A stretch of DNA of 64,000 bases from Oscillospiraceae bacterium (GCA_015063385.1 SVUG01000005.1:5043-69042), one strand, 5' to 3'. Shown: positions 1 through 64,000, counted from the stretch's first letter. Numbers and translations: made by a program. The notes: generated by a model from the sequence alone, not told the origin.

Positions 1-276
1 CTGCAATCGCAGTCGGGGTCATCGGTGAGCTTTTTGAAATGCTCACACGGCTCTTGCATCAAGGTGACGAACGGAAAGCCGTCGTTTGTATATATAGGAT
101 TTTTAATAAAGTCGGGATATATCTCGACAGGCTCGAACTGTCTGTCGGTTTCCTCGTAATAGCCGTACCTTATTTCAAAGGTAGCTCCGTGAAGCTCGAT
201 TACCTTGAATAGCTCGCCTTCTTTCGGTGTAGGCGGTTTCGAGCTTACGTTGATCTCGGTAAATCTTGAAAACATA
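1..276 (-). CDS. hypothetical protein (3' end runs off window start)
   Basis: Open minus-strand frame from ATG (276..274) to position 1. It is missing from the ORF track only because no stop lies in the window. AGGAGA (rc of 281..286) lies 4 nt upstream. Translation starts MFSRFTEINVSSKPPTPKEGELFKVIELHGATFEIRYGYYEE; no family recognised. Confidence 0.45.
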
Positions 277-366
277 CGTTCTCCTTTCAAACAGAAAAAA
301 TCTGCTACGCTGTCCTTACAATAACAGTATAGCAGATTATTTCAAAAATTTGTACTATCTAAACTA

Positions 367-392
367 CCCCCAAAAAGTACATACTTTTGGGG
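367..392 (-). terminator. stem-loop downstream of the four-helix-bundle gene (weak terminator candidate)
   Basis: CCCCAAAAAGT / ACTTTTGGGG, about 10 bp with one bulge. Only a weak U-run follows on the minus strand. Confidence 0.3.
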
Positions 393-440
393 TGCTTTAG
401 GAAATTTATATAACTTTTTATGGGTGTTTTGGACATATAA

Positions 441-470
441 AATGCAAAATGCAAAGTGCAAAATGCAAAA
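441..470. repeat. heptamer array (ATGCAAA/GTGCAAA x4), left arm of an inverted repeat
   Basis: Sequence AATGCAAAATGCAAAGTGCAAAATGCAAAA. Positions 448..470 are the exact reverse complement of 837..859. Confidence 0.9.
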
Positions 471-815
471 TTATTTGTTCGTTTTTTTGCAGATAGATAC
501 CAAGATAGCGATTATCTCTTTGATTTCTGGCTCTATGCTATTAAACTCCCTTTCGGAAAGATAATCTGTTTCGCGCAGTAGTCGAATCCAATATTCCGTT
601 TCATTCGCTTCCTTTAGAGCGATATTCATCTTCATATTAAAATCGGCTTTGCTCTGTCCTTTTTGAGCCTCAGATACGTTCGCACCTATGCTCGTACCGC
701 TACGCAAAATCTGCTTTGATAAAACAAATTCTTTTTTGGATTCGGTCAAATACTGATATAGCCTCACAATACGCACCGCAAACCCAAAGCTCTTATATTC
801 AATAATGTTATCCAT
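471..815 (-). CDS. four-helix-bundle protein (23S rRNA intervening-sequence protein family)
   Basis: 114-aa ORF with the family pattern SKQILRSGTSIGANVSEA...ALKEANETEYWIRLL. AGGAGGAG lies just upstream of the ATG (819..826). Confidence 0.85.
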   Translation of the reverse strand: MDNIIEYKSFGFAVRIVRLYQYLTESKKEFVLSKQILRSGTSIGANVSEAQKGQSKADFNMKMNIALKEANETEYWIRLLRETDYLSEREFNSIEPEIKEIIAILVSICKKTNK

Positions 816-830
816 TTTCTCCTCCTAAAT

Positions 831-860
831 TTTGCATTTTGCATTTTGCACTTTGCATTT
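831..860. repeat. heptamer array (TTTGCAT/TTTGCAC x4), right arm of an inverted repeat
   Basis: Sequence TTTGCATTTTGCATTTTGCACTTTGCATTT. It forms a 23-bp perfect inverted repeat with 448..470 and abuts the stop codon of the upstream regulator (859..861). Confidence 0.9.
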
Positions 861-2094
861 ACAATATTGCGGCAAATTCATCTCTTGAAAGACCGCTTTT
901 TTCCTTGATGATTTTAATTGCCTGCTTAACGCCGGAGAGCGACATATTCGTTCTTGCGGCTATCTCGGCATCCGAGAGCTTGAAGGCGGCAAGGCGGGCG
1001 ACGACTCTGTTCTGGTCTGAAAGCTTGGCAATAATTTGCTGGCCCTTGATGTTTCCGTTGAGCCTGGTCCAGCCATCATTATATATCTTATGCAAGCGTT
1101 TCACTTCATTCCAAGCGTCCTCGTCAAGAGGCGCAAGGCGTCTTTCAATAAGTGCATAGAGTATTCGGCAATACTCCGCAATCGTGCCGTAGAGCTTATC
1201 GGGGATAGCAAGCTCAAGAGCTCTGTCAATATGTCTTACGGCTTCCTTGTCGTTGCCACAGTTATGGTAAACTGCGGCACAGGTCATACGCAGATATATC
1301 TCGGACATAACCGTGCTTTGCTCGTCTGCCCAGCAAATCATAGGCTCAATAGTATAAGGAACGCTCGTCATAACGTAAAGTCCCTCTGCTCCCGGAAGCT
1401 TCATAACGCCCGTTGCAACCGAGTATGCTACGGCATACAAAAACTTTGCGTAATATACCTTCGCGGCGGGGTAAGAATCCTTGTGAAGCGGTGTAAAGCA
1501 GCCTGTTTGAAACCATTTTGGGAAGCTTTGTACGTTATAGAGCATAATATCCACCGCACTTATAGCAAGCTGCATTACGTCGCGGTCGTTATCGTTTTTC
1601 GCAGGTGCTTCCGATATATGTATTTTCGCCCTTCTCCACATATCAATATCGCCCTTCCATATAGCACACATGGCGAGGAGCATACCGCCGCCGATTACCG
1701 CAAAGAAGCCCGAGTGCTTACGAAGAAGGTAATTTGCACTGTCGTAAACCTTGTCAATTTCACCTCTTGAGTATGCAACCTCGGCTGCAAAAAGCGCCTG
1801 TGCCTCGTGGTTATATGCAAGACTCTCGGCAGCGGCGTCGGCAGTTCCGGGGGTGTTGTAAAGGTCGCTCATATACAGGAATGGGGTTTTCCTGGGCATT
1901 GGCATATCCTCGTTTGCAAGGGCTCTGCCTGCTTTTGTTCTGGCGTCCAGGGGCTTCAGTGCGTCCTTCGGAATCATCCAGGAGCGTCCAAAGCGGATAG
2001 CGCCCTCTATCTTTCCCTCCGAGCAAAGTATCTGAACCCGTCGGATGCCTATGCCCCATTTTTTAGCCGCTTCGTCTATTTTTAAGTATTCCAT
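859..2094 (-). CDS. transcriptional regulator with N-terminal excisionase/MerR-type HTH and C-terminal LuxR/GerE-type HTH
   Basis: 411 aa. N-terminus LKIDEAAKKWGIGIRRVQILCSEGKIEGAIRFGRSWMIP fits the HTH_17 pattern. C-terminus LSDQNRVVARLAAFKLSDAEIAARTNMSLSGVKQAIKIIKEK fits the GerE pattern. A roughly 300-aa helical middle region separates them. Confidence 0.8.
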   Translation of the reverse strand: MEYLKIDEAAKKWGIGIRRVQILCSEGKIEGAIRFGRSWMIPKDALKPLDARTKAGRALANEDMPMPRKTPFLYMSDLYNTPGTADAAAESLAYNHEAQALFAAEVAYSRGEIDKVYDSANYLLRKHSGFFAVIGGGMLLAMCAIWKGDIDMWRRAKIHISEAPAKNDNDRDVMQLAISAVDIMLYNVQSFPKWFQTGCFTPLHKDSYPAAKVYYAKFLYAVAYSVATGVMKLPGAEGLYVMTSVPYTIEPMICWADEQSTVMSEIYLRMTCAAVYHNCGNDKEAVRHIDRALELAIPDKLYGTIAEYCRILYALIERRLAPLDEDAWNEVKRLHKIYNDGWTRLNGNIKGQQIIAKLSDQNRVVARLAAFKLSDAEIAARTNMSLSGVKQAIKIIKEKSGLSRDEFAAIL

Positions 2095-2174
2095 ATATAT
2101 TCTTTTACCTCCCGAAAACAGCGTTTTATATTATTCGTTATTACGAACTATTATTGCTCGCTTTAGCGAATAAT

Positions 2175-2203
2175 ATTATACATCTTTTTTTCGGGCCTGT
2201 CAA
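2175..2203 (-). promoter_or_regulatory. sigma-A type promoter for the LuxR-type regulator
   Basis: Minus-strand TTGACA (2203..2198), 17 nt spacer, TATAAT (2180..2175), about 80 nt upstream of the ATG. Confidence 0.6.
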
Positions 2204-2362
2204 TCGGTTTTTGAGTTTTATTTTTCTGCACAAAAAAGCGTAAGCAACAGCGAAAGACGGCACGAGTTCAGAGCAAAAAACGCAAAAAAGTAAATAAAAG
2301 TAGTCAAAGCCACCGAGTTAGTTGACAAAGCCCTCTCAAAAATTGAAGTTTTAAAATTCAAG

Positions 2363-2391
2363 AAAAAAAGAGCGGTGCTATTACACCGCTC
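2363..2391 (-). terminator. rho-independent terminator ending the fructan operon
   Basis: GAGCGGTG-CTATTA-CACCGCTC (2370..2391), followed on the minus strand by U7 (A-run 2363..2369). It lies immediately after the GH32 stop at 2397. Confidence 0.8.
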
Positions 2392-2396
2392 GTTTT

Positions 2397-3758
2397 TTAT
2401 GCTCTTAATATAATATCTGCCCTTTCATACTGACAGTTTTTTGCTTTAACGGTAAGCTCTAAGCCGTCTGCTGCGTCGGGGGGATATATGGTGGAGGTCA
2501 GCGACCTGCCGTCCTCAAAGATTTCTACGGAGAAGTCGTCCATGACGATAGTCAGGGTTATATCCTTCTTATCAGAGCACGGCATACGGCGAATGCCACT
2601 CAAGGAATCGGCATCCTTTTCTACACCGACGATAGCCTCGCCCGATTTGGAACGGTCGAATACCCATTCTCCGTTCTGTAAGGTCAGCGTGGTATAGTTC
2701 TCACCGTCTGCGCGCATTTTCATTTCAAGCGCTTCAAGACCCGTTGTCTTTACGGTAATTACGCCTCTTTTCACGTTATCGAGAAGCTTGCCGTTTACTT
2801 CGGTTTTATATGCCTCGGTGCAGCTTACAAGCGGCTCCTGATAAAGTCTGCCGTCCACTACGGACACTTTTCTCGGCACCGTCAGCATACCTGAAAAGCC
2901 GTATTTTTCAGAGGGAACGTTTCTGTCCCACATATTAAGCCAGCCCATTATCATATTCCTGCCGGTGAAGGTCTGCGGAGCATACATATCAAAGCCGTAG
3001 TCAACTATTCCGCGCGAACTCTCTATGAATTTGCCGGCGGCATAATCGATTTTTCCGATAGCGTATCGGCAGGTATGTACGTTTAAGTGAACTCCGTTTT
3101 CGCTCGGCTGGAACTGCTCGCAATATAGCAGATAACCAAGCTCCTCGTTATAGTCGGGACATTCTATCATTATACCCGGAGAGTCCTTGCCAAAGAGGTC
3201 TCCGACAAACTCCCATTTAAATAAATCCGCCGATTTATATAACAGGATTCTGCCTCTGCCGTCTATCCTTCTGGCTGCAACGATGCACCAGAAGCAGTCA
3301 TCGTGACGCCAAATCTTCGGGTCGCGGAAATCAGCGGGAGCGTATCCCTCGGGCAAATCCTTTTCTCCGATAACTATACCGTGCTTTTTAAAGGTTATAC
3401 CGTCATCGCTTTCTGCAAGGCACTGAAGCTGTCTTATGCTGTCACCGCCTTGGTTTTCCGTAAATCCGGTGTAGAGAAGCCAAAGCTTTCCACCGTATAC
3501 GATTGCACTGCCCGAAAAGCAGCCGTTTTTGTCACCGTCATCACCGGGTACAAGGGCGTTGGGTAGGTATTGCCAATTCGTTAAATCATCGCTGACAACG
3601 TGTCCCCAATGCATCGGGCCCCACTTGGTATCATATGGATTGTGCTGGAAAAACGCGTGGTACTTACCGTTATAGTATATCAGTCCGTTAGGGTCGTTTA
3701 TCCAGCCGGTCTTTCCTGTGATATGAAAAGCAGGTTCTTTCGTCTTTTTTATAGTCAT
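2397..3758 (-). CDS. GH32 beta-fructofuranosidase, no signal peptide (intracellular sucrase / exo-fructosidase type)
   Basis: GH32 blocks WINDPNG, FRDPKIW and ECPD. The track ORF extends to a GTG at 3791. I prefer ATG 3758 (MTIKKTKEPAFH), but the start is uncertain. Confidence 0.9.
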   Translation of the reverse strand: MTIKKTKEPAFHITGKTGWINDPNGLIYYNGKYHAFFQHNPYDTKWGPMHWGHVVSDDLTNWQYLPNALVPGDDGDKNGCFSGSAIVYGGKLWLLYTGFTENQGGDSIRQLQCLAESDDGITFKKHGIVIGEKDLPEGYAPADFRDPKIWRHDDCFWCIVAARRIDGRGRILLYKSADLFKWEFVGDLFGKDSPGIMIECPDYNEELGYLLYCEQFQPSENGVHLNVHTCRYAIGKIDYAAGKFIESSRGIVDYGFDMYAPQTFTGRNMIMGWLNMWDRNVPSEKYGFSGMLTVPRKVSVVDGRLYQEPLVSCTEAYKTEVNGKLLDNVKRGVITVKTTGLEALEMKMRADGENYTTLTLQNGEWVFDRSKSGEAIVGVEKDADSLSGIRRMPCSDKKDITLTIVMDDFSVEIFEDGRSLTSTIYPPDAADGLELTVKAKNCQYERADIILRA

Positions 3759-3848
3759 ATTTATTCTTTCGTTTTTTGTGCCTCCCCCCACCGAGTTTGG
3801 CAGGGGAAGCTGTTTTGGTTAATTATGCGAATGTTTTAAGAGGGTTGT

Positions 3849-6800
3849 TTACTTCTGAATGAAGCCCTCGGGCTTACTGTCAAGATTTACTCTGAAATCA
3901 TCAACTACGAAGCAACCGTAGTTGCCTGTAGCATTGTCAACTACTCTGAAGAAGCAGTTTACTTCAGGACCGTTATACTGATAACAGTATGCATTCATCT
4001 TGGTATTAATCTTTCCCTCAGCATCGTTAAGGAAGGTTGCAATTACAGAACCGTCTGCTCTGCACAATTGAACACATACAGTATCGATAACAAGAGGCTG
4101 ATTTGCAGCACCGCCTGCGCCACCGAACTTAAAGGCTACGAAAGCACCCTGCTTTAAGCTGAAGGTAGAGCTCTGAAGAGTACCCTTGCTATTTTCACAG
4201 TTGATTCCGTCAGGTCTGCAGAACGTGAAGATCATATCACCGTCTTTTATGCCGTCGTTCTTAGTGTACCAATCTGCATCGTGCTCGGAGCTTTCTACCC
4301 AACCAAGTGTGTTTTGAGCACCTGCTTCGGTTACGTTCATAGTCCAACCATCAAGATTACCCGTTTCAAAGCTGCCGTTTTCGATAGTGTACTTAAGGCT
4401 GCTCTTAACATCGTTTGCGGTAATGCCTGCGGGAAGGCTTTCAGCGTTTGCATAATATGTTACAAGGTTATCGAAGGATACGCAGCCCCAGTCGCGATCT
4501 GCCTGGTCAACAACCTGGAATCTTACGCTTCTGCCAATATAAGCAGAAAGGTCTGCAACGTATGTCTTAAGAACAGGGTTTCCTTCCTTCATCTGCTGAT
4601 GATATCTTGCAAGAACCTCGCCTGTTGCAGCGTCAATTACCTGAACGTAGCAAAGATCGTTGTCACCGCCGCCGAGCATGAATGAAATGTATCCTATTCC
4701 GCCAATTTCAAATACCGAGCTGGTAAGCGATCCGCGGTTTCCTTCTCTCATTGTATCGGCATTCAAGCTTGCAGTACCGGTAAAGAGATATTCACCATTT
4801 TTCTCGTAAGAAAGGCCGTTATCCCATGCACCTGAATTTGTAACAACGCCGATTTCGCCGTCGTTCGTCCAGCCGTAGAGATTACCCGTTTCAAAGCTGC
4901 CGTTTGCAACTTGATGCTTACAATCTATTGCATCTACAAAGCCATCGGTAGGAACCTCATCATAATAGGTTATGAAGCTATCACAGAAGAAGAGACCGTA
5001 ATCGCCGGTTGCATTATCAACGATGCGAATGTAAACGGTTTTTCCTTCCGCCTCTTCGGGAAGAACTGCCTTGTATGCATGCAATGCGCAAGCAGCATCC
5101 TTATTTGCTCTCCAAGCAGAATTGCCGTAACGAGCATAAATCTTACCTGTAGTGGCATCTACAATTTCAACGAATACGTCGTGCTTTGCCGCGCCAAGCT
5201 TGAAGGTAATAACGCGATTTGTAGATACAACGAAGGGAGAGGAAGTCAAGGTACCGCAAGCAGCCTCATCATTAGTAGCATACGCGGAGAACATTTTCTC
5301 GCCGTCCATGCCAAAAGCATAGCCTTCAGCACTATCAGGGTCATTGATCCAGTAGTGTGTATCGGAGCTTACGGCACCGATATTACCAACTACCGTCCAG
5401 CCGTCAAGACCGTTCTCGAAGCCGCCGTTTTCAAGTCTGTACTCGGTGGAATCTACGATAGCAAGCTTGTAGGTGTACTCAATAGAGCCTGCCACGCCGT
5501 TTGCTACGTAGGAAACGGTGACGGTAAGGGTTTCGTAGGTGACATTGCTGTTATAGCTATCACCAAAGGTGAAGGTGTAAAGCGCATCTGCTGCTACACC
5601 GTTTACAGCGTAGCTGAGTGCAAGCTCGCCTGCGTTATCTACGTTTTCGGAAAGGTCAAGCGTGGTGCTTGCCTTGTTTTCAAGCAAGTAGAGGTCAAAG
5701 GACTTAACAACCTCGCCGTTCTTTACGGTAGGTGCCAAATCGTTGGTAATCTCAACAGACAGGTCAAGAGAGTATACCTTTTCGCCGTCGTAATTAACGA
5801 TGATGGATACCGTCACATCGGTTGCTTCATTTACATCGCCTGCGGTGATGGTAAACTTGCCGTCTGCAATATCACTAAGAACTGCAATAGCGCTATTTGC
5901 CTGAACTGCGTAGGTAATCTTGCTAAGGCCGTTTTCGTTAATATAATCAGCTATTACGATTTCCTGATTGTTTCCTGAGAAGAGCTTGAAGGACTTATTT
6001 GCTCCCTCAACCTCAAGAACAGGTCTTACTGCAAGTGCAAGACGTGCATTGGTAAGAGCCTCGGTAGCTGCATTAACGTCTGCCGCGGTAGCTGCTATGT
6101 CGTCTGCAAGAGCCTTTGCTGCAGCAAGCTTCTCAAGATATGCGTTATAGGAAGCCTCGGTGTAGTCGCCCTGTGCGGTAATCTCAAGAGCAAGCTCTGC
6201 ATTAAGAGCCGCCTTGTCTGCGAGAAGATTCTCTGCAAGAACTGCACCCTCGGGGAGCTGTTCATCGGAGCCGTAGTAGGTCTTGAGCTCGTCGAAGTAT
6301 ACGAAGCCAAAGCCACCGTCCTCTTCATAATCGTGAATAACAAATCTGATTTTCTGCTCCTGGAATGCAGAAATATCTACCTTATAGGTGACAAAGTTGC
6401 AAACGAATACGGTATCACCAACCATTTCACGAGTTGCCTCAACGCCTGCGGGGAAATCAGCAAACTTGGTGTTGCGGTAAAGTGCTACTACCTCGCCTGC
6501 CTCGTTTTCAATAGTAATATATACCTTTTGCTTACCTGCAGCGCCGATCATATAGGTTGCGTACTGGCTATTTACCACGAAGTAAGGAGATGCAAGGCTT
6601 CCGTTGCCACGTCCCTCGGAGGTGAAATACTTTCCTACGTTGAACATGGGGAATGCCTGATCCCAGAATGTAGCTCTGTCGTCAACACCGCCAAAGGACT
6701 CGCTTGCGGTCCAGCCGTCTGCTATGCCATTCTCAAAGTTGCCACCTGCAACTCTGTAGGCGCCGGTATCTCTGATGCCGAGATTGTAGGTATACTCAAT

Positions 6801-7742
6801 AGTACCTGCCACGCCGTTTGCCTCATAAGAAACGGTTATGGTGAATACCTGGTAAGCATACTCGTCGGAATAGTCACCGAGCGCGAGGGTATAAAGAGCA
6901 CCGTTCAAGGTCAAGTCCTCTTCACCGCACTTTGCGGAATAGGTAAGTTCAAGATTGCCGGCGTTATCTATATTCGCGCCGAAGTCGATAACGTAGCTTT
7001 CCTTGTTCTCAAGGTCAAAGATATCAATATCATTGCTAACGCTCTCGTTCTTTAATACGGGAGCTATATCGTTGGTAATTTTAACAGCAAGCTCGATTTC
7101 AAGCTTTGCAGTGCCGTCGTAGGAAACGACAATCGATACCGTCACAGGCGTTTCTTCTCTTACCTCGTCTGCCGAGATAGTAAACTTACCGTCTACGATT
7201 TCGCTAAGCTCTACAACTGCGTTGTTTGCACTAATAGCGTACGTAATCTTGCTAAGACCGTTTACGTTAACGTAATCGGACAAAGTGATTTCCTTGCTGT
7301 CGCCGGAGATGATTCTGAACGACTTGTTTCCGCCCTCGACTTCCTCGATAGGTCTGATAGCAAGTGCTCCGCGCGCTGCGCTCAATGCTGCGGCAGCTGC
7401 ATCAACTGCTGCCTGAGTAGCTGCCTCGTCAGCCGCCACTGCCTTTGCCTCGGCAAGCTTTGCTGCGTATGCCTCGTAGGAAGCAAGTGTGTAATCGCCC
7501 TGCGCCGATATCTCGAGAGCAAGCTCTGCGTTAAGAGCGGTTTTGTCAACCGAAACGGCCTCGCCTGAGCCTGAGCCGTCACCCTCGCCCTCACCTGAGC
7601 CTTCGCCAGAGCCTTCGCCCGAGCCCGATCCTGAGCCTGAGCCTGAGCCGTTGCCCTTGTTAATGAGTGAGCAGCTAACAGTCGTAAATGCTATAACAAC
7701 GATTAAGAGCGCGATTAAAATGCTTTGTAATAATCTTGTCAT
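3849..7742 (-). CDS. large cell-surface lipoprotein, non-catalytic: GS linker, 2 FIVAR-like segments, Ig-like repeats, 4 CBM4_9-like beta-sandwich modules (putative fructan-binding protein)
   Basis: The track ORF is 3849..7757. The internal ATG 7742 has GGAG 9 nt upstream and gives the signal MTRLLQSILIALLIVVIAFTTVSC. FIVAR-like DK[TA]ALNAELALEI[ST]AQGDYT.ASY.AY occurs twice. Modules open with NG.FE.G..GWT four times. No catalytic motif recognised. Confidence 0.85.
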   Translation of the reverse strand: MTRLLQSILIALLIVVIAFTTVSCSLINKGNGSGSGSGSGSGEGSGEGSGEGEGDGSGSGEAVSVDKTALNAELALEISAQGDYTLASYEAYAAKLAEAKAVAADEAATQAAVDAAAAALSAARGALAIRPIEEVEGGNKSFRIISGDSKEITLSDYVNVNGLSKITYAISANNAVVELSEIVDGKFTISADEVREETPVTVSIVVSYDGTAKLEIELAVKITNDIAPVLKNESVSNDIDIFDLENKESYVIDFGANIDNAGNLELTYSAKCGEEDLTLNGALYTLALGDYSDEYAYQVFTITVSYEANGVAGTIEYTYNLGIRDTGAYRVAGGNFENGIADGWTASESFGGVDDRATFWDQAFPMFNVGKYFTSEGRGNGSLASPYFVVNSQYATYMIGAAGKQKVYITIENEAGEVVALYRNTKFADFPAGVEATREMVGDTVFVCNFVTYKVDISAFQEQKIRFVIHDYEEDGGFGFVYFDELKTYYGSDEQLPEGAVLAENLLADKAALNAELALEITAQGDYTEASYNAYLEKLAAAKALADDIAATAADVNAATEALTNARLALAVRPVLEVEGANKSFKLFSGNNQEIVIADYINENGLSKITYAVQANSAIAVLSDIADGKFTITAGDVNEATDVTVSIIVNYDGEKVYSLDLSVEITNDLAPTVKNGEVVKSFDLYLLENKASTTLDLSENVDNAGELALSYAVNGVAADALYTFTFGDSYNSNVTYETLTVTVSYVANGVAGSIEYTYKLAIVDSTEYRLENGGFENGLDGWTVVGNIGAVSSDTHYWINDPDSAEGYAFGMDGEKMFSAYATNDEAACGTLTSSPFVVSTNRVITFKLGAAKHDVFVEIVDATTGKIYARYGNSAWRANKDAACALHAYKAVLPEEAEGKTVYIRIVDNATGDYGLFFCDSFITYYDEVPTDGFVDAIDCKHQVANGSFETGNLYGWTNDGEIGVVTNSGAWDNGLSYEKNGEYLFTGTASLNADTMREGNRGSLTSSVFEIGGIGYISFMLGGGDNDLCYVQVIDAATGEVLARYHQQMKEGNPVLKTYVADLSAYIGRSVRFQVVDQADRDWGCVSFDNLVTYYANAESLPAGITANDVKSSLKYTIENGSFETGNLDGWTMNVTEAGAQNTLGWVESSEHDADWYTKNDGIKDGDMIFTFCRPDGINCENSKGTLQSSTFSLKQGAFVAFKFGGAGGAANQPLVIDTVCVQLCRADGSVIATFLNDAEGKINTKMNAYCYQYNGPEVNCFFRVVDNATGNYGCFVVDDFRVNLDSKPEGFIQK
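4890..7547 (-). repeat. diverged internal tandem duplication (2 x about 1.33 kb, about 443 codons) inside the 1302-aa gene
   Basis: Copy A starts at DKTALNAELALEISAQGDYTLASY (aa 71). Copy B starts at DKAALNAELALEITAQGDYTEASY (aa 514). They are colinear through the FIVAR, Ig-like and first sandwich-module segments. The end coordinate is approximate. Confidence 0.7.
7560..7655 (-). repeat. imperfect GGC/TCA/GAG-rich repeats encoding a Gly-Ser-Glu linker
   Basis: Encodes GNGSGSGSGSGSGEGSGEGSGEGEGDGSGSGE directly after the lipobox. Confidence 0.8.
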
Positions 7743-7799
7743 TTTCTTATACTCCATAATTTGATTTTTATTAGAGTTGCTAAAATTTAAATTTATTAT

Positions 7800-10256
7800 T
7801 TAGATTTTGCTTTCAATAAGAGTCGCTTGCGGGATATCGCTTACGGATTCGTAATAGGTAATGAAGCTGTCTACCGCGAGGCAACCCCATTCGCTTTCAG
7901 CGTTATCTACCACTCTAATGTAAACATTTGTTCCCATAAATGCGCTTAAATCCGCCTTGAAGCAGAACATCTTACCCTCGTTGCTGTCTGCATTATCGTT
8001 GTGATATTTTGCTATTGCAACGCCGGTAGAAGCATCAACTATCTCAATATAGCACGCATCGTTATAACCGCCGCCGAGCTTAAACGTTATGAAGCCCGAG
8101 CCGCCGATAGTAAACGCGGAGCTTGTAAGAGTACCCTTTGCTTCTTCCATAAAGCCATTAACGTCCTGGATACCCGTGAAGAGATATCTGCCGTCATTAT
8201 TATACGGCTTGTTGGAATTGCCCCAGAAAACAGACTGATTGGAAATGTAGCCCATTTCGGTTTCACCGCTGGTTGTGTCAAGAGTCCAGCCTGTAAGGTC
8301 ACCGCTTTCAAAGTCGCCGTTAAGAACCTGATAAGGATTGCTTTCACCGAGAAGAACGCCCGACTTTACTGCAAGATTTGCCTTTTCGGGTACGAGAGAT
8401 GCGTCCTTATAGTAAGTGACGAAGCTGTCTGCCGTGATAAGACCCCAGTTGCTCTCCGAGTTATCTACAATGCGAATCTTAACGCTTCTTCCCATAAATT
8501 CGGAGAGGTCAGCCTTGTACCAAACCATGTTTGCAAGATTGCTTCCGCCGGTAATCATTCCGGTATTGATTACGCCTGTGCCCTTGTCACTGAAGAGAAC
8601 GTTTGCATAACGCACAAGCTCATCACCGCTTTCGGCATCAATTATAGAGACGTAGCACTCATGGGGGTTGCCGCCGCCGCCGAGCATATAAGTAATATAT
8701 CCCGAGCCGCCAACGGTAAACGGAGAGCTGGTCAAGCTACCCTTACCTGCTTCGTTGGAAATACCGGAGAACAGATGTCCGCCCTTCTTGTTGTAGGGGA
8801 AGTTTTCTGCCCACCAACCGGAAGCACTCGTCACCTCACCTATCTGACCTTCCATCGTCCAGCCGGTCAAATCGCCGGTTTCAAATCCGCCGTTTTTAAC
8901 CTGATATTCGCTCTCGGGCATAATATCCGACTCGTATTTAGCGAAGAAGGACTCACTGTCTATCCACAAGGGCTTTTCTTTCCAATAGGTCTTAACGCTG
9001 TCCAGAGTAATACAGCCGAGCTCGTCAGCAGAGGAGTTGTTATCCACAACCTCGATATACATCGTTTCACCGATGTACTTAGAGAGGTCTGCATAATACT
9101 GAACCATATTGAGAAGTCGCATACCGTTCTGAACGTAGGGGAACTGATAGTTCCAATACTTGAAGTTGGAATATCTCGCAACCTCTATGTCGCCTTCGGC
9201 ACGCTTTACCATAAATCTAAGGTAGGTCGTGGTGTTATCTGAGCATCCGCCAAGCTTATAGCTTACATAACCGGAGCCGCCAAGAACGAACTCTGACGAG
9301 CGCATAACGCCCGTTGCAGAGGGCATATATTTGCCGTAATGATAATCTCCGTCGCGGGAATAGGGGATATTTTCATTCCACCAAACGCTCTCGGTGTTCA
9401 CGCCCTCGTTGGAAAAGGCGTCACCCTCTACTACCGTCCAGCCCGCAAGAGAACCAAGCTCAAAGCCGCCGTTTTTGATTTCGTTAACCGACGGAGCAGT
9501 AGCATCGGTTGCATAGTCGATTACCTTCGTAAAGAAAGCGCCCTCGGTCTGTGACGAAGCGTCTGCACCTATCTTTATATCGTCTACCGCGATATAGCCG
9601 TAGTAATGACTCTCGTCGTTATCTACTATTCTGATGTAAATTTCCTGGTTTTTATATTCCGACAAGTCTACGGTGTACTCGCAGAAATTATCGGTATTGT
9701 ATACGCCTGAGGCGTATCTGTCGGGCATTACGTAGCTCTCGGTATGCTCGTGGAAATATTCGTTGGTCTGCATTGCTACAAGCTTATCGTTTTCAGCAAG
9801 ATAGAAACCAACGAAGCAGAGCCTTTCCTTTGCCTTTTCGGGTGCACCCTGGCCCTTGCCAACGGTCAGCGCACCGCCCGCAAGCTTCAAGCTAATCGTG
9901 CCGTCCTCGGGAACGGGGAAAACGCCGGAGCGAATAGCACCCGTTCTTGCGCCCGAATACTTACCGTGAAATCCCTTGCCGGTAAGATACCAGTTGCCCG
10001 TCTGATTGATTGACAAAACGTTGTTGTTTGCGTCATCTGCGAACATAAAGCTCTTTTGCGAGGAAACGCAATCATCATCAAATGCATCGCCGTATTCAAT
10101 CGTCCAGCCTGACAGGTCGGCGGATTCAAATCCACCGTTTATCAGGGTTTTAGCCTGATTTTTATCGTTATTATTTTTGTTTTTACAGCCTGAGAGGCCG
10201 ACACACGTAAGTATTACGCATAAAATACTTAAAACCGCTATTATTTTTTTACGCAT
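7800..10256 (-). CDS. cell-surface lipoprotein made of four tandem CBM4_9-like beta-sandwich modules (putative fructan-binding protein)
   Basis: The track ORF is 7800..10277. Start moved to ATG 10256 (AGGAAGGAGG upstream), which removes the apparent 8-nt overlap with the upstream gene. Lipobox LSGC. Four roughly 190-aa modules each open NGGFE..DL[ST]GWT and end VDN....WG....D.F.TYY. Confidence 0.85.
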   Translation of the reverse strand: MRKKIIAVLSILCVILTCVGLSGCKNKNNNDKNQAKTLINGGFESADLSGWTIEYGDAFDDDCVSSQKSFMFADDANNNVLSINQTGNWYLTGKGFHGKYSGARTGAIRSGVFPVPEDGTISLKLAGGALTVGKGQGAPEKAKERLCFVGFYLAENDKLVAMQTNEYFHEHTESYVMPDRYASGVYNTDNFCEYTVDLSEYKNQEIYIRIVDNDESHYYGYIAVDDIKIGADASSQTEGAFFTKVIDYATDATAPSVNEIKNGGFELGSLAGWTVVEGDAFSNEGVNTESVWWNENIPYSRDGDYHYGKYMPSATGVMRSSEFVLGGSGYVSYKLGGCSDNTTTYLRFMVKRAEGDIEVARYSNFKYWNYQFPYVQNGMRLLNMVQYYADLSKYIGETMYIEVVDNNSSADELGCITLDSVKTYWKEKPLWIDSESFFAKYESDIMPESEYQVKNGGFETGDLTGWTMEGQIGEVTSASGWWAENFPYNKKGGHLFSGISNEAGKGSLTSSPFTVGGSGYITYMLGGGGNPHECYVSIIDAESGDELVRYANVLFSDKGTGVINTGMITGGSNLANMVWYKADLSEFMGRSVKIRIVDNSESNWGLITADSFVTYYKDASLVPEKANLAVKSGVLLGESNPYQVLNGDFESGDLTGWTLDTTSGETEMGYISNQSVFWGNSNKPYNNDGRYLFTGIQDVNGFMEEAKGTLTSSAFTIGGSGFITFKLGGGYNDACYIEIVDASTGVAIAKYHNDNADSNEGKMFCFKADLSAFMGTNVYIRVVDNAESEWGCLAVDSFITYYESVSDIPQATLIESKI

Positions 10257-10269
10257 ATAAGCCTCCTTC

Positions 10270-12780
10270 CTATTCACCTAAATTTCCCATATTACCGTAG
10301 TAGGGGGGTGTCACGACGTCGCTGTAGGCACTGCCCATACGGTAAACGGTAAACTCGGTAAATTTAACGTTTGCACCGTTATCGAAAACTTTTATGTAGT
10401 CTGAGTTCCCGTATTTGGGATAAATTCTCATCGTGAAGCTGATAACTCCGTCGACGTAGACCTCAAGCATTGAACGGTCTAAGAGTATCGTTATTTCATA
10501 CTCGTTTTTAACTCGTCCCCAGTTGTGACTTGGCTGACGTTCAACGTAGTCGAGCAGCGAGGACTGAATTCTCTCTACAAGAACGCCGTTGTTGTTGAAT
10601 ATAATTTCAGTTTTCTCGGTCTTGCCGTCAACAACGTTTTGGTTGTATCTGAGGAGAATGCCCGCAGCGTATTCGGGGCTGGTGGGGTCGAGCTCTATCT
10701 TTGCTCTGATTTCCAGCATATCGCCGCGAATATTTGAAATAGCACTGTTAATTTCATCTGCGGTTTTACCTGCGCCGGTGTAATTATACAGAGTTTCCGT
10801 TCTCAAGCTCTCTATCTCCTTAATCGGCTCACGAATAACCTCGGTGCCGTCGTCGGAGAGCCAGAGCTCAAGAGGAATTGCAAAGTTATGCGCCCAGCCC
10901 GCAGTAGCGTTCTGCGCAGTACCTGCGTCCTTGCCCTGTGCGATAGCGTAAATAATAGTTCTGCCGTCCTCGTAGCTCTTGCCCGCAGCAATTTCCTCCT
11001 CGGTCAAGAAGCAGAATCCGTTCTGACCTGTGTATACGCCTCTGCCGAGGTCAAAGAGCTTGGGCTGGTCGTCGTCTGCGATAAATCTGCAGGTATTCTT
11101 ATCAAACTCGCCTATCCAGTAATAGCACTCTACGGTATATCCGGGTGTTGTATACTGGGGACAGTCGAAGAGAATATATTTAGTCTTGGAACCGTCCTTG
11201 GTGCTGATGGGGAGCATTACTACGCACTCCCAGTGAGCACCCTGCTCGGGATATTTGTTGTAATCACACTGATAGAGATAGCCGCGGTGATCCCATTCTC
11301 TCATATTTTCGGAGGTGTATATAACCGCCGAGCCGCCTGCGTCGGGAACGGAGGTGGAAACCATCATATAATAGGTTCCGTCATCGTACCATACGAACGG
11401 GTCACGGAACTGCTCGCGCTCGCCCTGAGAGTTATCGTTGGGCTGAGTGATAACGAGCTTATCCTCGACTACCCATTCGGAAAGATAGGGGTCGTTTGGA
11501 TCCTTTGCGTGTGCAAAGGCAACGTTCTGTCCGCCGTGGTTGCCGTTGCCGTACAAATTCGTACCTGCCGTAATAGCAAGCCAGGGAGTGCCGTCAGGGC
11601 CTATGCAAGCACCGCCCGTCCAGATGCCCTCGGGACAAATACCCGCGGTGGGGACAACGGCGTCCTTGACGTACTTCCAGTGAATCATATCCTCGCTTAC
11701 TATATGTCCCCAGCGTATCTGTGACCAATAAGGTCCTGCGGGGTTGTGCTGATAGAATACGTGGTACATACCCTTGTAGTAGAAGGGAGAATGAGGCTCG
11801 TTCATCCATACCGCAGGGGGTATAGCATGATACTGGGGACGGTATCGGTCTCCCTCGTATACCGAGGAATCGAGTGCTATATCCTTCCAGTCAAGCTTGG
11901 GATGCTCCTCCGAGGAGTCGGTATCGTTATAAATACCGTCGATTTCCTTGGGTGTCAAGGCAGAGGCATAAATTTTAACCTCGTCAAGAAGGCCCGAAAT
12001 CATCTGTCTTTTAATACCGAACTCAATCTGAGGGTTAACGTAAGCGCCTATACGAAGAGGCTCCTCGGTGCTTATTATAGTAGTTGCAACAAGCTCGGGG
12101 ATAAGCGCCTCATACGCCTTTTCTCCGTTGTAGAAGAGTGCTACGTATCCCGTTTTGCCATCGAAGGCAACAGCAACGTGCGACCACTCGTAGAGCGGAA
12201 GCGCGTTAATCGGGTCGTAGAAGCCAACTACGAAATCCTCACCTGTTTCATCGTTATGTAATGCAAGCTGAACACCCCAGAGGCCGAGTCTTCCGTAGCC
12301 GAGGAGGAAGCCCTCTCCCGCCTGGATATCACCCTTATTGATGATTGCGGTCATACGGGGATGTCCCTCAGCGTCGCTTCCGCCGTCGTAATTAACTATG
12401 TTCTCAAATACTCTGGGAGCTACCCAGGCAGACATAGTTATTGCCGAGGTGGGAGCCTTGAAGTCCTTGTTTACTATACTGTTTGAAAATCCGTCCATGT
12501 ATAAGGCGTTGCCCTTTACACCCGGTCTTTTCAACGGATCGTTCGGTTCTTTGAAAAGATTACTTGCGTTTGATTCGTTAAATACGTAATTTATCGTATA
12601 ATCCTTTCCGCTGACCGCTTCCTTTGCAAGACTGCCGCCGGCTTCATCAAGCGAATAGTGAAGCACGAGGCCGCCCTTGTCGCCTTCGCCTGAGCCGGAG
12701 TTGTTTTTCTTGCACCCCGCGGCTGCAAAGGTCAGCAGAACCAAAGCCGTAAATAATGCTATATATCTGATAAATTTCAT
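10270..12780 (-). CDS. lipoprotein GH32 fructanase with N-terminal LamG-like domain (nucleophile block WMNEP)
   Basis: 836 aa with lipobox AAGC. LamG_3-like GNALYMDG...LDEVKIYASALTPKEI. GH32 blocks VWMNEPHSP, FRDPFVW and HWECVVM. Confidence 0.9.
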   Translation of the reverse strand: MKFIRYIALFTALVLLTFAAAGCKKNNSGSGEGDKGGLVLHYSLDEAGGSLAKEAVSGKDYTINYVFNESNASNLFKEPNDPLKRPGVKGNALYMDGFSNSIVNKDFKAPTSAITMSAWVAPRVFENIVNYDGGSDAEGHPRMTAIINKGDIQAGEGFLLGYGRLGLWGVQLALHNDETGEDFVVGFYDPINALPLYEWSHVAVAFDGKTGYVALFYNGEKAYEALIPELVATTIISTEEPLRIGAYVNPQIEFGIKRQMISGLLDEVKIYASALTPKEIDGIYNDTDSSEEHPKLDWKDIALDSSVYEGDRYRPQYHAIPPAVWMNEPHSPFYYKGMYHVFYQHNPAGPYWSQIRWGHIVSEDMIHWKYVKDAVVPTAGICPEGIWTGGACIGPDGTPWLAITAGTNLYGNGNHGGQNVAFAHAKDPNDPYLSEWVVEDKLVITQPNDNSQGEREQFRDPFVWYDDGTYYMMVSTSVPDAGGSAVIYTSENMREWDHRGYLYQCDYNKYPEQGAHWECVVMLPISTKDGSKTKYILFDCPQYTTPGYTVECYYWIGEFDKNTCRFIADDDQPKLFDLGRGVYTGQNGFCFLTEEEIAAGKSYEDGRTIIYAIAQGKDAGTAQNATAGWAHNFAIPLELWLSDDGTEVIREPIKEIESLRTETLYNYTGAGKTADEINSAISNIRGDMLEIRAKIELDPTSPEYAAGILLRYNQNVVDGKTEKTEIIFNNNGVLVERIQSSLLDYVERQPSHNWGRVKNEYEITILLDRSMLEVYVDGVISFTMRIYPKYGNSDYIKVFDNGANVKFTEFTVYRMGSAYSDVVTPPYYGNMGNLGE

Positions 12781-12786
12781 AAAACC

Positions 12787-13704
12787 TCACATTTTCAGGC
12801 CGGCAGTGCCAAAGCCCTTTACAATGTATTTTTGTGCCGCAACGTAAATTACGAAAATAGGTATACTGGTAATTACCAGCGAAGCCATGATTTCACCGGT
12901 AGTTATACCCTCTATGCTCTTGATAGAGATAAGCGCCGTCTGTATGGGTAATAGCGGCCAGGAGCCATCGTTGGCAGCCGGCAGTATCATCGAGGGCCAG
13001 AGGTAATCGTTCCAAACGCCAATAAAGCAGAATACTGCTACCGTTGCGAGTATGGGCTTGGAAAGAGGCATTATAACCTTGAAAAATACCCCGAGTGTGT
13101 TTGCACCGTCAATGCGTGCAGCTTCTTCATATTCCTTGGGAATATTCTGGAAAAACTGCATGAACAGGAAAACGTTGAATATGCTTATCGCTGCGGGTAA
13201 TATTACGCCTAAAACAGACATCTGCTGCTTTAACCCGAGCATTATTTTAACTATCGAATAAAGAGGTATAATCGACGTTTCCACCGGTACGACTATTAAG
13301 AAAATAATTAAGAACGAAAGCATTCTTTTGCCCGGGAAGGTAAGCTTTGCCATAACGTATCCTGCAAGTCCGTTTATCAGTATATTGAGTACTATAACGA
13401 TTCCCGCATATACGAAGCTGTTTAAAGCATATTTCCAAATGTCGTAATTAAGTAAAACGTTTTTATAATTTTCAAACGCAACCGCCGAATTTGCAAAGTC
13501 GGGCAGGAACATATTGATAGTTCCTATGCTGCTTGCATATGCAAACTCACTTTTGGTGGAGGTGGCGAGCATATACAATATAGGGAGTACGAATATCAGG
13601 GATAATATTATTCCGACAATATGATAAACGATTTCTTTAACCGTTTTCTTGACGGGCGTTTTATTAGGCCTGAAGTTAGGCATATCCATTAAACGCTTAT
13701 CCAT
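12787..13704 (-). CDS. carbohydrate ABC transporter permease (MalG-like)
   Basis: 305 aa, 6 predicted TM segments, EAA loop EEAARIDGANTLGVFFKVIMP. Confidence 0.9.
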   Translation of the reverse strand: MDKRLMDMPNFRPNKTPVKKTVKEIVYHIVGIILSLIFVLPILYMLATSTKSEFAYASSIGTINMFLPDFANSAVAFENYKNVLLNYDIWKYALNSFVYAGIVIVLNILINGLAGYVMAKLTFPGKRMLSFLIIFLIVVPVETSIIPLYSIVKIMLGLKQQMSVLGVILPAAISIFNVFLFMQFFQNIPKEYEEAARIDGANTLGVFFKVIMPLSKPILATVAVFCFIGVWNDYLWPSMILPAANDGSWPLLPIQTALISIKSIEGITTGEIMASLVITSIPIFVIYVAAQKYIVKGFGTAGLKM

Positions 13705-13705
13705 A

Positions 13706-14680
13706 TCACTTATCCTCCCTGAAAATTCTACGCTGTATAAAGGTTATGCCGCCTATGAATATGGTCATAAGCAGGGCTACTGCCGAAGAATAGCCTACCC
13801 AGCGCTCAGTATAACCCTTGTTATACATATAGTAAGACAGGGTGACCGTGTGATCCATGTATCCCGTCATAAGCATTGGCTGAGTTAAAATTCTGCAAGC
13901 ACCGATAAACACGGTTATGAGTATGTAAACGAAGGTAGAACGAAGTCCCACCCAGGTGACAAGCCAGAATTTGCCCCACCAATTCGCGCCGTCAAGAGCA
14001 GCCGCCTCGTAAAGATCCTTTCGGATATTGGAAAGACCCGAGAGGAAAATCAGCATCTGATAGCCGCAGCCCTGCCAAGCGCTGAGCACTATGATGCAAG
14101 GCATTGCGGTTGCGGGGTCGCGTAGCCAATCGTGCGGCGGCACGCCGAACACGCCAAGCATCGAGTTTAAAAGTCCCGACTCGCTGGGCGCTAAAATCTG
14201 TTCCCACAGGAACGCCGTAATCGAAAGCGAGATAACCACGGGAGCAAAGAAGCAAACCTTGAAAATCTTACTGCCAAAGCACTTGCGGTTTACAAAGAGC
14301 GCAAGCAACAGCGCAAGTCCTATCTGCAGAGGAACGACACCAACCACGAAGGTAGCGGTGTTTTTTATTGCATGATAAAGCGTTCCCTTCGTAGCAAGCT
14401 CGTTGAAGAAGGCAACGAAATTGTCAAGCTCGACAAATTCGATATCGTTGGGTCTGAGCAAATAATAGTCGGTAAATGCATAGCCAAGTGAATATAAAAT
14501 AGGTAATAATATAAACAAAAAGGCAAGTGCTACCGCCGGTAAAAGCATCAGATACGCCGTCAGTGAAGATTTTACGTGATAAACTTCCTTACGCCTCTTT
14601 GCAGTGGCTAGGTCGTAAGCGACGAAGCCACCGAAAGCGCATAAGAATAATACAAAAATTATTATTGAGGTTTGAAGCAT
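13706..14680 (-). CDS. carbohydrate ABC transporter permease (MalF-like)
   Basis: 324 aa, EAA loop YEAAALDGANWWGKFW. One nt separates it from the next permease. Confidence 0.9.
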   Translation of the reverse strand: MLQTSIIIFVLFLCAFGGFVAYDLATAKRRKEVYHVKSSLTAYLMLLPAVALAFLFILLPILYSLGYAFTDYYLLRPNDIEFVELDNFVAFFNELATKGTLYHAIKNTATFVVGVVPLQIGLALLLALFVNRKCFGSKIFKVCFFAPVVISLSITAFLWEQILAPSESGLLNSMLGVFGVPPHDWLRDPATAMPCIIVLSAWQGCGYQMLIFLSGLSNIRKDLYEAAALDGANWWGKFWLVTWVGLRSTFVYILITVFIGACRILTQPMLMTGYMDHTVTLSYYMYNKGYTERWVGYSSAVALLMTIFIGGITFIQRRIFREDK

Positions 14681-14710
14681 TTTTCTTTGACCTCTTTGGA
14701 GTTTAAAATA

Positions 14711-16027
14711 TTATTTGAGATTTTTAAGTCTGTCCATTTCGGTTTGAAGAGTGTTCGTTGCTGAATTCAAGAGAGGCTGCACCTCGCTGTTGCCAAGACC
14801 TGCGATTATCTGGTTGAAGGTCAGGGAGAAGGTAGGATATGCAACGGTGACGGGACGCTCCTTGCCGCTATTCTCAAGCTGCTTAAGAAGAGTGTACTCG
14901 GGCGAGCCAGATGCGTAATCCTTAACTGCATCCTTGCGTGCGGGAATCATACCGGTTGCGTCGGTGATAGCTCTGGAGCTTTCTGCCGAGGTCATCCACT
15001 TAAGAAGCTCAAGGGTTGCAGTCTTGTCTTCGTGGTGATTGTTGGTGATTGCGTAAGACCAGCTACCCGTTGCGCTTGCAGCTACCGTACCCTTGGGATA
15101 AGGAAGAAGTCCCCAATCATCGCGAGAGGAGAAATACTCTCTGTACTGGTTATCGAGGTCAGGAATGGTCCAACCGGAAGAAAGGTACATACCAACCTTG
15201 CCTGTGAAGAAATCGGTATTACCGATAGCGTAAGAGGTATATCCATTCTTAATCAAGTTTTTAATAAACTGGAAGCCGGCTGCGGTTTCCGCAGAGTTAT
15301 AATAGCCGTTTGCGGTATAGCCGTCGTCCGAAACGAAGCTGCCGCCTGCTGCGTAAATGAAGGGGTAAAGAAGATAAGGAGCTGTTTCGTCCATGGTTGC
15401 GTCAAGACGCATATCAACTGCGGTGATACCGCGGGATTTAAGCTGAGCACATACAGCCTCGAACTGCTCAAAGGTCCAGGGGTTGTCAGCGCTGTAAGCA
15501 CTAACGTCTATGCCTATATCACGGAAAATCTTCTTGTTATAATAGAAGCCTGCGCTGGATTCCTGAATGGGAAGACCGTAGAGCTTACCCTGGTACTTGT
15601 TGAGCGAATAGAACTTATCCTGCTCTTCCTTGGAGATAAGGTTGCTGATGTCGTAAAGTAAACCTGACTTTGCATAAGCCGCGGTATTGGGTGCGTCAAA
15701 GGTAATGATGTCGGGAAGAGTGCCCTCAATCTGCTTTGCCTGAAGCTCGGTTTCATAGCCCGATGCACCTGCGCTACGCGCCTGGAAAATGGCGGTTGCC
15801 TTGATTTTCTTGTCCTTGTATGCAGCGTTGAATGCATCAATTCTCATCTGATAAGCCTTAGCCTCAGTCGAGGACTTGTCAACGTGGAACATAATTTTTA
15901 CGATAGTGTTGCCCTCTGCATCGGTTTCGCCGTCTCCGTTGCCGCCTCCGCCAAAGCAAGCGGTCATGCCAAGCAATGATGCAACTACGAGCATCATTGC
16001 AATAATTGAAGTCCAAATCTTTTTCAT
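14711..16027 (-). CDS. sugar ABC transporter substrate-binding lipoprotein
   Basis: 438 aa. Signal plus lipobox LGMTAC followed by a G-rich linker. GGAGGAA RBS. Family-1 solute-binding protein-like composition. Confidence 0.85.
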   Translation of the reverse strand: MKKIWTSIIAMMLVVASLLGMTACFGGGGNGDGETDAEGNTIVKIMFHVDKSSTEAKAYQMRIDAFNAAYKDKKIKATAIFQARSAGASGYETELQAKQIEGTLPDIITFDAPNTAAYAKSGLLYDISNLISKEEQDKFYSLNKYQGKLYGLPIQESSAGFYYNKKIFRDIGIDVSAYSADNPWTFEQFEAVCAQLKSRGITAVDMRLDATMDETAPYLLYPFIYAAGGSFVSDDGYTANGYYNSAETAAGFQFIKNLIKNGYTSYAIGNTDFFTGKVGMYLSSGWTIPDLDNQYREYFSSRDDWGLLPYPKGTVAASATGSWSYAITNNHHEDKTATLELLKWMTSAESSRAITDATGMIPARKDAVKDYASGSPEYTLLKQLENSGKERPVTVAYPTFSLTFNQIIAGLGNSEVQPLLNSATNTLQTEMDRLKNLK

Positions 16028-16071
16028 AATTTCCTCCTTATATACAGCCTGCGGCTGTTTTTATTTTTTTA

Positions 16072-17040
16072 TTATTTAGTGGTTGTGCCAAGCACGAATT
16101 TGGTTTTAAGAACTGTTCTCTGGCAGGTTTCTTCACCGTGAATTTTTTTCACGAGCAATCTCACCGCCTGCCTTGCCATTTCCTCAATGGGCTGCTCAAC
16201 ACTCGTCATGTTGCTCATGCTCCATTGCTTAAAAATGCCGTCGTATGAAACTATTTGCAAATCGTCGGGTATTTTCTTGCCCTGCTCCAGCGCCGCCTCA
16301 TAGAAAACCTGAGATAGCGTATATCCTGAAACAAAGACTCCGTCAACGTCCGGGTGCTTTTCAATAAAGTCTGCGGCTACAAGCGCTTCTTCTCCGTGCT
16401 GCATAACCTCGTTTACCATGCGAAGCGGCATATCATGCTCCGCCATAACGTCAACGTAGGCGCGTTCTCTCTCCATGACCTCTGATGCGACAAGAGGCTT
16501 TGAGCCTATAAAGCCAACTCTTTTAGCACCGCGCTCTATCATATACTTTATCGCTTTTTTGGTGGCATCATAATTGTCACTTGTGACGTAAGGTATATTT
16601 TCGCCAAACGCTCTGTCTATGGAAACAATCGGACATTTTTTCAAATCTTCCTCATCATGCATATAGTGGGTGACGAAAACTGCTCCGTCAACCTCTCTGT
16701 GCGTGATTTTCGTTATAATTTCAGCTTCCTTATCAACCTTTTGCTGTGAGGATACCAAAATTACCGAATATCCAAACTTGCCTGCCTCGTCCTCGACGTA
16801 ATATGCAAGCTTTGCAAAAAACGGGTGGTTTATAATAGGCACTAACAAAGCAATTATGCGAGTTTCATTTTTCCTCAATCGAAAAGCCATATTGTTTCGA
16901 GAATAATTAAGAGCCTTCATAGCCTCTATAACCTTTTGCCTGGTTTTTTCGCTTACCGACTTTTCGTTATTGATAACTCTTGAAACAGTACCTACTCCTA
17001 CTCCTGCATACTTTGCTATATCTATAATTGTTGCTTCCAT
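16072..17040 (-). CDS. LacI-family transcriptional regulator
   Basis: N-terminal HTH ATIIDIAKYAGVGVGTVSRVINNEKSVSEKTRQKV plus a sugar-binding fold. Start set at ATG 17040 (GGGAGGTG 5 nt upstream); the track ORF starts at 17055. Confidence 0.9.
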   Translation of the reverse strand: MEATIIDIAKYAGVGVGTVSRVINNEKSVSEKTRQKVIEAMKALNYSRNNMAFRLRKNETRIIALLVPIINHPFFAKLAYYVEDEAGKFGYSVILVSSQQKVDKEAEIITKITHREVDGAVFVTHYMHDEEDLKKCPIVSIDRAFGENIPYVTSDNYDATKKAIKYMIERGAKRVGFIGSKPLVASEVMERERAYVDVMAEHDMPLRMVNEVMQHGEEALVAADFIEKHPDVDGVFVSGYTLSQVFYEAALEQGKKIPDDLQIVSYDGIFKQWSMSNMTSVEQPIEEMARQAVRLLVKKIHGEETCQRTVLKTKFVLGTTTK

Positions 17041-17106
17041 TTTTTCACCTCCCAATTAAATCACCTCCTCGCGCCGATTAGCGCGGAAAACGAAATAAAA
17101 TGGGTT

Positions 17107-20100
17107 TTAAACTAGCTTTACGATAACGGTTTTGTCACCGTTAATTATGATTTCATTGTTTTCTTTTGTTAAAAGGTCGGAATCTATCGTCAGCATCAGA
17201 TTCTCTACCTCATATTCCTCTGCGGTGAGCTGCCGGCCGTTAAGAACGACCGAATCCACCTTTACGTTTCCTAAATAGATAACCGCATTACAGCCCTTTT
17301 GAATGGTTATATCCTTTAGTGCCGTTGTCGTGGTGGCTGTCACGTTTACCGTAAACTCGTATGCACTCGCACCGCCGACAGCCTTAAAGGTATACGTTCC
17401 AACGGGTAAAAGCTCAAAGTATGCGGCGTCAATTACAAGATTTCTGCCGTTGCTCTTATAGAACGCTCCGTCAACCTTCGTGTTGGCAAGCGTCTTATTG
17501 TAAAGCGAGGTTATCACCTGATTGGAGTCACCCGCAACGGTCAAGCTGCCCGTACCGTTATATGAATATTGGTCGTTGAAGTTAACCACCGACTTAAAGG
17601 TCGCCTTGCCCGAGAAGACGTTAAGACCGAACAGACCCTCGGTTGGTTCTTTCTCGCCCAGAACGGCGTCAATAGCAAGATTGCCGTTGATATAAGCCTT
17701 AACACTAGTACCCTTGGCCTCTACTCTTAAAACCACGTTGCTCGTGTTAACGCCGTGAGCGCTCGCTCTGCCGAGTTCTTTGTTGTGTGACCACATCTTA
17801 ACGATTTTTTCATTGTTGTCGTAGTTGAAGATGATATATTCGCTCATATCCTCGTTTGCTCTGAAGATAAACGCAGCGGCAACCGCCTCGAGCGAGAAGG
17901 ATACCGAGCAGTTAAAATCAGCCGCACTTTGACTTGAGAGAATATATCCGTCGCCTGCGGGGCTATTAGCAATTATTTCCGTGCCCTTGGCAATCCAATC
18001 TCCCGATATAATTCCGTCCGAGCTGAAAGTAAGGTCGCTTTCGGGAGAGCCCTTATAAACTGTAATCTCTACTATCCTTTTCTGATTACCGCAGGTTGCA
18101 AGCAGAGCTGCTTTACCAACTCCAAGAGCCTTTACTATAACTCCGCCGGTTGTGTTTTCGAGCGAAACAAGCGACTTTCCGCTTACTATCTCCCAGGTGA
18201 TTGCCTCGCCTGAGGTTGAATATGCGGTTATCTGCTTTTCCTTGGTAATAGAGGTGTCAAGCTCGACTGCCTCATCGCTGATATACAGAACGGTTTCGCC
18301 CTCTATGCTTGTTCCGTCGCGCCATACCGACGCGATTTCGTTGAGCATAAGCTTTTCAACAGTCACCTCACCGCCAACCGACAATTCCGCCTTTACGGAA
18401 TAGGGCGACGCCAGGGTTAAGAGGTAGAACGGAATTTTGAAATCATCACAGAATACCTCTACACCGCCGTTGTCGGAGAGAATATAGAAGCTCTGAGAGC
18501 CGAAGCTTCTCGCGCCGGAAGTATATCTGAAGCGATAATCCTTAATATTTAGTCCGGCAGAGGAGGTGAATCTTCTGTCTACAAAGTATCCCTCTTCCTC
18601 ATTCCAGCCGATTTCGGTATATTCGTCCTCGCCCACGTTAATCTTGATGGAGATGGGCTCGTTGTTCGGGTTGTCAATGCTAAGAAGCATTTCAAATATA
18701 TGTGTATTTACGTCTTTAAGGAGATTTTCGCTCGACTGATTAACGGTTGCGTTGTTTATATCGAGCAGATTTTCCTTCGTAAATGCCGTGCTGTCCTTTA
18801 CAACGGGTGTCTGGGTTAAAATGTATCCGTCACCCTCGCTAGCCAAGCCCAGAACAACGGGTATTGTCATACCGCTTCCGTTCCAGACCTTTCTTGCATT
18901 CGCATAAATACCGCTGTCGGTATCTGCGGGGACGCCTGCAAACCAGCTGATAGATACCGTTTTTCCGAAATAGTCGCTCTCGGAATCTCTTATGCTGAAG
19001 CTCTGCGTTGCGTACGAGTCGGTTCCGAAATCCATCTTCTGGAAATCGCTCTCGTCAATCGCACCGCCGTCCTTGTCGGTAAAGGTGATGGTATTTCCAT
19101 CGTAAACCATTTTACCAACTATGTATTCTCTTGCGGTAAGAGTAAGAACTGTGTAAATTTCACCGTCGTCTGCCGTCAGGGTGATAACGTCGGGGCACTC
19201 GGGTGCGTCCGCACCGAACTGACCTGCATAAGACCAATCAAGAAGGTTAGTGGATTTCATAAACCAAACCTTGTTTTCCTGCTGACCTGTCACTACCATG
19301 CCCCAGGCGGTTGTTTTACCGTTCTCATCAAATGCAACGGGGAATACCTTCGGGTCACGGCAGGCAACCTTATAGAAGATGCCGTCTTCACCGGTTGCAA
19401 TATCCTGGGGAATCATCTTACGCTTCGTCCAGGTCATACCGCCGTCGTCACTTGACATAATCATCTGGTCCTGTCTTCCGCCGTCACGGGTATAGAAGGC
19501 GATAATTCCGTTGCCCTCTCCGTTCGGGAACCAGTTGAGTGCATCTATTGCGTCGCTGTCGCCCGCTCTGTACTCGTAAGCAGAGCCGGACCACATATAG
19601 CCTACGCCCTCGCCCCAATCTTCATCGGGGAAAAGACATATGGGAAGAAGCTCCCAGTGAGCGAGGTCGCGGCTTCTTGCGTGTCCCCAATACATATCGC
19701 CCCAATAGTTGTTATAGGGGTGGTGCTGATAGTAGAGGTGATAATAGCCGTCGTAATAAATCAGACCGTTGGGGTCGTTATTCCAGTGTGCATACTGTGA
19801 GAAATGATACTGATTACGGTAAAGCTCGGTGTAATAGGAATAGTCGCTCTTGCCGTAATAAATATCTGCGAATTTAACCTTTGAGCTAAAGCAGTTAAAT
19901 CCGACAAATCCGCCGCCGTAGGATACCTCCTCGGGAAGCTTTTCCAGGGCGTTAAGGTCAATAGTGTTATCAATGCCGAATCTACGGATATTATCCGCAT
20001 AGAATTCCGCATAAACGGAATCACCGTCGGGAGTTATAACAACCTTAAGCTGAACCTTCTCAACACCTGCAACCCTTGAGCCGACTATGCGCTTTTCGCT

Positions 20101-20637
20101 ATCGGTCATTTTATCGTTTCCGATAAAGTAGTCGGTAAGAAGCTCTACCGCTGAAGTATTGCCGTCCTCTACGGTGAAGTAAATCAGCTTTACAAGGTTA
20201 GCCGCTCTGTCTACGTTGAATACCCAGTAGTGCGAGCCGTCCTCCGAGCCGAATGCAAGTCCTGCCGCTACACCGTTTTCAAAAGACACGGTTGCAGTAT
20301 AAACGAACTTATCCTCTGCACCGTACTCGGTTTCAAGAAGAGTAAAGCTGTCGGAGGAGTTTTCCATACTAACCGTCTGGTTAGTAGTTTCATATTGCGT
20401 GATATCAGTGAAAATATCACCGCCGTTTCCGGATCCCTCGCCCCCGTTATTATCCGTTGTACCTCCGGGAGTGGTTTCGGTAGAGGAAGAGCCGCCTCCG
20501 CCGTTGCCCGTTTCTGTGTCGTTGCCCGCATCGCCGCCGGAAGCTTCAGGCGACTTCGGGGTGCAGGAAGCGAACGATACCAACAGGCTCAAAAGGGTAA
20601 TCAATGCCACAATTGAAGTATATACGCGCTTTTTCAT
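17107..20637 (-). CDS. large cell-surface lipoprotein GH32 fructanase with CBM66-like/DUF1080-like modules and a Big_2 domain
   Basis: 1176 aa with lipobox FASC and a G/T/S-rich linker. GH32 blocks HWNNDPNG, CRDPKVF and APECPDV. Ig-like ITAYSTSGEAITWEIVSGK...VKALGVGKAALLATCG. Lectin-like modules end GLFGLNVFSGKATFKSV and GFVGFNCFSSKVKFADI. Confidence 0.9.
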   Translation of the reverse strand: MKKRVYTSIVALITLLSLLVSFASCTPKSPEASGGDAGNDTETGNGGGGSSSTETTPGGTTDNNGGEGSGNGGDIFTDITQYETTNQTVSMENSSDSFTLLETEYGAEDKFVYTATVSFENGVAAGLAFGSEDGSHYWVFNVDRAANLVKLIYFTVEDGNTSAVELLTDYFIGNDKMTDSEKRIVGSRVAGVEKVQLKVVITPDGDSVYAEFYADNIRRFGIDNTIDLNALEKLPEEVSYGGGFVGFNCFSSKVKFADIYYGKSDYSYYTELYRNQYHFSQYAHWNNDPNGLIYYDGYYHLYYQHHPYNNYWGDMYWGHARSRDLAHWELLPICLFPDEDWGEGVGYMWSGSAYEYRAGDSDAIDALNWFPNGEGNGIIAFYTRDGGRQDQMIMSSDDGGMTWTKRKMIPQDIATGEDGIFYKVACRDPKVFPVAFDENGKTTAWGMVVTGQQENKVWFMKSTNLLDWSYAGQFGADAPECPDVITLTADDGEIYTVLTLTAREYIVGKMVYDGNTITFTDKDGGAIDESDFQKMDFGTDSYATQSFSIRDSESDYFGKTVSISWFAGVPADTDSGIYANARKVWNGSGMTIPVVLGLASEGDGYILTQTPVVKDSTAFTKENLLDINNATVNQSSENLLKDVNTHIFEMLLSIDNPNNEPISIKINVGEDEYTEIGWNEEEGYFVDRRFTSSAGLNIKDYRFRYTSGARSFGSQSFYILSDNGGVEVFCDDFKIPFYLLTLASPYSVKAELSVGGEVTVEKLMLNEIASVWRDGTSIEGETVLYISDEAVELDTSITKEKQITAYSTSGEAITWEIVSGKSLVSLENTTGGVIVKALGVGKAALLATCGNQKRIVEITVYKGSPESDLTFSSDGIISGDWIAKGTEIIANSPAGDGYILSSQSAADFNCSVSFSLEAVAAAFIFRANEDMSEYIIFNYDNNEKIVKMWSHNKELGRASAHGVNTSNVVLRVEAKGTSVKAYINGNLAIDAVLGEKEPTEGLFGLNVFSGKATFKSVVNFNDQYSYNGTGSLTVAGDSNQVITSLYNKTLANTKVDGAFYKSNGRNLVIDAAYFELLPVGTYTFKAVGGASAYEFTVNVTATTTTALKDITIQKGCNAVIYLGNVKVDSVVLNGRQLTAEEYEVENLMLTIDSDLLTKENNEIIINGDKTVIVKLV

Positions 20638-20650
20638 TAGTTTTCCTTTC

Positions 20651-21556
20651 CTATATATTGATATATTTATTTATAGTATCTAAATCAGGCAGGTTATCTA
20701 TCGCACCGCGGCCCGTGGTATTCAGCGCACCTGCTACGTTGCCGAATCTTAACGAGTCGTTCAGCACCTGCTCGGTAAGAGGTTTTCCTACATATTTATC
20801 TATAACAGATAGCGCTCCTGCAAAGAACGCGTCACCCGCACCCGTAGTATCTATCGGATTAACCGTAATGGTGGGGATTCTGTTGCTTTTTCCTTTATAT
20901 CTCCATTCGCTGCCGTCTTTGCCCAAGGTTATCAAAACCAATTTGTCACTTAACGAATTCACGTAATCCTGTGTAAAGGTTTCAACCTCATCCTCGGAAA
21001 ATTTAACGATATCCGCGACCGCCAAAACCTTTTTATAGGTTTGCACGGCGCTTTCCTTATCTCTAAAAATATCGGTGCGGTAATTGACGTCAAAGGCAAC
21101 CGTTTTACCAAACCCATGCGCGCGTTCGATTATATCAAGTGCGTACTTAACACAATCTGAATCCGCCAGCATAAGAGAGCCCATGCATATAATATCAGCT
21201 GATTTTATAAGCTCGTCGCTAACGCGCGGCATATAATAATCTGCCGTGTTTTTGCGGTAAAAGCAGAAGGACCTCTCCCCCTCCTCGTTCAGCTCGACGA
21301 ATGCGAGAGTGGTATTACGCTCGGTGTTCTCCTGAATGTGGGTGACGTCCATGCCAAAATCTTTGGCATATTTTATTAAAAACCGACCTATTAAGTCGTC
21401 GCCGACGCTTCCGACGAATTTAACGTCCGCGCCAAACTTTTTCAGCGCACATGCAACGTTAAACGGAGCGCCGCCGGCTTTCCTTTCATATGTAGTAATT
21501 CCGTTTTTTTCCTCGCCAATCATATCGGCAAGGATTTCACCAATACAAACTAACAA
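20651..21556 (-). CDS. PfkB-family sugar kinase, probable fructokinase
   Basis: Motifs GGAPFNVA and DTTGAGDAF. I prefer the TTG at 21556 (GGAGG 6 nt upstream, giving MLVCIGEILADMIG) over the track start at 21577. Confidence 0.85.
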   Translation of the reverse strand: MLVCIGEILADMIGEEKNGITTYERKAGGAPFNVACALKKFGADVKFVGSVGDDLIGRFLIKYAKDFGMDVTHIQENTERNTTLAFVELNEEGERSFCFYRKNTADYYMPRVSDELIKSADIICMGSLMLADSDCVKYALDIIERAHGFGKTVAFDVNYRTDIFRDKESAVQTYKKVLAVADIVKFSEDEVETFTQDYVNSLSDKLVLITLGKDGSEWRYKGKSNRIPTITVNPIDTTGAGDAFFAGALSVIDKYVGKPLTEQVLNDSLRFGNVAGALNTTGRGAIDNLPDLDTINKYINI

Positions 21557-21557
21557 T

Positions 21558-22883
21558 TTAAACCTCCGTTTGTTCAACCTCTCGATTTTCTGATTGTAAT
21601 TTATATAGCTTGTTTTCCTTTATCGCAAATATTACAGAGCGAATCACAAGCGCCGCGAAGAACAGCACCAGCGGCAAAGCGTTAATCATGCTGCCCTGAA
21701 CGAAGAACATCGTTATCACCGTAAGAGCAACAGATATTGCGCCCGAAAACCATGAGTACGACCCGACGATCTTGAGCATCGCACCTAGAGTGGCTATGCT
21801 TTCCACGTTGCAAAGCTTTAGTATCGAATAAGCCAAAAGCGTCGCAACCATAAGCATAAGAGCGATAAACGGCGCGAGCGATAATACGTTCATAAGGTAG
21901 GCATAAGCATTTAAAAGCCAATTAGCCTTATAAGAATTCTTGATGAAGGTGTCTGCCGCTCTATTTGCCTCGTCCCCCGTAGCGCCCGATGCAACCAATG
22001 CACCGTTTTCAAGTCCGCTGTAAAAGCCGTAGAACGAAACGTCTATTCCGCTTTTCGTCTCAAAAGAGCCCGTCATATAATCATCAAATATGAATAAATA
22101 GTTCTTAATTCCCTTGCTTATATATTGATGATAATAGTAATTTCGAAGAAGCGGTACATCCGACGTGCTCTCGTATTCTGTTATCTCAGGGTAGTAATTT
22201 GTAAAGTATAGTTTGTAAATTTCGCTATTATACTCTGATTTTGTAATTTTGCTTTCGCTAAGGTCGCTCGCTAATTTTTCGGTCTTGGCTTTGTTTTCAT
22301 CACTCAGTCCGTCTACGTACGCCCTGTAATTCTTGACCGTCTCGTCACTCAGCACAAGTGCGTTTCCCGTATAGCATAATTTGAAATCAAAGTTAAGTCT
22401 TGCGACCTCACTCAAAGTAAGATATTCCTGATATGTGATGACGGTGTTTTTGCCGTCGTTAGAGACGCAATATGCCTCAACCTCGGCAAGCGTGCCGGCA
22501 GGACGCGTGTCAACAACCACGTTATAACCGTTTACCGAATATGTTTGTTTATCGGCATCGCTTACAAAGGTGTTTACCAAAAGACTTTGCGTGTATTCAC
22601 CGCCCTGCGTTTTCAGCTTCAGCACACCATTTTCTATTTCTGCATCAATACGCTTGTCGACATCGGCGTTAGCAAGCACCGCGCGGGCGGTCGCCGTAAA
22701 ATCGGGAGAATTTCCGTAATGAACGAAGAAAGGCAAGGTTGCTCCGCAGGTAAATCCCGCAAACAAAAATAGCAGAACTAAAAGGAATGATAAAAAAACG
22801 TTAGTATAGCTACGCTTTACGCTTTCCTTTGAGATGCTATGTGAGAAAAAGCTAAGGTAGAAAAATTTAAACCACTTTTTCAT
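21558..22883 (-). CDS. membrane protein, DUF1189-like ends with a large extracytoplasmic insert
   Basis: 441 aa. The N-terminus MKKWFKFFYLSFFSHSISKESVKRSYTNVFLSFLLVLLFLF recalls DUF1189 (MalA-type) proteins. One N-terminal TM, a roughly 270-aa soluble region, then about 4 C-terminal TMs. The family call is from memory. Confidence 0.6.
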   Translation of the reverse strand: MKKWFKFFYLSFFSHSISKESVKRSYTNVFLSFLLVLLFLFAGFTCGATLPFFVHYGNSPDFTATARAVLANADVDKRIDAEIENGVLKLKTQGGEYTQSLLVNTFVSDADKQTYSVNGYNVVVDTRPAGTLAEVEAYCVSNDGKNTVITYQEYLTLSEVARLNFDFKLCYTGNALVLSDETVKNYRAYVDGLSDENKAKTEKLASDLSESKITKSEYNSEIYKLYFTNYYPEITEYESTSDVPLLRNYYYHQYISKGIKNYLFIFDDYMTGSFETKSGIDVSFYGFYSGLENGALVASGATGDEANRAADTFIKNSYKANWLLNAYAYLMNVLSLAPFIALMLMVATLLAYSILKLCNVESIATLGAMLKIVGSYSWFSGAISVALTVITMFFVQGSMINALPLVLFFAALVIRSVIFAIKENKLYKLQSENREVEQTEV

Positions 22884-22886
22884 AAA

Positions 22887-24335
22887 TTACTTATTTCCGT
22901 ATTCTCTCGACATAATCGAGAGTTCTGTTTCCTTATCGAAAAGATGCACGAACTTTTCCATAAATTTAATATTAACGGCGTCACCGGGCATCAAATCGTT
23001 TCTCTCGGGCACGCTTACTATAAAGTCACTGCCCTTTTCTTCCAAGCGAAGAAACAGCTGAGTGGTGTTGCCGAGAACCTCTTTAATGCTAAGCGTCGCT
23101 TTAATTCCCGACTCGTCAAGCTTCACGTTCTCACCTCTTACACCGAGATAGACGCTGTGAGAGTTGCCGTCGAGATATTCATCCTGTATAGTACGAAGCT
23201 CTGAAAGAGCAAGTCTAACAGACTGACCGTCCTTAAAGGTGACGTTAAGATTATCACTTTCACGCTTTATATCAACCTCGAAGAAGTTCATCTGAGGCGT
23301 GCCTATAAAGCCTGCTACAAACTTGTTTTCAGGATAGTCGAACAGGTTTGTTGGCGTATCTATCTGCTGAATAACGCCAAGCTTCATTACCACTATTCGA
23401 GTACCCATGGTCATGGCTTCTATCTGGTCGTGAGTGACGTAGATAAACGTAGTTTTCAGCTGGTTATGTAGCTTAACGATTTCTGCTCTCATCGCAGTTC
23501 TAAGCTTCGCATCAAGGTTAGATAGAGGCTCATCAAGCAGGAAAACCTTTGGTCCGCGTACCATTGCACGACCAAGCGCTATACGCTGACGCTGACCGCC
23601 GGACATTTCCGCAGGCTTGGAATCAAGCAGCTCCTCAATTCCCAAAATATCTGCTGCCCACTTTACCTTTTCATCAATCTCCTGCTTGCTCATGTGAACG
23701 TAGTTGTAAAGCGGCACGGGTGTGTTCTGATAATGCTCGAGCTCACGCTCTGCGCTCTCTATACGTTTTTCAAGTAATGCTTTTTTCTCTGTATAGTAAG
23801 CACGGTCGCTCTCGTTTGGCTCTGCTGCACTATTGCATTTTTCAATATCCTTTGCCAAGGACTCGTTTTGCTTACGAAGCTTTTTAAGCTTCTTGTTTAT
23901 TTCAGCAATTTTCTTGTTATCAATCGCGATTATCTGCTCACCCTGCTTGTCAAGCTTCGGTGTGGGTATTTTGCGCATCTTAAGACCGAATGCAATGTTG
24001 TCGTAAGCCGTAAGATGAGGATAGAGCGCATAACTCTGGAAAACCATCGCAATGTCTCTGTCTTTTGCGTCGACGTCATTAACGAGCTGATCGTCTATAT
24101 AAAGCTCGCCGCCGCTTATCTCCTCCAGGCCTGCAATCATTCGCAGAGTGGTTGACTTACCGCAGCCCGACGGTCCGACGAATACGATGAACTCGCCGTC
24201 GTTAATTTCCATATTGAAATCTTTGACTGCAACGAAATCGCCGCTTCGCTTTTTCGATTCGCCCTTGGCATTCTTTTTAGCCTTGCCAACGCCTGCGTAC
24301 ACTTTGTAAACGTGTCTTAATAATAAATTAGCCAT
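22887..24335 (-). CDS. sugar ABC transporter ATP-binding protein (MsmK/UgpC type) with a roughly 90-aa charged helical insertion
   Basis: Walker A GPSGCGKST, signature MSGGQRQR, Walker B VFLLDEP, and a C-terminal MalK-type regulatory domain. Start set at ATG 24335 (MANLLLRHVYKVY). Confidence 0.9.
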   Translation of the reverse strand: MANLLLRHVYKVYAGVGKAKKNAKGESKKRSGDFVAVKDFNMEINDGEFIVFVGPSGCGKSTTLRMIAGLEEISGGELYIDDQLVNDVDAKDRDIAMVFQSYALYPHLTAYDNIAFGLKMRKIPTPKLDKQGEQIIAIDNKKIAEINKKLKKLRKQNESLAKDIEKCNSAAEPNESDRAYYTEKKALLEKRIESAERELEHYQNTPVPLYNYVHMSKQEIDEKVKWAADILGIEELLDSKPAEMSGGQRQRIALGRAMVRGPKVFLLDEPLSNLDAKLRTAMRAEIVKLHNQLKTTFIYVTHDQIEAMTMGTRIVVMKLGVIQQIDTPTNLFDYPENKFVAGFIGTPQMNFFEVDIKRESDNLNVTFKDGQSVRLALSELRTIQDEYLDGNSHSVYLGVRGENVKLDESGIKATLSIKEVLGNTTQLFLRLEEKGSDFIVSVPERNDLMPGDAVNIKFMEKFVHLFDKETELSIMSREYGNK

Positions 24336-24410
24336 AAACGACTTCCCCTTTTTACTAATAACTGTCAATTACACTTAATGTATGTATAAAAAACAACAAG
24401 TTAAGCGTTT

Positions 24411-24426
24411 TTGGAAAGGTTTCCAA
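24411..24426. promoter_or_regulatory. palindromic operator candidate O1 (TTGGAAAGGTTTCCAA)
   Basis: 7+7 perfect inverted repeat, 5 nt downstream of the -10 box of the operon promoter. Confidence 0.55.
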
Positions 24427-24430
24427 TATC

Positions 24431-24459
24431 ATTATACACCAAAGAAATCAATAATGCAA
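24431..24459 (-). promoter_or_regulatory. sigma-A type promoter of the fructan operon
   Basis: Minus-strand TTGCAT (24459..24454), 17 nt spacer, TATAAT (24436..24431), about 95 nt upstream of the ATPase ATG. Confidence 0.65.
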
Positions 24460-24464
24460 GTGTT

Positions 24465-24482
24465 TTTGGAAAAGTTTCCAAA
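24465..24482. promoter_or_regulatory. palindromic operator candidate O2 (TTTGGAAAAGTTTCCAAA)
   Basis: 8+8 perfect inverted repeat, 5 nt upstream of the -35 box. It shares the 20-mer GTTTTTGGAAA[GA]GTTTCCAA with O1. Centres are 55 bp apart. Confidence 0.55.
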
Positions 24483-24850
24483 TTTTTTTGAATTTTTTTG
24501 TTTTTTATTAAAAATGCCTTTTCAAAAACCGCCCTTTTTAACCGTATAAACGCACTTCGCTTGGTTAAAAGCATACTGACAGGACTCTTTGCACGGAAAG
24601 AACGAGTTATAGTTTCCGCCCTCAAGCACAAAACAAGAAAAGCAAAAACCGCCCTGTAAAACAAGGCGATTTTTCTCGATATTTCTGCAATTATGTAAAG
24701 TTAAGTGGTCAAAAAATCATAAAAAGATAACGTTTTCTTATTCATACGATTTGAATGTGCGTTCGTTAATTGTATTATTTTTCGCCACACGATTGCGGTG
24801 GTTGCCTTGGCAAAGAGGCGGCAAAAAGTAATCACTGCCAGTTTTTACAC

Positions 24851-24879
24851 TTGAAAAGCCTGTGCTTTTATGGTATAAT
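24851..24879 (+). promoter_or_regulatory. strong sigma-A type promoter in front of a truncated gene
   Basis: TTGAAA (24851..24856), 17 nt spacer, TGgTATAAT (extended -10, 24871..24879). An AGGA RBS and ATG 24915 follow. Confidence 0.6.
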
Positions 24880-24914
24880 AAAACATCTTCTAACACGGCT
24901 AAAGGATACTAATT

Positions 24915-25073
24915 ATGGCATTACACGTAATGGACGAGGTCAACCGCTGCCTGCAATGTAAAAATCCACAGTGCGTAAAGGGTTGTCCTATACAAACACC
25001 TATTCCCGATATGTTCCGAGCAGTAAAACCGAAGGAACGAAATCCGTCACACGCGTGCGCTCTGCGTTTTTAG
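24915..25073 (+). pseudogene. 5' fragment of a GltD-type (glutamate synthase small subunit / NAD(P)H oxidoreductase) gene
   Basis: MALHVMDEVNRCLQCKNPQCVKGCPIQTPIPDMF carries the N-terminal C-x2-C-x4-C-x3-CP cluster motif of the family. Similarity ends near 25015, and the frame stops after 52 codons. Confidence 0.6.
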
Positions 25074-25293
25074 GAATCTTCGCCTTTTCTTTTCTGAATA
25101 AGAACGCAAGAATGAGGGCGGAAAGAACCGCGCCAAGCTCAACGGCAAAGAACATACCCGGTCTTCCCTTGTACCAGAAGAAATCCTTAACTCTCTGCCA
25201 CTGCTTCATTTTTGTTATAAACGCACTCGTCAAGACCGAAATAATCAGCATAATAATTGCCGATATAATGCTTGAGGGTGCGGAAAAATCCAT
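25000..25293 (-). CDS. small two-TM membrane protein (hypothetical, possibly itself a fragment)
   Basis: 97-aa ORF with two clear hydrophobic helices (IISAIIMLIISVLTSAFI, MFFAVELGAVLSALILAFLF). No convincing RBS. Its 3' end overlaps the GltD stub antisense. Confidence 0.35.
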   Translation of the reverse strand: MDFSAPSSIISAIIMLIISVLTSAFITKMKQWQRVKDFFWYKGRPGMFFAVELGAVLSALILAFLFRKEKAKIPKNAERTRVTDFVPSVLLLGTYRE

Positions 25294-25495
25294 ATCAAAG
25301 TATGGATACGTGAAGCTGTAGTTTATTATACCCTTTTTTATTCTTAATCATTATATCACATACTTGATTAAGATTCGGCAAATCATACCCAATTAAGATA
25401 CCTACTAATTATATCACATTTTTACAACAATTCAATATTTTTCCACGTTAGTATCGCACCGCCGTTTTTTAAGGTCAATCAGGGCTTTCTATCAC

Positions 25496-25537
25496 AAAAT
25501 GCCAAAGCCACTCGTTTTATCGCGGCTTTGGCATTTT
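25496..25537. terminator. bidirectional-type terminator after the DUF4091 gene
   Basis: 14-bp perfect stem AAAATGCCAAAGCC / GGCTTTGGCATTTT with a 14-nt loop. A/T runs form the stem ends. Confidence 0.7.
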
Positions 25538-25548
25538 CATCTTGTGTT

Positions 25549-27237
25549 TTATATCAATTTGTCTTTTATCATTGAGTTGATTTTTTCTCTGACGGACAGC
25601 AGCTCTGCTGCGGTGTGGACGTAAGAGTTATGAACCACGGGGTATCCTACGGTGTCCTCTATCGCTTTGAGCGTGCTTTCTCTGCCGCAAAGGCTCTCAC
25701 ACAGCTCAAGGGCGCGCATATCGTCTATACCCGCCTTGAAGCTGATTAGTCTCAGAGATTCCAAACAAGAGCCGTCGCGCGCGGGATAAACAGAAAAAGC
25801 ATCGCCCGCGGGAAGCCACGCCTCGCCCGATAGCTCAAGATAGGGGTTAATCGGATACAAGGAGTCACAATTATTATAGAAATTGTATCCCCAGTGCAAG
25901 AATCCTGCTATATTATGCGAATAGAGCTGCATACCTATAGATCTCGTGCGACAGGAGGGTGCTGCTATCAGATGACCTGCATACAGGGGCTGAACGCAAT
26001 AGTACGTCCATAAGCCTTTGACGTTGGCCTCAAGGAACGGCTCAATACGTCCAATAGAAACCACGGGAGTGCCGAGAATACCCTCCGAGTAAAACTCAAA
26101 GTCGGACATTGCATCCATAATTTTGTAGTCGGATACACACTCCTTGACGACGTCCGTTGCCTGCTTGTAGATTTCTATATGCTCGCCGGTCGGCTCGTCG
26201 GAAATATGGAAGCTGCATCGCTTATCGTCGCCGCGGTTTTTCATATGCGATATAAAATCAGAGAGGAAGGCACGGAGAAATCTGTGATATTCCTTGTCGG
26301 TAGATGAGGTTTCCCAGCCAAAGAAGCGCTTGTACTCTCCGTTTTCATATCCCATAATCTTCGGCGCGTGCGCAGCACCGCCCTGGGTAAAGAGATGAGA
26401 AATCTCAAAATATTCAATTCCAACCCTATCACACATATCGATAAAGCGATCGAGAAGCGAATATTCAAAATAGTATTCTCCCTCTCGCCTTTCCACTCGC
26501 ACGAGCTGTGCGGTGAGCCTTTCCCCGCCCTTCAGGGTATCCAGTGGCGGTGTGAAAACGGGAGTAAGGAGCATATTTATACCGTTTTTGACTGCTATTT
26601 TTACAAACCCTTCTACTATCTGCCAGTGCCTTTCCGACCACATCGGGACGTTATAATACATCGCCAGGCTATCGTAATGGAACCACTGGGTATATGCCAG
26701 CCTCTGCTTTGGCAGAATAGCGTTTATAACCTCTATAGACACGCGGGCGGTAGCCATGCGCTTGCCATCAAGCTTGGGACTGTAAAAGGAAACTATGAAA
26801 TCGCCCTCTCCGATAATACCGGTGTCATTCTCGGGGATTTCTATATCCAACAGCAGTGCCTCAAGGCTATCTGCATTAGGCCTGACCGCGCCGTCGGTAG
26901 TCATCGGCAAGAGCACGTCGGGATAAAGACCGGGCGTTGTGCGCAAAAGTCCCTCATCGTTTAAGGTCCTGAGCGTAGGCTTGTAAACGGGAACGGATTT
27001 TATCTGATGAAGCCTTGCATACTTTGCCAGCCGACCGGATAGCTTCACCTCGAACCGATCCTTTAAGACGTCGTTTATACAAATCGAGTCGTTTTCATCG
27101 GGAATGTACGAATAAAGTATCTGCAACGTAAGCCTTTCGCCACGCAAAGCGCTGATATAGTCAAGCGAATCGTAGCTTTCTATTTTTTCATCAAGGAAGG
27201 GCTTTTCGAGCCCCGATACTATTTTAATGTTTAGCAT
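25549..27237 (-). CDS. DUF4091 / GH123-like glycoside hydrolase, no signal peptide
   Basis: 562 aa. The N-terminus MLNIKIVSGLEKPFLDE is typical of DUF4091 proteins, and there is a central HISDEP block (candidate Asp-Glu catalytic pair). The family call is from memory. Confidence 0.6.
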   Translation of the reverse strand: MLNIKIVSGLEKPFLDEKIESYDSLDYISALRGERLTLQILYSYIPDENDSICINDVLKDRFEVKLSGRLAKYARLHQIKSVPVYKPTLRTLNDEGLLRTTPGLYPDVLLPMTTDGAVRPNADSLEALLLDIEIPENDTGIIGEGDFIVSFYSPKLDGKRMATARVSIEVINAILPKQRLAYTQWFHYDSLAMYYNVPMWSERHWQIVEGFVKIAVKNGINMLLTPVFTPPLDTLKGGERLTAQLVRVERREGEYYFEYSLLDRFIDMCDRVGIEYFEISHLFTQGGAAHAPKIMGYENGEYKRFFGWETSSTDKEYHRFLRAFLSDFISHMKNRGDDKRCSFHISDEPTGEHIEIYKQATDVVKECVSDYKIMDAMSDFEFYSEGILGTPVVSIGRIEPFLEANVKGLWTYYCVQPLYAGHLIAAPSCRTRSIGMQLYSHNIAGFLHWGYNFYNNCDSLYPINPYLELSGEAWLPAGDAFSVYPARDGSCLESLRLISFKAGIDDMRALELCESLCGRESTLKAIEDTVGYPVVHNSYVHTAAELLSVREKINSMIKDKLI

Positions 27238-27272
27238 TTTTTCTACCTTTGATAATTATGGCGGCTTCATTT

Positions 27273-28565
27273 TTAAACGTCACCGCTATATATAGTTCTT
27301 TCTTGGTCAAAATCTTTTTTGCATCGCTTGAAATAATACACCGACAGTAAAATTACGGACAAGGTACAAACAAGTGACGCTATCTGCTGTGCGTATATTT
27401 CTTTACCGAAAAGGAAAATTCTTTGTTGTTGAACGTAATCGTAAAGAGGACTTACGAGAAGCGTTGTTAAAAAGGAAGCAATTCCTACCACGACGTTTAC
27501 CACGGAAAAGGCGGCAACGCGCTTATCCATCGGTACTATATCATATATCATATTATTGTAGCTGACCGTGTGCATCTGAGCATACAGAGCGTGCAGGAGC
27601 ATATATAACAAATACGTTATATGACCGTTATCTCTATTCGAGACAGCCAAAATGAAGAACGCGGCAATCGCTACGGGCCAGGCTGCACCGAAAATCTGGG
27701 TATTGGAATATCTTTTCGAGACTTTAGTCAATGCAAAGAGAACAAGTATTTGAAATACGTTCGTCACAGACGTAATCACGGAAACGTAGCCGAGAGAAAA
27801 TCCCAGCTCTTTGATTTGATAAGTTCCGGTAAAGGGAATGATAACGAACGTAGCACAGTGCCAAAGGCCGTACAAAATCAGCATCTTACGAAACGGCTTA
27901 TCGTGGAACAAAAAGTTAACGTGTTCTCTGATTTTGCTTTTTTCTTCATTTTTCTTCGGCTTTTCTTTGGATAAAAGCATAAGCAGCATATCCAAAAGCG
28001 CCATAACGAATATACCCACCGAAACAAATAAAAACGCCTGCTCTAGCCTTTGATTTTTATCAAAATAATCATAAAAAGCGCCTAAACCCAGGGTGAATAC
28101 CGTTCCGGTAATCGACGACACGAGAGACACGACCGCCTGAAATACAGAGCGCTCCGAGTTATCTACCATACTGAAGAACCAATTCATCTTCAGCGGTGTC
28201 ACGATGCTTATAGTCGCCTTTGATAAGAGGAGAGCGCCTACTATAATCAAGGCAACGTGCTTGTTTATCCTCAGCGTCGGAACAAGATAAATAAACGCGA
28301 GTGATGCAGTGGAAAGAAATGAAAAGGGGACTACCCAGGATTTTGCCGTAGACTTCGCCGCCAAGGGTATGCTAACCAGCTGGAACACGAAGCTTAACAT
28401 ATTAAACGTCGTAAGCACAGCCGTCAGGCCGTCGCTTATTCCCAGGCTGGTCGTAAGCTTGGCAAAATACGCCCCGCCGTTCAAAATCTGAATGAAATAC
28501 GTCAGTGCGACACTGATTATGTACGCCGTGCGCGACGCCTTAAAGCTGTCTTTTTCTGCTATCAT
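27273..28565 (-). CDS. MFS transporter
   Basis: 430 aa, about 12 hydrophobic segments with a central charged loop (KEKPKKNEEKSKIREH). Confidence 0.8.
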   Translation of the reverse strand: MIAEKDSFKASRTAYIISVALTYFIQILNGGAYFAKLTTSLGISDGLTAVLTTFNMLSFVFQLVSIPLAAKSTAKSWVVPFSFLSTASLAFIYLVPTLRINKHVALIIVGALLLSKATISIVTPLKMNWFFSMVDNSERSVFQAVVSLVSSITGTVFTLGLGAFYDYFDKNQRLEQAFLFVSVGIFVMALLDMLLMLLSKEKPKKNEEKSKIREHVNFLFHDKPFRKMLILYGLWHCATFVIIPFTGTYQIKELGFSLGYVSVITSVTNVFQILVLFALTKVSKRYSNTQIFGAAWPVAIAAFFILAVSNRDNGHITYLLYMLLHALYAQMHTVSYNNMIYDIVPMDKRVAAFSVVNVVVGIASFLTTLLVSPLYDYVQQQRIFLFGKEIYAQQIASLVCTLSVILLSVYYFKRCKKDFDQERTIYSGDV

Positions 28566-28594
28566 TTTTTATTAAATAATAAATCTCGGTATTT

Positions 28595-28616
28595 GAGGGG
28601 CTCAAGCGAGCCCCTC
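28595..28616 (-). other. GC-rich stem-loop between the 2180-aa gene and the MFS gene
   Basis: GAGGGGCTC-AAGC-GAGCCCCTC. No U-run follows on the minus strand, so this may be an RNA stability or partial-termination element. Confidence 0.4.
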
Positions 28617-28623
28617 ACGTTTT

Positions 28624-31600
28624 TTATTCTGCTGTAATTGCGCTGTAATAAGTATTGTCAAGGTAAATGCTGCCCTGAGTTTTTGCCGGAATATGCACTC
28701 GAATAAATCTTAGCGCGCTTGTGGTTTTGGTATTGGAGCCTGTGTAAAGAAGCTCACCGTTAACGTAGACTCTTATCTCGTTTCCGGTCGTGCTCATGTT
28801 TTTAAACTCGTATCTGATATTGAACCACTCGCCCTCGTTAAGCGACACCTGCTTATCTCCACACATCAGGCTATAGGTTGTAGTACTGTCCGAGTTACTG
28901 ACGACACAAAGCCTTGCCTGTGGCATACCGTTCCAGTGAGTAGCTATGCTGGCTGCCTGCGAATTGGAGCTGTAGAAAGCAAGGAACTCATAATTGTTAT
29001 CGGATCTGCCGCTTCCGGCACCCGTAAACATAATGTCGGTTTCGAAAACGTACTTGCTTCCCAAGGCGTCTGCTTGAATATTAAAATATGCTTCGGAGTT
29101 GTAGGCATTATTTGAAAGCTTGAGTGCAGAGTCACCGTCAACCAGCTCGACAGATGCGCTCATAGTAGCACCGTCCAAGGTGCCAGTGCCGCTAGTAATG
29201 AGCTTACCTGCTTCGCCAAGCGCGGTTGCCGTGGTGTCGGTATAGGTCAGGGTGTTATCGTTATCCGCATAAGCACCGTTGCCTCTGCCGGCAGTGGCAG
29301 GGGTATCGCCGGGCTGCTCAGGCTCATCTGCCACGGGGTCAAGCGCACCGAAGTAGACGTTATCAAGATGAAGTATACCGCTCGTCTTGTCGGGCATCCA
29401 TATTACCATAGATGCGAGCGACGAAGTCTTCTTGTCGGTCGTACCCGTATGAACGAGCGTTCCGTTCAGATAATACTTAACGTCGCCGCCGGTGGTGACG
29501 TCAGCTATGTCTATTCTGACGTTATACCACACCTCAGGAGTCAGCTCGATTTTAGTCGTATTGCCCTCGCCATTATTAACGCTCGCAACGAAGTAAAGCT
29601 TTCCGTCCTCTACGGTGATTGACGCACCTATGCCAAAGTACGCCGTGTTGGAGCTTTTCGTAGTAGAGCCCCAAAGCTGGAAGGCTATCTTGTCGGTTCT
29701 GCTGCTGCTCGCACGGTCAAGCTTTAGGTCTGCTTCGAGAACGTAGTGCTTGCCGCTGTTAGTCAAGGAATTGAGATAAATATATCCTGCCTTGCCGTAA
29801 GCGTTGCCAAGCTTGAGAGCGTTGTCATCGCCCTCGGGAGCAACCATTATACCTGCTGCAAATGCATCAACGTTTACCGCACTGTCAGCGCCGAGCTCGC
29901 CGCTTTCTATGAGATCGCCTGCGGTAGTATCGGTGAAGCCGAGAGAACCGTCCTTGTAATCACCTGTGCCGCGGTTAACGCTCGCGGAATTGTCGGTGCT
30001 ATCGGCAGGAATATCGGCTATCGCAACAGGAGTTATTACTGCGTCGTCCGCGTTGGGAATTACCGATGCGTCAATGCAGGTCTTGCCCGCTACGGTCTTG
30101 ACGAGTGCATAGCTCACGCTCTCGCCCTGAGTGATCTTTACCGCCTCCCAGGTATCGGGAGTGAGAGCTCTTACCGTAAGAGGATAGTTATAAATATTCT
30201 GATCAAGAGTATGAGTAAGAGTAAGCGTTATGGTATTCTCCGCGCTGACTGCCGTCACGGTAGCTGCGTGAGCCTCACGGGTGTAAAGCACGGCATCCTC
30301 GTAGAAGGCTACCCATACCTTGCCGTCGTTCTGAAGCCTTGCAACTGCCTCACATATGGTACGCAGATCCTTCTCGTACATCTGATTTGATGAAAGAGTA
30401 TCGTTGTTCGCCGCTAGCATATGAGTGAACAGCACTGCCATCTCACCGTTCTGTGTCTTCTCTATCGCGCTGAGTATTTCATCAACGTTCGAGCCGGAGA
30501 ACTGATAAGAGGGTGAAAATTTCCAATCAACGTTTTTGTCGGAGAGGCTGATATTCGCATTGCCGTAGGAATCTCTGCCTGCAATATAATAATTACCAAC
30601 CATCTCTTTCATTACCGCGGAGAATCTGTCGTCGCCGTACGTCGCCTTCTCGCTCCAGTATCCCGGATATGCATAAGTAAGCACGCGCTGGGACGGGAAC
30701 GCCTCGCGCAGAACGCTCTGCGAGGTAATAATCTCCTTGGTTATCAAGCCTGCGGAATCGTCAAGACCGGGGAAGTTGTGAGTCATGGAGTGCGAGCTGA
30801 GCTGCCATCTGCCCGTATCGAGATATCTTTGCCAGGTTGCAATTTTGCTCGCGTCAAGCACGCCGTCGGTATAAATTGCACCATTTGGATACATCGCAAT
30901 ATTTCCGCGAAGACCAAGCTCACGAAGCACCTCATCCATGATGTACATAGTACTTGATGCATCGTCGTGCATAAGAACGACTATACCGTCAGCACCGGTT
31001 GCAGTGGAGAGGATATTTGCACTGTTCTGAACGGTGTCGGCAGGATCGGGAGGAGTGATAACAACCTCATCGCCCGAGCCGCCCTCGTCACCCTCCTCCC
31101 CGGCGTCAAGCGCACCGAAGAAGGTGTTGTCAAGAGAAAGAGTTCCGAGTGCCTTCGTAGGAAGCCAAATTCTTATATACGAAAGAGCCGTACAGCTCTT
31201 TGTGGTAGCAAGAGTATTTATAAGCTCTCCGTTAAGATAATATTTTACTGCAGAGCCTGAAACAGAAACGTTTTCAAATTCAACCCTGAGGTTAAACCAC
31301 GTGCCCGCAGCAACCTGGTATTTTGCCGTGCCAATCTCTATGCTGATAACGCCGTCGTTGATACAAATTACAGGTCTGGTCCAGAACCAAGCAGTTGCAT
31401 CAGCGCTGCTGCCGGCAAGTATTTCGTAGAGCGCGCCGCCATCACGAGCACTGCTGTTGGCAATAACGGAGGAGTCAAGCATCATATCGGTTTCAAAGAC
31501 GTACTTTGTACCCGAGGTCGATGCCTTTATATTCAGATAACCCTGAGGTATATACTGATTATTTCCAAGAACGAGGGCGTTATCACCCGCCGCGGCTGCA

Positions 31601-34600
31601 ACCTTAATGAATATATTTTCTCCGTCAAGAGTTGCACCGTTGTTTGCTACGAGCTTACCTGCTTCTCCAAGGGCGGTTGCCGTAGTGTCGGTGTAGGTTA
31701 AAGTGTTCTCGTTGCTTGCGTAAGAGCCGCTGCCGCGAACGTACGTCGGGCCGGGAATTGCGGGAAGCTCAACCTTAGGCTCTTCCTGCTCGGGCTCGTC
31801 GGGCAAAATATCGCCCGTTGCCGCGAAGTAGGTGTTGTCAAGATACATTTTTCCGGTAGTATTCAAATTAAATCTAAGAAGCATATGGGAAGCTCCGCTT
31901 GCGGCTCTGGTATTTGCCGCAGAGTGAACGAGCTCACCGTTAAGGTAATACTTCACGAGACTGCCGCTTGCAAGTCCCTCAATTTCTATTCTCAGGTTGT
32001 ACCACTTGCTTGCTTCAAGAGCGCCCTCATAAGAATTGCCCTCTGCGTCAGTTCCTGCAAATGCAAGAGAATATGCGCCGTCTACAACTCTTATGCTACC
32101 CGAAGCACCGCCCCAGAAAATAGAATCAGAGGCATTCTGCGCGAGATAGAAGGAGAACAGATTGTTGTCGTCAGGACGCCATTCCGAGCCGCTCATAAGA
32201 GCAAAGTCGGTTTCAAATATATACGACGAGCCTGAGCGCTTTTCAGTGGGAAGAATGTAGAGCCACGGGTCACCCGTTCCGGTGGTTTTACCGTAATCAA
32301 GAGCCGCATCGCCCTTAATTCCAACTATTTTAGCGTATGCCATTCCCGAGATGTCACTTGGGTCGTAGGTCAGGCCGCTCGTGCCGAGCTTCTTGTCTAT
32401 GCTGAGAAGAGTAGCATTGGTGTCGGTGTACTGCACCGCGCTGTCCTTCTTGGTACCCGTGCCGCGTTTCGTCGCGTCGATAGCACCCGCTCCGACGATT
32501 TCCTCAATATTTACGGGAGGAATAATTACCGTATCGTCCTTAGGAAGATCCTTAACCGCGGAGAAATAAACGTTATCCATCAGAATCTGGCTCAGAGAGC
32601 TCTTGAGTCTGATACGTATCTGCATTCTTGCCAAAGCGTCGGAGGTGGCAGTGGTCAGTCTCTTCTGAACGAGAGTGTCGTTAATATAAATTCTTACCTC
32701 GCTGCCCTTCGTGCTTATATCCTGAATCTCTATACGGTAGTTATACCATACCTTCTGGTCGATAAACACGTTCTTGGCTGCGTCTACGTTGTAGCGCTGA
32801 ACTCCCTCGTAAACGTCAGCACTATATATGTGCGGGCTCGCAGAGAAGAATATTTTTCCGTTCTCGTCAGCGAAGAAGAATGAAAACAGTTGCTTGTCGT
32901 CCATCGAGGTCGTACCGTCTATGATACATATATCGGCTTCGAATACGTAGCTGTTAGCGTCGGTGGACTGAGCGTAAAGGTAGAGATACGGGTCACGCTG
33001 AGCTGATTTCTTAAAGGAAAGAATATTGGAGTAATCTCTGTCCTCTATAATAGTCGCATTAGTGGAGTAGTTGTAGTTATCAAACAAAAGCTGAGTAGGC
33101 TTATCAGTACCCAAAATGCCCTTGTTTACCATAGCGGTTGCCGTGGTTTTTTCAAAGTCGAGAGAATTCTCCTTGTACTTACCCTTGCCGTAATTGTCAC
33201 CGTTGTCAATCTCCAGATGAATATCCTGATCCACCTTAAGAGCGTGACCGAGATGAGCAAGGATATAGTTAAAGTGATACATATCAGCAGACGTGTATAT
33301 CGGCACCATGTTGCTTATGCCAAGGCAGGTATATATCAGAGATACAGTTCCTGAGGTACAGATATTAGTCGCGTTTACGTCACCCTCCTCGGTGTAAGGA
33401 AGTGCCGCAACGCAGCCCTGAGACTCATGTGCGGAATATTTGGGTGTGTAAGAGAATGAGCCGTCAGGCTTCATGAACGTAGCAAGCTTTTCTTTCGTTG
33501 CAGAGATAAGCTCTGCTGCCCTCTCGCGAAGATCGCTTCTTGCATTATCAACGATTGCTATGCCCTCCGGTCCGCCCGAAAGCGAGAGTATGCTGAATAT
33601 GTTGCTTATCGTAAACCAGGTGTTATAAATATCTACGCAAGCACCAACCTCCTCGTCGGAGCTGATGGCATCCATAGCCGCGCGAAGCGCCTTGTCGGAG
33701 TTGGGCATCATAACCTGTGCCGCCTCGTATACGCAGGAAATCTTCATTACGCCGTTTACTGCGTAATATTCAGAATAGGAGGGGTCGCTCTCGGATACGT
33801 AGTACCAGGTACCCGTTTCCTTGTTCTGCGCGTCGTTGAGGTGCTCTATCAAAATCTCTATGAGGTCATAATCCGCGCCCTCTCTTTGAAGCTCGTAATT
33901 GCGGGATCTTATCGTGTTGAAATATGATGCAAGAGTATTACCTGCTGCATAGGAATTATTCTTTACGTCAAGCGTGTTGAGGTAATTTCTGAAGCTCTCC
34001 TCATCGGCAAGATTTGCGTCGGTATTGGAGGCGGTCAGAATTGCCTCGGAAGCACCAACTGCAAAGCTTCTGGAAAGTCTTGCGGTTAGAGCCGCCGCGA
34101 GCTTCACACCCGAGCCCTTCACTCCGTTGGGAGTATCGTAAATGGGCTGAAGACCAAGTCTTTGAAGAATGCTCTCCGAACGCATAAGGTCACGGCCCTT
34201 ACGGCTGGTGCTGACTCCGTCACCCCACTGAGGATGATAGAAATATCCGCTCTCATCCTGAAGCGAGATAACGAATCTACCAATCTGGTCAAGAATTTCA
34301 TCGGGAAGGCTCTTGGTATAGTCGACGGTCATACCCGAGTTCTCAAGGAATGATAGTATCTGCTGCGTGCTTTCAACGTCAGGCAGATAGCCTTTAGTAT
34401 TTCTTGCGCTGTTAGAGTAATAGAAGCCGCCCGTGCCGCAGCTTGCGCCGCCTGCACATACGTCCGCAATGCACTGGCAGATTTCAGGCTCGTAAAGGTT
34501 TGCCATCCATACTATGAGGTCATCGCTGTAAATGGTATAAAGATCCTTGAGGGCGGAAACGATTTCCTCACCGTTCTCAAAGCTGCTTGCAATCACGCCC

Positions 34601-35166
34601 CACTGAGCCTCGCGCAAAATTTCGTCCTCTGCCGAGTAGAATTCAAATATATTAGCCGCGTCCTTGTGCACCACTCCGGGCTCAAGAACAAGCGCGTCAA
34701 CAACAAGATTCTTTACACAGTAATCAATCGCTGCGCGAACGCCTATGTAATCGTCATTTTCTTCAAAGGCTATTGCTATCGACTTTCCGTCGGTATATAT
34801 AAGCCATTTGACGTAGTTTTCCTCGTCGTCGGCAATCTCATCGGAGAGATAGAGGTCGGCAAGTCTTCTGTACGCCTCTATAGCAACAGGGCGGTTGGAC
34901 ATACCCACGACTATTTCATTTTCGTACGGAGTGCCGTCCTCTTCAGCCATCTTCACGTTAGTTTTCAGCGCCAGGGCGTTAGAAAACGTCGAGGCATATC
35001 CGCCCGAATACTCGCTGTCGAGGAAGCCGAGAGTTGAACCCTTGGAGTATATCGCCCCTTCAACAACCTCGGGTCCCTCGTCATTTCCTTTTATCAGGAA
35101 TATGGCGGTCACGACTCCGGCTATCGCCAGAATCAGCGCTACTATGATAATTGCAATTCTTCTCAT
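28624..35166 (-). CDS. giant membrane-anchored surface protein: N-domain + repeat-helical toroid-like domain + 5 LamG-like modules + CE4-like deacetylase insert
   Basis: 2180 aa with N-terminal signal anchor MRRIAIIIVALILAIAGVVTAIFLI. Blocks are shared with the 437-, 693- and 894-aa neighbours. LamG-like signature W[YF]N[LVIY]R[IV][ED]...[VI][KR][YV]Y[ILV]N[GD][ET]L...[LM]DN[TV][YF][FY] occurs five times. CE4-like motifs LMHDDAS, HSMTH, YAYPGY and LFTHML. Confidence 0.85.
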   Translation of the reverse strand: MRRIAIIIVALILAIAGVVTAIFLIKGNDEGPEVVEGAIYSKGSTLGFLDSEYSGGYASTFSNALALKTNVKMAEEDGTPYENEIVVGMSNRPVAIEAYRRLADLYLSDEIADDEENYVKWLIYTDGKSIAIAFEENDDYIGVRAAIDYCVKNLVVDALVLEPGVVHKDAANIFEFYSAEDEILREAQWGVIASSFENGEEIVSALKDLYTIYSDDLIVWMANLYEPEICQCIADVCAGGASCGTGGFYYSNSARNTKGYLPDVESTQQILSFLENSGMTVDYTKSLPDEILDQIGRFVISLQDESGYFYHPQWGDGVSTSRKGRDLMRSESILQRLGLQPIYDTPNGVKGSGVKLAAALTARLSRSFAVGASEAILTASNTDANLADEESFRNYLNTLDVKNNSYAAGNTLASYFNTIRSRNYELQREGADYDLIEILIEHLNDAQNKETGTWYYVSESDPSYSEYYAVNGVMKISCVYEAAQVMMPNSDKALRAAMDAISSDEEVGACVDIYNTWFTISNIFSILSLSGGPEGIAIVDNARSDLRERAAELISATKEKLATFMKPDGSFSYTPKYSAHESQGCVAALPYTEEGDVNATNICTSGTVSLIYTCLGISNMVPIYTSADMYHFNYILAHLGHALKVDQDIHLEIDNGDNYGKGKYKENSLDFEKTTATAMVNKGILGTDKPTQLLFDNYNYSTNATIIEDRDYSNILSFKKSAQRDPYLYLYAQSTDANSYVFEADICIIDGTTSMDDKQLFSFFFADENGKIFFSASPHIYSADVYEGVQRYNVDAAKNVFIDQKVWYNYRIEIQDISTKGSEVRIYINDTLVQKRLTTATSDALARMQIRIRLKSSLSQILMDNVYFSAVKDLPKDDTVIIPPVNIEEIVGAGAIDATKRGTGTKKDSAVQYTDTNATLLSIDKKLGTSGLTYDPSDISGMAYAKIVGIKGDAALDYGKTTGTGDPWLYILPTEKRSGSSYIFETDFALMSGSEWRPDDNNLFSFYLAQNASDSIFWGGASGSIRVVDGAYSLAFAGTDAEGNSYEGALEASKWYNLRIEIEGLASGSLVKYYLNGELVHSAANTRAASGASHMLLRFNLNTTGKMYLDNTYFAATGDILPDEPEQEEPKVELPAIPGPTYVRGSGSYASNENTLTYTDTTATALGEAGKLVANNGATLDGENIFIKVAAAAGDNALVLGNNQYIPQGYLNIKASTSGTKYVFETDMMLDSSVIANSSARDGGALYEILAGSSADATAWFWTRPVICINDGVISIEIGTAKYQVAAGTWFNLRVEFENVSVSGSAVKYYLNGELINTLATTKSCTALSYIRIWLPTKALGTLSLDNTFFGALDAGEEGDEGGSGDEVVITPPDPADTVQNSANILSTATGADGIVVLMHDDASSTMYIMDEVLRELGLRGNIAMYPNGAIYTDGVLDASKIATWQRYLDTGRWQLSSHSMTHNFPGLDDSAGLITKEIITSQSVLREAFPSQRVLTYAYPGYWSEKATYGDDRFSAVMKEMVGNYYIAGRDSYGNANISLSDKNVDWKFSPSYQFSGSNVDEILSAIEKTQNGEMAVLFTHMLAANNDTLSSNQMYEKDLRTICEAVARLQNDGKVWVAFYEDAVLYTREAHAATVTAVSAENTITLTLTHTLDQNIYNYPLTVRALTPDTWEAVKITQGESVSYALVKTVAGKTCIDASVIPNADDAVITPVAIADIPADSTDNSASVNRGTGDYKDGSLGFTDTTAGDLIESGELGADSAVNVDAFAAGIMVAPEGDDNALKLGNAYGKAGYIYLNSLTNSGKHYVLEADLKLDRASSSRTDKIAFQLWGSTTKSSNTAYFGIGASITVEDGKLYFVASVNNGEGNTTKIELTPEVWYNVRIDIADVTTGGDVKYYLNGTLVHTGTTDKKTSSLASMVIWMPDKTSGILHLDNVYFGALDPVADEPEQPGDTPATAGRGNGAYADNDNTLTYTDTTATALGEAGKLITSGTGTLDGATMSASVELVDGDSALKLSNNAYNSEAYFNIQADALGSKYVFETDIMFTGAGSGRSDNNYEFLAFYSSNSQAASIATHWNGMPQARLCVVSNSDSTTTYSLMCGDKQVSLNEGEWFNIRYEFKNMSTTGNEIRVYVNGELLYTGSNTKTTSALRFIRVHIPAKTQGSIYLDNTYYSAITAE

Positions 35167-36476
35167 TCAGATATGCTCCTTTCGGTTGTTTTTTCGGTTA
35201 ATCTTCTTTTTTCAATTATGCTCATATATCTATCAAAATCACAGCGTACAAAAAGCGGTACCTTGTAATCGGACAGGTCAAGTCCGCGGTAAACGTGGGA
35301 TAACAGTCCCGTTGCCGCAAGAATATGTCCGTTTATATCTCCCTCAGGGCTGCGCTCTATCGCTACGGGCATACCCTGTGAGGTTTGCGAGGAGAAATTA
35401 ACGCCGTAGGAGAACGAGCCGCTCTCCTTTTTAAACGCCACGACCTTTTTTGCCGTTGCGCGAATGGCTTCGGGTGCGGCGGCACGCACGGTGCGGATTA
35501 CCTCCTCCGCTTCCCTTTCGCCGTTCTCACCGCACTCGCGGAGCGAGCGAATCAGGTTGCCTATGGCAAACCAAGGGTTAAAGAGGTCTACTGCCCCGTT
35601 GACAGGCTCGTCGGAGAGCAAAACTCTGATGCAAGAGCCTGCAAGAGCCTTCGCGTGAGGGACTATGCGATGCATACCGTTGTATACACAAGTGATTTTC
35701 ATAACGCCGTTAATGGCAAAATAATTTTCTTCTTTATGCCACAGTCCGTTTTCGAACTGATGCTCATTCAAAAAATCAATACACTGATCCACAAGGCCCG
35801 CGTGCTTTATCATATCGGTCTGGCACGTCAGCTCGTGTCCTGTGGAGTATGATTGCTCGTTTATATTCCTTGATTCGAGGAATTCTGCAAACTTTTCTTT
35901 ACTTTTAAGGTGTTCAGGAAGAACTATGTCCTTTGATTCCTTTGCTTTTGCTCCGTCTGAAATGGAGACGTATTTCTTCGTTCTGCCGAAGGAGTTGAGT
36001 ATTTTGTTCGCCCACATCAAATCTCTGCTTCGTCTGGAGAAATTGATGTCCTTGCCCCAATGCTCGTGATAAAAATATCCGTCGGGGTCCTGCAGAGAGA
36101 GCGTCCATTCTGACAAATCATTCTGCATCCAATCGGGAAGCGCAAGTGACAGCTTGTTATCAAAGTCCTCTATCATTCCGCTGGACTCAAAGAAGCCAAG
36201 CGCCTGCGAGGTCGACTCAAGATCGGGACGCAGAAGATAGGTCTTACCCTTATATTCTCGGCTATCGTTGTCACGCGCACTGGCTGAATAATACCAGCCT
36301 GCACCGCTGACGTCATATAACGAGGCAAACCAGTCTATTGCATCGGGAGTATACACCTCGTACAGCTCCTTCATAGCATCGACTATCTCCTCACCGTTTT
36401 CACCGCCGATGGCGGCTGCAAGCGCGCGCCATCTGGGCTCGCGTATCTGTTCTCTTTGAATTTTATAGCTGTCCAT
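35163..36476 (-). CDS. cytoplasmic stand-alone paralog of the repeat-helical toroid-like domain
   Basis: 437 aa, no signal peptide. Colinear with aa about 183-640 of the 2180-aa protein (NGEEIV.A.K.LY, LQDPDGYFYHEHWG, AINGVMKITCVY, KKESGSFSYG). Its stop overlaps the next ATG (ATGA at 35163..35166). Confidence 0.8.
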   Translation of the reverse strand: MDSYKIQREQIREPRWRALAAAIGGENGEEIVDAMKELYEVYTPDAIDWFASLYDVSGAGWYYSASARDNDSREYKGKTYLLRPDLESTSQALGFFESSGMIEDFDNKLSLALPDWMQNDLSEWTLSLQDPDGYFYHEHWGKDINFSRRSRDLMWANKILNSFGRTKKYVSISDGAKAKESKDIVLPEHLKSKEKFAEFLESRNINEQSYSTGHELTCQTDMIKHAGLVDQCIDFLNEHQFENGLWHKEENYFAINGVMKITCVYNGMHRIVPHAKALAGSCIRVLLSDEPVNGAVDLFNPWFAIGNLIRSLRECGENGEREAEEVIRTVRAAAPEAIRATAKKVVAFKKESGSFSYGVNFSSQTSQGMPVAIERSPEGDINGHILAATGLLSHVYRGLDLSDYKVPLFVRCDFDRYMSIIEKRRLTEKTTERSISE

Positions 36477-36511
36477 AATTTCACCTAAAATAAGATGGGA
36501 TTGCTTCCCTT

Positions 36512-36561
36512 GGGTAGTTAATTTGCAAACTACCCCCGTACCACTGCTGACACGGGGGTAG
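36512..36561 (-). promoter_or_regulatory. two mutually exclusive hairpins between the 693-aa and 437-aa genes
   Basis: GGGTAGTT(36512..36519)/AACTACCC(36528..36535) and CTACCCCCGT(36530..36539)/ACGGGGGTAG(36552..36561) share nt 36530..36535. On the minus-strand RNA the 10-bp hairpin comes first and is followed by UUUGCAAAUU. Confidence 0.4.
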
Positions 36562-36586
36562 AGTCGTTTTGTAGATTATTCAGCAG

Positions 36587-38668
36587 TTACTGAATCGCCT
36601 TAAAGCATGTGTTGTCAATGTAAATATTTGCAGTAGAGCTTGGAGGTGCCCAGAGACGAATGAAGCGGAATGCCGTAGTGGTCTTAGTTGTAGCACCGGT
36701 GTATATAAGCTCACCGTTTACGTAATATTTAATTGCGCTACCGGTTGTCTTCCAGTCTTCAAACTCGAATCTGATATTCACCCACTCACCGGGGTTAACG
36801 ACCACCTTGCCTTCTCCGCGCTCGACGTAATAGGTTGTCACGTCATCAACCGTCTTCGCAGTGAATGCAAGAGATGTCATGCCTCCCCAGAAGGACGAAC
36901 TACCGTCAGTAGCCGTAGAGCTGTAGAACTGAAGGAACTCGTAATTCTGAGAGCTTCTGTTACTTGTAGCATCGATGAACATAATATCTGTTTCGAAAAC
37001 GTACTTATTTTTATTAAGAACGTCACTGGCAATATTGAAATATCCTGCAGATGCACTGGGATTGTTGGAAAGATGAAGCGCAGCATCACCATTTACGTTA
37101 ACTACTGATGCAGTGATACCCTCGCCGTCGAGAGTTGCACCGTTGGTAGCTGTCATCTTGCCTGCCTCGCCAAGAGCGGTTGCTGTAGTTCCGGTATAGG
37201 TAAGAGTGTTAGCGTCGGATGCGTAGCTACCCTCGCCGCGGCTACCTGCGTTGCCAACCGTGCCGAAGAAGGTGTTATCAAGGTAGAGAGTACCGGTAGC
37301 GGTCTTTCCATCAGCGCCGGGCATGCAAATACGTAGCTGGGAAATGCTGTTAGTGCTGGCAGCCTTCGTGCCCGAGCCAACGAGCTGACCGTTTACGTAG
37401 TATTTGATAACGTGATCAGCCTGCTTAACGTCCTCGAACTCAACGCGAAGGTTAATCCAGGAGTCAAGATCAAAGGTATAATCAAGACCCGTTGCAGTCA
37501 TTCTCAAAACGGGATTTTCGGCATCGGTAGTATCGTAGCTGATAGTAATGCTATCAAGCGCCCAGTTAACAAACGTCGCACCACCGTAATAGATGTGGAA
37601 GATTTCGCCGCCGGTACGCGTGCTTGCACAAGCAGCAACGTCGCTGTTAACCTTCAGGTCGGTTTCAAACGCGTAGACGTTGCCAATCTCGGGGCTGAAT
37701 CTGGGAATGTTTATGTAAGCCTCGTTTGAAGGAGCATTGCTTACGAAGCGTAGCGCGTAGTCACCGTTATCAAGCACGTGCTCTGCGTATAGGCCTTCAT
37801 TTTCAACGGCTTCACCCTTTTGAGTAGTGGTTGCCCACGTAGATATATTGCTAAAATCATTAGCACGGTCAAGGTAAATACCCGTACCGCGATAGGTGTG
37901 AGGAACGCAAAGAACGCTCTCTGTGACGCTGAAGGTTTCACCGTCAGATACCGTATCAACAAGCTCGCCTGCCTTGTTGTAGAGATTCCAGGTATCTGCC
38001 TTCTCATCACCCGTGTAGGTAAGAGAAATTTCGTCACCTACGAGGTAAGCACCCTTCTTATACTCTCCTGTGACGATACCGTCGGTCACCTTAACGTATC
38101 TGTAATTGGTGGGAATATCGTCTGCACCGCCGGGATAGTAATCGAGAAGAAGCTGTGCTGCGTCGCCTGCTGCAAGGAGCTTGCCGTAAGCCTCAGCCTT
38201 ATCCTCGTTATCGGTGGTAAAGATCATCTCGTTAAGATACTCAACTACGCTATATCTTCTCACAGGGCTCTTCGTGCCGTCAGCGGCAACAGCCTGAACG
38301 AAGAACTCGGTAGCAAGGTTCTTGAGTGCAACACCGGGAGTCTCAAACGCACGGCAGGTATAGCTTACGTCCTCGCCGCCGGGAATTACTACTTCCTCGT
38401 GAGCGGTGACGGTAGCAAGAAGCTCTGCCTCTGCATTCTTATCGGGATCTGCGGCGTATACGTTGAGCACCAAGCCCTCGGTATCCACGTTCTCGGGATA
38501 AACCGCATAGTAGAGATACATTTTTTCTGAATATTCAACCTTCTGGCTGATGATGTTAAGGCTCTTTTCAGGCTCACTCTCAACTGCAAAAGCAGTAATG
38601 CCGATGCAAGAAGCAACAAGGAGAACGAGCGAGATAGCCAGAACTATAATTTTAGTCTGTTTTTTCAT
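36587..38668 (-). CDS. secreted/lipoprotein member of the LamG-module family (unknown N-domain + 2 LamG-like modules)
   Basis: 693 aa. Signal MKKQTKIIVLAISLVLLVASC. The C-terminal module resembles the last module of the 2180-aa protein, including the linker RGEGSYASDANTLTYTGTTATALGEAGKM. Confidence 0.85.
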   Translation of the reverse strand: MKKQTKIIVLAISLVLLVASCIGITAFAVESEPEKSLNIISQKVEYSEKMYLYYAVYPENVDTEGLVLNVYAADPDKNAEAELLATVTAHEEVVIPGGEDVSYTCRAFETPGVALKNLATEFFVQAVAADGTKSPVRRYSVVEYLNEMIFTTDNEDKAEAYGKLLAAGDAAQLLLDYYPGGADDIPTNYRYVKVTDGIVTGEYKKGAYLVGDEISLTYTGDEKADTWNLYNKAGELVDTVSDGETFSVTESVLCVPHTYRGTGIYLDRANDFSNISTWATTTQKGEAVENEGLYAEHVLDNGDYALRFVSNAPSNEAYINIPRFSPEIGNVYAFETDLKVNSDVAACASTRTGGEIFHIYYGGATFVNWALDSITISYDTTDAENPVLRMTATGLDYTFDLDSWINLRVEFEDVKQADHVIKYYVNGQLVGSGTKAASTNSISQLRICMPGADGKTATGTLYLDNTFFGTVGNAGSRGEGSYASDANTLTYTGTTATALGEAGKMTATNGATLDGEGITASVVNVNGDAALHLSNNPSASAGYFNIASDVLNKNKYVFETDIMFIDATSNRSSQNYEFLQFYSSTATDGSSSFWGGMTSLAFTAKTVDDVTTYYVERGEGKVVVNPGEWVNIRFEFEDWKTTGSAIKYYVNGELIYTGATTKTTTAFRFIRLWAPPSSTANIYIDNTCFKAIQ

Positions 38669-38704
38669 TTCATTTCACCTTTCAAATAAATTTTAGTTTA
38701 CGAC

Positions 38705-38866
38705 TTACCAATCGCGAGGATCTACGGGAGTCCACTCGCCTCCGTTTCCTTCACCATCGGGGTCAAGCGTGCCGCCGCCCGACGTTGTAATCACGTCTGC
38801 AGTAGAAAACAAAACGATCTTCATTTTTGCTTCCTCATACGCTTTCTTTAGTTCAAGAGTATTCAC
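38705..38866 (-). CDS. small ORF (53 aa from GTG 38866; 59 aa from ATG 38884), first gene of the 693/437/2180 operon
   Basis: GGAGGT lies 6 nt before the GTG. Translation (M)NTLELKKAYEEAKMKIVLFSTADVITTSGGGTLDPDGEGNGGEWTPVDPRDW. Below the 60-aa track cutoff. No family recognised. Confidence 0.45.
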   Translation of the reverse strand: MNTLELKKAYEEAKMKIVLFSTADVITTSGGGTLDPDGEGNGGEWTPVDPRDW

Positions 38867-38908
38867 GTTTTTACCTCCATTCATCTAATTTTTTATTATT
38901 CCATTTTA

Positions 38909-38937
38909 ATAATATCATATATAAACAAAAAGTGTTA
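38909..38937 (-). promoter_or_regulatory. promoter of the small-ORF/693/437/2180 operon (weak -35)
   Basis: Minus-strand TAACAC (38937..38932), 17 nt spacer, TATTAT (38914..38909). The same layout occurs upstream of the 894-aa gene. Confidence 0.5.
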
Positions 38938-38955
38938 GCAAAATATATAAAAGAT

Positions 38956-38973
38956 ACTTGTAAAATTCATAGA
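38956..38973 (-). promoter_or_regulatory. conserved 18-mer TCTATGAATTTTACAAGT (candidate AraC-regulator site)
   Basis: Lies 18 nt upstream of the TAACAC box. 16/18 identical to 44975..44992 at the same spacing. Overlaps the -35 of the divergent araC-type promoter. Confidence 0.5.
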
Positions 38974-38986
38974 TTTATGTTATAAT
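38958..38986 (+). promoter_or_regulatory. araC-family gene promoter, copy 1 (drives the truncated copy)
   Basis: TTGTAA (38958..38963), 17 nt spacer, TATAAT (38981..38986). Confidence 0.55.
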
Positions 38987-39028
38987 AAATAACAAAAAGG
39001 ACAAAAAGCAAAAGGGAAGGAGAAAAAT

Positions 39029-39406
39029 ATGATTTCACATATAGGTACGAAGGCTACGCTGGCACCCCAGGATTTGTATCCCGACCACACTCATCATTGC
39101 TTTGAAATAACCTATATACACGAGGGGTGCGGCTTTATGCACACCGCAAACGGTGACATGCCGTTTGAGAAAAACAGCTTTTACATTATACCGCCCAACG
39201 CGATACACAGTCTGGTTTCAGCCAACGGGCACATAGCAACGTCCATGCTAACCAGAAACGAGCGCCTATCAAGCATACGCGACGTGATGTGGGCAAGAGA
39301 CGTTGTAATCACGTCTGCAGTAGAAAACAAAACGATCTTCATTTTTGCTTCCTCATACGCTTTCTTTAGTTCAAGAGTATTCACGTTTTTACCTCCATTC
39401 ATCTAA
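39029..39406 (+). pseudogene. truncated duplicate of the AraC-family regulator (cupin half only)
   Basis: The first 92 codons are identical to 39547..39822. At the duplication junction the frame runs into antisense small-ORF sequence (VITSAVENKTIFIF...). No HTH domain. Confidence 0.85.
39181..39402 (-). pseudogene. chimeric duplicate of the small ORF
   Basis: The first 35 codons are identical to the intact copy (MNGGKNVNTLELKKAYEEAKMKIVLFSTADVITTS). It then reads antisense through the truncated araC copy. Confidence 0.75.
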
Positions 39407-39473
39407 TTTTTTATTATTCCATTTTAATAATATCATATATAAACAAAAAGTGTTAGCAAAATATATAAAAGAT

Positions 39474-39504
39474 ACTTGTAAAATTCATAGATTTATGTTA
39501 TAAT
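39474..39504 (+). promoter_or_regulatory. copy 2 of the 18-mer and araC-family promoter (drives the intact regulator)
   Basis: Exact duplicate of 38956..38986, shifted by 518 bp. Confidence 0.55.
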
Positions 39505-39546
39505 AAATAACAAAAAGGACAAAAAGCAAAAGGGAAGGAGAAAAAT

Positions 39547-40296
39547 ATGATTTCACATATAGGTACGAAGGCTACGCTGGCACCCCAGGATTTGTATCCC
39601 GACCACACTCATCATTGCTTTGAAATAACCTATATACACGAGGGGTGCGGCTTTATGCACACCGCAAACGGTGACATGCCGTTTGAGAAAAACAGCTTTT
39701 ACATTATACCGCCCAACGCGATACACAGTCTGGTTTCAGCCAACGGGCACATAGCAACGTCCATGCTAACCAGAAACGAGCGCCTATCAAGCATACGCGA
39801 CGTGATGTGGGCAAGAGACGTTGATAATCACGAGCTCGAGAGCATTATAAAAATTATGGTCGAGCACAGGAGCGACCTTGGTGAATTTTTGCAGTATCTC
39901 GGAAAGGCCGTGGTGCTGATTATGCTTGATTTGATTGGAATAGACGAGCTGGAGCAGGCTCGTTCTAAGGCCGTTGAGCAGATAATTACCAAAATCAACC
40001 GTCATTTTTCCGACCCTGAGTTCAAGGTTAAGACCGCGCTCGAAGAATCGCCTTACGCTGAGGATTACATCAGAGAAATTTTTAAGGCACAAACCGGCTT
40101 GACGCCAATGCAGATGCTCTCCGAGGTGCGCCTCAAGCACGCGGAAAATATTATGCTTTACTCATTGTCGGAGCGTTCAATATCCAATATTGCGCTAGAG
40201 AGCGGATTTGACGACCTCGCTTACTTTTCCAAGGTGTTCAAAAAGCGATTTGGAATGTCGCCCGCGGAATATAAGAAAAAGAACGGCAAGCTCTGA
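39547..40296 (+). CDS. AraC-family transcriptional regulator (cupin sensor + AraC HTH)
   Basis: 249 aa with GGAAGGAG RBS. The C-terminus ISNIALESGFDDLAYFSKVFKKRFGMSPAEYKK is a typical AraC second HTH. Confidence 0.9.
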   Translation: MISHIGTKATLAPQDLYPDHTHHCFEITYIHEGCGFMHTANGDMPFEKNSFYIIPPNAIHSLVSANGHIATSMLTRNERLSSIRDVMWARDVDNHELESIIKIMVEHRSDLGEFLQYLGKAVVLIMLDLIGIDELEQARSKAVEQIITKINRHFSDPEFKVKTALEESPYAEDYIREIFKAQTGLTPMQMLSEVRLKHAENIMLYSLSERSISNIALESGFDDLAYFSKVFKKRFGMSPAEYKKKNGKL

Positions 40297-40313
40297 CGGC
40301 TCGTCGTTTTCAC

Positions 40314-40349
40314 AAAAAACGGTTAGGACTAAACGCCTAACCGTTTTTG
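40314..40349. terminator. bidirectional terminator between the convergent araC-type and GH2 genes
   Basis: AAAAACGGTTAGG-8 nt loop-CCTAACCGTTTTT. 13-bp stem with A/T runs. Confidence 0.8.
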
Positions 40350-40363
40350 TTATTTCATGAAAT

Positions 40364-42076
40364 TTAAAACGTTTTTGTTTGTTTTGTTATATTTCGGTAT
40401 ATTTCCTTCACCGCGAAGAAGGACGCCTTCGGATTTCTGTATTCGTTAAGAAGTCCCTTGTTGTTGTAGCCTCTTGCGCGAGAAATTCCCGCCTCGTACG
40501 AGGTTCTGACGTCACAGAATTGCCAGATGTACGTGCCGACCATCATGGGATCGCCAAGGAACAGATTCAAGCAGTGCGAAAGCAATCTCGCCTGATATTC
40601 CTCGCTCCAGCGATAAGTTTCAAAATTGCGGTGACCGTACACTGCTGCGCCGCCGAACTCGCTCATGATTACGGGCTTGTTATCAAAGCCGAGCTTGCTC
40701 CTGTACGCGCGGAAGTCCTCGATGAATTTACCCCAGGATTCAATGTCACCCTCGTACCAGCCGTTGTACTGGTTAAGACAGATGATATCACAGTATTCAA
40801 ATGAAATATCGCTAAGCGCCTTGTTAGAAGCATAGGTGACGATGCGGTTGCCGCCGATTTCCTTTAAGAGCGAGTAATACTTTTTAGTCATTTCAAGACC
40901 GGCAACGGTATCCGAAAGAATTTCGTTATGCATACCCCAAATTATGATAGAGGGATGGTTGTAATAATGCTTTACCATCTCACGATGCATTTCCTCGCCT
41001 CGACGAATTACCACGGGGTCAAGAAGCACGCTCTCCTCAAATCCAACGCCCCAAATCGGGATTTCGCTCCAGAAGGTTATTCCCCTCTCGTCGAGCATGT
41101 CAACGAATGCAGGATTGTTTGGATAATGAGCTCCGCGGAGCGAGTTGCAGCCCATGTCGACAGCAATATCAATGTCGCGCCTCATGAGCGCGCTCGGAAA
41201 GGCAAAGCCGAAGTCGGGGTGGTCCTCGTGCCTGTTTACACCGCGGATGCGGTATTCGCTACCGTTGAGCAAAATTTTGCCGTCGCTCACGCATATTTTA
41301 CGGAAGCCAACGCGGTCAAAAAGGTCATCAGATGAGGTTGAAATTTTCACATCATATAGTGCCGGATTTTCCGCAGACCATAGCGAAAAATCAGTAATTT
41401 TGACAGCATTTGTAAATTCTTCTTTACATTCCCCCGCTTTTAAGAGCGATTCAAATTCAAAATCGGCGCCCGCGACGCTAACCCTTATAGTATCTTTTAT
41501 TTCTTTTTCGGAGGCATTATACAGTTCAAGGGCGACTCGAAGATTAAGCTCGCAAAGATCGTCGGAAAGCTCGTACTCCACCCTGTTTGAAAGTATCGAA
41601 ACACCCTCAAGGCGCTCAACGCTTACGGAACGAATAATACCTCCGCAGTGATACCAGTCGACCAAAGCCTGTGGAATCGACTGCTCGTCGAAGGAATTGT
41701 CTACTCTTACGGTGAGTCGATGCTCTCCGCTTGTGACGTCGCGCACTATCAGCTCAAAGGGGCAAAAGCCGCCGTAATGATAGCCTATTTCCTCTCCGTC
41801 AAGATAAACTCGCGACTCGGTCATCACCGCACCGAAAACAAAGCGCAGCGTGCCGCCGTGGCTGAAGAATTGACGCTCGTACCAAGCCACTCCCTCGTAC
41901 TCGAGCAATCCAAGCTGGGTATTCCATACGGACGGCACTATCACCGTCTGTGCGTTGGGAATCCCTCTTTGCCATCTTTCGCTATCTCCTCGATTATCGG
42001 GGTCGGTTGCAAATTTCCACGCTCCGTCGAGCGACTGCACAGCTCTTTTTATGTGTTCATCAAAAAGCCTCGTCAT
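40364..42076 (-). CDS. GH2 glycoside hydrolase (beta-glucuronidase/beta-galactosidase type), no signal peptide
   Basis: 570 aa. Motifs GAWKFATDP, YEGVAWYERQF, NRHEDHPDFG, IIWGMHNE (acid/base block) and VIMSEFGG (nucleophile block). Confidence 0.85.
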   Translation of the reverse strand: MTRLFDEHIKRAVQSLDGAWKFATDPDNRGDSERWQRGIPNAQTVIVPSVWNTQLGLLEYEGVAWYERQFFSHGGTLRFVFGAVMTESRVYLDGEEIGYHYGGFCPFELIVRDVTSGEHRLTVRVDNSFDEQSIPQALVDWYHCGGIIRSVSVERLEGVSILSNRVEYELSDDLCELNLRVALELYNASEKEIKDTIRVSVAGADFEFESLLKAGECKEEFTNAVKITDFSLWSAENPALYDVKISTSSDDLFDRVGFRKICVSDGKILLNGSEYRIRGVNRHEDHPDFGFAFPSALMRRDIDIAVDMGCNSLRGAHYPNNPAFVDMLDERGITFWSEIPIWGVGFEESVLLDPVVIRRGEEMHREMVKHYYNHPSIIIWGMHNEILSDTVAGLEMTKKYYSLLKEIGGNRIVTYASNKALSDISFEYCDIICLNQYNGWYEGDIESWGKFIEDFRAYRSKLGFDNKPVIMSEFGGAAVYGHRNFETYRWSEEYQARLLSHCLNLFLGDPMMVGTYIWQFCDVRTSYEAGISRARGYNNKGLLNEYRNPKASFFAVKEIYRNITKQTKTF

Positions 42077-42123
42077 TTCTTTTCCTCTTATTCGTATTTT
42101 ATGTGCCGAATTTTATTTTATAA

Positions 42124-42156
42124 GGCAAGAGAAAATAAATTTTAGGTTCTCTTGCC
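42124..42156 (-). terminator. intergenic hairpin between the 894-aa gene and GH2 (attenuator or partial terminator)
   Basis: GGCAAGAGAA-13 nt loop-TTCTCTTGCC, followed on the minus-strand RNA by the U/A-rich run UUAUAAAAUAAAAUU. Confidence 0.4.
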
Positions 42157-42173
42157 TATGTCTTTAGTGTTTG

Positions 42174-44816
42174 TTAGCCCTTTGCGGCAAAGTAGGTGTT
42201 ATCAAGATATATCTGTCCTGTGGTTTTTGCATTGAAGCGCAAAAGCATATGAGATGCTGCGGATGCGCCTCTCGTAGTCACGGACGTATGAATGAGAGTG
42301 CCGTTTACGTAATACTTTACAAGGCTGCCGGTTTCAAGTCCCTCGATTTCCATTCTGAAATTATACCACTCGCCCGCAGTTATAGCACCCTCGTAGCTAC
42401 TTCCCTCCTGATTGGCAGTAGGAATGAGCAAGCTGTATCCGTCGTCGGTTGCAATTATATGGAAATGAGCTCCACCCCAGAAAATAGAATCCGAGCTGTT
42501 TTGCGAGAGATAGATAGAAAAAATTTGGTTATCGTTCGGCCTGCTTTCGCTTCCCGAAACGAGCGAGAAGTCGGTTTCAAATACGTACGACGAGCCGCCG
42601 CGCTGCTCGGTATACGGAACGTAAAGATAGGGGTCTGTGCTTGCACCGTTTCTGCCAAGCTCAAGCGCCTTGTCACCGTTGACGTCAACTACCTGGGCGT
42701 AGGAATATCCTACGGTGCTTTCCGGATCGAAGGTTATGCCGCTCGTGCCTATTTTTCCGTCTGCAGCAAGCTGAGTTGCCGTCGTGCCGTCGTATTTTAT
42801 CGCAGAATCCTTGTAATTTCCGCTACCGCGAGCTTCATCATCCGTCTGCGGAGGAGTAACGTCAGAGTCACTGTCTTCGTCATCGCTCATAGCAATCTTG
42901 ATAAAGCGCTCGTAGTCGGTTCTGGTGTAAATCGGGACCATGTCTGCTATTCCAAGGCAGCTGTATATCAAAGAGGTAGTACCCGTCACGCATATAACCG
43001 TTGCGTTTACGTCGCCCTCCTCGGTATTGGGCACTGCAGCAGGAGAGCCCTGCGATTTGTCTGCAGAATACTTGGGGGTATACGAGAACGAGCCGTCGGG
43101 CTTTTTAAAGATAGCAAGCTTTTCCTTTGTTGCCTTAATAAGCTCGGGAGCTCTGTTGTGCAGTTCCTCTCTCATCTCGTCTGAGAAACGTATATCCTGA
43201 ATGTTTCCGGTCGTGCTCAAAATAGAGAAAATATTGCTAATAGAAAACCAGGTGTTATAAATATCAACGCATGCGCCAAGCTCCTCGTCAGAGGTTATTG
43301 CATCTACTGCGGCTCGCATAGCCTTATCTGCATTTGGCATCGCAACCTTAGCTGCCTCGTATACGCAGGATATCTTCATTACGCCGTTTACAGCGTAATA
43401 TCCTGAATAATTCGGATCGTCCTTTGATACGTAATACCAAGTGCCCGTATCCTTGTTCTGTGCGTCGTTGAGGTGCTCAATCATAATATCTATGAGATCG
43501 TAATCAACGCCCTGGCGCTTAAGCTCGTTGTTGCGGGATCTGATAGTGTTGAAGTATGCGGCAAGAGTATTGCCCGCGCTATAAGAGTTATTCTTCACGT
43601 CAAGACGGTTGAGATAGTTCTTGAAGCTGACGTCATCAACGAGATTTGGATCGGTGGTAGATGCTGCCGAAACAACCGACGATGCTCCCGTGGCATAAGC
43701 AGTGGACAAGCGAGAGGTGAGTGCAACACTTGACGCGACGGCGCCACTACCCTTTGTACCGTTGGGGGTATCGTAAATAGGAGTTAAGCCAAGGTTTTTA
43801 AGTATGTTCTCCGACCACATAAGGTCGCGGCTCTTTCTGCCTAAAAAGACGTTCTTTCCCCATAGCGGGTGATAGAAATAGCCGTCGGGGTCCTGAATTG
43901 CAAGAACGTATCTGCCTATTCCGTCGAGCATTTCCTTCGGGAGCGTCTTGGCATAATTGTTAGTCATACCTGCTTTTTCAAGGAAACTGAGCGTCTGATT
44001 CGTGCTCTCAACGTCGGGTAAATATCCCTCGTTATCCCTTGCGCTGTTGGAGTAATAGAAGCCACTGGTGCCGCAGGTCTTACCGCCTATGCACACGTCG
44101 CCCGAGCACTGACAAATTGACGGCTCGTAAAGCCCCGCCAGCCAATCAACAGTGTCATCTCCATACAGCGTATACAAATCCTTCAGTGCAGCGGCGATCT
44201 TTTCACCGTTTCCCGTCAGCGTAGAAATTATCTGCCACTTGACGTTTAGCTGCGCCTCGTCCTCGGCCTCCTTAAAGGCGGTAATGCTTACCACGTCGGA
44301 TGAAACGACGCCGGGGTCAAGAATAAGGGTATCCTTCACCAAATTTTTGATAAAATAATCTATCGCAGAGCGAAGCGCTATATCCTCTTCGTTCTCATCA
44401 TATGCAACAGCCACGGATTTTCCGTCGGTGTATATCAGCCAACGCGCGCAGTCATCGGGGTTGTTTTTCATTTCATCGGTCAGCGAAACGTCCGAAAGCT
44501 TCTCATAAGCAGTCTTGGATACTGCTCTCTCAGATATTCCTATAACTACCTCATTCTCATAAGGAGCTCCGCTTTCAGAGGCAATTTTAAGGTGTGTTTT
44601 AAGCGCGAGAGCATTTGAAAGAGAGGAGGTATAATCGAGATTTCCGACAGATAAAAATCCCAGAGTCGATCCCTTAGAGTATATCGCCCCCTCAACTATA
44701 TCCGTAGGTTCTTTTCCGCCTTCGTTTTGAGTAGCATCTCCGAAAATAATCGAGCAGGATGCCATAGACGATACCGTCAAAACCAATACCAGAATTAAAG
44801 ATATAACTCTTTTCAT
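42174..44816 (-). CDS. surface lipoprotein paralog: N-domain + toroid-like domain + one LamG-like module
   Basis: The track ORF is 42174..44858. Start set at ATG 44816 (GGAGA 7 nt upstream). Signal MKRVISLILVLVLTVSSMASC. Colinear with the first roughly 1100 aa of the 2180-aa protein minus its first LamG-like module. Confidence 0.85.
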   Translation of the reverse strand: MKRVISLILVLVLTVSSMASCSIIFGDATQNEGGKEPTDIVEGAIYSKGSTLGFLSVGNLDYTSSLSNALALKTHLKIASESGAPYENEVVIGISERAVSKTAYEKLSDVSLTDEMKNNPDDCARWLIYTDGKSVAVAYDENEEDIALRSAIDYFIKNLVKDTLILDPGVVSSDVVSITAFKEAEDEAQLNVKWQIISTLTGNGEKIAAALKDLYTLYGDDTVDWLAGLYEPSICQCSGDVCIGGKTCGTSGFYYSNSARDNEGYLPDVESTNQTLSFLEKAGMTNNYAKTLPKEMLDGIGRYVLAIQDPDGYFYHPLWGKNVFLGRKSRDLMWSENILKNLGLTPIYDTPNGTKGSGAVASSVALTSRLSTAYATGASSVVSAASTTDPNLVDDVSFKNYLNRLDVKNNSYSAGNTLAAYFNTIRSRNNELKRQGVDYDLIDIMIEHLNDAQNKDTGTWYYVSKDDPNYSGYYAVNGVMKISCVYEAAKVAMPNADKAMRAAVDAITSDEELGACVDIYNTWFSISNIFSILSTTGNIQDIRFSDEMREELHNRAPELIKATKEKLAIFKKPDGSFSYTPKYSADKSQGSPAAVPNTEEGDVNATVICVTGTTSLIYSCLGIADMVPIYTRTDYERFIKIAMSDDEDSDSDVTPPQTDDEARGSGNYKDSAIKYDGTTATQLAADGKIGTSGITFDPESTVGYSYAQVVDVNGDKALELGRNGASTDPYLYVPYTEQRGGSSYVFETDFSLVSGSESRPNDNQIFSIYLSQNSSDSIFWGGAHFHIIATDDGYSLLIPTANQEGSSYEGAITAGEWYNFRMEIEGLETGSLVKYYVNGTLIHTSVTTRGASAASHMLLRFNAKTTGQIYLDNTYFAAKG

Positions 44817-44927
44817 TTTACAATCTCCTTCTATCAACGGCAGCGATTCAAAGCTCAACTATTAATAATCGATGCCGATGCAAAATCTCGTTTTAAAATT
44901 ATCCTTTTAAAAGGTTAATTCACCCTA

Positions 44928-44956
44928 ATTATACAATAAAAAAGATCAGAGTGTTA
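44928..44956 (-). promoter_or_regulatory. promoter of the 894-aa/GH2 operon (weak -35)
   Basis: Minus-strand TAACAC (44956..44951), 17 nt spacer, TATAAT (44933..44928). Confidence 0.5.
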
Positions 44957-44974
44957 TAAGAAAATATCAAAAAA

Positions 44975-44992
44975 ACTTGTAATTTTCATAGA
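44975..44992 (-). promoter_or_regulatory. conserved 18-mer TCTATGAAAATTACAAGT (candidate AraC-regulator site)
   Basis: Lies 18 nt upstream of the TAACAC box. 16/18 identical to 38956..38973. Confidence 0.5.
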
Positions 44993-45051
44993 AAAGAGGA
45001 AAAATATAAAAAACAAAGTACAAATTTTGTGTATTTTCTACACATATACGT

Positions 45052-45087
45052 AAAAAACAGCGCGGGGCGCTTTTGGGCCCTGCGCTG
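45052..45087 (-). terminator. rho-independent terminator of the amino-acid ABC operon
   Basis: 11-bp GC-rich stem CAGCGCGGGGC / GCCCTGCGCTG (one G-U pair), followed on the minus strand by U6. Confidence 0.75.
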
Positions 45088-45094
45088 TCGTTTT

Positions 45095-45880
45095 TTAGAT
45101 TCCGTCCTTTTTGATAAGTGAAAGGAAGGATTTAATTTTTTCGCTTTTTGGATTTACGAGCAGCTCGTCGGGTGTTCCCATCTCCTCGATGACTCCGTCA
45201 GAGACGAACATCACCTTATCGGAAACACTGCGCGCAAAATCCATCTCGTGAGTGACGATTATCATAGTTCTGTCAGAGTCCTTTAAGGACTTGATAACCT
45301 TAAGCACCTCTCCCGTAAGCTCGGGGTCGAGCGCGGAGGTGGGCTCGTCAAAGCAGAGTATCTCTGGCGACATCATAAGCGCTCTGGCAATAGCAACGCG
45401 CTGCTGCTGTCCACCTGAAAGCTGGCAGGGATAGGAGCTTTCCTTGTCTGAAAGTCCTGTTATTTTCAGCATTTCCCTTGCCTGCTCTTCGATTTGACTG
45501 ATAATTTCCTTCTTTTCCTGCTTGTAATTCGGACGCTTTTTCGCCGCGAGCTTCGGAGCAAGCGTCAGATTATCCATAACGCTGTACTGCGGAAAAAGAT
45601 TAAACTGCTGGAACACCAGTCCCATATATTCACCGCTGTTCTGCGGCACGCACGCCTTGCCGTCAGCATCTATATGGAACACCGACTCACCGTCGACGAT
45701 TATTTCACCCTCGTCGGCAATCTCAAGAAAATTAAGGCAGCGCAAAAGCGTCGTTTTTCCACCTCCCGACGAGCCGATTATCGAGAGCACCTCGCCGCGC
45801 TCAAGACTGAAGCTGATGCCCTTTAAAACGGTGTTAGCACCAAAGGATTTTTTCAGATTTTTTACTTCAAGCACCGCCAT
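45095..45880 (-). CDS. amino-acid ABC transporter ATP-binding protein (GlnQ-like)
   Basis: Motifs [24 protein letters not shown] and [12 protein letters not shown]. Start set at ATG 45880 ([13 protein letters not shown]). Confidence 0.9.
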
Positions 45881-45884
45881 GTTA

Positions 45885-46532
45885 TCACCCCTTATAATAA
45901 TCCAGCTTTTTCTCAAGCTTGCCGAGCAGAATGGTCAGCAGACCGTTGAAAATCAGGAAGAATGCGCCCGTGTAGAACAGAGGCCAAATAAGACCGACCG
46001 CCGAGTATTCGGTGGCGCTCATAATTATCTCGGAAACGGCGATAACCCTGGCAAGAGAGGTATCCTTTACCAAGGTAATAATCTCGTTGCCCATAGGCGG
46101 AACTATGCGCTTTATCACCTGCATGAGCGTTATTCTGAAGAAAATCTCGCTCTTGGTCATTCCAAGAACGCGCCCCGCCTCGTACTGTCCGACGGGAATG
46201 CTCAATATTCCGCCCCTGAATATCTCGGCAAAGTAGCAGGCGTAATTTATCACGAATGCAAGCAGCGCCGCCATAAATCTGTTTCGCATGGGTATATCGA
46301 AAACTATACCCGGAACGTAGAACACGACGAAAAGCTGTAGCATCAGAGGCGTGCCGCGAACTATCCATACGATAATCTCAAAAAGAATCTTTAGCGGCTT
46401 GAACTTTGAAAGCAAAAATATCGCTATAATCAAGCCGAGGGGAATTGAAAAAAGCAGGGTTGCGAAGAACAGCTTCATGTTCTCCGCAAACCCAAGCAGT
46501 AAATTCCCCGTCACACCGAAGAATTGTTCCAT
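45885..46532 (-). CDS. amino-acid ABC transporter permease (His/Glu/Gln/Arg/opine family)
   Basis: 215 aa, about 5 TM segments, EAA-like loop YEAGRVLGMTKSEIFFRITL. Confidence 0.9.
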   Translation of the reverse strand: MEQFFGVTGNLLLGFAENMKLFFATLLFSIPLGLIIAIFLLSKFKPLKILFEIIVWIVRGTPLMLQLFVVFYVPGIVFDIPMRNRFMAALLAFVINYACYFAEIFRGGILSIPVGQYEAGRVLGMTKSEIFFRITLMQVIKRIVPPMGNEIITLVKDTSLARVIAVSEIIMSATEYSAVGLIWPLFYTGAFFLIFNGLLTILLGKLEKKLDYYKG

Positions 46533-46535
46533 ATA

Positions 46536-47333
46536 TTATTTCTTTCCTATGAGAAGATAGTCCTCGAGATTGTACTTTTCTGCAATAGCGTAAAGAGTGC
46601 CGTCCTCGGCAAGCTTTGCAATAGCGTCGTTAACCTTTTTAACAAGCTCTGCATCAGCCTCGCCCTTTCTGAAGGCGATGCCGTACTGCTCCTCCTCGCC
46701 AAAGGAGAGAGACTCTACGACCACGAGATTTTCATAGTCCGTGCCCTCGCCTATAGAGCCGAGCGCCGTCACGTAGTCGATAACGCAAGCGTCAGACGTG
46801 CCCGAGCTTACCTCCATAAGCGCGGTAGCCATCTTGTCAACGCCCGTGTAGGTTGCCTTCTTAAGATACTCGTCGGTCTGCGCTGCGGTCTCGCCAGCAG
46901 ATTTCTTCTCTGCTACGAGAGTCTTGCCCGTAAGGTCGCTATCTGCTGTGTACTGCGCAAGATTCTCCGCCTTTACGACGAGAACCTGCTTGTTCTTCAT
47001 ATAAGGAGTAGAAATAGCCATATTCTCTGCTCTTTCCGTAGTAATGGTCATACCGTTCCAGATGCAGTCAATGGTCTTTCCGTTAAGCTCGGTTTCCTTA
47101 GCCTCCCAGTCGATTTCCTGGAATTTGGGCTTCATGCCGATTTCCTTGCAAACCGCCTCGGCAAACTCGGTCTCAAAGCCGATAAGCTTACCGTCTTTAT
47201 CCTTATAATTCATAGGCGCAAAATAGGTAATTCCTATCACAAGCTCCTCCTCAGAGCTCTTGCAGGACGCAAGAGAGCATGCACAAAGCATGAGCGTGAC
47301 AATGGTGAGAATAAGTGCAACTAGTTTTTTCAT
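46536..47333 (-). CDS. amino-acid ABC transporter substrate-binding lipoprotein (family 3)
   Basis: Start at ATG 47333 (GGAGGAA 6 nt upstream). Signal MKKLVALILTIVTLMLCAC. Motif CIWNGMTIT, typical of polar amino-acid binding proteins. Confidence 0.9.
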   Translation of the reverse strand: MKKLVALILTIVTLMLCACSLASCKSSEEELVIGITYFAPMNYKDKDGKLIGFETEFAEAVCKEIGMKPKFQEIDWEAKETELNGKTIDCIWNGMTITTERAENMAISTPYMKNKQVLVVKAENLAQYTADSDLTGKTLVAEKKSAGETAAQTDEYLKKATYTGVDKMATALMEVSSGTSDACVIDYVTALGSIGEGTDYENLVVVESLSFGEEEQYGIAFRKGEADAELVKKVNDAIAKLAEDGTLYAIAEKYNLEDYLLIGKK

Positions 47334-47370
47334 AGACGTTTCCTCCACTTTACTAAACTAAAGTGACACC

Positions 47371-47399
47371 ATTATATCACCATTCCCTAAGTTTGTCAA
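47371..47399 (-). promoter_or_regulatory. consensus sigma-A promoter of the amino-acid ABC operon
   Basis: Minus-strand TTGACA (47399..47394), 17 nt spacer, TATAAT (47376..47371). Confidence 0.65.
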
Positions 47400-47515
47400 T
47401 AGTTTTTTTAGAGAAATACAAAAAATGCAAAAAAACTCCGTAAAGTCTATCGCTTAAAAACCGCTCACAAGCGCAAATATGCGCTTATTTTGTAATTATT
47501 TGTTTACAAAAAGAC

Positions 47516-47545
47516 AAAAACAGAGGGTTTTGCCCTCTGTTTTTT
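47516..47545 (-). terminator. rho-independent terminator after the M20 peptidase gene
   Basis: CAGAGGG-TTTTG-CCCTCTG flanked by A5 and T6 runs. Confidence 0.75.
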
Positions 47546-47548
47546 CGG

Positions 47549-48922
47549 TTATATTTTTTTGATAAAATCCTTATAGAAAAGAACGCACTCGCCGACGTTG
47601 TCAATTCCTATGTTCTCGTTTGCGTTATGAATTGTAGCAAACTGCGCTTTCGAGAGGTCGATAGGAGCAAATCGCAATATGCAGTCGGCAACGTCAGTCA
47701 AACGGCGAGCGTCCGTACCTGCGGTAAGAAGAAATGGAGCAACGCACACGTCGGGAAAGTTCGCATTAAGTACTGCCTCGACCGTCTTGAATCCCTTGGA
47801 ATCGTAGCTCGTCGGACGGCAGTAGTCGCGTTCGATTTCCTCTATCTCGACACCGTACTTTTCACCGATTTTCTTAATTTTCTCAAGTCCCTCGTACAAA
47901 TCCTCCTCGCGCACGCAGCGCAGGAACATGATTGCCTCGGCGCTCTTTGCCCTGAATTTCGGCTCGCTTACATCGCCTGCGAATACGGTCTGGAAGCTCA
48001 CGCTCGTCGATAACATAGCACTCGCGGCAGGAATACCCATCATTATTTTTTTAATAAGAGGTGAGAAAAGTCCGATGTTTCCAAAGAGAATATTCATTGG
48101 GAAGAACATATACGGCACGTGGCGCGTAAAGGTCGCCTTTACCTCGGGGTAGAAGCGCCCCTTATATATTTTTGCGCTCTGCACCTCGGCAATAAACCTG
48201 CTGATATTCACCGCGGCACTGTCTGCCGCCTTGCCAAAACCGCCGTGACCTAGCTGCTCGGAGCTTACGGTGCATTTATAGTAGTGGCGGCTCTTTTCGT
48301 GCACTGCAACCACGGCACTCTTGCACTTGACACCGGGAATCTGTCCCTCGGTTATTGCGCCGCCCTCATCGAGCACAACGTCAAAATGAATTCCGTTTTC
48401 CTTAAAATATTCGGTGGCAAGCACCATTCCGTCTCCCGAGACCTCCTCGTTATCCGACGAGCCGATATAGAGGTTTACTCCCTCAAAATCATAGCCCTCG
48501 CGAAGAAGCTCCTCGACTGCCATAAGCTCGGCAAAAAGCGGAGTCTTTGTGTCTATAGTACCTCTGCCGTAGAGATTTCCCTCACGGGCGGTGGCGGTGA
48601 ATGCGTCGCTCTCCCAGCCCTCTCCCGCCTCAACGACGTCGTGGTGGGACATAAGCATAATATTTTTAGTAGCGTTCTTACCCTCGATAACGTAAACGAA
48701 GCAACCCGTACCAAAGGTCAGGCGCTTGGCGGATTTCGTAATGTTTGGGAACGCATTTTCTATCAGGGTGTAGAATTTTTCGTATTCAGCCGAGTTTTGA
48801 CCGTCGCGGGTATAAACCGTCCTGCAGTTTACCATTTCGGAGAGAATTTTTATATACTCGTCGCGCTTCTCTGCCGACACCCTCTTGCGCTCGGTTATGG
48901 GCAAAAGACGTCTTTTTTTCAT
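47549..48922 (-). CDS. M20/M25/M40-family metallohydrolase (peptidase or deacylase)
   Basis: 457 aa. Motifs LMSHHDVV, GRGTIDTK and SDNEE. Confidence 0.85.
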   Translation of the reverse strand: MKKRRLLPITERKRVSAEKRDEYIKILSEMVNCRTVYTRDGQNSAEYEKFYTLIENAFPNITKSAKRLTFGTGCFVYVIEGKNATKNIMLMSHHDVVEAGEGWESDAFTATAREGNLYGRGTIDTKTPLFAELMAVEELLREGYDFEGVNLYIGSSDNEEVSGDGMVLATEYFKENGIHFDVVLDEGGAITEGQIPGVKCKSAVVAVHEKSRHYYKCTVSSEQLGHGGFGKAADSAAVNISRFIAEVQSAKIYKGRFYPEVKATFTRHVPYMFFPMNILFGNIGLFSPLIKKIMMGIPAASAMLSTSVSFQTVFAGDVSEPKFRAKSAEAIMFLRCVREEDLYEGLEKIKKIGEKYGVEIEEIERDYCRPTSYDSKGFKTVEAVLNANFPDVCVAPFLLTAGTDARRLTDVADCILRFAPIDLSKAQFATIHNANENIGIDNVGECVLFYKDFIKKI

Positions 48923-50313
48923 TATTTTGACTCTTTTCTGTGTTTATTTATAAATTCGGTCACACTCTTTTCATCATAAAGAATGAAGAATATGAGCGAT
49001 ACTAGGCTGAACACACCTGCAAACACGCCCGTCAGCTTTACGCCAAGCATACCGACCGACTCTCCTTGGGGCGCACCGATTGCAAGCACGCTGGATACCA
49101 CTACCATAGCAAGCGAGTATGCGATTTTCTCAATAAAGGTCTTGGTTGCCGAGAAGAAGCCCTCGCGGTTTACACCGTGCTCGATGCTGTCCTTCTGAAT
49201 AATATCCGACATACAGGACTGAGGCAAAATGTTGATTGCGGCAAACGGGAATGATACCACGACACCCATAAATAGACCAAGGAAGAGCTCGTTGCCGGGA
49301 ACGAGTGCCGCCAGCTTATCACCGAAGAAGATAAATGCAAATACCACGGTAAACACCACACTGGCGATTACGAGCATAGTCTTTTTGCCGTGAATTTTAC
49401 TGAGCTTGACTATCATCGGGAACAGGCAGAGCGCAACGCCGATTGCAGAAAGCATTACGAGGAACGACTGCGACTCGGGCACGTTAAGAAGCATAGTGAT
49501 ATAGTAAAGCATCGCAGTCTGGAAGAACGCCATGGAAATATAGCTGAAGAGGTCTCCTGCGAAGAAGAGAACGAAGCTCTTGTTTTTGAATATCGTCTTA
49601 ACCGACTTGATAAGCGAGCCATCAGGCTTCTTGTTCTCGGTGACGTAGTCCTTCTCCTTGAACGCGGTTGCGCCAAGCAGCACGCAGGTAAGACCGATTA
49701 TAGCAAAAATCGTGAAAACTATTCTCCAGGACCAGAGTGCGCTGACACCAAAGCCCTTGATTATATTGACGAACAGAGTTGCGGCGTACATAAACGAGCT
49801 TGAACCCATAAAGAACGCCGTGCTGATGCCGTAGTAGCCTACGCGGTCCTTGGCATCGGGAATAACCTCGGGAATAAGCGCGTTTCTCGGAATGAAGAAG
49901 AAGGTGTACGAGGTGTAATATGCAATAAGGAAGAAGCCAACCCATATTGCGTTGCCAACCGAGCCCTGCTTAAAGGGCGCCATGAATATCATAAGGCAGG
50001 AAATAGCGTATGGAGCTGCGGCGTATTTCAAGAACGGCATTCTTCTGCCATCCTTATGAGTGCATCTGTCGGAAAGGCCTGCTACCCACGGGTCGGTTAT
50101 TGCATCAATAACCTTGCCGATTCCCGTAAGAAGTGCCATAATAGTAATAAAGCCGAGCAGCTTATTTTCGGGAAGAAGGCTGGGAATACCGCTTTTTACG
50201 GTAGGCTGGAAGAAATAAAGCAGATAGTTTCCTATCATGCCGTTGAAAAGTCCCTTCGCTATATCCGAAAGGCAGTAGCGCACCATTTTGCGCTTTGGAA
50301 GTGCTTTAGTCAT
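48922..50313 (-). CDS. GPH-family (glycoside-pentoside-hexuronide) cation symporter
   Basis: 463 aa, 12 TM segments. The N-terminal YCLSDIAKGLFNGMIGNYLLYFF pattern fits MelB/UidB-type MFS transporters. Confidence 0.8.
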   Translation of the reverse strand: MTKALPKRKMVRYCLSDIAKGLFNGMIGNYLLYFFQPTVKSGIPSLLPENKLLGFITIMALLTGIGKVIDAITDPWVAGLSDRCTHKDGRRMPFLKYAAAPYAISCLMIFMAPFKQGSVGNAIWVGFFLIAYYTSYTFFFIPRNALIPEVIPDAKDRVGYYGISTAFFMGSSSFMYAATLFVNIIKGFGVSALWSWRIVFTIFAIIGLTCVLLGATAFKEKDYVTENKKPDGSLIKSVKTIFKNKSFVLFFAGDLFSYISMAFFQTAMLYYITMLLNVPESQSFLVMLSAIGVALCLFPMIVKLSKIHGKKTMLVIASVVFTVVFAFIFFGDKLAALVPGNELFLGLFMGVVVSFPFAAINILPQSCMSDIIQKDSIEHGVNREGFFSATKTFIEKIAYSLAMVVVSSVLAIGAPQGESVGMLGVKLTGVFAGVFSLVSLIFFILYDEKSVTEFINKHRKESK

Positions 50314-50335
50314 TTTTTTGCTCCTGTTTTTCTGA

Positions 50336-51415
50336 TTAGCTTATATCCGACTCAGTTAGTCCGCAGGCGCGGAGAACGCGCTCCTTGATTTCGCCCTCGC
50401 TCAGCTCGCCGACGGGAGCGGAAAATTCCTTTATAAGCTCTCCGCGGTCGTCGATAACAGACGCCTTGATAGCGGAATCCTTTTCGATTCTCAAGTAATA
50501 CTTGCGAACGGTGGTCATAATCGCGGTGAATTTGCCCTCAAGCGTGAATTGCTCGTGTCCTGCGGGGACGAACAGGCTCTCACCCTTGCATATACAAACT
50601 CCGCCGATTTTTCCCTCTCCGTCAAGACAGGTAAAGTGGCGGAACGATGCTGCATCCTTTTCAAATTTAGTCTCTGCGTCAATCTCGACGAGCGTTGCGG
50701 TGAAGAATCGGCTGATTCCCTTTAACACGCCCTCTACAGTCCTGACGTTAAGCTCCTTGGGCTCAATAGGGTATGTATTGGTGACGGCAAGCGCCTTTTC
50801 GATATGCAGCTCGCGCTCGTTTCCGTCCTTATCGCGTCTGCCGTAGTCGTATACGCGGTAGGTGATATTACTGTTCTGCTGAATCTCGCAGATAAGGCAG
50901 CCCGAGCATATCGCGTGAATAGTGCCTGCAGGGATAAAATAGCTCTCTCCCGGCTTTACGGGAATAAACTTAAGATATTCGGTGAGCGTTTTCTCCTTGA
51001 TTGCACGCTCGAACGTCTCGCGGCTGATATTCTCCTTAAATCCGAGATATATACCTGCTCCCTCGTCAGCGTCTGCTATGTACCACATTTCAGTCTTTCC
51101 AAGGCTGTTCTCGTGCTTAAGCGCGTATTCGTCAGCAGGATGCACCTGAACCGACAATTTATCCTGCGCGTCGATGAATTTTACGAGCACGGGAAAGAAA
51201 TCGAAGCCCTTGCAGTTCTCGCCCAGGTCTGCATCAGTTGCCGCTGCCGAGAGAGGAGTGCCGTCGGGGAGAGTACACTCGCCTGCCTTGTGGAATGATA
51301 GCTCCCAGGTTTCTGCAAGTGGGGAGAGGTCGGTTTTCTTGCCGTAATTCGTCTTTAACTTATTTCCGCCCCAGATAATACTCTTATAGGCAGGAGTCAG
51401 CTTTACTATGTTCAT
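50336..51415 (-). CDS. manA: class I mannose-6-phosphate isomerase
   Basis: Motifs YKSIIWGG, AETWELSFH and LSVQVHPAD; cupin fold. 359 aa with a C-terminal extension. Confidence 0.8.
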   Translation of the reverse strand: MNIVKLTPAYKSIIWGGNKLKTNYGKKTDLSPLAETWELSFHKAGECTLPDGTPLSAAATDADLGENCKGFDFFPVLVKFIDAQDKLSVQVHPADEYALKHENSLGKTEMWYIADADEGAGIYLGFKENISRETFERAIKEKTLTEYLKFIPVKPGESYFIPAGTIHAICSGCLICEIQQNSNITYRVYDYGRRDKDGNERELHIEKALAVTNTYPIEPKELNVRTVEGVLKGISRFFTATLVEIDAETKFEKDAASFRHFTCLDGEGKIGGVCICKGESLFVPAGHEQFTLEGKFTAIMTTVRKYYLRIEKDSAIKASVIDDRGELIKEFSAPVGELSEGEIKERVLRACGLTESDIS

Positions 51416-51449
51416 AAGAAAATTCCTTTATTTTTGTCATTTTATTTTA

Positions 51450-51477
51450 ATTATAGCACACTTTTATCTTTTTGCAA
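51450..51477 (-). promoter_or_regulatory. sigma-A promoter of the manA/GPH/M20 operon
   Basis: Minus-strand TTGCAA, 16 nt spacer, TGcTATAAT (extended -10). Confidence 0.6.
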
Positions 51478-51486
51478 GTTTTCCGC

Positions 51487-51520
51487 AAAAAAATACACGG
51501 CGGTGTGATTTCACACCGCC
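51487..51520 (-). terminator. rho-independent terminator after the ROK-like kinase gene
   Basis: GGCGGTGTG-ATTT-CACACCGCC. On the minus-strand RNA it is followed, after 5 nt, by U7. Confidence 0.65.
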
Positions 51521-51532
51521 ATTATACGTATT

Positions 51533-52906
51533 TTACTGAATCATAGGAAGGCTTGCAGCCGCAACAGACTGTCCAACTCGTCTTGCCTTCTCGTCGGGAA
51601 TGTTGAGCGTCACCTTCTTTGCAAGCTCGGGGAACTCGGTAGAGAGAACCTCCTTTGCACGTTCAAGAAGAATTACACCGCCCTCGCCCGAGGTCACACG
51701 GCCCATAATAAGCACCTGCTTGATGTCGTAGAACTCGCAGTAGTATGCGATAGCGTAGCCGAAGTATGCACCTATGGTATCGTAGATTGCCGCAGCTCTC
51801 TCGTCGCCCTCCTTCATAAGCCCCTGAACAACCTTGAGCTTTTCTGCGGGAGAGAGGTTCTCGTCAAGCTCGATTCCTGCGAAGGGAGCAAGCTTGATTA
51901 CGCCGTCCTGCGAGAAGTACTTAACGCCACAGCCGTAGTCGCCAGACCATTCATCAACCATAGCGCCCTCGTTAAAGTCAACGGGAGCAAATGCAAGCTC
52001 GTTGAGCCAACCGGTGATATTTCCGTCCATATCAACGTAGCCGGCCGCCTCGGACGTACCCATAGCAACACCGAGAATACCGTTGTCGTTAAGGCTCATA
52101 GCGCCTGCGAGCGCGGTGACGTCACCGTCGTTTGCAACCTCGATAGGAATGTTCTCACCTATCTCGCGCGCTACGTCTATGTACATATTCTTAACCTTCT
52201 TCTCGAAGTCCTCATCACTTACCTTGAGGAAAAGAGAAGCAACCATTATCTTGTTATCAATGTAAACGCCTGCCGAGGAAACACCGATAGCGTCAACTCT
52301 GGGCATATGCGAAGCCGCGGTCTTCATCGCGTCGAGGATTCCCTCGTAGTGATAGTTTGGGTCGGAGTTAATCTTGGGGAACCAGACGACCTCCTCGGAA
52401 TAAACCGTCTCACCGTCAATTACTGCAGAAACCTTTCTGTCAGATCCGCCTGCGTCAAAGCCGATACGGCAGCCGCCAAGGTGTCTTCCAACAGGGCAAG
52501 CAGAGCTCTTCTCCTCGGGAGCATTCTCAAGAGAGGTAAGAATTACCTCAAAGGGCTCTTCGTAAACTCTCTCCATAAAGCGCACGTCGAAATCTCTAGA
52601 GCCACCGTGTGAGAAAGCATTCTTGATATATTCGCCGACAACCGCACTTCCTGCGATAGTAAGCTTAAATCCGCCAGCAACCCAAAGAAGAGTCTTTGCA
52701 ATTCTGTCGATAAACTTGCAGTTTATTTCATCATGACCTGTGTTGTCCTTGTAAATTCTGGTCTTGTATACCTTGGTATAGCCCTTATTTCTCTCAACTG
52801 CCACCACGATATCCTGTCCGTCAACAGCGCCCTCGCGCATTTCGCGGCATACGACGGACATAGGCTCAAAGCCTGCGTCGAGTTTTGCGGGAATTTTAAG
52901 CTTCAT
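51533..52906 (-). CDS. ASKHA-superfamily sugar kinase, ROK-like, with a roughly 130-aa N-terminal extension
   Basis: 457 aa. Phosphate-1 type block GCRIGFDAGGSDRK and an ROK-like core (IGVSSAGVYIDNK, GTSEAAGY). I could not find the ROK CxCGxxGC zinc motif. Confidence 0.6.
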   Translation of the reverse strand: MKLKIPAKLDAGFEPMSVVCREMREGAVDGQDIVVAVERNKGYTKVYKTRIYKDNTGHDEINCKFIDRIAKTLLWVAGGFKLTIAGSAVVGEYIKNAFSHGGSRDFDVRFMERVYEEPFEVILTSLENAPEEKSSACPVGRHLGGCRIGFDAGGSDRKVSAVIDGETVYSEEVVWFPKINSDPNYHYEGILDAMKTAASHMPRVDAIGVSSAGVYIDNKIMVASLFLKVSDEDFEKKVKNMYIDVAREIGENIPIEVANDGDVTALAGAMSLNDNGILGVAMGTSEAAGYVDMDGNITGWLNELAFAPVDFNEGAMVDEWSGDYGCGVKYFSQDGVIKLAPFAGIELDENLSPAEKLKVVQGLMKEGDERAAAIYDTIGAYFGYAIAYYCEFYDIKQVLIMGRVTSGEGGVILLERAKEVLSTEFPELAKKVTLNIPDEKARRVGQSVAAASLPMIQ

Positions 52907-54032
52907 ATTTAATCTTGCCTCCTATAATGGTCTTTTTTACATTGAAATCATTGTCCAAAATTACGATATCCGCGTCCTTGCCAACCGCAATCGAGCCCTT
53001 CTTATCTGCGATGCCAAGAGTAGTTGCAGGGTTAAGAGAGGCGCAGTTGACGCACTCGTTAAGCGGAATACCGGAATTCTTGTATATATTCCATACACCC
53101 TTATTCAGACGGAGAACGCTGCCCGCGATAGTGCCGTCCTCAAGGCGACAGATGTTGTCACGGTAGATAATCTTCGCGCCGCCGAGTGTATATTCGCCCT
53201 CGGGAAGTCCGCCTGCGGGAAGACAGTCGGTAATTGCGCACATTTTGCGTCCCTTGATCTTGTAAACCATCTCAAAGAGCGCCGCATTCACGTGATAGGT
53301 GTCAACTATAAGCTCACAGCTTACCTCAGACGCGAGAGCAGCACCAACAACTCCGGGTGCTCTGTGCGTCATAGGAGTCATAGCGTTAAAGAGATGTGTG
53401 GAGTGCTTTACGCCCGCCTTGGTGGAAGCCATAGCGGTCTCGTAATCGGCAGAGGTATGTCCCATAGAAACGACTACTCCGCTCTCTGCCATTTTTGCTA
53501 TCTCCGGGAAGCCCTCGCCGTCCTCCTCGGGCGCAAGGGTGATAATCCTGATTACGTCACTGTTTTTCTTCACGAAATCAGCATCGGGCTTGAGTATGTA
53601 TCTCTCGTCCTGCGCACCTTTTTTAGAAGCGGAAATGAACGGGCCCTCAGCGTGAACACCGAGAATGGTCGAGCCGTCGAAATCCTCCTCTTGCATAAGC
53701 GCACGGCAAACGTCAATAGCACCCTGCACGGTATTTATATCAACCGTCATAGTTGTGGGAAGATATCCCGTCACGCCGTTTTCCAGGAGTCCCTTTGAGA
53801 TTATTCTCATGCTCTCCTCGCTCGCGTCACACACGTCACGGCCAAGATAGCCGTGAATATGAAGCTCTATAAGTCCCGGGGAAATATATCCGCCGGCAGC
53901 ATCTATAATTTCAGCATTAGCAGGAATATCGCATTCTGCAACTATTCCCTCGATTTTGTCTGTAATGAGAAGCGCCTTTCCCTCCTCTATTCCGTTTTCC
54001 AGAATAATTTTGCCGTTTTTGACTGCAATCAT
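52896..54032 (-). CDS. nagA: N-acetylglucosamine-6-phosphate deacetylase
   Basis: Motifs ELHIHG, HAEGPF, MGHTSA and THLFNAM. Start set at ATG 54032 (GGAGGCAAGGT upstream). The 3' end overlaps the kinase start by 11 nt. Confidence 0.9.
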   Translation of the reverse strand: MIAVKNGKIILENGIEEGKALLITDKIEGIVAECDIPANAEIIDAAGGYISPGLIELHIHGYLGRDVCDASEESMRIISKGLLENGVTGYLPTTMTVDINTVQGAIDVCRALMQEEDFDGSTILGVHAEGPFISASKKGAQDERYILKPDADFVKKNSDVIRIITLAPEEDGEGFPEIAKMAESGVVVSMGHTSADYETAMASTKAGVKHSTHLFNAMTPMTHRAPGVVGAALASEVSCELIVDTYHVNAALFEMVYKIKGRKMCAITDCLPAGGLPEGEYTLGGAKIIYRDNICRLEDGTIAGSVLRLNKGVWNIYKNSGIPLNECVNCASLNPATTLGIADKKGSIAVGKDADIVILDNDFNVKKTIIGGKIKYEA

Positions 54033-54101
54033 ACCTTGCCTCCGCAATTATTTTCTGACCTCACCATTTTGAATATGGAGAAGAATAGTACATCTTTTAT
54101 C

Positions 54102-54130
54102 ATTTTAATATATTTTTATTACCGTGTCAA
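54102..54130 (-). promoter_or_regulatory. sigma-A promoter of the nagA/kinase operon
   Basis: Minus-strand TTGACA (54130..54125), 17 nt spacer, TAAAAT (54107..54102). Confidence 0.6.
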
Positions 54131-54281
54131 GACATTTTTATAATTTCGCTTTAGTCATTATATAGAGGGGACGATTTTTTAAAAAAGACGTCCTTGGCAG
54201 TTTGCTAAAATGTGCTTTATACATCACCCAGTATTACCGCTGTGTATTGCAGATTTATTGTCGTTTTTTTAGGTTTTTACA

Positions 54282-55205
54282 TTATTTGTAAAGTTTACTT
54301 TGCAAATATGCTATTCTCGCGCCAACGGACGCCTTGGTGACGGGCGATTTTCTCACTATGTCGTAGCCGTGCATAGTGCCTAACGTTTCATTAAGAACCA
54401 CCTCCGAACCGCTCTGCTCCAGGAGCGTTGCATATTCCTTTGCCTCGTCGCGAAGCGAGTCAAACTCGGCAGTTTCCACATATGCATCGGGAAGCCCCTC
54501 TAGGCTTTTCGCCTCAGCAGGCGAAGCATATGCTATATCCTCGCCGTCGTACCCCTGAAGATATCCCTGCCACATCATTTTTGAGAGCGTCGAATTCCAC
54601 ATCGGCGCATCGGTCATAAGGCGCGAGGACTCACTCGTCATACGGCGGTCGGTGACGGGATAAACAAGCATCTGACAGGTAGGTAAAACCTCACCTCTGT
54701 CGCGCGCCATTTGTGAAACGACGGCAGCAAGATTTCCGCCCGCGCTATCTCCTCCAACGGCAATTCTCGTTTTATCTATTCCAAGCAAATCAGCGTTGTC
54801 AAGCGTCCATTTGTAAGCTGCAAAGCAATCCTCTGGTGCCGTCGGGAACGGATGTTTTGGTGCTAGCCTATATTGCGCGAAAACCAGCTTGCACGGAGTA
54901 CCCAGAGCATATTGCTTTGATATTTTATAATGATGACCCGCGCCGCCAAAGAAAAATCCGCCTCCGTGATAATATACAAGGCAAGGCGCCGGTTCTCTGA
55001 TTTCCCTTGGCGAGAAAACGAGAATTTCAATCTCCTCGCCCTTGTATCCGCCTATTTTTTCTCTTTTTACCGATATTTCTTTATCGTGAAAAATCCATCT
55101 CGGAACAGGCATAAGCGAGCCGAGAAAGCCTGCAAGTCGAGGACTCCTTATCGGCATTGAAATTTTTGAAAACGGAAAAAACTCCTTGTTTATATTGTAT
55201 TTCAT
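54282..55205 (-). CDS. alpha/beta hydrolase, HSL-type esterase/deacetylase
   Basis: 307 aa. Oxyanion block YYHGGGF and nucleophile block GDSAGGNLA. Confidence 0.85.
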   Translation of the reverse strand: MKYNINKEFFPFSKISMPIRSPRLAGFLGSLMPVPRWIFHDKEISVKREKIGGYKGEEIEILVFSPREIREPAPCLVYYHGGGFFFGGAGHHYKISKQYALGTPCKLVFAQYRLAPKHPFPTAPEDCFAAYKWTLDNADLLGIDKTRIAVGGDSAGGNLAAVVSQMARDRGEVLPTCQMLVYPVTDRRMTSESSRLMTDAPMWNSTLSKMMWQGYLQGYDGEDIAYASPAEAKSLEGLPDAYVETAEFDSLRDEAKEYATLLEQSGSEVVLNETLGTMHGYDIVRKSPVTKASVGARIAYLQSKLYK

Positions 55206-55217
55206 AGCTAAACCTCT

Positions 55218-56078
55218 TTATTTGAATCTTTTTATAGGAAGAAGCATTCTTGTTTCATTTTTATACTCATCAAATCCCGGCTTGGCTGATTGTCTGCCAT
55301 CTGCAAGAGGAATACTGACAAAGAGGAAAAGCAGAGTATTTGCAGCCGCGCCAAGACAAAGAATTACTGCGCTCGAATCTGCAGAAATCACAGAAAGAGC
55401 TATTCCCCACCACATAAGTATCTCGCCGAGATAGTTCGGGTGGCGCGAGTGCTTCCAAAGTCCGCTTCTTATAAACGCGCCGTTTCGGTTCTTACGGAAC
55501 TTATGCATTTGCAGGTCTGCCACCCCCTGCATAATAGTAGCGGCAATAGATAGTAAAATACAAAATACGCTTGCACGCGTGGGTACAACGTCAAAGAGAA
55601 ATACATATGCCGCAGGCAGAACGCAACCCCAGACGACGAGCGTGGGAACCATATGTATACCAACAAAATTGATTATAGGATAAAAAACACCGGTTTTTTT
55701 CTTTAACATCGTATAACGCCAGTCCTGATGTGAAAGATTCGGGAAAGTGTACGCCCAATTAACCGTCAGACGAATTCCCCAGATATATACGACAAAAAGC
55801 AGCATTATGCGCATAGGCGTAAGCGCTTTGCCGACTGCGAGGGCCGTTAGTATTACTATCGGCTGGACGCTCCAATAGGGGTCGTATACCGAGGCGTTTG
55901 AAAAGATAAGGCTGAACGCAAAGGTGATCACGGTAGCCACTATGTCAGCAACGAGCAACCGCAGCCACCATTCAAAAGTAAGCGCATTATAGGTTAAAAC
56001 AGCAGCAACGGTTGCAATAACGTAAATTATCGTTATTATTATGTAGCTAATTGTACGATTTTCTTTAATTCTTCTCAT
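55218..56078 (-). CDS. DUF1295 membrane protein (steroid 5-alpha-reductase/ICMT-like fold)
   Basis: 286 aa, multi-TM. C-terminal RSGLWKHSRHPNYLGEILMWWG block. Confidence 0.8.
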   Translation of the reverse strand: MRRIKENRTISYIIITIIYVIATVAAVLTYNALTFEWWLRLLVADIVATVITFAFSLIFSNASVYDPYWSVQPIVILTALAVGKALTPMRIMLLFVVYIWGIRLTVNWAYTFPNLSHQDWRYTMLKKKTGVFYPIINFVGIHMVPTLVVWGCVLPAAYVFLFDVVPTRASVFCILLSIAATIMQGVADLQMHKFRKNRNGAFIRSGLWKHSRHPNYLGEILMWWGIALSVISADSSAVILCLGAAANTLLFLFVSIPLADGRQSAKPGFDEYKNETRMLLPIKRFK

Positions 56079-56235
56079 TTTCTTTCTTCTTGCTTCAGAG
56101 AATTTATTATAAGCTCTTGCTTTAAGAAATTATAACACCGTTAAGCAAAAATATCAAGTTTTTTGTCGATTTTTATTTAATGAGATTTCCACTCTTATAT
56201 ATTCTGAAAGTCAAAGCATTTTAGAAATTTAACGA

Positions 56236-56264
56236 TTGACATATTTTTCACCTTGTGCTACAAT
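56236..56264 (+). promoter_or_regulatory. sigma-A promoter of malQ
   Basis: TTGACA (56236..56241), 17 nt spacer, TGcTACAAT (extended -10). Confidence 0.65.
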
Positions 56265-56315
56265 GTTATATGTCTGAAAATACACAGTACATTTAATTCC
56301 AAAGCAGGACACGTT

Positions 56316-57827
56316 ATGAACACTTCACTCAAAAATTTTGGCTTCAGGAGAAAAAGCGGTATTCTGATGCCGATAAGCTCGCTTGCCTCTCCTTACGGCA
56401 TAGGCTCGTTTGGCAAGGAGGCTTACGATTTCGTAGATTTTCTCGTTGAAACGGGAACAAAATGCTGGCAGGTTCTGCCGCTTAACCCTACATCGTACGG
56501 TGACAGCCCATATCAGTCACCCGCATCTGTGGCGCTTAATCCGTATTTTATCGATCTCGAAATATTGAGAAAAAAGGGACTGCTCGCAAAAGCGGAGCTT
56601 GCCGTAGCAAAAAATTCTTCAAAAAAGGTTGATTACGGTTGGCTTTTCAACACGAGATATGACATACTCGCTTTGGCACACCGCCGTTTTCTCGAAACAG
56701 ACGGTCATAAGAATGCAGAATATAAGCGCTTTATCAGAAAAAACTCGGCTTGGATAAACGATTATTCCTTGTTTATGGCACTTAAGGTGCATTACGGATA
56801 TTCAAAATGGACCTCCTGGGAAGAAAAGCACAAGGATATAAGCTCTGCCCGTGATTCAAGAGCAGATTTTGCCGATGACTGTGCTTTCTTTGAGTGGATA
56901 CAGTTCGAGGCTTTCACACAGTGGCATGCGCTCGTCGAATATGCGCACGAAAATGGAATTCTTATTATTGGTGATATGCCGATTTACGTCGCGCACGACT
57001 CGATGGACGTTTGGAGTGCTCCGGAGCAATTCTTGCTCGACGGTGAATTCAATCCCACCGTCGTTGCAGGCTGTCCCCCCGACGGATATTCTCCCGACGG
57101 TCAGCTGTGGGGCAACCCTATTTATAACTGGGATTTGATGAGCAAGGACGGCTTTACTTGGTGGAAGAAACGCGTAGGTATGAGCTTCGAGCTCTACGAT
57201 ATCCTCCGCATAGACCATTTCAGAGGATTTGCAGGATATTACAATATTCCATACGGAGAGCCGACCGCCAAGAACGGAAAGTGGGACTCTGCTCCCGGTA
57301 TTGAGCTGTTCCGAGAAGTTAAAGAGGCGTTCCCAAAGGGCAAAATTATTGCCGAGGACCTTGGACATATAACACCCGACGTGCGCGCGCTTCTTGAAAG
57401 CACGGGATTCCCGGGAATGAAAATGCTCCAGTTTGCCTTTTTCGACGACAACAGCGAGTATCTTCCCCGCACCTATGCTACGGAAAACTGCGTATGTTAT
57501 CCCGCAACGCACGATTCGGATTGCATAAGAAGCTGGTGCAAGGGACTTTCGGGTGATACGAGAAAGCGATTCAATAAGGAGTGTCCGCACGTAAAAGGAC
57601 AAAGCAGGACATTCGACCTCATTGAGCTTTCTCTCTCAAGCAAGGCTAATTTAACCGTCGTTCCGATGCAGGACTACCTCGCTCTTACGAACTTTGAGGG
57701 ACGAATGAACACCCCCTCCAAGCCCGACGGCAACTGGACCTGGCGCATAAGCCAGAGATACCGCACGTCAACGCTTATTGAAAAAATCAAAAGCATTACC
57801 ACTCGCACACACCGTGCAACCAAATAA
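56316..57827 (+). CDS. malQ: 4-alpha-glucanotransferase (GH77 amylomaltase)
   Basis: Motifs YGDSPYQSPAS, LRIDHFRGF, IIAEDLG and YPATHDS. Start set at ATG 56316 (MNTSLKNFGFRRKSGILMPISSL); the track ORF starts at 56253. Confidence 0.9.
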   Translation: MNTSLKNFGFRRKSGILMPISSLASPYGIGSFGKEAYDFVDFLVETGTKCWQVLPLNPTSYGDSPYQSPASVALNPYFIDLEILRKKGLLAKAELAVAKNSSKKVDYGWLFNTRYDILALAHRRFLETDGHKNAEYKRFIRKNSAWINDYSLFMALKVHYGYSKWTSWEEKHKDISSARDSRADFADDCAFFEWIQFEAFTQWHALVEYAHENGILIIGDMPIYVAHDSMDVWSAPEQFLLDGEFNPTVVAGCPPDGYSPDGQLWGNPIYNWDLMSKDGFTWWKKRVGMSFELYDILRIDHFRGFAGYYNIPYGEPTAKNGKWDSAPGIELFREVKEAFPKGKIIAEDLGHITPDVRALLESTGFPGMKMLQFAFFDDNSEYLPRTYATENCVCYPATHDSDCIRSWCKGLSGDTRKRFNKECPHVKGQSRTFDLIELSLSSKANLTVVPMQDYLALTNFEGRMNTPSKPDGNWTWRISQRYRTSTLIEKIKSITTRTHRATK

Positions 57828-57919
57828 ATTTTAAGAGTACGTAGTACTCGCTGAATCAGTCACCATCAATTGACGTTATGATTATATAAATCTAATTCTT
57901 TCAAATAATTATGGCAAAG

Positions 57920-57953
57920 GAAAAGAGGCTGTCAAAAGACAGCCTCTTTTTTT
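57920..57953. terminator. bidirectional terminator between malQ and the 121-aa gene
   Basis: AAAAGAGGCTGTC-AAAA-GACAGCCTCTTTTTTT. Confidence 0.8.
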
Positions 57954-57970
57954 GAGAAAACGCGCAAAAA

Positions 57971-58336
57971 TTATTTTGCGCTAAGCTCCATTACGGCGTT
58001 TTCTTCAGTCCATTCAAATGAAATGAAGTTCTTCACCACTAGCTTTGCCATAGCAATTTTAAAATCGAAAGACTTGCGGTCAAAATCCACAACCTTATCA
58101 CCGTCAACGTAGGTAAAGGAAATTTCCTCACCCTCACTAAGCACGCCCTCGGGAATGTTCTCCACGGGGTCCTCTATTGTGGAAAATATAGCGACGTTAT
58201 TCTGACGGCAGATTTCTCTGTCGTTCTTAATATATACGAGATCCACCTTTGCAAAAGCGATGAAGGTCAAGAGCACGAGCACAAGTGCAAGACAGGTGGA
58301 AATGATGCCTGCCGACATAGGTTTTTTGTTTTTCAT
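57971..58336 (-). CDS. hypothetical membrane-anchored small protein
   Basis: 121 aa. AGGAG RBS 8 nt upstream. One N-terminal TM (GIISTCLALVLVLLTFIAFA). Confidence 0.65.
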   Translation of the reverse strand: MKNKKPMSAGIISTCLALVLVLLTFIAFAKVDLVYIKNDREICRQNNVAIFSTIEDPVENIPEGVLSEGEEISFTYVDGDKVVDFDRKSFDFKIAMAKLVVKNFISFEWTEENAVMELSAK

Positions 58337-58505
58337 TTAGAGCACTCCTTTTATACAAGGGCTTATTTACCCTCGGTTCGAGTTTAATTTCTAAAATTAT
58401 TATAACATTAAGATTGTTAAAAGTCAATATACGAAAAATAAAATATGGGAGCAAATGTTATCTACACGACAAAACACTTTTTGGGTGAAAAAACCGTTTT
58501 TCTTA

Positions 58506-58534
58506 TTGACATTAATTATGTTTTAATATATAAT
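58506..58534 (+). promoter_or_regulatory. consensus sigma-A promoter of pflB with a roughly 190-nt structured leader
   Basis: TTGACA (58506..58511), 17 nt spacer, TATAAT (58529..58534). The leader contains AATTTTCAC-AAG-GTGAAAATT (58629..58649) and CCGTG-GCTT-CACGG. Confidence 0.65.
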
Positions 58535-58729
58535 ATAATAATGCACGCTGCTCGTGTATTTCACCTTTACGGCAAGTACGGACAACCGGGCATAAAATAT
58601 TTTTGCGAGTTGCCGTGGCTTCACGGTTAATTTTCACAAGGTGAAAATTTAAGGCGCGTAGATATAATGTTAACTTTATTGCAAATAATATAAGTAATTG
58701 TATTTGTAGAAAACAGAAAGGCAGAAAAT

Positions 58730-60838
58730 ATGAATTATAAATACGATGGGTGGAAAGGCTTTGAAAGCGGAACCTGGGTTAATGAAATAAACGTACGAAG
58801 CTTCATCCGCCATAACTATACACCTTACGACGGAGATGAATCCTTCCTCTCAGATGCTACCGAAGATACCCTTGCGCTCTGGGAACAGGTAATGGAGCTT
58901 TCCAGACAGGAAAGAGAAAAGGGCGGCGTGCTCGATATGGATACGAGAGTCGTATCTACCATTATCTCTCACGGCCCCGGTTATCTTGACAGAGAGAAGG
59001 AAAAGATAGTCGGCTTCCAAACGGACAAGCCCTTCAAGCGTGCGCTGATGCCATACGGCGGTATCCGTATGGCAGAAAAGGCGTGTGCCGACCACGGCTA
59101 CTCCATTGACCCCGGTGTGAAGGAATTTTTCACTCTTCACAGAAAAACGCACAACGCCGGGGTTTTCGATGCATACACCCCAGAAATGAGAGCCTGCCGT
59201 TCCAGCCATATCATCACCGGACTTCCCGATGCATACGGCAGAGGCAGAATTATAGGCGACTACAGACGAGTTGCACTTTACGGAGTCGACCGCCTTATCG
59301 CTGACAAGGAGGAACAGAAGCGCACTACTCGCTCGGCTATGTACTCTGACGTTATTCGTGACAGAGAGGAGCTCTCCGAGCAGATAAGAGCGCTCGGCGA
59401 CCTCAAGACTATGGCGCTCAGCTACGGATATGATATTTCCGAGCCCGCACGCGACACGAAGGAAGCTATTCAGTGGCTTTACTTCGGTTATCTTGCAGCG
59501 GTTAAGGAGCAGAACGGTGCGGCAATGTCGCTCGGCAGAACCTCGACGTTCCTCGATATATATGCAGAGAGGGATATCAAAAACGGTGTTTACACCGAAA
59601 GGGAAATTCAGGAGCTGGTTGACCAGTTTATCATGAAGCTGCGCCTTATAAAATTTGCAAGAACCCCTGAATATAACGCGCTCTTCTCGGGCGATCCGCA
59701 GTGGGTGACGGAGTCCATCGGCGGTGTCGCTATCGACGGTCGACACATGGTCACCAAGATGTCCTACAGATACCTTCACACGCTCACAAATCTTGGTCCT
59801 GCACCCGAGCCCAACCTCACGGTGCTTTGGTCAACGAGACTTCCTGCAGCGTTCAAGAGATACTGCGCGAAAATGTCTATTGAAACCTCGTCTATACAGT
59901 ATGAAAACGACGATTTGATGCGCTTTACCCACGGTGACGATTACGCTATCGCCTGTTGCGTATCATCTATGAGAATCGGCAAGGAGATGCAGTTCTTCGG
60001 TGCAAGAGCCAATCTTGCAAAATGTCTGCTGTACGCTATCAACGGCGGTATTGACGAGATAACGGGTAAGCAGGTTGGTCCTGAGTATCGCCCGATAACC
60101 TCTGAATATCTTGATTACGACGAGGTTATGTCTAAATACGACGCTATGATGGAATGGCTTGCAGGCGTTTACGTCAATACGCTGAACATCATTCACTATA
60201 TGCACGATAAATATTGCTATGAGAAGATTCAGATGGCGCTTCACGACAAGGACGTCACTCGCTGGTTCGCCACGGGAATCGCAGGACTTTCGGTCGTAGC
60301 CGACTCGCTTTCAGCCATTAAATACGCGCGCGTTAAGGTAATCAGAAACGAGGCAGGCATCGCAACCGACTACGAGGTTGAGGGCGATTTCCCCAAATAC
60401 GGCAACGACGACGACCGAGTAGACAGTATCGCGTACGACATCGTGCACAGATTTATGGAGCACATTCGTAAAAATCACACCTATAGAGGCGGAATTCATA
60501 CTACCTCTATTCTGACAATTACCTCAAACGTCGTTTACGGCAAGGCAACCGGTGCAACCCCCGACGGCCGTAAGAGAGGCGAGGCGTTTGCCCCGGGTGC
60601 AAACCCCATGCACCGCCGTGACACCCACGGTGCAGTTGCATCTCTGGCATCGGTAGCCAAGCTTCCCTTCAAGGATTCACAGGACGGCATTTCCAACACC
60701 TTCTCGATTATCCCCGGTGCACTCGGAAAGGACGACCGTATTTTCGCAGGTGATATTGGAATTGACATAGATTGCGCAGATGGTGCTTGCGCCATTCCCA
60801 CTCTCTTTGAGGGCCTTGACGCAGACGGAGAGGTGTAA
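58730..60838 (+). CDS. pflB: pyruvate formate-lyase, catalytic body lacking the glycyl-radical domain
   Basis: 702 aa. Motifs [25 protein letters not shown], catalytic IACCVS, and [24 protein letters not shown]. It then runs into an unrelated 33-aa acidic tail and stops. Confidence 0.9.
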
Positions 60839-60860
60839 AATCTCGCCGAAATCAAGTATT

Positions 60861-60880
60861 TTGCAAACCAAAGTTTGCAA
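60861..60880 (+). other. perfect hairpin in the spacer between the two pfl pieces
   Basis: TTGCAAAC-CAAA-GTTTGCAA. No U-run follows. GAAAGGA RBS and ATG 60911 lie downstream. Confidence 0.6.
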
Positions 60881-60910
60881 TAACAGCAAAAAAACGAAAG
60901 GAACAATAAT

Positions 60911-61153
60911 ATGGCAGCAACAAAGGACCAGATAGATAATCTCGTTGCACTCCTTGACGGATACGTAGAAAAGGGTGGACATCACCTCAACGTAAACGTG
61001 TTTTCAAAGGAAACGCTTCTTGACGCACAAAAGCATCCCGAGAGATATCCTCAGCTCACAGTACGCGTCAGCGGATACGCCGTGAACTTTGTAAAGCTCA
61101 CAAAGGAGCAGCAGGACGAGGTTATTTCCCGTACCTTCCACGACAAAATATAA
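60911..61153 (+). CDS. stand-alone glycyl-radical domain (C-terminal part of PFL; GrcA/YfiD-like)
   Basis: 80 aa. [21 protein letters not shown]...[32 protein letters not shown] contains the RVSGYAV glycine-radical fingerprint. Confidence 0.9.
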
Positions 61154-61159
61154 TTCTTT

Positions 61160-61195
61160 GCAGGAAAGCCTTCGGACTTTCCTGCTTTGTTTTTC
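61160..61195 (+). terminator. rho-independent terminator after the glycyl-radical domain ORF
   Basis: GCAGGAAAG-8 nt loop-CTTTCCTGC followed by TTTGTTTTT. Confidence 0.8.
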
Positions 61196-61211
61196 AATTA
61201 TAACTTTATCC

Positions 61212-61240
61212 TTGAATAAATAAGTATTTTGTGATATAAT
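61212..61240 (+). promoter_or_regulatory. sigma-A promoter of the 312-aa gene/pflA operon
   Basis: TTGAAT (61212..61217), 17 nt spacer, TGaTATAAT (extended -10, 61232..61240). Confidence 0.6.
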
Positions 61241-61269
61241 TTATATATCCTAATTGTCACGGAGAAAAC

Positions 61270-62208
61270 ATGAAACAGATTATACAAAAAATTTTAACTG
61301 TGTTTGGCATAATCATTGCCGTGCTTGTTATTTTTTTGCTAGCACTGAACGTTGCAAAATTCGCAATATATTCAGAATATTATTCCATTGAAAAGCGAGT
61401 CTGCACGAATCCCGGACTTTTCGACGGATTTGTTTGTCAGGGGATTGCCGTTTCGGAAGAAAATGAAGCAATTTTAGTTTCCGGATATATGAATGACGGC
61501 AGCAACAGTCGAATTTACGTCACCGATTTTCAAAGTAATTCCTATTACGTTGAGCTTACAAGGCTGGGCGAGGACTACAAGGGTCACGCAGGCGGAATTG
61601 CAATTTATGACGATATCGTTTATATTTCAAATGCAGGCAAGCTTCTGCTGCTCTCACTCTCTGACGTTCTTGACGCAAAGAACGGCGACACCGTTAATAT
61701 CAGTAGCGAAATTAAGGTAAATTCTGCTGCATCGTTTGTATTTGCCAACGACGAGTTTGTTTTCGTCGGGGAATTCAATGACCCCAATGCCAAGCAAAAG
61801 CAGCACGTATATGACACGCCGACCGGCACCAATCACGCCATAATTGAGGTTTACAGACATACAGACCTTGATAATCCCGTGAAAATATATTCAATTAGCG
61901 ACTATGTGCAGGGTGTGTGCTTCACTCCTAGCGGCAAAATCGTTCTTTCCACCTCTCACGGTGCGACGAGCTCAGTTTTTTACATATATGATGAACACGA
62001 AGCATTTGATTCAGGTAATACTCTTGACGGAGCACCCATTTATTATCTCGGGCAATGTCAGAGAAAAGTATTAGGACCTGCAATGAGCGAGGATTTGGAT
62101 TGGTTTAACGGCAGAGTCGTGACGCTTTTCGAAAGCGCATCGGACAAATATATTTTCGGCAGATTTTTCTTCGCTTTTGATATAGTAGGTCTTGATTTGG
62201 AGAATTAA
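61270..62208 (+). CDS. hypothetical membrane-anchored protein with an extracytoplasmic beta-rich domain
   Basis: 312 aa. GGAGAA RBS. N-terminal TM (ILTVFGIIIAVLVIFLLAL). No family recognised. Its stop lies 2 nt before the pflA ATG. Confidence 0.75.
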   Translation: MKQIIQKILTVFGIIIAVLVIFLLALNVAKFAIYSEYYSIEKRVCTNPGLFDGFVCQGIAVSEENEAILVSGYMNDGSNSRIYVTDFQSNSYYVELTRLGEDYKGHAGGIAIYDDIVYISNAGKLLLLSLSDVLDAKNGDTVNISSEIKVNSAASFVFANDEFVFVGEFNDPNAKQKQHVYDTPTGTNHAIIEVYRHTDLDNPVKIYSISDYVQGVCFTPSGKIVLSTSHGATSSVFYIYDEHEAFDSGNTLDGAPIYYLGQCQRKVLGPAMSEDLDWFNGRVVTLFESASDKYIFGRFFFAFDIVGLDLEN

Positions 62209-62210
62209 TT

Positions 62211-62969
62211 ATGAAGGGATATATACATTCAAGCGAATCGTTCGGAACTCTTGACGGCCCCGGCATCAGATACGTGCTGTTCATGCAGGGCTGTCCCATG
62301 CGCTGCCTTTACTGCCACAACCCTGACACCTGGCAGACCGATACGGGTACCGAAATTGAGGCGCAGGACGTAATTAAGCAATTTAATAAGAACCGCAGCT
62401 TTTATTCTAACGGTGGTATCACCGTAAGCGGAGGCGAGCCTCTTTTGCAGATAGATTTTTTGACCGAGCTCTTTGAGCTGGCAAAAAAAGACGGAATACA
62501 CACCGCTATTGATACCTCGGGTATAACCTTTTCTGGCGCGGATAATGCGTACCGCAAGAAGCTTGACAAGCTTATGGAATATACCGACCTGGTTATGCTT
62601 GATATAAAGCATATTGACACCGAAAAGCACCGTGCCCTGACCGCGCACGGCAACTCGAATATTCTCGCGTTTGCAAAATATCTTGAAGAAAAAGGTATTC
62701 CTCTTTGGGTGCGCCACGTGCTCGTCGAGGGATACACGGATAATGACGCAGACCTTTTTGCTTTAGGAAAATTTATCGGCGGACTTAAAAACCTGAAGGC
62801 ACTTGACGTGCTTCCCTATCACACTATGGGGGCCGCAAAATACAAAGAGCTTGGTATTCCTTACGCCCTGGAGGGTGTGAAGCCTACGAGCAACGAACAA
62901 GCAAGACTCGCCAGAGAAATCATTCTTTCTGGCATTCGCGCAGTAAGACAAAAAAAGACTGAATCTTGA
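62211..62969 (+). CDS. pflA: pyruvate formate-lyase activating enzyme (radical SAM)
   Basis: 252 aa. Motifs GPGIRYVLFMQGCPMRCLYCHNPDTW (CxxxCxxC) and GGITVSGGEPL. Confidence 0.9.
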   Translation: MKGYIHSSESFGTLDGPGIRYVLFMQGCPMRCLYCHNPDTWQTDTGTEIEAQDVIKQFNKNRSFYSNGGITVSGGEPLLQIDFLTELFELAKKDGIHTAIDTSGITFSGADNAYRKKLDKLMEYTDLVMLDIKHIDTEKHRALTAHGNSNILAFAKYLEEKGIPLWVRHVLVEGYTDNDADLFALGKFIGGLKNLKALDVLPYHTMGAAKYKELGIPYALEGVKPTSNEQARLAREIILSGIRAVRQKKTES

Positions 62970-62985
62970 CGATTCAGTCTTTTTT
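62951..62985. terminator. bidirectional terminator containing both convergent stop codons
   Basis: AAAAAAGACTGAATC-TTGAC-GATTCAGTCTTTTTT. The pflA TGA (62967..62969) sits in the loop. The NUDIX stop (62974..62976) lies in the 3' arm. Confidence 0.75.
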
Positions 62986-63477
62986 ATTTGCAAATATTTT
63001 ATTCTTGTAAATGAGGTATCTTCGAAGCGTGCCGCGAGTTAACTCCTCCTTCATTCCGTTAAGCTCGGACTCACTCACGAGCCTATATCCAATCACCTCG
63101 GTTGGCTGAAGAGTGATAGACGGCAACTCATTAATCTCCACGAGATAGGAAACGGCATAAACGTTTCCGTTTGTCATTCTGCCTATTTCCAAAAGCTCAT
63201 TAGACTCCACCAAAATACCGACTTCCTCCGACAGCTCACGCAGTGCACCTGTTAACACGTCCTCGCCTGATACAACCGCACCTCCCGGAACGTCGTATTT
63301 AAGCCCCTCGCTCTTATCGGGGTGACGCTGCGTAATAAGCAGCCTATCGCCTATTCTCACCCAAACCTCAACACAAGGATGATACATTCCCTCGGGTATA
63401 TTTTTGTGATTTTTTCGCTCCCATGTTATACCCAGAAGCTCTCCGTTTTCATTAACAATGTCCCAAATTTCAGTCAT
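62974..63477 (-). CDS. NUDIX hydrolase
   Basis: 167 aa. Nudix box GGAVVSGEDVLTGALRELSEEVGI. Confidence 0.85.
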   Translation of the reverse strand: MTEIWDIVNENGELLGITWERKNHKNIPEGMYHPCVEVWVRIGDRLLITQRHPDKSEGLKYDVPGGAVVSGEDVLTGALRELSEEVGILVESNELLEIGRMTNGNVYAVSYLVEINELPSITLQPTEVIGYRLVSESELNGMKEELTRGTLRRYLIYKNKIFANKKD

Positions 63478-63508
63478 TTTTCACCTATTTGACAAGTAAT
63501 ATTTACAT

Positions 63509-64000
63509 TTATTCATTTTTAAGATGCACGTCAAGCCGATTGTATGGAATTGTAATTCCACTTTCGTCAAACTTTTGCTTTACACTTTCCATCACGTCAA
63601 AATGCGTGTTCCAATAGTCAGCGCCATTAACCCATACTCTTGCAGCAATTCTAACTCCGCTTTCGCCGTGCTCTGCAACTCTGACCATCGGGGCGGGCTC
63701 GGAAAGCGCTGACGGATGAGATGTGAGTATATTCAACACGACGGATTTTGCCTCTTCAAAATCGTCATTGTAGGAAATCATAAAATTAAAATCAACCCTT
63801 CTTATATCCTTTTCGGAATAGTTGATTATATTTCCATTAGATAACGCGCCGTTGGGAAGATAAACCACCTTGTTATCAGGAGTTCTCAACTTGGTACACA
63901 CCATGTGAATATCCTCAACCGTGCCCGATTCCCCCTGTGCCTCTATATAATCATCAATTTTGAACGGCCTTGTGACAAGAATCAGCACTCCGCCGGCAAG
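63509..64000 (-). CDS. mechanosensitive ion channel (MscS family), 5' end beyond window
   Basis: LILVTRPFKIDDYIEAQGESGTVEDIHMVCTKLRTPDNKVVYLPNGALSNGNIINYS is the conserved MscS beta-domain. The frame stays open to position 64000. Confidence 0.85.
   Translation of the reverse strand, partial: LAGGVLILVTRPFKIDDYIEAQGESGTVEDIHMVCTKLRTPDNKVVYLPNGALSNGNIINYSEKDIRRVDFNFMISYNDDFEEAKSVVLNILTSHPSALSEPAPMVRVAEHGESGVRIAARVWVNGADYWNTHFDVMESVKQKFDESGITIPYNRLDVHLKNE

Follow-up and report, generated by a model that had tools for sequence, protein, structure and literature searches.

The polysaccharide-utilisation loci of Gram-positive bacteria (gpPULs), as described in Roseburia and Eubacterium rectale, bring an AraC-type regulator, a transporter and CAZyme genes together in one co-directional cluster, with exported multimodular proteins that carry binding modules and final breakdown in the cytoplasm (Sheridan et al. 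2016, PMC5320581). The locus reported here, from an uncultured Ruminococcaceae/Oscillospirales gut bacterium, shares these features and formally agrees with the gpPUL definition of that study. Unlike gpPULs, its exported proteins have no recognised GH/PL catalytic domain, four unannotated families (the micro-peptide, the N693 protein, the cytoplasmic toroid and the giant toroid protein) form its fixed core, and it belongs to a large population of cassettes (the best 75 loci, in 15 MAGs), often without a linked transporter. Bacteroides SGBPs, and ConA/LamG-type CBMs and lectins, are likewise lipoproteins or anchored surface proteins made of beta-sandwich or jelly-roll modules; however, the present system belongs to a Gram-positive envelope, with no SusC/D partner and no sequence relationship. 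Further afield, the SigI/RsgI pairs of Clostridium thermocellum are multi-paralogue polysaccharide sensors, and RRNPP and ComX/ComQ are peptide-signal systems. Purely by analogy, the former recall the present case in having many paralogous cassettes of regulator and exported sensor per genome, and the latter in having a small peptide gene beside a helical-repeat protein and a functionally important peptide C-terminus, but no sigma/anti-sigma domains, TPR/HTH receptor, peptide signal peptide or modifying enzyme were recognised here.

The window, by which we mean the whole 64,000-nt stretch of DNA that was analysed, contains two minus-strand units around an AraC-family regulator (39547..40296, plus strand) with a cupin/AraC_binding domain and HTH_18 (Pfam HTH_18 6.9e-20, HTH_AraC 7.5e-14, AraC_binding 4.4e-6). 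Divergent to the regulator runs the cassette operon: a micro-peptide gene (38705..38866), lying between AraC and g693; g693 itself (36587..38668, 693 aa), exported and of the N693 family; g437 (35163..36476, 437 aa), a cytoplasmic alpha/alpha-toroid-like protein; and g2180 (28624..35166, 2180 aa), a giant exported protein with an N-terminal signal anchor, whose start overlaps the g437 stop by 4 nt. An MFS transporter gene (27273..28565; MFS_1 2e-24, MFS_2 1e-4) follows 58 nt downstream on the same strand, and a cytoplasmic GH123-type exo-beta-N-acetylgalactosaminidase (25549..27237; GH123_cat 1.9e-97) is the last gene of the operon. The second unit has two genes, the lipoprotein g894 (42174..44816; lipobox MASC) first and then a cytoplasmic GH2 of the beta-glucuronidase/beta-galacturonidase clade (40364..42076; Glyco_hydro_2_C 2.7e-42, Glyco_hydro_2_N 8.4e-17, Glyco_hydro_2 9.5e-8); a promoter-like site lies at 44957-44928, and a hairpin resembling a terminator lies upstream, at 45057-45088. 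The open g894 frame spans 894 aa (42174-44858, minus), and translation probably begins at the ATG at 44816, where an AGGAG ribosome-binding site is present, to give a lipoprotein of 880 aa. The initial annotation had placed the frames of 2180, 437, 693 and 894 aa exactly; Pfam confirmed its AraC, GH2, MFS and GH123 identities, and GH2 and GH123 have, as it had stated, no N-terminal signal sequence. A perfect 518-bp tandem duplication (38781..39816, no strand assigned; 38781-39298 equals 39299-39816) spans the divergent promoter region and reaches into both genes, over the first 270 nt of araC and the 5' part of that for the peptide, and has produced a truncated AraC' frame (39029-39406). It is absent from this locus in L078, and its chimeric junction frame is present in the database as protein P0380.

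Comparison of the four large proteins by BLASTP bore out three shared blocks in the copy numbers first proposed: an N-domain (block i), the toroid (block ii, which alone makes up g437) and ConA-like modules (block iii). In g2180 the block map places, all on the minus strand, the N-domain at nt 34639-35067, the toroid at 33259-34638, ConA-like modules 1-3 at 32551-33240, 31813-32550 and 31111-31737, and modules 4-5 at 29344-30018 and 28636-29319 (five modules, about aa 643-872, 873-1118, 1144-1352, 1717-1941 and 1950-2177), with a CE4-like domain at about 30022-30999 recognised from a homologue's Pfam match, a profile and motifs. In g894, also on the minus strand, BLASTP gave the N-domain (44244-44699), the toroid (42894-44240) and a single ConA-like module (42183-42830; aa 677-892), while g693 has two modules (aa 260-472 and 476-691). 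The RG.G.Y...TDTTAT linker precedes modules as claimed. Residues 1-870 of g2180 and 15-892 of g894 are 53% identical (E=0), g437 matches g2180 177-636 at 32% (7e-67) and g894 207-655 at 33% (3e-78), and block iii copies match one another at 1e-16 to 1e-81, well outside what chance would give; the rest of the window contains no other paralogue. A hand count of 66 identities in 78 residues (g2180 440-517, g894 460-537) proved exact, but the recent duplication or gene conversion drawn from it did not hold. In this stretch third codon positions of identical residues match at only about 0.6 (overall nucleotide identity about 0.8), so the likeness reflects protein constraint.

Nor is the locus a set of paralogues shuffled in place: it represents a single copy of a conserved five-gene cassette that is numerous in a small group of uncultured gut Clostridia; we analysed its best 75 loci, at most 10 per MAG, from 15 uncultured Clostridia/Oscillospirales gut MAGs (319 toroid matches). 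The cassette comprises AraC, a peptide of 38-59 aa that ends in G-x-W-T/V, a secreted N693 protein bearing one or two ConA-like modules, a cytoplasmic toroid of about 424 aa and a giant exported protein made of an N-domain, the same toroid, ConA-like repeats and sometimes a CE4-like domain. The cassette is co-directional; 39 of the 75 loci have all four protein parts, 24 of them with AraC as well. AraC genes stand beside the family in 32 of 79 loci, which agrees with the co-occurrence first noticed, and the N693 family has 61 proteins in 47 of the 79. Export signals occur in 71 of 77 giant proteins and in about 0 of 110 of the toroid forms of about 424 aa. This cytoplasmic/exported split, like the micro-peptide gene, had been overlooked; it is old, and g437 is its cytoplasmic member. 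The identical 2180-aa protein is present in other metagenomes. Downstream of paralogous cassettes we found GH20/GH20C, GH2, GH43, GH39 and DUF4838 genes, and L073 has the same cassette order with GH20C and a GH2 homologous to that of the window; together with the Pfam and PDB matches of GH2 and GH123, these neighbours make the proposed glycan context real. Most genes flanking paralogous cassettes are housekeeping genes, with no enrichment of transporters.

Block iii had been read as LamG/concanavalin-like, and it is: Laminin_G_3 matches g2180 at 2.1e-10, above the Pfam gathering cutoff. In g693 a conserved N-terminal hydrophobic helix and a beta-sandwich/helical-hairpin/beta N-domain (about aa 36-257) precede two ConA-like jelly rolls (AF2 pLDDT 78.9). 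Their Foldseek neighbours at E 1e-8 to 1e-5 are of lectin and lyase type and include SGBP-B, galectins, sialidase lectin wings, BoNT Hc, the PL36 lyase Aly36B, the PL7 lyase AlyC3 and Cip1; N693 homologues are mostly about 475 aa long, with one jelly roll. Matches to the polysaccharide lyase family PF14099, absent from the initial annotation, also fall in block iii: g2180 1987-2149 reaches 5.3e-6 (26.9 bits against a cutoff of 29.9) and g693 1.6e-3, both sub-threshold, while 4 of 41 related giant proteins match at up to 9.2e-11 and the N693 homologue P0126 has a precomputed match. With Aly36B, AlyC3 and Cip1 as neighbours, GH105 and GH88 among the weak fold neighbours of the toroid, and a uronidase-type GH2 that implies a uronate-containing substrate, these matches could mean that block iii modules are PL13/PL20-type lyases and the toroids GH88/GH105-like hydrolases of the resulting unsaturated uronate ends. 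We consider this arrangement improbable, since PF14099 stays below threshold in the window, the conserved module residues (W.N.R.E, YY.NG, LDN..F) look structural, catalytic residues are not mappable, lectin domains fit the fold equally well, and an exported toroid would be redundant. The CE4-like reading of the insert is supported, if weakly. CE4 (NodB) deacetylases share its invariant HDD and HSxTH motifs and a later His, and two CE4 enzymes are the best PDB matches of an 11-homologue profile in which the DD and HSxTH motifs are invariant; however, the domain is very divergent, with PDB E-values of 0.01-0.04, no Pfam match in the window copy and one homologue matching Polysacc_deac_1 (7e-6). 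As first proposed, no exported depolymerase is recognisable, no exported domain in the window passing a curated GH/PL threshold.

Block ii, earlier regarded as a 'repeat-helical' spacer, is instead the best-conserved part, has a confident toroid-like model and is the best candidate for the missing activity. The g437 model is all-helical (AF2 pLDDT 96.6, pTM 0.94); the protein has no signal peptide, and a longer frame is impossible. A Foldseek comparison with PDB gave no fold reaching E<=1e-3, and its weak matches are without exception alpha/alpha toroids (GH15, GH88/GH105, PL17/PL38 and class II terpene cyclases; E>=0.05, TM 0.25-0.42). There is no sequence match in Pfam, NCBIfam or PDB, although weak Prenyltrans and terpene-cyclase similarities occur, and the family forms 1405 clusters at 50% identity. 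Across 102 cytoplasmic and 75 exported copies, W49, Y62, R68, D85, E87, Y136, H137, W140, R148, R151, D152, Y169, Y210, W246, K260, N300, K344, E378, D380 and N382 show 85-100% conservation in each form, and in the model they gather where alternate helices begin or just ahead of that point. Together these roughly 20 residues resemble an active site suited to an anionic sugar, and it is from their conservation that we infer catalysis by the toroid. GH88/GH105, GH15 and the toroid-plus-beta-sandwich lyases (PL8, PL15, PL17, PL38) similarly consist of all-helical hairpin repeats with beta-sandwich modules after them and have conserved polar residues near the starts of alternate helices, and the context here implies an anionic substrate; but no sequence or HMM relationship links the two groups, Foldseek values stay at E>=0.05 and TM<=0.42, and catalytic residues cannot be equated. 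The same conservation bears on a second alternative, in which g693 and the giant proteins have no catalytic role and serve as glycan-binding or adhesive surface proteins, functionally like Bacteroides SGBPs or Gram-positive adhesins, with the toroid as a binding or scaffold domain and depolymerisation left to enzymes encoded elsewhere or to other members of the community. In its favour, the exported parts show no recognised folds other than lectin-like ones, SGBP-B, galectins, sialidase lectin wings and BoNT Hc are among the fold matches, ConA-like modules are repeated in tandem many times, and neither a transporter nor an endo-enzyme is consistently linked. We nonetheless hold this alternative to be rather unlikely: variable-specificity binding sites normally keep fewer residues than the toroid retains among paralogues whose overall identity is only about 35%, surface capture offers no evident task for a cytoplasmic paralogue that keeps these residues, and the CE4-like domain retains its metal and catalytic motifs.

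The micro-peptide (MNTLELKKAYEEAKMKIVLFSTADVITTSGGGTLDPDGEGNGGEWTPVDPRDW) is 53 aa long if translation starts at a GTG, which has a GGAGG ribosome-binding site, and 59 aa long if it starts at an upstream ATG at 38884; no signal peptide was found. Its 44 unique homologues share the motif K..YE.[AP].[ILV]E[IV]..[FL]...D[IV]I[TA][TA]SG, followed by an acidic/Gly tail and a C-terminal G.W[TV]; the aligned Trp is present in all 44, penultimate in 29 and last in 8. They have no Pfam or NCBIfam match, Pfam being empty even at E<=10, and their 149 database clusters are all 'hypothetical'. The gene lies just upstream of an N693-family gene in 43 of 47 copies, at spacings from a 19 nt overlap to about 320 nt (mostly 7-80 nt). 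Giant proteins at 20 related loci end in an acidic/Gly tail plus GW[TSVL], and the tails of peptide and giant protein resemble each other more within a locus (33.5) than across loci (23.2+-1.5; 0 of 5000 permutations reach 33.5). Synonymous sites have mostly diverged. Conceivably, then, the toroid pocket recognises or modifies Trp-ended C-terminal tails in a cassette-specific layer of signalling, sorting or assembly, in which the cytoplasmic toroid would act on the micro-peptide and the exported toroid on the matching giant-protein tail. Prenyltransferase toroids recognise CaaX, and helical-repeat receptors bind C-terminal pheromone fragments, which are loose analogies. Besides the invariant Trp and the locus-matched tails, such a layer would suit the presence of toroid paralogues in exactly both compartments where tails occur, a conserved pocket rich in Arg/Lys and aromatics, the Prenyltrans and terpene-cyclase similarities, and the two W-less peptide relatives, which sit in toroid-less loci. 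We regard it as quite unlikely all the same: in the window g2180 and g894 themselves lack a Trp tail, members of the peptide superfamily, the W-ended P0399 among them, also occur where there are no toroids, the peptide has a closer link with the exported protein encoded downstream of it than with the toroid, an exported enzyme using prenyl diphosphate is hard to rationalise, and the flanking exo-glycosidases indicate sugars.

The initial annotation had considered the substrate unassignable from known motifs; it can now be narrowed. The best PDB match of GH2 is the beta-galacturonidase 6ncw (1.4e-93), with GUS enzymes next, and that of GH123 is 8k2l, a 'monosaccharide-releasing beta-N-acetylgalactosaminidase' (6.9e-121). 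A uronidase-type GH2 and an exo-beta-GalNAcase indicate a beta-uronate/beta-GalNAc glycan. In the predicted substrate, uronic acid and GalNAc are both beta-linked, and acetyl groups may be present; candidates are a host glycan of chondroitin-like type and an exopolysaccharide of microbial or algal origin.

With the gene content and paralogy, the export signals, the domain folds, and the conservation and expansion of the cassette directly supported, we give about an even chance to a Gram-positive polysaccharide-utilisation locus of unusual, lineage-specific build in which the toroid or the PF14099-like jelly rolls supply the cleavage. Counted against it are the conserved Trp-ended peptide and its match to the giant-protein tail, which it leaves unaccounted for, five tandem, diverged ConA-like modules that look more like binding or spacer modules than catalysts, the weak Foldseek likeness of the toroid to enzymes, the housekeeping flanks and the failure of any exported domain in the window to pass a curated GH/PL threshold. 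In such a utilisation locus AraC would sense a cytoplasmic sugar and drive the divergent operon peptide-g693-g437-g2180-MFS-GH123, with the second unit, g894-GH2, adjoining it. Membrane-anchored g2180 and the lipoprotein g894 would be displayed at the cell surface, the glycan would be bound by the ConA-like modules of both and of secreted g693, and the CE4-like domain would strip acetyl groups. Cleavage would fall to unannotated modules, likeliest the membrane-proximal alpha/alpha-toroid domain, with a PF14099-like jelly roll as an alternative or additional lyase; the MFS transporter would import the oligosaccharides, and the g437 toroid, the uronidase-type GH2 and the exo-beta-GalNAcase GH123 would complete their breakdown in the cytoplasm. 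Most likely, the cassette equips these gut Clostridia to capture and degrade an acidic amino-sugar glycan by means of protein families still undescribed in databases.

An ORF check places the four minus-strand genes, for proteins of 2180, 437, 693 and 894 amino acids (the last 880 from ATG), at 28624-35166, 35163-36476, 36587-38668 and 42174-44816, as in the initial annotation, and BLASTP among the four products reproduces its three-block scheme (E 1e-16 down to 0). Blocks i and ii, an N-domain and an alpha/alpha-toroid-like domain, are common to the 2180-residue protein (g2180, residues 1-640) and g894; g437 is block ii alone, 32-33% identical to the two larger proteins (E 7e-67 and 3e-78); and block iii, a ConA-like module, has five copies in g2180, two in g693 and one in g894. 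The rest of the 64-kb window contains no further paralogue of the four. The 66 identities in 78 residues that had been counted by hand between g2180 (440-517) and g894 (460-537) are exact, but the recent duplication or gene conversion read from them is not borne out, as synonymous sites in this most similar stretch have diverged. Third codon positions of identical residues agree at only about 60%, with nucleotide identity of about 80% overall; recent gene conversion between the two genes is thereby rejected, and the stretch is a constrained core rather than a young copy. The locus as a whole, which had been taken for a local shuffle of paralogues, is instead one copy of a conserved and expanded cassette found at 75 loci in 15 metagenome-assembled genomes (MAGs).

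This cassette consists of an AraC regulator, a Trp-ended micro-peptide, a protein related to the N-terminal 260 residues of g693 (the N693 family), a small cytoplasmic toroid protein (here g437) and a giant exported 'big' toroid protein (here g2180). A scan of 185,579 species-representative genomes yielded 319 toroid-encoding stretches, the best 80 of which resolve into the 75 loci; these 80 are confined to 15 MAGs of uncultured Clostridia/Eubacteriales of animal-gut origin, and even among them a single MAG has as many as 10 loci. A database protein identical to g693 is labelled 'Ruminococcaceae bacterium'. Signal-like N-termini are found in 71 of the 77 big toroid proteins (677-2733 aa) and a lipobox in 59, and essentially none of the 110 small toroid-only proteins (median 424 aa) has a signal. 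The N693 family comprises 61 proteins at 47 of 79 loci, and 36 AraC genes lie at 32 of the 79. Big, small, N693 and peptide genes occur together, and co-directionally, at 39 of the 75 loci, 24 of which include AraC too. Their commonest order, seen 17 times, is AraC (divergent), big, small, peptide, N693; the order in the window, peptide-N693-small-big, was seen four times, one of them at L073, a related locus. Some MAG loci have tandem arrays in which the other cassette parts are absent, with six small toroid genes at L002 and six big lipoprotein toroid genes at L060.

Within the window, g437 has no signal and its ORF cannot be extended upstream; g2180 begins with a signal anchor (MRRIAIIIVALILAIAGVVTAIFLIK), g693 with a hydrophobic helix, and g894 with an ATG at 44816 behind an AGGAG site, followed by the lipobox MASC. 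The spacing of the minus-strand genes, with gaps of 110 nt between g693 and g437, 58 nt between g2180 and the MFS transporter gene and 35 nt between the latter and the GH123 gene, and with a 4-nt overlap of g437 and g2180, suggests that g693-g437-g2180-MFS-GH123 form one transcription unit. The genes g894 and GH2, 97 nt apart, probably make up another unit, which is preceded by a separate promoter-like site and set off from upstream ABC genes by a terminator-like hairpin, and araC is divergent from the first unit and convergent on GH2. A 10-bp GC-rich palindromic hairpin at 28594-28617, inside the g2180-MFS gap, could serve as an attenuator of read-through into MFS-GH123. A search of Rfam with positions 24000-46000 gave no match at E<=0.1, which excludes any known RNA element from the spacer between AraC and g693.

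Positions 38781-39816 are a perfect tandem duplication of 518 bp (38781-39298 is identical to 39299-39816). The duplicated segment takes in the region of the divergent promoters, 270 nt from the start of araC and the 5' portion of the micro-peptide gene. The junction of the duplication carries the microhomology GACGTTG(T/A)TAATCACG, and two ORFs arise from it: a truncated AraC' with the cupin domain alone (39029-39406), and a chimera of the peptide that is known as a database protein (P0380) from a separate short contig. The same locus in another metagenome (L078) is without the duplication.

Block ii, the toroid, is the most informative part of the locus. The AF2 model of g437, made with 48 homologues, has about 14 helices (pLDDT 96.6, pTM 0.94). 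Foldseek against 350,000 PDB chains found no match at E<=1e-3, and the weak matches (E 0.05-1, probability 0.4-0.9, TM 0.25-0.42) are all alpha/alpha toroids, among them GH15 glucoamylase, class II terpene cyclases, unsaturated uronyl hydrolases of GH105/GH88, lyases of PL38/PL17 and thioester domains. The toroid has no sequence relatives in Pfam, NCBIfam or the PDB, profile search included: PDB searches with g437, g2180 and the toroid profile gave nothing meaningful, NCBIfam nothing on the four family proteins, and Pfam nothing useful on the isolated toroid. No Prenyltrans, SQHop_cyclase or Glyco_hydro_88-type HMM matches g437 above threshold, and just 4 of 48 family members give any match to PF00432 (Prenyltrans toroid repeat; best E 0.0023). 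An exhaustive profile search of 1.84 billion representatives places 1405 clusters at 50% identity in the family. Of 102 small toroids, 97 have another small one as their nearest neighbour, and the division between small and big toroids is an old one.

In 102 cytoplasmic and 75 exported toroids that share only about 35% identity overall, a set of residues is conserved at 85-100%, namely W49, Y62, R68, D85, E87, Y136, H137, W140, R148 and R151 in the first half and D152, Y169, Y210, W246, K260, N300, K344, E378, D380 and N382 in the second. In the model these appear to gather where alternate helices begin, or slightly ahead of that point (86, 146, 209, 252, 296 and 381). Six-hairpin enzymes have their active site at the starts of alternate helices. 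Because of this enzyme-like conservation and a basic/aromatic pocket, we favor the toroid as the module that would cleave glycan at the cell surface, with jelly rolls of the PF14099 type as the second candidate among the exported modules that carry no annotation. The weak structural likeness of the modeled toroid to any enzyme counts against this choice.

Block iii had been described as LamG/concanavalin-like, and profile and model agree that it is a jelly roll of the ConA/LamG type. Laminin_G_3 (PF13385) matches g2180 at 1792-1918 with 41.4 bits (2.1e-10) against a gathering cutoff of 27.6; the other copies, homologous by BLASTP, reach a sub-threshold 15-21 bits. The AF2 model of g693 (pLDDT 78.9) contains two all-beta modules, and the best 50 of its 184 PDB matches at E<=1e-3 are mostly lectin, LamG and jelly-roll lyase domains. 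Its neighbors at E 1e-8 to 1e-5 include sialidase lectin wings, BoNT Hc, galectins, laminin G and SGBP-B of the lectin type, and PL36 Aly36B, PL7 AlyC3 and Cip1 of the lyase or jelly-roll type. The residues kept among block iii copies look structural, and Pfam detects no GH/PL catalytic family in the C-terminal parts of 41 big proteins, where it finds Laminin_G_3, PF14099, Laminin_G_2, one Polysacc_deac_1 and the like. These observations would suit giant proteins and a g693 devoted to capture or adhesion only, a reading that we consider unlikely and that would leave the enzyme-like conservation of the toroid to be accounted for.

PF14099 (heparinase I/glucuronan lyase type; cutoff 29.9 bits) scores a sub-threshold 26.9 bits in g2180 and 18.8 in g693, and matches 4 of the 41 related giant proteins (best E 9.2e-11); given these matches, some block iii copies may have a lyase role. 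A jelly-roll lyase could then be paired with a GH88-like toroid, an arrangement to which we give a small chance; GH105/GH88 is among the weak structural neighbors of the toroid.

The CE4-like insert noted in the initial annotation (g2180 residues about 1390-1715) holds up in its metal-triad and catalytic Asp/His motifs, with H26, D27, D28, H85, S86, H89 and H208 (HDD, HSxTH and a late His) invariant in 11 homologues, but less well in database support. Pfam gives no match to the window copy at E<=1, one homologue matches Polysacc_deac_1 (7e-6), and the best two PDB matches of the 11-homologue profile, the CE4 enzymes 7ax7 and 2cc0, align at the motifs with E 0.01-0.04. From its sequence, the name CE4-like seems reasonable, if weakly supported. 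Block i, which may resemble the GH20b-type N-domains of glycosidases, gave nothing either with Pfam on the isolated N-domain or with a profile of 47 N-domains against the PDB. Foldseek with the whole g693 model, where jelly rolls dominate the matches, gave no fold for the N693 N-domain. The giant proteins of six related loci (L017, L039, L041, L028, L037 and L042) contain runs of Cys-rich repeats, C-x-H-x-D-x-D-G-D-x-x-C-D-x-C, between the CE4-like domain and a Trp-containing tail.

The assignments of AraC, GH2, MFS and GH123 are upheld by Pfam, and the N-termini of GH2 and GH123 are indeed without a hydrophobic signal. These two enzymes are cytoplasmic, with the MFS transporter between them and the surface proteins. 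GH2 has three GH2 domains in Pfam and a beta-galacturonidase (6ncw, 1.4e-93) as best PDB match, followed by hybrid and classical gut beta-glucuronidases and many GUS structures; its putative specificity is of the beta-glucuronidase/galacturonidase type. GH123 (GH123_cat, 1.9e-97) is a putative beta-GalNAcase, with best PDB match to 8k2l, a 'monosaccharide-releasing beta-N-acetylgalactosaminidase' (6.9e-121). Beta-GalNAcases of this kind together with a beta-glucuronidase could finish chondroitin oligosaccharides, as suggested in PMC11087588. From the uronidase-type GH2, GH123 and the context of exo-glycosidase and amino-sugar genes, we infer a substrate containing beta-uronate and beta-GalNAc, possibly acetylated.

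A Gram-positive polysaccharide utilisation locus (gpPUL) is defined by a transcriptional regulator, a carbohydrate transport system and at least one polysaccharide-degrading enzyme (PMC5320581). The regulator here is AraC (39547-40296; HTH_18 6.9e-20) and the transporter a putative sugar transporter (MFS_1 2e-24, weak MFS_2 1e-4); the recognised enzymes are only the exo-glycosidases GH2 and GH123 and the CE4-like domain. No exported endo-acting GH/PL exceeds a curated threshold, consistent with the earlier statement that a recognisable secreted depolymerase is lacking. We read the locus as a gpPUL in this sense, with its exported cleaving activity in modules that carry no annotation, and give this reading an even chance. 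Most neighbors of the paralogous cassettes are housekeeping genes; the others are cytoplasmic exo-glycosidases (GH20/GH20C, GH2, GH43, GH39, DUF4838), and L073 combines the same cassette order with GH20C and a GH2 homologous to that of the window. Transporters are not enriched around the paralogous cassettes, which counts against a gpPUL, and the flanking genes include no transporter or classical endo-CAZyme consistently linked to them.

Downstream, at 45095-55205, lie genes compatible with the use of amino sugars and peptides: an amino-acid ABC transporter (45095-47348), a NagA-like amidohydrolase (52896-54047), an M20 peptidase, a GPH/MFS_2 transporter, a mannose-6-phosphate isomerase-like gene, ROK and an Abhydrolase_3 esterase. 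Upstream, on the same strand, is a fructan utilisation locus (3849-24368) with two GH32 genes (10270-12780, with a LamG_3 module, and 17107-20637), an ABC sugar transporter (SBP 14711-16027, permeases 12787-14680, ATPase 22887-24368), LacI (16072-17055) and a PfkB kinase (20651-21577). It also encodes proteins of 1302 aa (3849-7757) and 441 aa (21558-22883) without a convincing Pfam domain, and one of 825 aa (7800-10277) with a single sub-threshold CBM_4_9 match.

The micro-peptide ORF, overlooked in the initial annotation, lies on the minus strand at 38705-38866, between AraC and g693, behind a GGAGG ribosome-binding site. Of 47 homologous genes, 43 are directly 5' of an N693-family gene, at distances from a 19-nt overlap to about 320 nt, mostly 7-80 nt. 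In the window and 43 related loci, each N693-family gene examined has a peptide gene directly before it. The 44 unique peptides (38-59 aa) have a basic start, the motif K..YE.[AP].[ILV]E[IV]..[FL]...D[IV]I[TA][TA]SG, and a tail of 13-24 residues rich in Gly, Asp, Ser and Glu (for example GEGNGGEWTPVDPRDW). The C-terminus is G-x-W-T/V, with the aligned Trp penultimate in 29 of the 44 and last in eight. None has a signal peptide, and all 149 peptide clusters in a large protein collection are 'hypothetical'. Ten peptides searched against Pfam and NCBIfam at E<=10 gave no match, an NCBIfam thymidine kinase hit (E 0.12) being noise; HMM support is thus absent for a known RiPP precursor, pheromone or RsgI_N-like domain, and radical-SAM, LanC and C39-ABC are absent from the 25 commonest Pfam families of 125 flanking genes.

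The big proteins of 20 loci (within L004-L073) also end in an acidic/Gly tail and GW[TSVL], and peptide and giant-protein tails match, as in GGDMDGTSWDEN and GGNMDGSSWDEN at L073 or GGGYHGGAWS and GGGYHAGAWS at L015. The mean local alignment score of the tails is 33.5 within loci against 23.2+-1.5 when shuffled, with none of 5000 shuffles reaching the observed value. Because synonymous sites of the matching residues have diverged in most loci, the match is one maintained in the protein sequence. The gpPUL reading leaves both peptide and tail matching without explanation. Alternatively, cytoplasmic and exported toroids might read or chemically modify the matching acidic G-x-W-T/V tails, a layer undescribed in any PUL that would link AraC-controlled expression to the condition of the surface apparatus, or else guide how that apparatus is assembled. 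We think this improbable; it would give the tail match a role, and the window's own giant proteins, g2180 and g894, have no Trp tail. Peptide relatives lacking the Trp occur in toroid-less loci of other Clostridia (L080-L082, L085-L086), so the peptide superfamily is wider than the toroid cassette. These relatives adjoin AraC and large exported proteins without a Pfam domain; a CUT1-type sugar ABC transporter and GH78 are also nearby at L081-L082, and in one case a sugar ABC transporter adjoins, with GH20 or GH78 upstream. The tentative pairing of Trp-less peptides with toroid-less loci comes from three extra loci only.

Gram-positive PULs with AraC regulators are a known kind of system, and a limited literature search found no description of one like the present. 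What is new is a fixed five-part core of families absent from Pfam, NCBIfam and the PDB, the extent to which it has expanded within a single uncultured lineage, a toroid that exists both in the cytoplasm and in exported form, and a Trp-ended micro-peptide whose tail is matched cassette by cassette; that the peptide and toroid layer is categorically new has a minority chance, and a slim one. Animal guts are rich in uncultured Oscillospirales and related Clostridia, and standard CAZyme annotation recognises little in the cassette loci. Four protein families without Pfam, NCBIfam or PDB relatives make up tens of loci per genome in this lineage, and one of the four is the toroid family of about 1400 clusters with its enzyme-like conserved pocket. 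The Trp-ended micro-peptide that matches the giant-protein tail is a separate, testable puzzle. If the toroid is catalytic, it would found a new glycoside hydrolase or lyase family and account for attack on acidic, amino-sugar-rich glycans without recognisable secreted enzymes. The cassette could also help to locate utilisation loci in these bacteria, in the way that SusC/D pairs do for Bacteroidetes.

Follow-up and report, generated by a model that had tools for sequence, protein, structure and literature searches.

The locus and its three copies of the domain

The window analysed here is a stretch of 64,000 nucleotides from an Oscillospiraceae bacterium (GCA_015063385.1 SVUG01000005.1:5043-69042). 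It encodes three copies of a helical, ring-shaped domain of ~430 residues, here called X, which carries no database annotation; two of the copies are at the cell surface and one is cytoplasmic (Table 1). The cytoplasmic copy is a 437-aa protein with a hydrophilic N-terminus, and its full length aligns with residues 177-636 of the adjacent 2180-aa protein (ORF 28624..35166, minus strand) at 32% identity (BLASTP, E 9e-69). A tblastn search of the window returned exactly one further copy, inside the 894-aa ORF 42174..44858 (33% identity, E 1.5e-77). Two exported copies and one cytoplasmic copy, the last consisting of the domain only and lacking a signal peptide, had been claimed in a first-pass annotation, and these searches and the translations confirm the claim; the second exported copy falls outside the interval 33250-36476 to which that annotation had assigned the domain. 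The 693-aa neighbour has no similarity to X by sequence comparison.

The gene for the cytoplasmic protein and that for the 2180-aa protein share 4 nt. As had been noted earlier and is evident in the junction sequence, the stop codon of the former overlaps the ATG of the latter in an ATGA (35166..35163), and an AGGAG lies upstream of this junction. The X copy of the 2180-aa protein contains a low-complexity insertion (~40 aa) and a 4-Cys loop (~34426..34491), both absent from the cytoplasmic copy; the Cys loop is confined to the exported class. Local operon order is C0 (the secreted 693-aa protein), X, XL (the giant exported X protein), MFS and GH123. If translation begins at Met15, the 894-aa protein carries a signal of the lipoprotein type, MKRVISLILVLVLTVSSMASC.

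Table 1. Features of the X locus, with positions counted from the first nucleotide of the window
Feature	Position	Strand	Remarks
GH123 beta-N-acetylgalactosaminidase-family protein	25549..27237	-	Pfam; downstream of MFS gene
MFS transporter	27273..28565	-	Pfam; downstream of 2180-aa gene
C-terminal part of 2180-aa protein	28624..33201	-	five ConA-like/LamG modules and divergent CE4-type domain
Five ConA-like/LamG modules, 2180-aa protein	32542..33201, 31807..32472, 31099..31761, 29332..29976, 28627..29301	-	module alignment
Divergent CE4-type esterase/deacetylase domain, 2180-aa protein	30247..31014	-	residues 1385-1640
X embedded in 2180-aa surface protein	33259..34638	-	residues 177-636; BLASTP and tblastn
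N-terminal accessory domain (N-dom) of 2180-aa protein, alpha/beta, probable GH20b type	34639..35085	-	residues ~28-176; precedes X; homologous to 894-aa N-dom
N-terminal transmembrane signal-anchor, 2180-aa protein	35086..35166	-	translation; start MRRIAIIIVALILAIAGVVTAIFLI
Standalone cytoplasmic X protein, 437 aa	35163..36476	-	toroid-like domain alone, no signal peptide; ORF and translation
Secreted 693-aa C0 protein	36587..38668	-	Sec signal, family-specific N-terminal domain, two ConA-like modules
AraC-family regulator	39547..40296	+	cupin/AraC_binding and HTH_18; divergently transcribed; Pfam
GH2 enzyme	40364..42076	-	Pfam; downstream of 894-aa lipoprotein gene
Single C-terminal ConA-like/LamG module, 894-aa lipoprotein	42174..42848	-	aligns with 2180-aa modules
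X embedded in 894-aa lipoprotein, second exported copy	42894..44240	-	residues ~207-655; tblastn
GH20b-like N-dom of 894-aa lipoprotein	44244..44753	-	residues 36-205; lipobox Cys is residue 35

Predicted fold

Comparison of X with Pfam, NCBIfam and PDB sequences gave no matches, and profile searches of PDB sequences and Pfam were likewise empty. The AF2 model of the 437-aa protein is all-helical and very confident (pLDDT 96.9, pTM 0.94), with ~15 helices and short hairpins by DSSP. Its top Foldseek matches are alpha/alpha toroids throughout, class II terpene cyclases leading, then GH105, GH88, GH76, PL38 and C3d, with PL17, ECAM and transcobalamin also among the best. None of the matches is significant; there are none at E <= 0.001, E-values being 0.01-1 and TM-scores 0.25-0.42. 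The toroid fold proposed by the first-pass annotation for the product of 35163..36476 is nonetheless supported by the model and by the toroid-only top matches, weak as all of these are (TM <= 0.42), and so X probably belongs to the alpha/alpha toroid fold class.

Within that class, terpene cyclases score no worse than six-hairpin glycosidases, the best E-values being 0.01-0.04. Drimenyl diphosphate synthase, MstE and a squalene-hopene cyclase lead (probability 0.85-0.93); matches to GH105, GH88, GH76 and GH127 have E-values of at least 0.05 and TM-scores of at most 0.41, and PL38 and PL17 reach probabilities of 0.1-0.33. Against the reading of X as a carbohydrate-active enzyme stand the lack of significant enzyme similarity and the fact that its best structural neighbours are terpene cyclases, not glycosidases.

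Several particular assignments were rejected. The prenyltransferase/squalene-cyclase repeat family (PF00432, PF13243, PF13249) has no above-threshold Pfam match. The class II terpene cyclase motif D.DD occurs in 30 of 508 domains, in no conserved column, and is absent from the 437-aa protein. A Zn site like that of the protein prenyltransferase beta subunit or LanC was rejected because no column has Cys in at least 50% of 507 domains; H137 is the sole conserved His in that set. The C3/alpha-2-macroglobulin thioester domain fails on its motif (C.EQ in 3 and GCGEQ in 0 of 508 domains), and membership by similarity in a six-hairpin glycosidase CAZy family fails on the empty Pfam, NCBIfam and PDB-sequence searches.

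The leading matches raise the possibility that the substrate of X is an isoprenoid or a lipid-linked molecule, for example polyprenyl-linked envelope intermediates on both membrane faces, in a cassette for building or remodelling the envelope and not for nutrient capture. Apart from the Foldseek probabilities themselves (0.85-0.93), this is favored by weak Pfam similarities in 5 of 62 homologues (Prenyltrans in four, best E 0.0023, and SQHop_cyclase_C in one, 0.0084, all sub-threshold), by the membrane-proximal position of the exported domain, just past the lipid anchor, and by neighbours of the DUF212 (divergent PAP2) family in 6 loci. However, the DxDD residues (30/508, at unconserved positions) and a conserved Zn-site Cys are missing, and charged or polar residues predominate among those conserved, in contrast to the aromatic-lined hydrophobic cavity of the cyclases. 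In addition, isoprenoid-pathway genes were not noted nearby, and at least 10 AraC-regulated cassettes per genome are more typical of catabolism. A role in isoprenoid chemistry is considered very improbable.

Repeats and conserved residues

The first-pass annotation had drawn attention to recurring [DE].G.[FWY] signatures. All six peptides quoted are found in the 437-aa and 2180-aa translations, but only three strictly satisfy the expression, the other three reading DG.[F], and three loose matches in 437 aa are not significant alone (shuffle mean 0.96, P about 0.08). The motifs are real because of where they lie, namely in columns 98-100% conserved across 507 homologous domains (G133, G244, W246). 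A fourth repeat, GAGWYYS (family consensus GGFYYS), had been overlooked. X has four such repeats within it, in each of which a Gly-aromatic turn leads into a helix with a polar N-cap: GGFYYS...PDxEST, DGYFYH...SRRxRD, xNGLW...NGxMK and DGSFSY...EGDxN. Such D-G-x-aromatic repeats are a structural signature of the fold and are no evidence of an active site.

Conservation was assessed over 507 unique X domains, 262 standalone and 245 embedded. At 36 positions, conservation reaches at least 90% in the cytoplasmic as well as the exported class, and at no position does the identity switch between the classes. The polar residues conserved in both include D85, E87, D152, E378, D380, H137, R148, R151, K260, N300 and N382, and the aromatic ones include W49, W140, W246, Y62 and Y136. 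Because the conserved polar positions are common to both classes, the same site should be present in both compartments. Conserved acidic residues had been anticipated for a catalytic domain, and D85, E87, D152, E378 and D380, which are invariant in both classes, are carboxylates of the candidate glycosidase type; candidates for the Asn/His/Tyr/Arg set of a lyase are conserved as well (N300, H137, Y62 or Y136, R148 or R151).

By DSSP, most of the conserved residues occupy either a Gly-aromatic turn or the N-terminus of the helix after it. In prenyltransferase, terpene cyclase and TED toroids, such positions form the central depression. We infer that the conserved residues of X would line the mouth of the toroid and cluster in a pocket. 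Part of the conservation, that of the Gly-aromatic turns and helix N-caps, is a requirement of the fold.

Architecture of the exported proteins

In exported forms, an alpha/beta domain is always N-terminal to X. A two-domain AF2 model of the 894-aa protein (N-dom plus X; pLDDT 89.3, pTM 0.85) matched four CpGH84A chains and the GH20 lacto-N-biosidase 5bxp in Foldseek, with probabilities of 0.92-1.00 over 128-140 columns, and more weakly 8hvb and CpGH84D (0.63-0.66). The N-dom matches to CpGH84A and LnbB have an rmsd of 4.7-6.5 A, the aligned region being deduced from the alignment length, and none of these N-dom matches, strong or weak, appears when X alone is searched. At the sequence level, comparison of the N-dom with GH20b was negative in Pfam, PDB profile and hhalign searches. 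As modelled, the N-dom is probably of the GH20b type, an alpha/beta sandwich immediately N-terminal to the main domain. According to PMC4449183, the GH20b domain of GH20, GH84 and GH67 enzymes always precedes the catalytic domain.

The C-terminal part of the 2180-aa protein matches Laminin_G_3 in Pfam (2.1e-10) and, below the Pfam cut-off, Polysacc_lyase PF14099 (5.3e-6). The CE4-type region of the window has no Pfam match by itself. However, its HDD (H15-D16-D17) and HSxxH (H74-S75-x-x-H78) motifs are invariant in 12 homologues, its profile matches the CE4 domain of PDB 7ax7 (E 4e-4) and weakly 2cc0, 6go1 and 8qpg, and two of the 29 homologous giant proteins match Polysacc_deac_1; motifs and structure-profile similarity together mark residues 1385-1640 as a divergent CE4 (NodB) domain. 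The other Pfam domains across the 29 giant homologues are binding-type or ConA-like modules, Flg_new, SdrD_B and CE4 only. Since no known GH or PL catalytic domain was found in them by Pfam, X is left as the candidate catalytic module.

Alternatively, X might be a non-catalytic toroid that binds a ligand or glycan, resembling the C3d/alpha-2-macroglobulin TED, transcobalamin/intrinsic factor or a lectin-like scaffold. It would then organize the giant surface protein, and the cytoplasmic copy would be a binding, sensing or chaperone protein. The non-enzymatic C3d, ECAM, CD109 and transcobalamin among the Foldseek matches fit such a role, as do the largely structural conservation of the repeats and a cassette without a consistently linked transporter. 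But the thioester motif is absent (CxEQ 3/508, GCGEQ 0/508), and the dense invariant set of charged residues and His, identical between paralogues that are otherwise 30-45% identical, is more typical of catalysis. Moreover, X sits behind the GH20b-like domain, the position of the catalytic domain in glycosidases (PMC4449183), and the giant proteins already have at least five dedicated binding-type modules. A pure binding function is judged unlikely.

Family, cassette and genomic context

The X family, with ~1,400 clusters at 50% identity, is large and unstudied, and in one group of uncultured gut Clostridia it has expanded into dozens of three-gene cassettes. In a sample of 75 genomic loci from 16 Clostridia MAGs, the cassette consists of co-directional genes for a secreted ConA-like protein (C0), a cytoplasmic X (Xs) and a giant exported X protein (XL). 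Standalone and large copies sit side by side; a hydrophobic N-terminus is missing from 100 of 102 standalone copies and present in 68 of 75 large ones, so that the exported/cytoplasmic pairing seen by the first-pass annotation is a family-wide rule and not a local accident. The third conserved member, C0, has homologues (cluster 0) co-directional with the X genes in 40 of the 75 loci, and in 21-23 the cassette is bordered by a regulator of the AraC or PocR-AraC type. Counting the best 80 matches, MAGs have at least 5-10 X loci each, and tandem arrays hold up to six standalone copies. By analogy, such paralogue expansion and tandem arrays resemble those of catabolic enzyme families.

Other neighbours vary. 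The operonic neighbours elsewhere (94 proteins) include DUF4838 (4), GH20 (3), GDSL esterases (3), GH88 (2), GH39 (2), GFO/IDH/MocA and SIS, and ~85% of them are not recognisable CAZymes. A protein with at least five TM segments lies within two genes of the cassette in 8 of the 75 loci, and no homologue of the ABC or MFS sugar transporters of this window was found at any of them. Of the outcomes that would have refuted the first-pass reading, none was observed, but the expectation that homologues would occur in carbohydrate contexts was only weakly upheld. Known CAZymes and transporters are not consistently adjacent. The position of transporters outside the conserved cassette also counts against a carbohydrate-active enzyme reading, as do the rarity of the GH2 gene (3/75, although a close relative has it too) and the absence of the GH123 and MFS genes (0 and 0 of 75) from related loci.

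Some of these neighbours point to uronates, and with them to a scheme in which the depolymerase lies elsewhere, for example in the ConA-like modules, which weakly resemble PF14099/PL7-type beta-jelly-roll lyases, and X is a downstream enzyme, like the unsaturated uronyl hydrolases of GH88/GH105, processing oligosaccharide ends on both sides of the membrane. The best NCBIfam similarity of the window's GH2 enzyme is to beta-glucuronidase, below the cut-off, and the window has a GPH transporter with glucuronide-transporter similarity (NCBIfam); GH88 genes in two related operons imply that unsaturated uronates arise near some cassettes. Foldseek matched GH105 4ce7 with a probability of 0.51 for X alone and 0.91 for the two-domain model, and GH88 3vxd with 0.35-0.54 (TMt 0.35-0.38 for both), and the ConA-like modules have weak Polysacc_lyase or Alginate_lyase2 matches. 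Yet the similarity to GH88/GH105 is not significant, and where GH88 occurs the activity is already supplied. The PF14099 match is below the Pfam cut-off, the modules number five per protein, as binding modules do, and their profile finds zero lyases among PDB sequences. Furthermore, no KduI or KdgA family members were seen among the genes examined, while untyped adh_short and PfkB genes occur in a few loci. This division of labor is quite improbable.

A model for the cassette

The favored interpretation, to which we give a probability of about 45%, is that X is the catalytic domain of a new carbohydrate-active family and the functional head of a substrate-inducible cell-surface cassette for glycan processing. 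According to this model, the AraC or PocR-AraC regulator would turn on the co-directional operon for C0, cytoplasmic X and the giant lipid- or TM-anchored protein. In the latter, the GH20b-like domain and X would adjoin the membrane, and the string of ConA-like modules, sometimes with the CE4 de-acetylase, would reach outward. These modules might capture a glycan that is acetylated or contains amino sugars, which exported X would cleave or modify at the surface; cytoplasmic X would perform identical chemistry on the imported fragments, and the pathway may be completed here by the window's MFS transporter, GH123 and GH2. We infer that X is catalytic, that its substrate is a glycan, and that labor is split between endo action outside and exo action inside. 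The name "depolymerase" for X is conjecture.

A more specific version is somewhat unlikely as a whole. It would make C0-Xs-XL an unrecognised PUL-like system for acquiring glycans, apparently confined to one clade of uncultured gut Clostridia, its engine being a new toroid CAZyme family of the terpene-cyclase/prenyltransferase lineage with a new active site behind a GH20b-like domain and paralogues on both sides of the membrane.

Comparison with known systems

The terpenoid cyclase/prenyltransferase toroids (7xq4/8zg1, MstE 6sbb, SHC 8pak; PF00432) resemble X in their all-helical hairpin repeats and four Gly-aromatic-turn repeats, and they give the best Foldseek probabilities (0.85-0.93). X departs from this superfamily in many respects: E-values are at least 0.01 and TM-scores at most 0.42, DxDD and Zn-ligand Cys are lacking, the conserved residues are polar instead of aromatic or hydrophobic, and there is no isoprenoid gene context. 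Half of the X family consists of exported proteins in which X is joined to ConA-like, GH20b-like and CE4 modules.

The six-hairpin GHs (GH105 4ce7, GH88 3vxd, GH76 4boj/4d4b, GH127 5opj) and PLs (PL38 8bdq/9fi1, PL17 4nei) are of the same predicted fold class as X. No GH or PL family matches X significantly in sequence or structure, and catalytic residues cannot be equated. The likeness lies in the conserved carboxylates and a possible Asn/His/Tyr/Arg set, in an N-terminal accessory domain with ConA-like and CE4 companions, and in GH123, GH2, GH20, GH88 and GH39 neighbours. Exported multidomain and cytoplasmic single-domain paralogues of X share one locus, as do those of the GH32 genes in the window.

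The GH20/GH84 hexosaminidases (LnbB 5bxp, CpGH84A 6pv4) share with exported X a directly N-terminal alpha/beta domain of apparently the same fold, downstream lectin or ConA-like modules, and neighbours of the HexNAc type, GH123 in the window and GH20 and DUF4838 in related loci. The exported X proteins have an alpha/alpha toroid as main domain where the hexosaminidases have a (beta/alpha)8 barrel, and their N-dom has no sequence match to GH20b. We know of no precedent for a GH20b-like domain before a toroid in place of a TIM barrel.

Finally, the X cassette differs from Gram-positive polysaccharide-utilisation loci in that its core is made up of three kinds of unannotated protein (C0, Xs and XL), without a transporter or a recognised GH/PL. 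Like those loci, it combines a regulator with surface-tethered multimodular proteins and their intracellular paralogues, and it occurs in many differently tuned copies per genome.

Copies of the domain in the window

The domain X, of about 430 residues, accounts for the whole length of the 437-aa protein, which matches residues 177-636 of the 2180-aa protein (32% identity, E 9e-69). The stop codon of the 437-aa gene overlaps the start codon of the 2180-aa gene in an ATGA, with AGGAG upstream. The first-pass annotation had recognized this domain, and all six of the peptide motifs that it quoted are found in the translations. The motifs sit in family-invariant columns, but the bare expression [DE].G.[FWY] under which they were grouped is not significant (P about 0.08), and three of the six read DG.F instead. 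A fourth repeat, GAGWYYS (consensus GGFYYS), had been missed.

The secreted 693-aa neighbour was considered as a second exported copy of X and was rejected because it has no similarity to the domain. The actual second exported copy lies in an 894-aa ORF, where tblastn of the window located one further X domain (E 1.5e-77). Called mechanically, this ORF begins at a TTG codon (44858, minus strand), and a start at Met15 (44816) gives it MKRVISLILVLVLTVSSMASC, a lipoprotein signal of canonical type. In the public annotation, the identical protein (P0173, 863 aa) begins only at Met32 and so lacks the signal peptide. A GH2 gene, most similar to beta-glucuronidase, follows the 894-aa ORF, and a GPH transporter, nagA, manA and a ROK protein are encoded farther along.

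Two further features of the window deserve mention. In the 110-nt gap between the 693-aa and 437-aa genes, the inverted repeat CTACCCCCGT...ACGGGGGTAG, rich in GC, precedes TTTGC; the element may act as a partial terminator or attenuator and so keep the level of the secreted protein above those of the two X proteins. A separate fructan locus encodes an ABC sugar transporter, LacI, PfkB and GH32 proteins, two of them exported and multidomain (1176 aa, and 836 aa with LamG_3) and one cytoplasmic (464 aa).

Positions of the features in the window
Feature	Position	Strand	Remarks
Fructan locus	859..24368		
Fructan-locus protein, 1302 aa	3849..7757		without Pfam annotation
Fructan-locus protein, 825 aa	7800..10277		without Pfam annotation
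Fructan-locus protein, 441 aa	21558..22883		without Pfam annotation
GH123-family protein	25549..27237	-	fifth in transcription order
MFS transporter	27273..28565	-	fourth in transcription order
2180-aa protein	28624..35166	-	third in transcription order; transmembrane anchor at start
Divergent CE4 (NodB-type) deacetylase/esterase domain	30247..31014	-	residues 1385-1640 of the 2180-aa protein, between ConA-like modules
Insertion of exported X	33250..34638 region		model residues 341-364 of the 894-aa construct
Four-cysteine insertion	34426..34491	-	equivalent loop in the 894-aa protein
437-aa protein	35163..36476	-	second in transcription order; hydrophilic N-terminus
Inverted repeat and TTTGC	36505..36560	-	
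Secreted 693-aa protein	36587..38668	-	first in transcription order
AraC-family regulator	39547..40296		divergent, upstream of the minus-strand series
894-aa ORF	42174..44858	-	
X copy in the 894-aa ORF	42894..44240		

Fold and conserved residues

Neither the single sequence of X nor a profile of 62 sequences found a match in Pfam, NCBIfam or the PDB sequences; the top matches to PDB sequences in phmmer and profile hmmsearch were a GPCR fusion, an antibody and Trm1, all by chance. The AlphaFold2 model built from the 62-sequence alignment (pLDDT 96.9, pTM 0.94) is helical throughout, with short hairpins at the Gly-aromatic motifs. Foldseek returned zero PDB matches at E <= 0.001, and the best matches (E 0.04-0.5, TM 0.28-0.42) were all alpha/alpha toroids: the class II terpene cyclases drimenyl diphosphate synthase and MstE (probability about 0.9), C3d/C3b, the GH105 and GH88 unsaturated uronyl hydrolases, the PL38 and PL17 lyases, E. 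coli alpha-2-macroglobulin and transcobalamin. When the 62 homologues were scanned singly, sub-threshold Pfam hits were to Prenyltrans (four) and SQHop_cyclase_C (one). Based on the toroid matches and these hits, the earlier proposal of a toroid was right at the level of fold class, leaning toward the terpenoid-cyclase/prenyltransferase side, although X is far from every solved structure. The more specific proposal of "the missing depolymerase" is conjectural: terpene cyclases score at least as well as glycosidases and lyases, and no match to the latter is significant. Beside these matches stands the reading of X as an enzyme of envelope biogenesis that acts on lipids or isoprenoids, which we consider highly improbable; the X domains contain no conserved DxDD, no CxEQ thioester and no conserved Cys for a Zn site, the features that define catalysis in their structural neighbours.

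Over 507 unique domains, cytoplasmic and exported X each show at least 90% conservation at the same 36 positions, including W49, Y62, D85, E87, Y136, H137, W140, R148, R151, D152, W246, K260, N300, E378, D380 and N382. No conserved position switches identity between the two classes, arguing that both share one site and presumably one chemistry. The conserved residues fall mostly within Gly-aromatic turns or at the N-terminal ends of the helices that come next. In prenyltransferases, cyclases and TEDs, these elements line the central depression of the toroid, and by analogy the conserved residues of X would do the same. Part of this conservation is simply demanded by the fold. A toroid that binds its ligand but is not catalytic is an unlikely alternative to an enzyme, though less remote than the isoprenoid reading.

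The exported copies carry a conserved insertion of about 40 aa, modelled with low confidence (pLDDT below 50), that the cytoplasmic copies lack. Its consensus is P-x-Y-D-T-P-N-G-x-x-G-x-G ... L-T-x-x-L-x-x-S-x-x-x-A-V-S-K-V, and its possible roles are those of a flexible lid or of a segment for interactions. A four-cysteine insertion, CxC-x4-C-x6-C, directly precedes the first GGFYYS repeat in 77 of 206 exported domains but in none of 183 cytoplasmic ones; its cysteines might form disulfides or bind a metal. AhpC-TSA/Redoxin domains are fused to two of the exported homologues, P0282 and P0261.

Companion domains of exported X

An alpha/beta domain of about 150 aa invariably lies in front of exported X. 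It received no annotation from a Pfam scan of 34 members or a PDB profile search, and hhalign did not relate it to the N-terminal region of the neighbouring DUF4838 proteins (probability 1.2%). It was identified by structure comparison only. A two-domain AlphaFold2 model of this region and X from the 894-aa protein, built from database homologues (pLDDT 89.3, pTM 0.85), matched four CpGH84A chains and the GH20 lacto-N-biosidase 5bxp in Foldseek over 128-140 columns (probability 0.92-1.00), with weaker matches to 8hvb and CpGH84D (0.63-0.66). Because these GH84/GH20 matches are absent from the search with X by itself, they are ascribed to the N-terminal domain, which is thus GH20b-like. In families GH20, GH84 and GH67, a published description places the GH20b domain invariably on the N-terminal side of the catalytic one (PMC4449183); in the predicted arrangement, X sits behind it in the slot of the catalytic domain. 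No described counterpart of a GH20b-like domain preceding a toroid was found in the literature searched.

According to Pfam, the partner domains in 29 large X homologues include the ConA-like modules Polysacc_lyase PF14099, Laminin_G_3, Laminin_G_2 and Alginate_lyase2, as well as Flg_new, SdrD_B, DUF4969, SO2946-like_C and Polysacc_deac_1, and no known GH or PL catalytic domain is among them. The ConA-like modules might themselves be the real lyases, with X acting downstream as a processing enzyme like the GH88 and GH105 hydrolases; this is very unlikely, since a profile of the modules found nothing relevant among PDB sequences. The CE4 domain of the 2180-aa protein was negative in Pfam and gave only noise in phmmer against the PDB when its sequence was used alone. 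Its HDD and HSxxH motifs are invariant in 12 homologues, and the 12-sequence profile retrieves the CE4 structure 7ax7 from the PDB at E 4e-4. There are 17 distinct CE4 segments, including that of the window, among the proteins gathered. The 2180-aa protein thus unites X and a bona fide carbohydrate-active domain in one chain.

A conserved and amplified cassette

When 1.84 billion representative proteins were searched with a profile, 1,411 clusters fell into the X family at E <= 1e-3 and 963 at E <= 1e-30. Among the matches listed, the best 150 of the 1,411, X either stands alone (about 400-470 aa) or occupies approximately residues 175-650 of proteins of 650-2,400 aa. Those family members that carry a name in their source are entered as "hypothetical protein" of Clostridia MAGs. 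Scanning a single genome for each species with a pattern gave 305 confirmed matches, the best 80 of which come from only 16 MAGs (deer-gut "Clostridia bacterium RGIG", "Eubacteriales bacterium" and an "uncultured Ruminococcus sp."), nine of them with at least 5-10 loci each.

ORFs were called in 75 related loci, yielding 873 genes and 177 X proteins. The pairing of exported with cytoplasmic X noted in the first-pass annotation proves to be a family-wide rule: a hydrophobic N-terminal segment is absent from 100 of 102 standalone copies and present in 68 of 75 large ones, where most exceptions are cut by contig ends. The N-terminal consensus of the large proteins is a lipobox (L-x-S-C). Just two kinds of neighbour are widely conserved: AraC regulators, many of which have a PocR sensor domain (23 of the 75 loci), and the C0 family (40 loci), Sec-secreted proteins like the 693-aa protein that combine an N-terminal domain of their own with ConA-like modules. 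The genes for C0, standalone X (Xs) and large X (XL) are adjacent and co-directional, in orders such as C0-C0-XL-Xs, XL-Xs-C0 and C0-Xs-XL. Because its gene order and neighbours match these loci, the C0-Xs-XL series of the window with its divergent AraC gene is a typical member. No relevant description of the X family or of this cassette was found in the literature, and we judge the novelty to lie in an unannotated alpha/alpha-toroid family within a heavily amplified cassette.

Several loci depart from this pattern or add to it. Most cassette regulators join a PocR sensor to an AraC HTH (L035, 4714..5568, and 22 other loci), and that of the window has a cupin/AraC_binding sensor. In six loci (L003, L008, L028, L039, L045 and L050), a pair resembling the glutamate synthase small subunit (DHODB_Fe-S_bind plus Fer4_20/Pyr_redox_2) lies between the AraC and C0 genes. 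Beside one or two giant X genes, L001 (3355..11275), L011, L015, L056 and L061 have four to six complete standalone copies in tandem, with about 35-45% identity between copies; none of these loci has a C0 gene. The array genes are complete ORFs with their own starts, only this level of identity and the invariant residues, and a reading as silent cassettes or antigenic variation was therefore rejected. A toxin/immunity system was set aside because the standalone protein and the exported domain are homologous throughout and conserve one and the same site.

The wider gene context counts against a simple picture of endo- and exo-acting CAZymes. Homologues of the GH123 and MFS proteins are found in none of the 75 loci and GH2 in only three; the ABC and MFS sugar-transport proteins of the window likewise have no homologue there, and a protein with five or more transmembrane segments lies within two genes of X in only eight. 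The same-strand neighbours (94 proteins from 52 loci) have a carbohydrate flavour, with DUF4838 (4), GH20 (3), GDSL esterases (3), GH88 (2), GH39 (2), GFO/IDH/MocA (2) and SIS (2), and also include FAD oxidoreductases, glutamate-synthase-like proteins, HPr kinase and others.

Interpretation and relation to known systems

The best explanation, to which we give a probability of roughly 0.45, is that X is the catalytic, glycan-processing module of a new family. The exported copy would act at the cell surface inside an array of ConA-like capture modules, and the cytoplasmic copy would carry out the same chemistry on imported fragments. Together with the three rival readings given above, this leaves a share of the probability unassigned. 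As a conjecture, the likeliest substrates of the window copies are partly acetylated glycans containing HexNAc or uronate, based on the CE4 domain, GH123, the beta-glucuronidase-like GH2 and nagA in the window and on GH20, DUF4838 and GH88 elsewhere.

If X is catalytic, it would found a new CAZy family, provide a role for more than 1,000 sequence clusters now called "hypothetical protein", and imply that a GH20b accessory domain can serve a catalytic partner other than a TIM barrel. If X instead binds without catalysis, the cassette would remain a novel type of apparatus for capturing glycans at the surface. X genes rank with the largest and commonest of an uncultured clade of Clostridia from ruminant and human guts, and the genomic investment is heavy, with at least 5-10 loci each and many proteins of 1,500-2,700 aa; the identity of the substrate bears on the diet, and hence the niche, of these bacteria.

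X is most like the six-hairpin CAZymes in its modular and genomic setting and most like the terpene-cyclase/prenyltransferase toroids in structure, but it could not be placed in either group, because their defining motifs and significant similarity are absent. X shares its pattern of exported and cytoplasmic paralogues with a known CAZyme family, the GH32 proteins of the fructan locus.

Follow-up and report, generated by a model that had tools for sequence, protein, structure and literature searches.

Microhomology-mediated tandem duplications (MTDs), also termed 'short-junction' duplications, have been described in bacteria and fungi as perfect head-to-tail repeats bounded by short repeats, one of which is retained at the joint (PMC13167724; PMC8639346; the 'Tandem' preprint, 10.64898/2026.05.22.727201). 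In bacteria they are widespread, frequent, mostly neutral and variable in copy number (PMC13167724), and they are reported to revert rapidly (PMC8639346). Duplications at microhomologies of 5-25 nt form a class treated as RecA-independent (10.64898/2026.05.22.727201). The duplication presented here shares this anatomy, and is similarly characterised by the absence of long flanking homology, by polymorphism in its population and by an expectation of reversion or expansion. It differs in three respects. Its unit is longer than those of the reported majority class (518 bp, whereas 38% of bacterial units are below 50 bp; PMC13167724), its microhomology arm is imperfect (7 nt, a 1-nt indel and 8 nt), and the unit spans a divergent control region, so that both flanking genes are intact.

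A second precedent is provided by promoter or operator duplications that raise expression, such as those reported to activate horizontally transferred genes (PMC11111574). In the present case, too, intact genes have gained a second full promoter region on their upstream side. However, the extra promoters point towards one another, the unit includes no whole gene, and any effect on expression is hypothetical. The regulator encoded at the locus is comparable with E. coli AraC and RhaR and with C. perfringens BgaR (PDB 2arc, 5u93 and 6nwo): all possess an N-terminal cupin barrel followed by helices and a C-terminal double helix-turn-helix (HTH), and, as with these regulators, the gene is divergent from its predicted target operon and a putative operator overlaps its own -35 element. 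Identity between the N-domains is, however, only 10-17%.

The window (the whole 64,000-nt stretch of DNA that was analysed) lies on contig C26 of a metagenome-assembled genome of 1.69 Mb, comprising 28 contigs and 88% complete. Base-by-base comparison of positions 38781-39298 (copy 1) with 39299-39816 (copy 2) revealed the same nucleotide at 518 of 518 positions, head to tail, and a repeat search returned the same pair (family D1, spacing 518). Identity at period 518 spans 525 nt, extending 7 nt beyond copy 2, because the heptamer GACGTTG also opens the right flank. TRF did not report the repeat, as its longest period is 500.

At the left boundary of the unit, GCCGCCC is followed by GACGTTGTAATCACGTCTGC; at the joint between the copies (39298/39299), GGCAAGA is followed by GACGTTGTAATCACGTCTGC; and at the right boundary, GGCAAGA is followed by GACGTTGATAATCACGAGCTC. 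The microhomology GACGTTG(-)TAATCACG was accordingly found at 38781, 39299 and 39817, with a single copy at the joint. Beyond GACGTTG the left arm continues as TAATCACG and the right arm as ATAATCACG. Alignment of GACGTTG-TAATCACG with GACGTTGATAATCACG gave a match of 7 exact nt, a 1-nt indel and 8 exact nt. The left arm (GACGTTGTAATCACG, 38781-38795) resides in a small open reading frame (ORF), whose conserved D-V-I-T-T-S motif it specifies on the minus strand, and the right arm (GACGTTGATAATCACG, 39817-39832) covers codons D91-H95 of the AraC-type gene. At the novel joint, the arm (39299-39313) is preceded by araC-side sequence up to 39298 and continues as small-ORF-side sequence from 39306.

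The rarity of this pair of arms was assessed in a 6.5-kb single-copy reconstruction of the neighbourhood, in which the breakpoint pair was the second-best short near-repeat. Three rows of near-repeat pairs of at least 15 nt were observed, compared with 0.1 in shuffles, and two of the three were the two halves of this pair on either side of the 1-nt indel. Thus, the breakpoints fall at a rare microhomology and not at random positions. A search of 37000-42000 and of the 6.5-kb reconstruction revealed no IS element or flanking repeat (about 35 bp or more) on which RecA-dependent unequal crossing-over could act. Identical head-to-tail units, arms that bound the single-copy unit and leave one arm at the joint, a single-copy allele in relatives (described below) and the lack of a long flanking repeat or IS element together place the repeat among the MTDs.

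The unit contains no complete gene. It consists of the 5' 35 codons of the small ORF (minus strand), the control region and the first 90 codons of the AraC-type gene (plus strand; 92 residues if the shared 7-nt arm is counted). It thus lacks the complete gene that would be expected of a selected gene-dosage amplification, being made up of the 5' parts of two genes and the intergenic region. Both full genes survive at the outer edges. The small ORF (38705-38884, minus strand) is the first gene of a surface-protein operon and encodes 59 aa from an ATG, or 53 aa from an alternative GTG start behind GGAGGT. The AraC/XylS-type regulator gene (39547-40296, plus strand) encodes 249 aa comprising a cupin barrel, three helices and an HTH_18 domain. 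Between them lie a regulator stub of 125 aa (39029-39406, plus strand), in which residues 1-92, including the whole cupin barrel, are followed by a 33-aa out-of-frame tail, and a chimeric small ORF of 73 aa (39181-39402, minus strand), in which 35 aa of the small ORF run into araC antisense sequence. The chimeric ORF was called as a gene in two other assemblies. An earlier note on this DNA had claimed, from visual comparison, identical copies with breakpoints at near-identical 15/16-nt sequences, two intact outer genes, and a middle stub and chimeric ORF that converge on each other, each behind a full promoter copy. The base-by-base comparison and the ORF coordinates agree with this description, including the gene content of the unit.

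Comparison of sequences indicates that the small ORF (53-59 aa) represents a real family. Three paralogs are present in the source genome (G000; C15:9301-9423, C20:189667-189792 and C8:34370-34483; L042-L044), each adjoining an AraC-type paralog, then a signal-peptide protein and then a toroid-domain protein of ~430-460 aa. Members have in common a D[VI]ITTSGG motif, in whose codons the left microhomology arm sits, followed by an acidic Gly/Trp-rich tail. The family matched no entry in Pfam or NCBIfam.

The earlier note had offered a very recent event, a heterogeneous population or an assembly artefact as explanations for the absence of divergence between the copies. An artefact would mean that one true copy exists and that the assembler walked a spurious loop. 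The contig ends of the source genome overlap by exactly 127 nt, the signature of SPAdes at k=127 on short reads, and with such an assembly the count of passes through a loop is a decision of the assembler; moreover, seven assemblies of the same clone possess one copy. A spurious loop nevertheless requires k-mers that cross the joint. Other public metagenome assemblies were located via exact protein look-ups, and the exact joint was found in eight assemblies of a 100%-identical clone, produced with other k values and other assemblers and extending to 141-mers. Three of these contigs run from the joint through the unit into the right flank (L017, IMG 3300029705; L021, 3300018495; L022, 3300024268) and four begin in the left flank, traverse copy 1 and the joint and end in copy 2 (L055, 3300018493; L056, 3300024303; L057, 3300022753; L058, ENA ERZ27248306). 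The eighth (L023, ENA ERZ27248446) measures 659 bp, or 518+141, and begins and ends with the same 141 nt; it represents a cycle of 518 bp closed in a k=141 graph. The idea that this loop contig came from a 518-bp circle was rejected, since such a circle would have no replication origin and other contigs physically link the joint to both flanks.

The positions at which contigs terminate are informative in the same regard. Left-flank contigs from five assemblies end inside the unit after 20 (L039/L040), 30 (L038), 113 (L037) or 119 nt (L036), contigs running from the left flank to the joint end 99 or 103 nt into copy 2, and the start of L017 lies exactly 127 nt ahead of the last base that is shared. 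These lengths mostly coincide with k values in common use for de Bruijn graphs, as would be expected if the graph branches at a repeat edge. False joining by the assembler was also rejected: the arms share an exact run of just 7 nt, far below any k used, and therefore no k-mer graph makes the joint without real reads. In addition, the 1.69-Mb genome contains no other long perfect tandem repeat. The joint is thus real DNA and an artefact is effectively excluded for the joint itself, the number of copies being the assembler's decision; that the locus truly has one copy and the loop is spurious is extremely improbable.

A single copy, continuous from left flank to right flank within one contig and displaying both arms, was found in seven assemblies of the same clone (IMG 3300024272, 3300018878, 3300024269, 3300018494 and 3300022661; ENA ERZ27248370 and ERZ27248351). 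Neither the joint-bearing nor the single-copy contigs have any mismatch to the window in their overlaps (1.3 to 5.1 kb each), and all of them therefore derive from one clone. A sister strain of 98-99% identity also has one copy in four assemblies (L025, L030, L031 and L032); SRR14556454, which holds this strain, is part of a goat/sheep (Caprinae) gut dataset. Since one copy is present in seven same-clone and four sister-strain assemblies, we conclude that the ancestral allele had one copy and that the duplication arose recently and still segregates. The duplication hence postdates every point mutation of the region. Among 40 relatives searched at the DNA level, 24 of which belong to the same genus, no alignable locus was found, and the comparison accordingly rests on same-species metagenome contigs. 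Of the three explanations for zero divergence, a very recent event and a heterogeneous population hence stood, while an artefact of the joint did not.

Within this one clone, which belongs to an uncultured gut Clostridia bacterium with a small genome, the duplicated allele dominates some samples and is scarce or missing in others. Joint-bearing and single-copy assemblies interleave in the JGI submission series (Ga0187908/09 versus Ga0187910/11, Ga0216341 versus Ga0216339, and Ga0257089/90 versus Ga0257076/77), and this numbering suggests that they are sibling samples of one project in which different alleles dominate. The joint-bearing assemblies, being 100% identical over flanks of 1.3-5.1 kb and mostly short contigs, may represent one project or lineage and not independent populations, and some of the ENA assemblies may be re-assemblies of the same reads. 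The locus offers a clean natural example of one uncultured gut clone in which a 518-bp control region is present once or twice (or more often), the alleles being otherwise without differences where contigs overlap the window, which marks the duplication as biological and not an error.

We therefore consider it probable, with good confidence, that the repeat is a real and very recent MTD segregating in one clone and close to neutral. The anatomy of the joint suggests that, during replication or repair, a nascent end misaligned between the near-identical 15/16-nt sequences of the small ORF and the AraC-type gene, which are spaced 518 bp apart, and that the 518 bp between the arms would then have been copied a second time. 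Microhomology as the basis of the duplication, as the earlier note had proposed, is supported both by this anatomy and by the rarity of the arm pair. In the sister strain the araC-side arm reads GACGTTGATACTCACG, with one more mismatch to the other arm; the duplicating clone therefore had the better arm match. Long perfect tandem homology can collapse or expand through unequal recombination. With 518 bp of perfect homology, the duplicated allele should be unstable, either collapsing to one copy or expanding.

A further difference from the sister strain was observed at the right breakpoint. Within 135 nt of the window (39816-39951), a stretch that starts at the base directly before the right microhomology arm, lie 18 of the 32 right-side differences between the strains. 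Six of these 18 alter amino acids within the regulator's first two helices, the remainder being synonymous. To the left of this stretch the 518-bp unit itself has just 4-5 differences. The divergent stretch looks like an imported recombination patch with its edge at the duplication breakpoint, which may also have improved the microhomology.

The consequences of the duplication for expression depend on the control region, present as copy 1 at 38885-39028 and copy 2 at 39403-39546. Each copy contains an 18-mer (TCTATGAATTTTACAAGT; minus strand, 38956-38973 and 39474-39491), a predicted araC promoter (TTGTAA-17-TATAAT; plus strand, 38958-38986 and 39476-39504) and operon promoter candidates (minus strand, 38941-38909 and 39459-39427). 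The 18-mer overlaps the araC -35 element, and its sequence and position fit a candidate operator of the AraC-type regulator; the duplicated allele holds it twice, in line with the note's claim that the number of putative regulator sites is doubled. The 18-mer also recurs with 16 of 18 matches, as TCTATGAAAATTACAAGT, at 44975-44992 upstream of a second operon (894-aa/GH2), at a similar distance from a TAACAC...TATAAT promoter. An Rfam scan of the region found no structured RNA.

Each intact gene retains its native proximal promoter and operator in both allele states, and basic regulation would be preserved for this reason. The inner pair of predicted promoters, namely the copy-1 araC promoter (plus strand) and the copy-2 operon promoter candidates (minus strand), face each other about 440 bp apart and would add convergent transcripts. 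Among terminator-like hairpins in 38600-40400, none lies inside the 518-bp unit: the only plus-strand intrinsic-terminator-like hairpin follows araC (40315-40348), and on the minus strand there is a weak 5-pair match at 40303-40287. As the unit contains no terminator, the inner predicted promoters can read through into the intact genes. The effect is expected to be at most a modest shift in promoter/operator and regulator/operon dosage, which would most probably leave the allele neutral or close to it.

An alternative is that the duplication is a selected cis-regulatory copy-number variant, in which an extra promoter and operator for both divergent units would provide reversible tuning of the AraC-controlled surface-protein/glycan operon. 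Several observations would accord with this proposal. The joint occurs in eight of ~15 assemblies of the clone, with contig-end signatures in three more, even though a 518-bp perfect repeat should be unstable; that an allele expected to be unstable is found in roughly half of the assemblies could reflect selection. The unit also includes a complete control region with the 18-mer that recurs at 44975-44992, and the inner promoters, unimpeded by a terminator, can read into the intact genes. The isolated closed loop contig, finally, suggests an excess of joint coverage in one sample, ERZ27248446. There, the unit and joint form an isolated loop while the left-flank contig stops at the k=119 vertex, which hints that joint reads outnumber flank-to-unit reads and thus that more than two copies are present, an outcome not predicted by a plain model of two neutral copies. 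Patchy low coverage could give the same picture, however. Further points weigh against selection: the unit lacks a complete gene, convergence of the inner promoters may lead to interference instead of added output, and the allele is confined to one clone and absent from the sister strain, so that nothing points to recurrence. The distribution would be explained equally well by drift during culture or host bottlenecks, and large surveys find MTDs to be mostly neutral (PMC13167724).

Taking both sides together, we regard selection for extra promoters and operators as unlikely. The fuller version of this proposal, in which the 518-bp unit is a reversible selected copy-number variant, perhaps at more than two copies in some samples, that tunes the surface-protein/helical-toroid glycan operon, is quite doubtful. 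If it were true, gains in the number of promoters and AraC-type operator sites would let the clone change its state of expression with no need for point mutations. Should amplification or substrate-linked shifts in allele frequency prove true, the locus would offer a handle on AraC-type control of an otherwise unstudied surface-protein operon. A programmed or phase-variable switch, which should recur in separate lineages and toggle a gene or promoter, does not fit: the duplication was found in one clone only, and both genes and their proximal promoters are intact in both states. The near-neutral MTD is thus our best reading, making the event an ordinary member of a common and mostly neutral class of bacterial mutation.

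The duplication also raises the question of whether the regulator stub could act in trans. The intact regulator scored 71.6 bits with HTH_18 (cutoff 33.6), 51.9 with HTH_AraC (cutoff 26.6) and 26.9 with AraC_binding (cutoff 21.1), and its C-terminal double HTH was additionally identified by PDB sequence matches. None of the NCBIfam equivalogs matched it at cutoff, and a scan of a collection of genome contigs with the regulator gave only an unrelated HTH match of 30% identity. An AlphaFold model built from a 23-sequence alignment (mean pLDDT 91) predicts a barrel spanning residues 2-90, with its last strand at 87-90, followed by helices at 96-106, 113-130 and 134-153 and then the DNA-binding domain. 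The modelled N-domain superposes on the regulatory domains of E. coli AraC (2arc), RhaR (5u93) and BgaR (6nwo) over about 140-154 columns/residues. Mapped onto the model, the break (residue 92/93) lies in the loop that connects the last barrel strand to the first helix.

The stub would thus consist of the whole predicted β-barrel, it scores 28.3 bits with AraC_binding (cutoff 21.1), above the Pfam cutoff, and its promoter, ribosome-binding site and start are identical to those of the intact gene. On these grounds it might be imagined to soak up effector or to form dead heterodimers with the regulator, as the earlier note had suggested. The N-domain of E. coli AraC reportedly dimerises via the helices after the barrel (Soisson et al. 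1997). All three of the corresponding predicted helices (96-153) are lost from the stub, which therefore lacks the part that carries the dimer interface in E. coli AraC, so that the proposed poisoning of regulator dimers is unlikely and was not borne out by the model and this likeness. Titration of ligand by the predicted barrel-only stub is speculative and possible only if the stub is stable. Its 33-aa tail is hydrophobic nonsense (mean hydropathy +1.0) that would favour misfolding or degradation, and no homologous stand-alone barrel protein was found among relatives. An activity of the stub in trans is accordingly very unlikely, and under the favoured reading of a near-neutral MTD the duplication generated the 125-aa 'regulator' and the 73-aa ORF as side products, neither of which should be annotated as a gene.

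Two other features of the assemblies were observed. Contigs of the clone end at shared sites inside the GH2 gene, at 40945 (L020, L021 and L022) and at 41914-41929 (L016, L019 and L027), which suggests graph branches arising from co-occurring strain variants or paralogs. Furthermore, an element of ~130-160 nt occurs in near-tandem at the end of contig C7 of the source genome (46216-46570) and at the end of the window's own contig (C26:70402-70531), and related copies are present at several other contig ends; this element is a dispersed repeat that breaks assembly.
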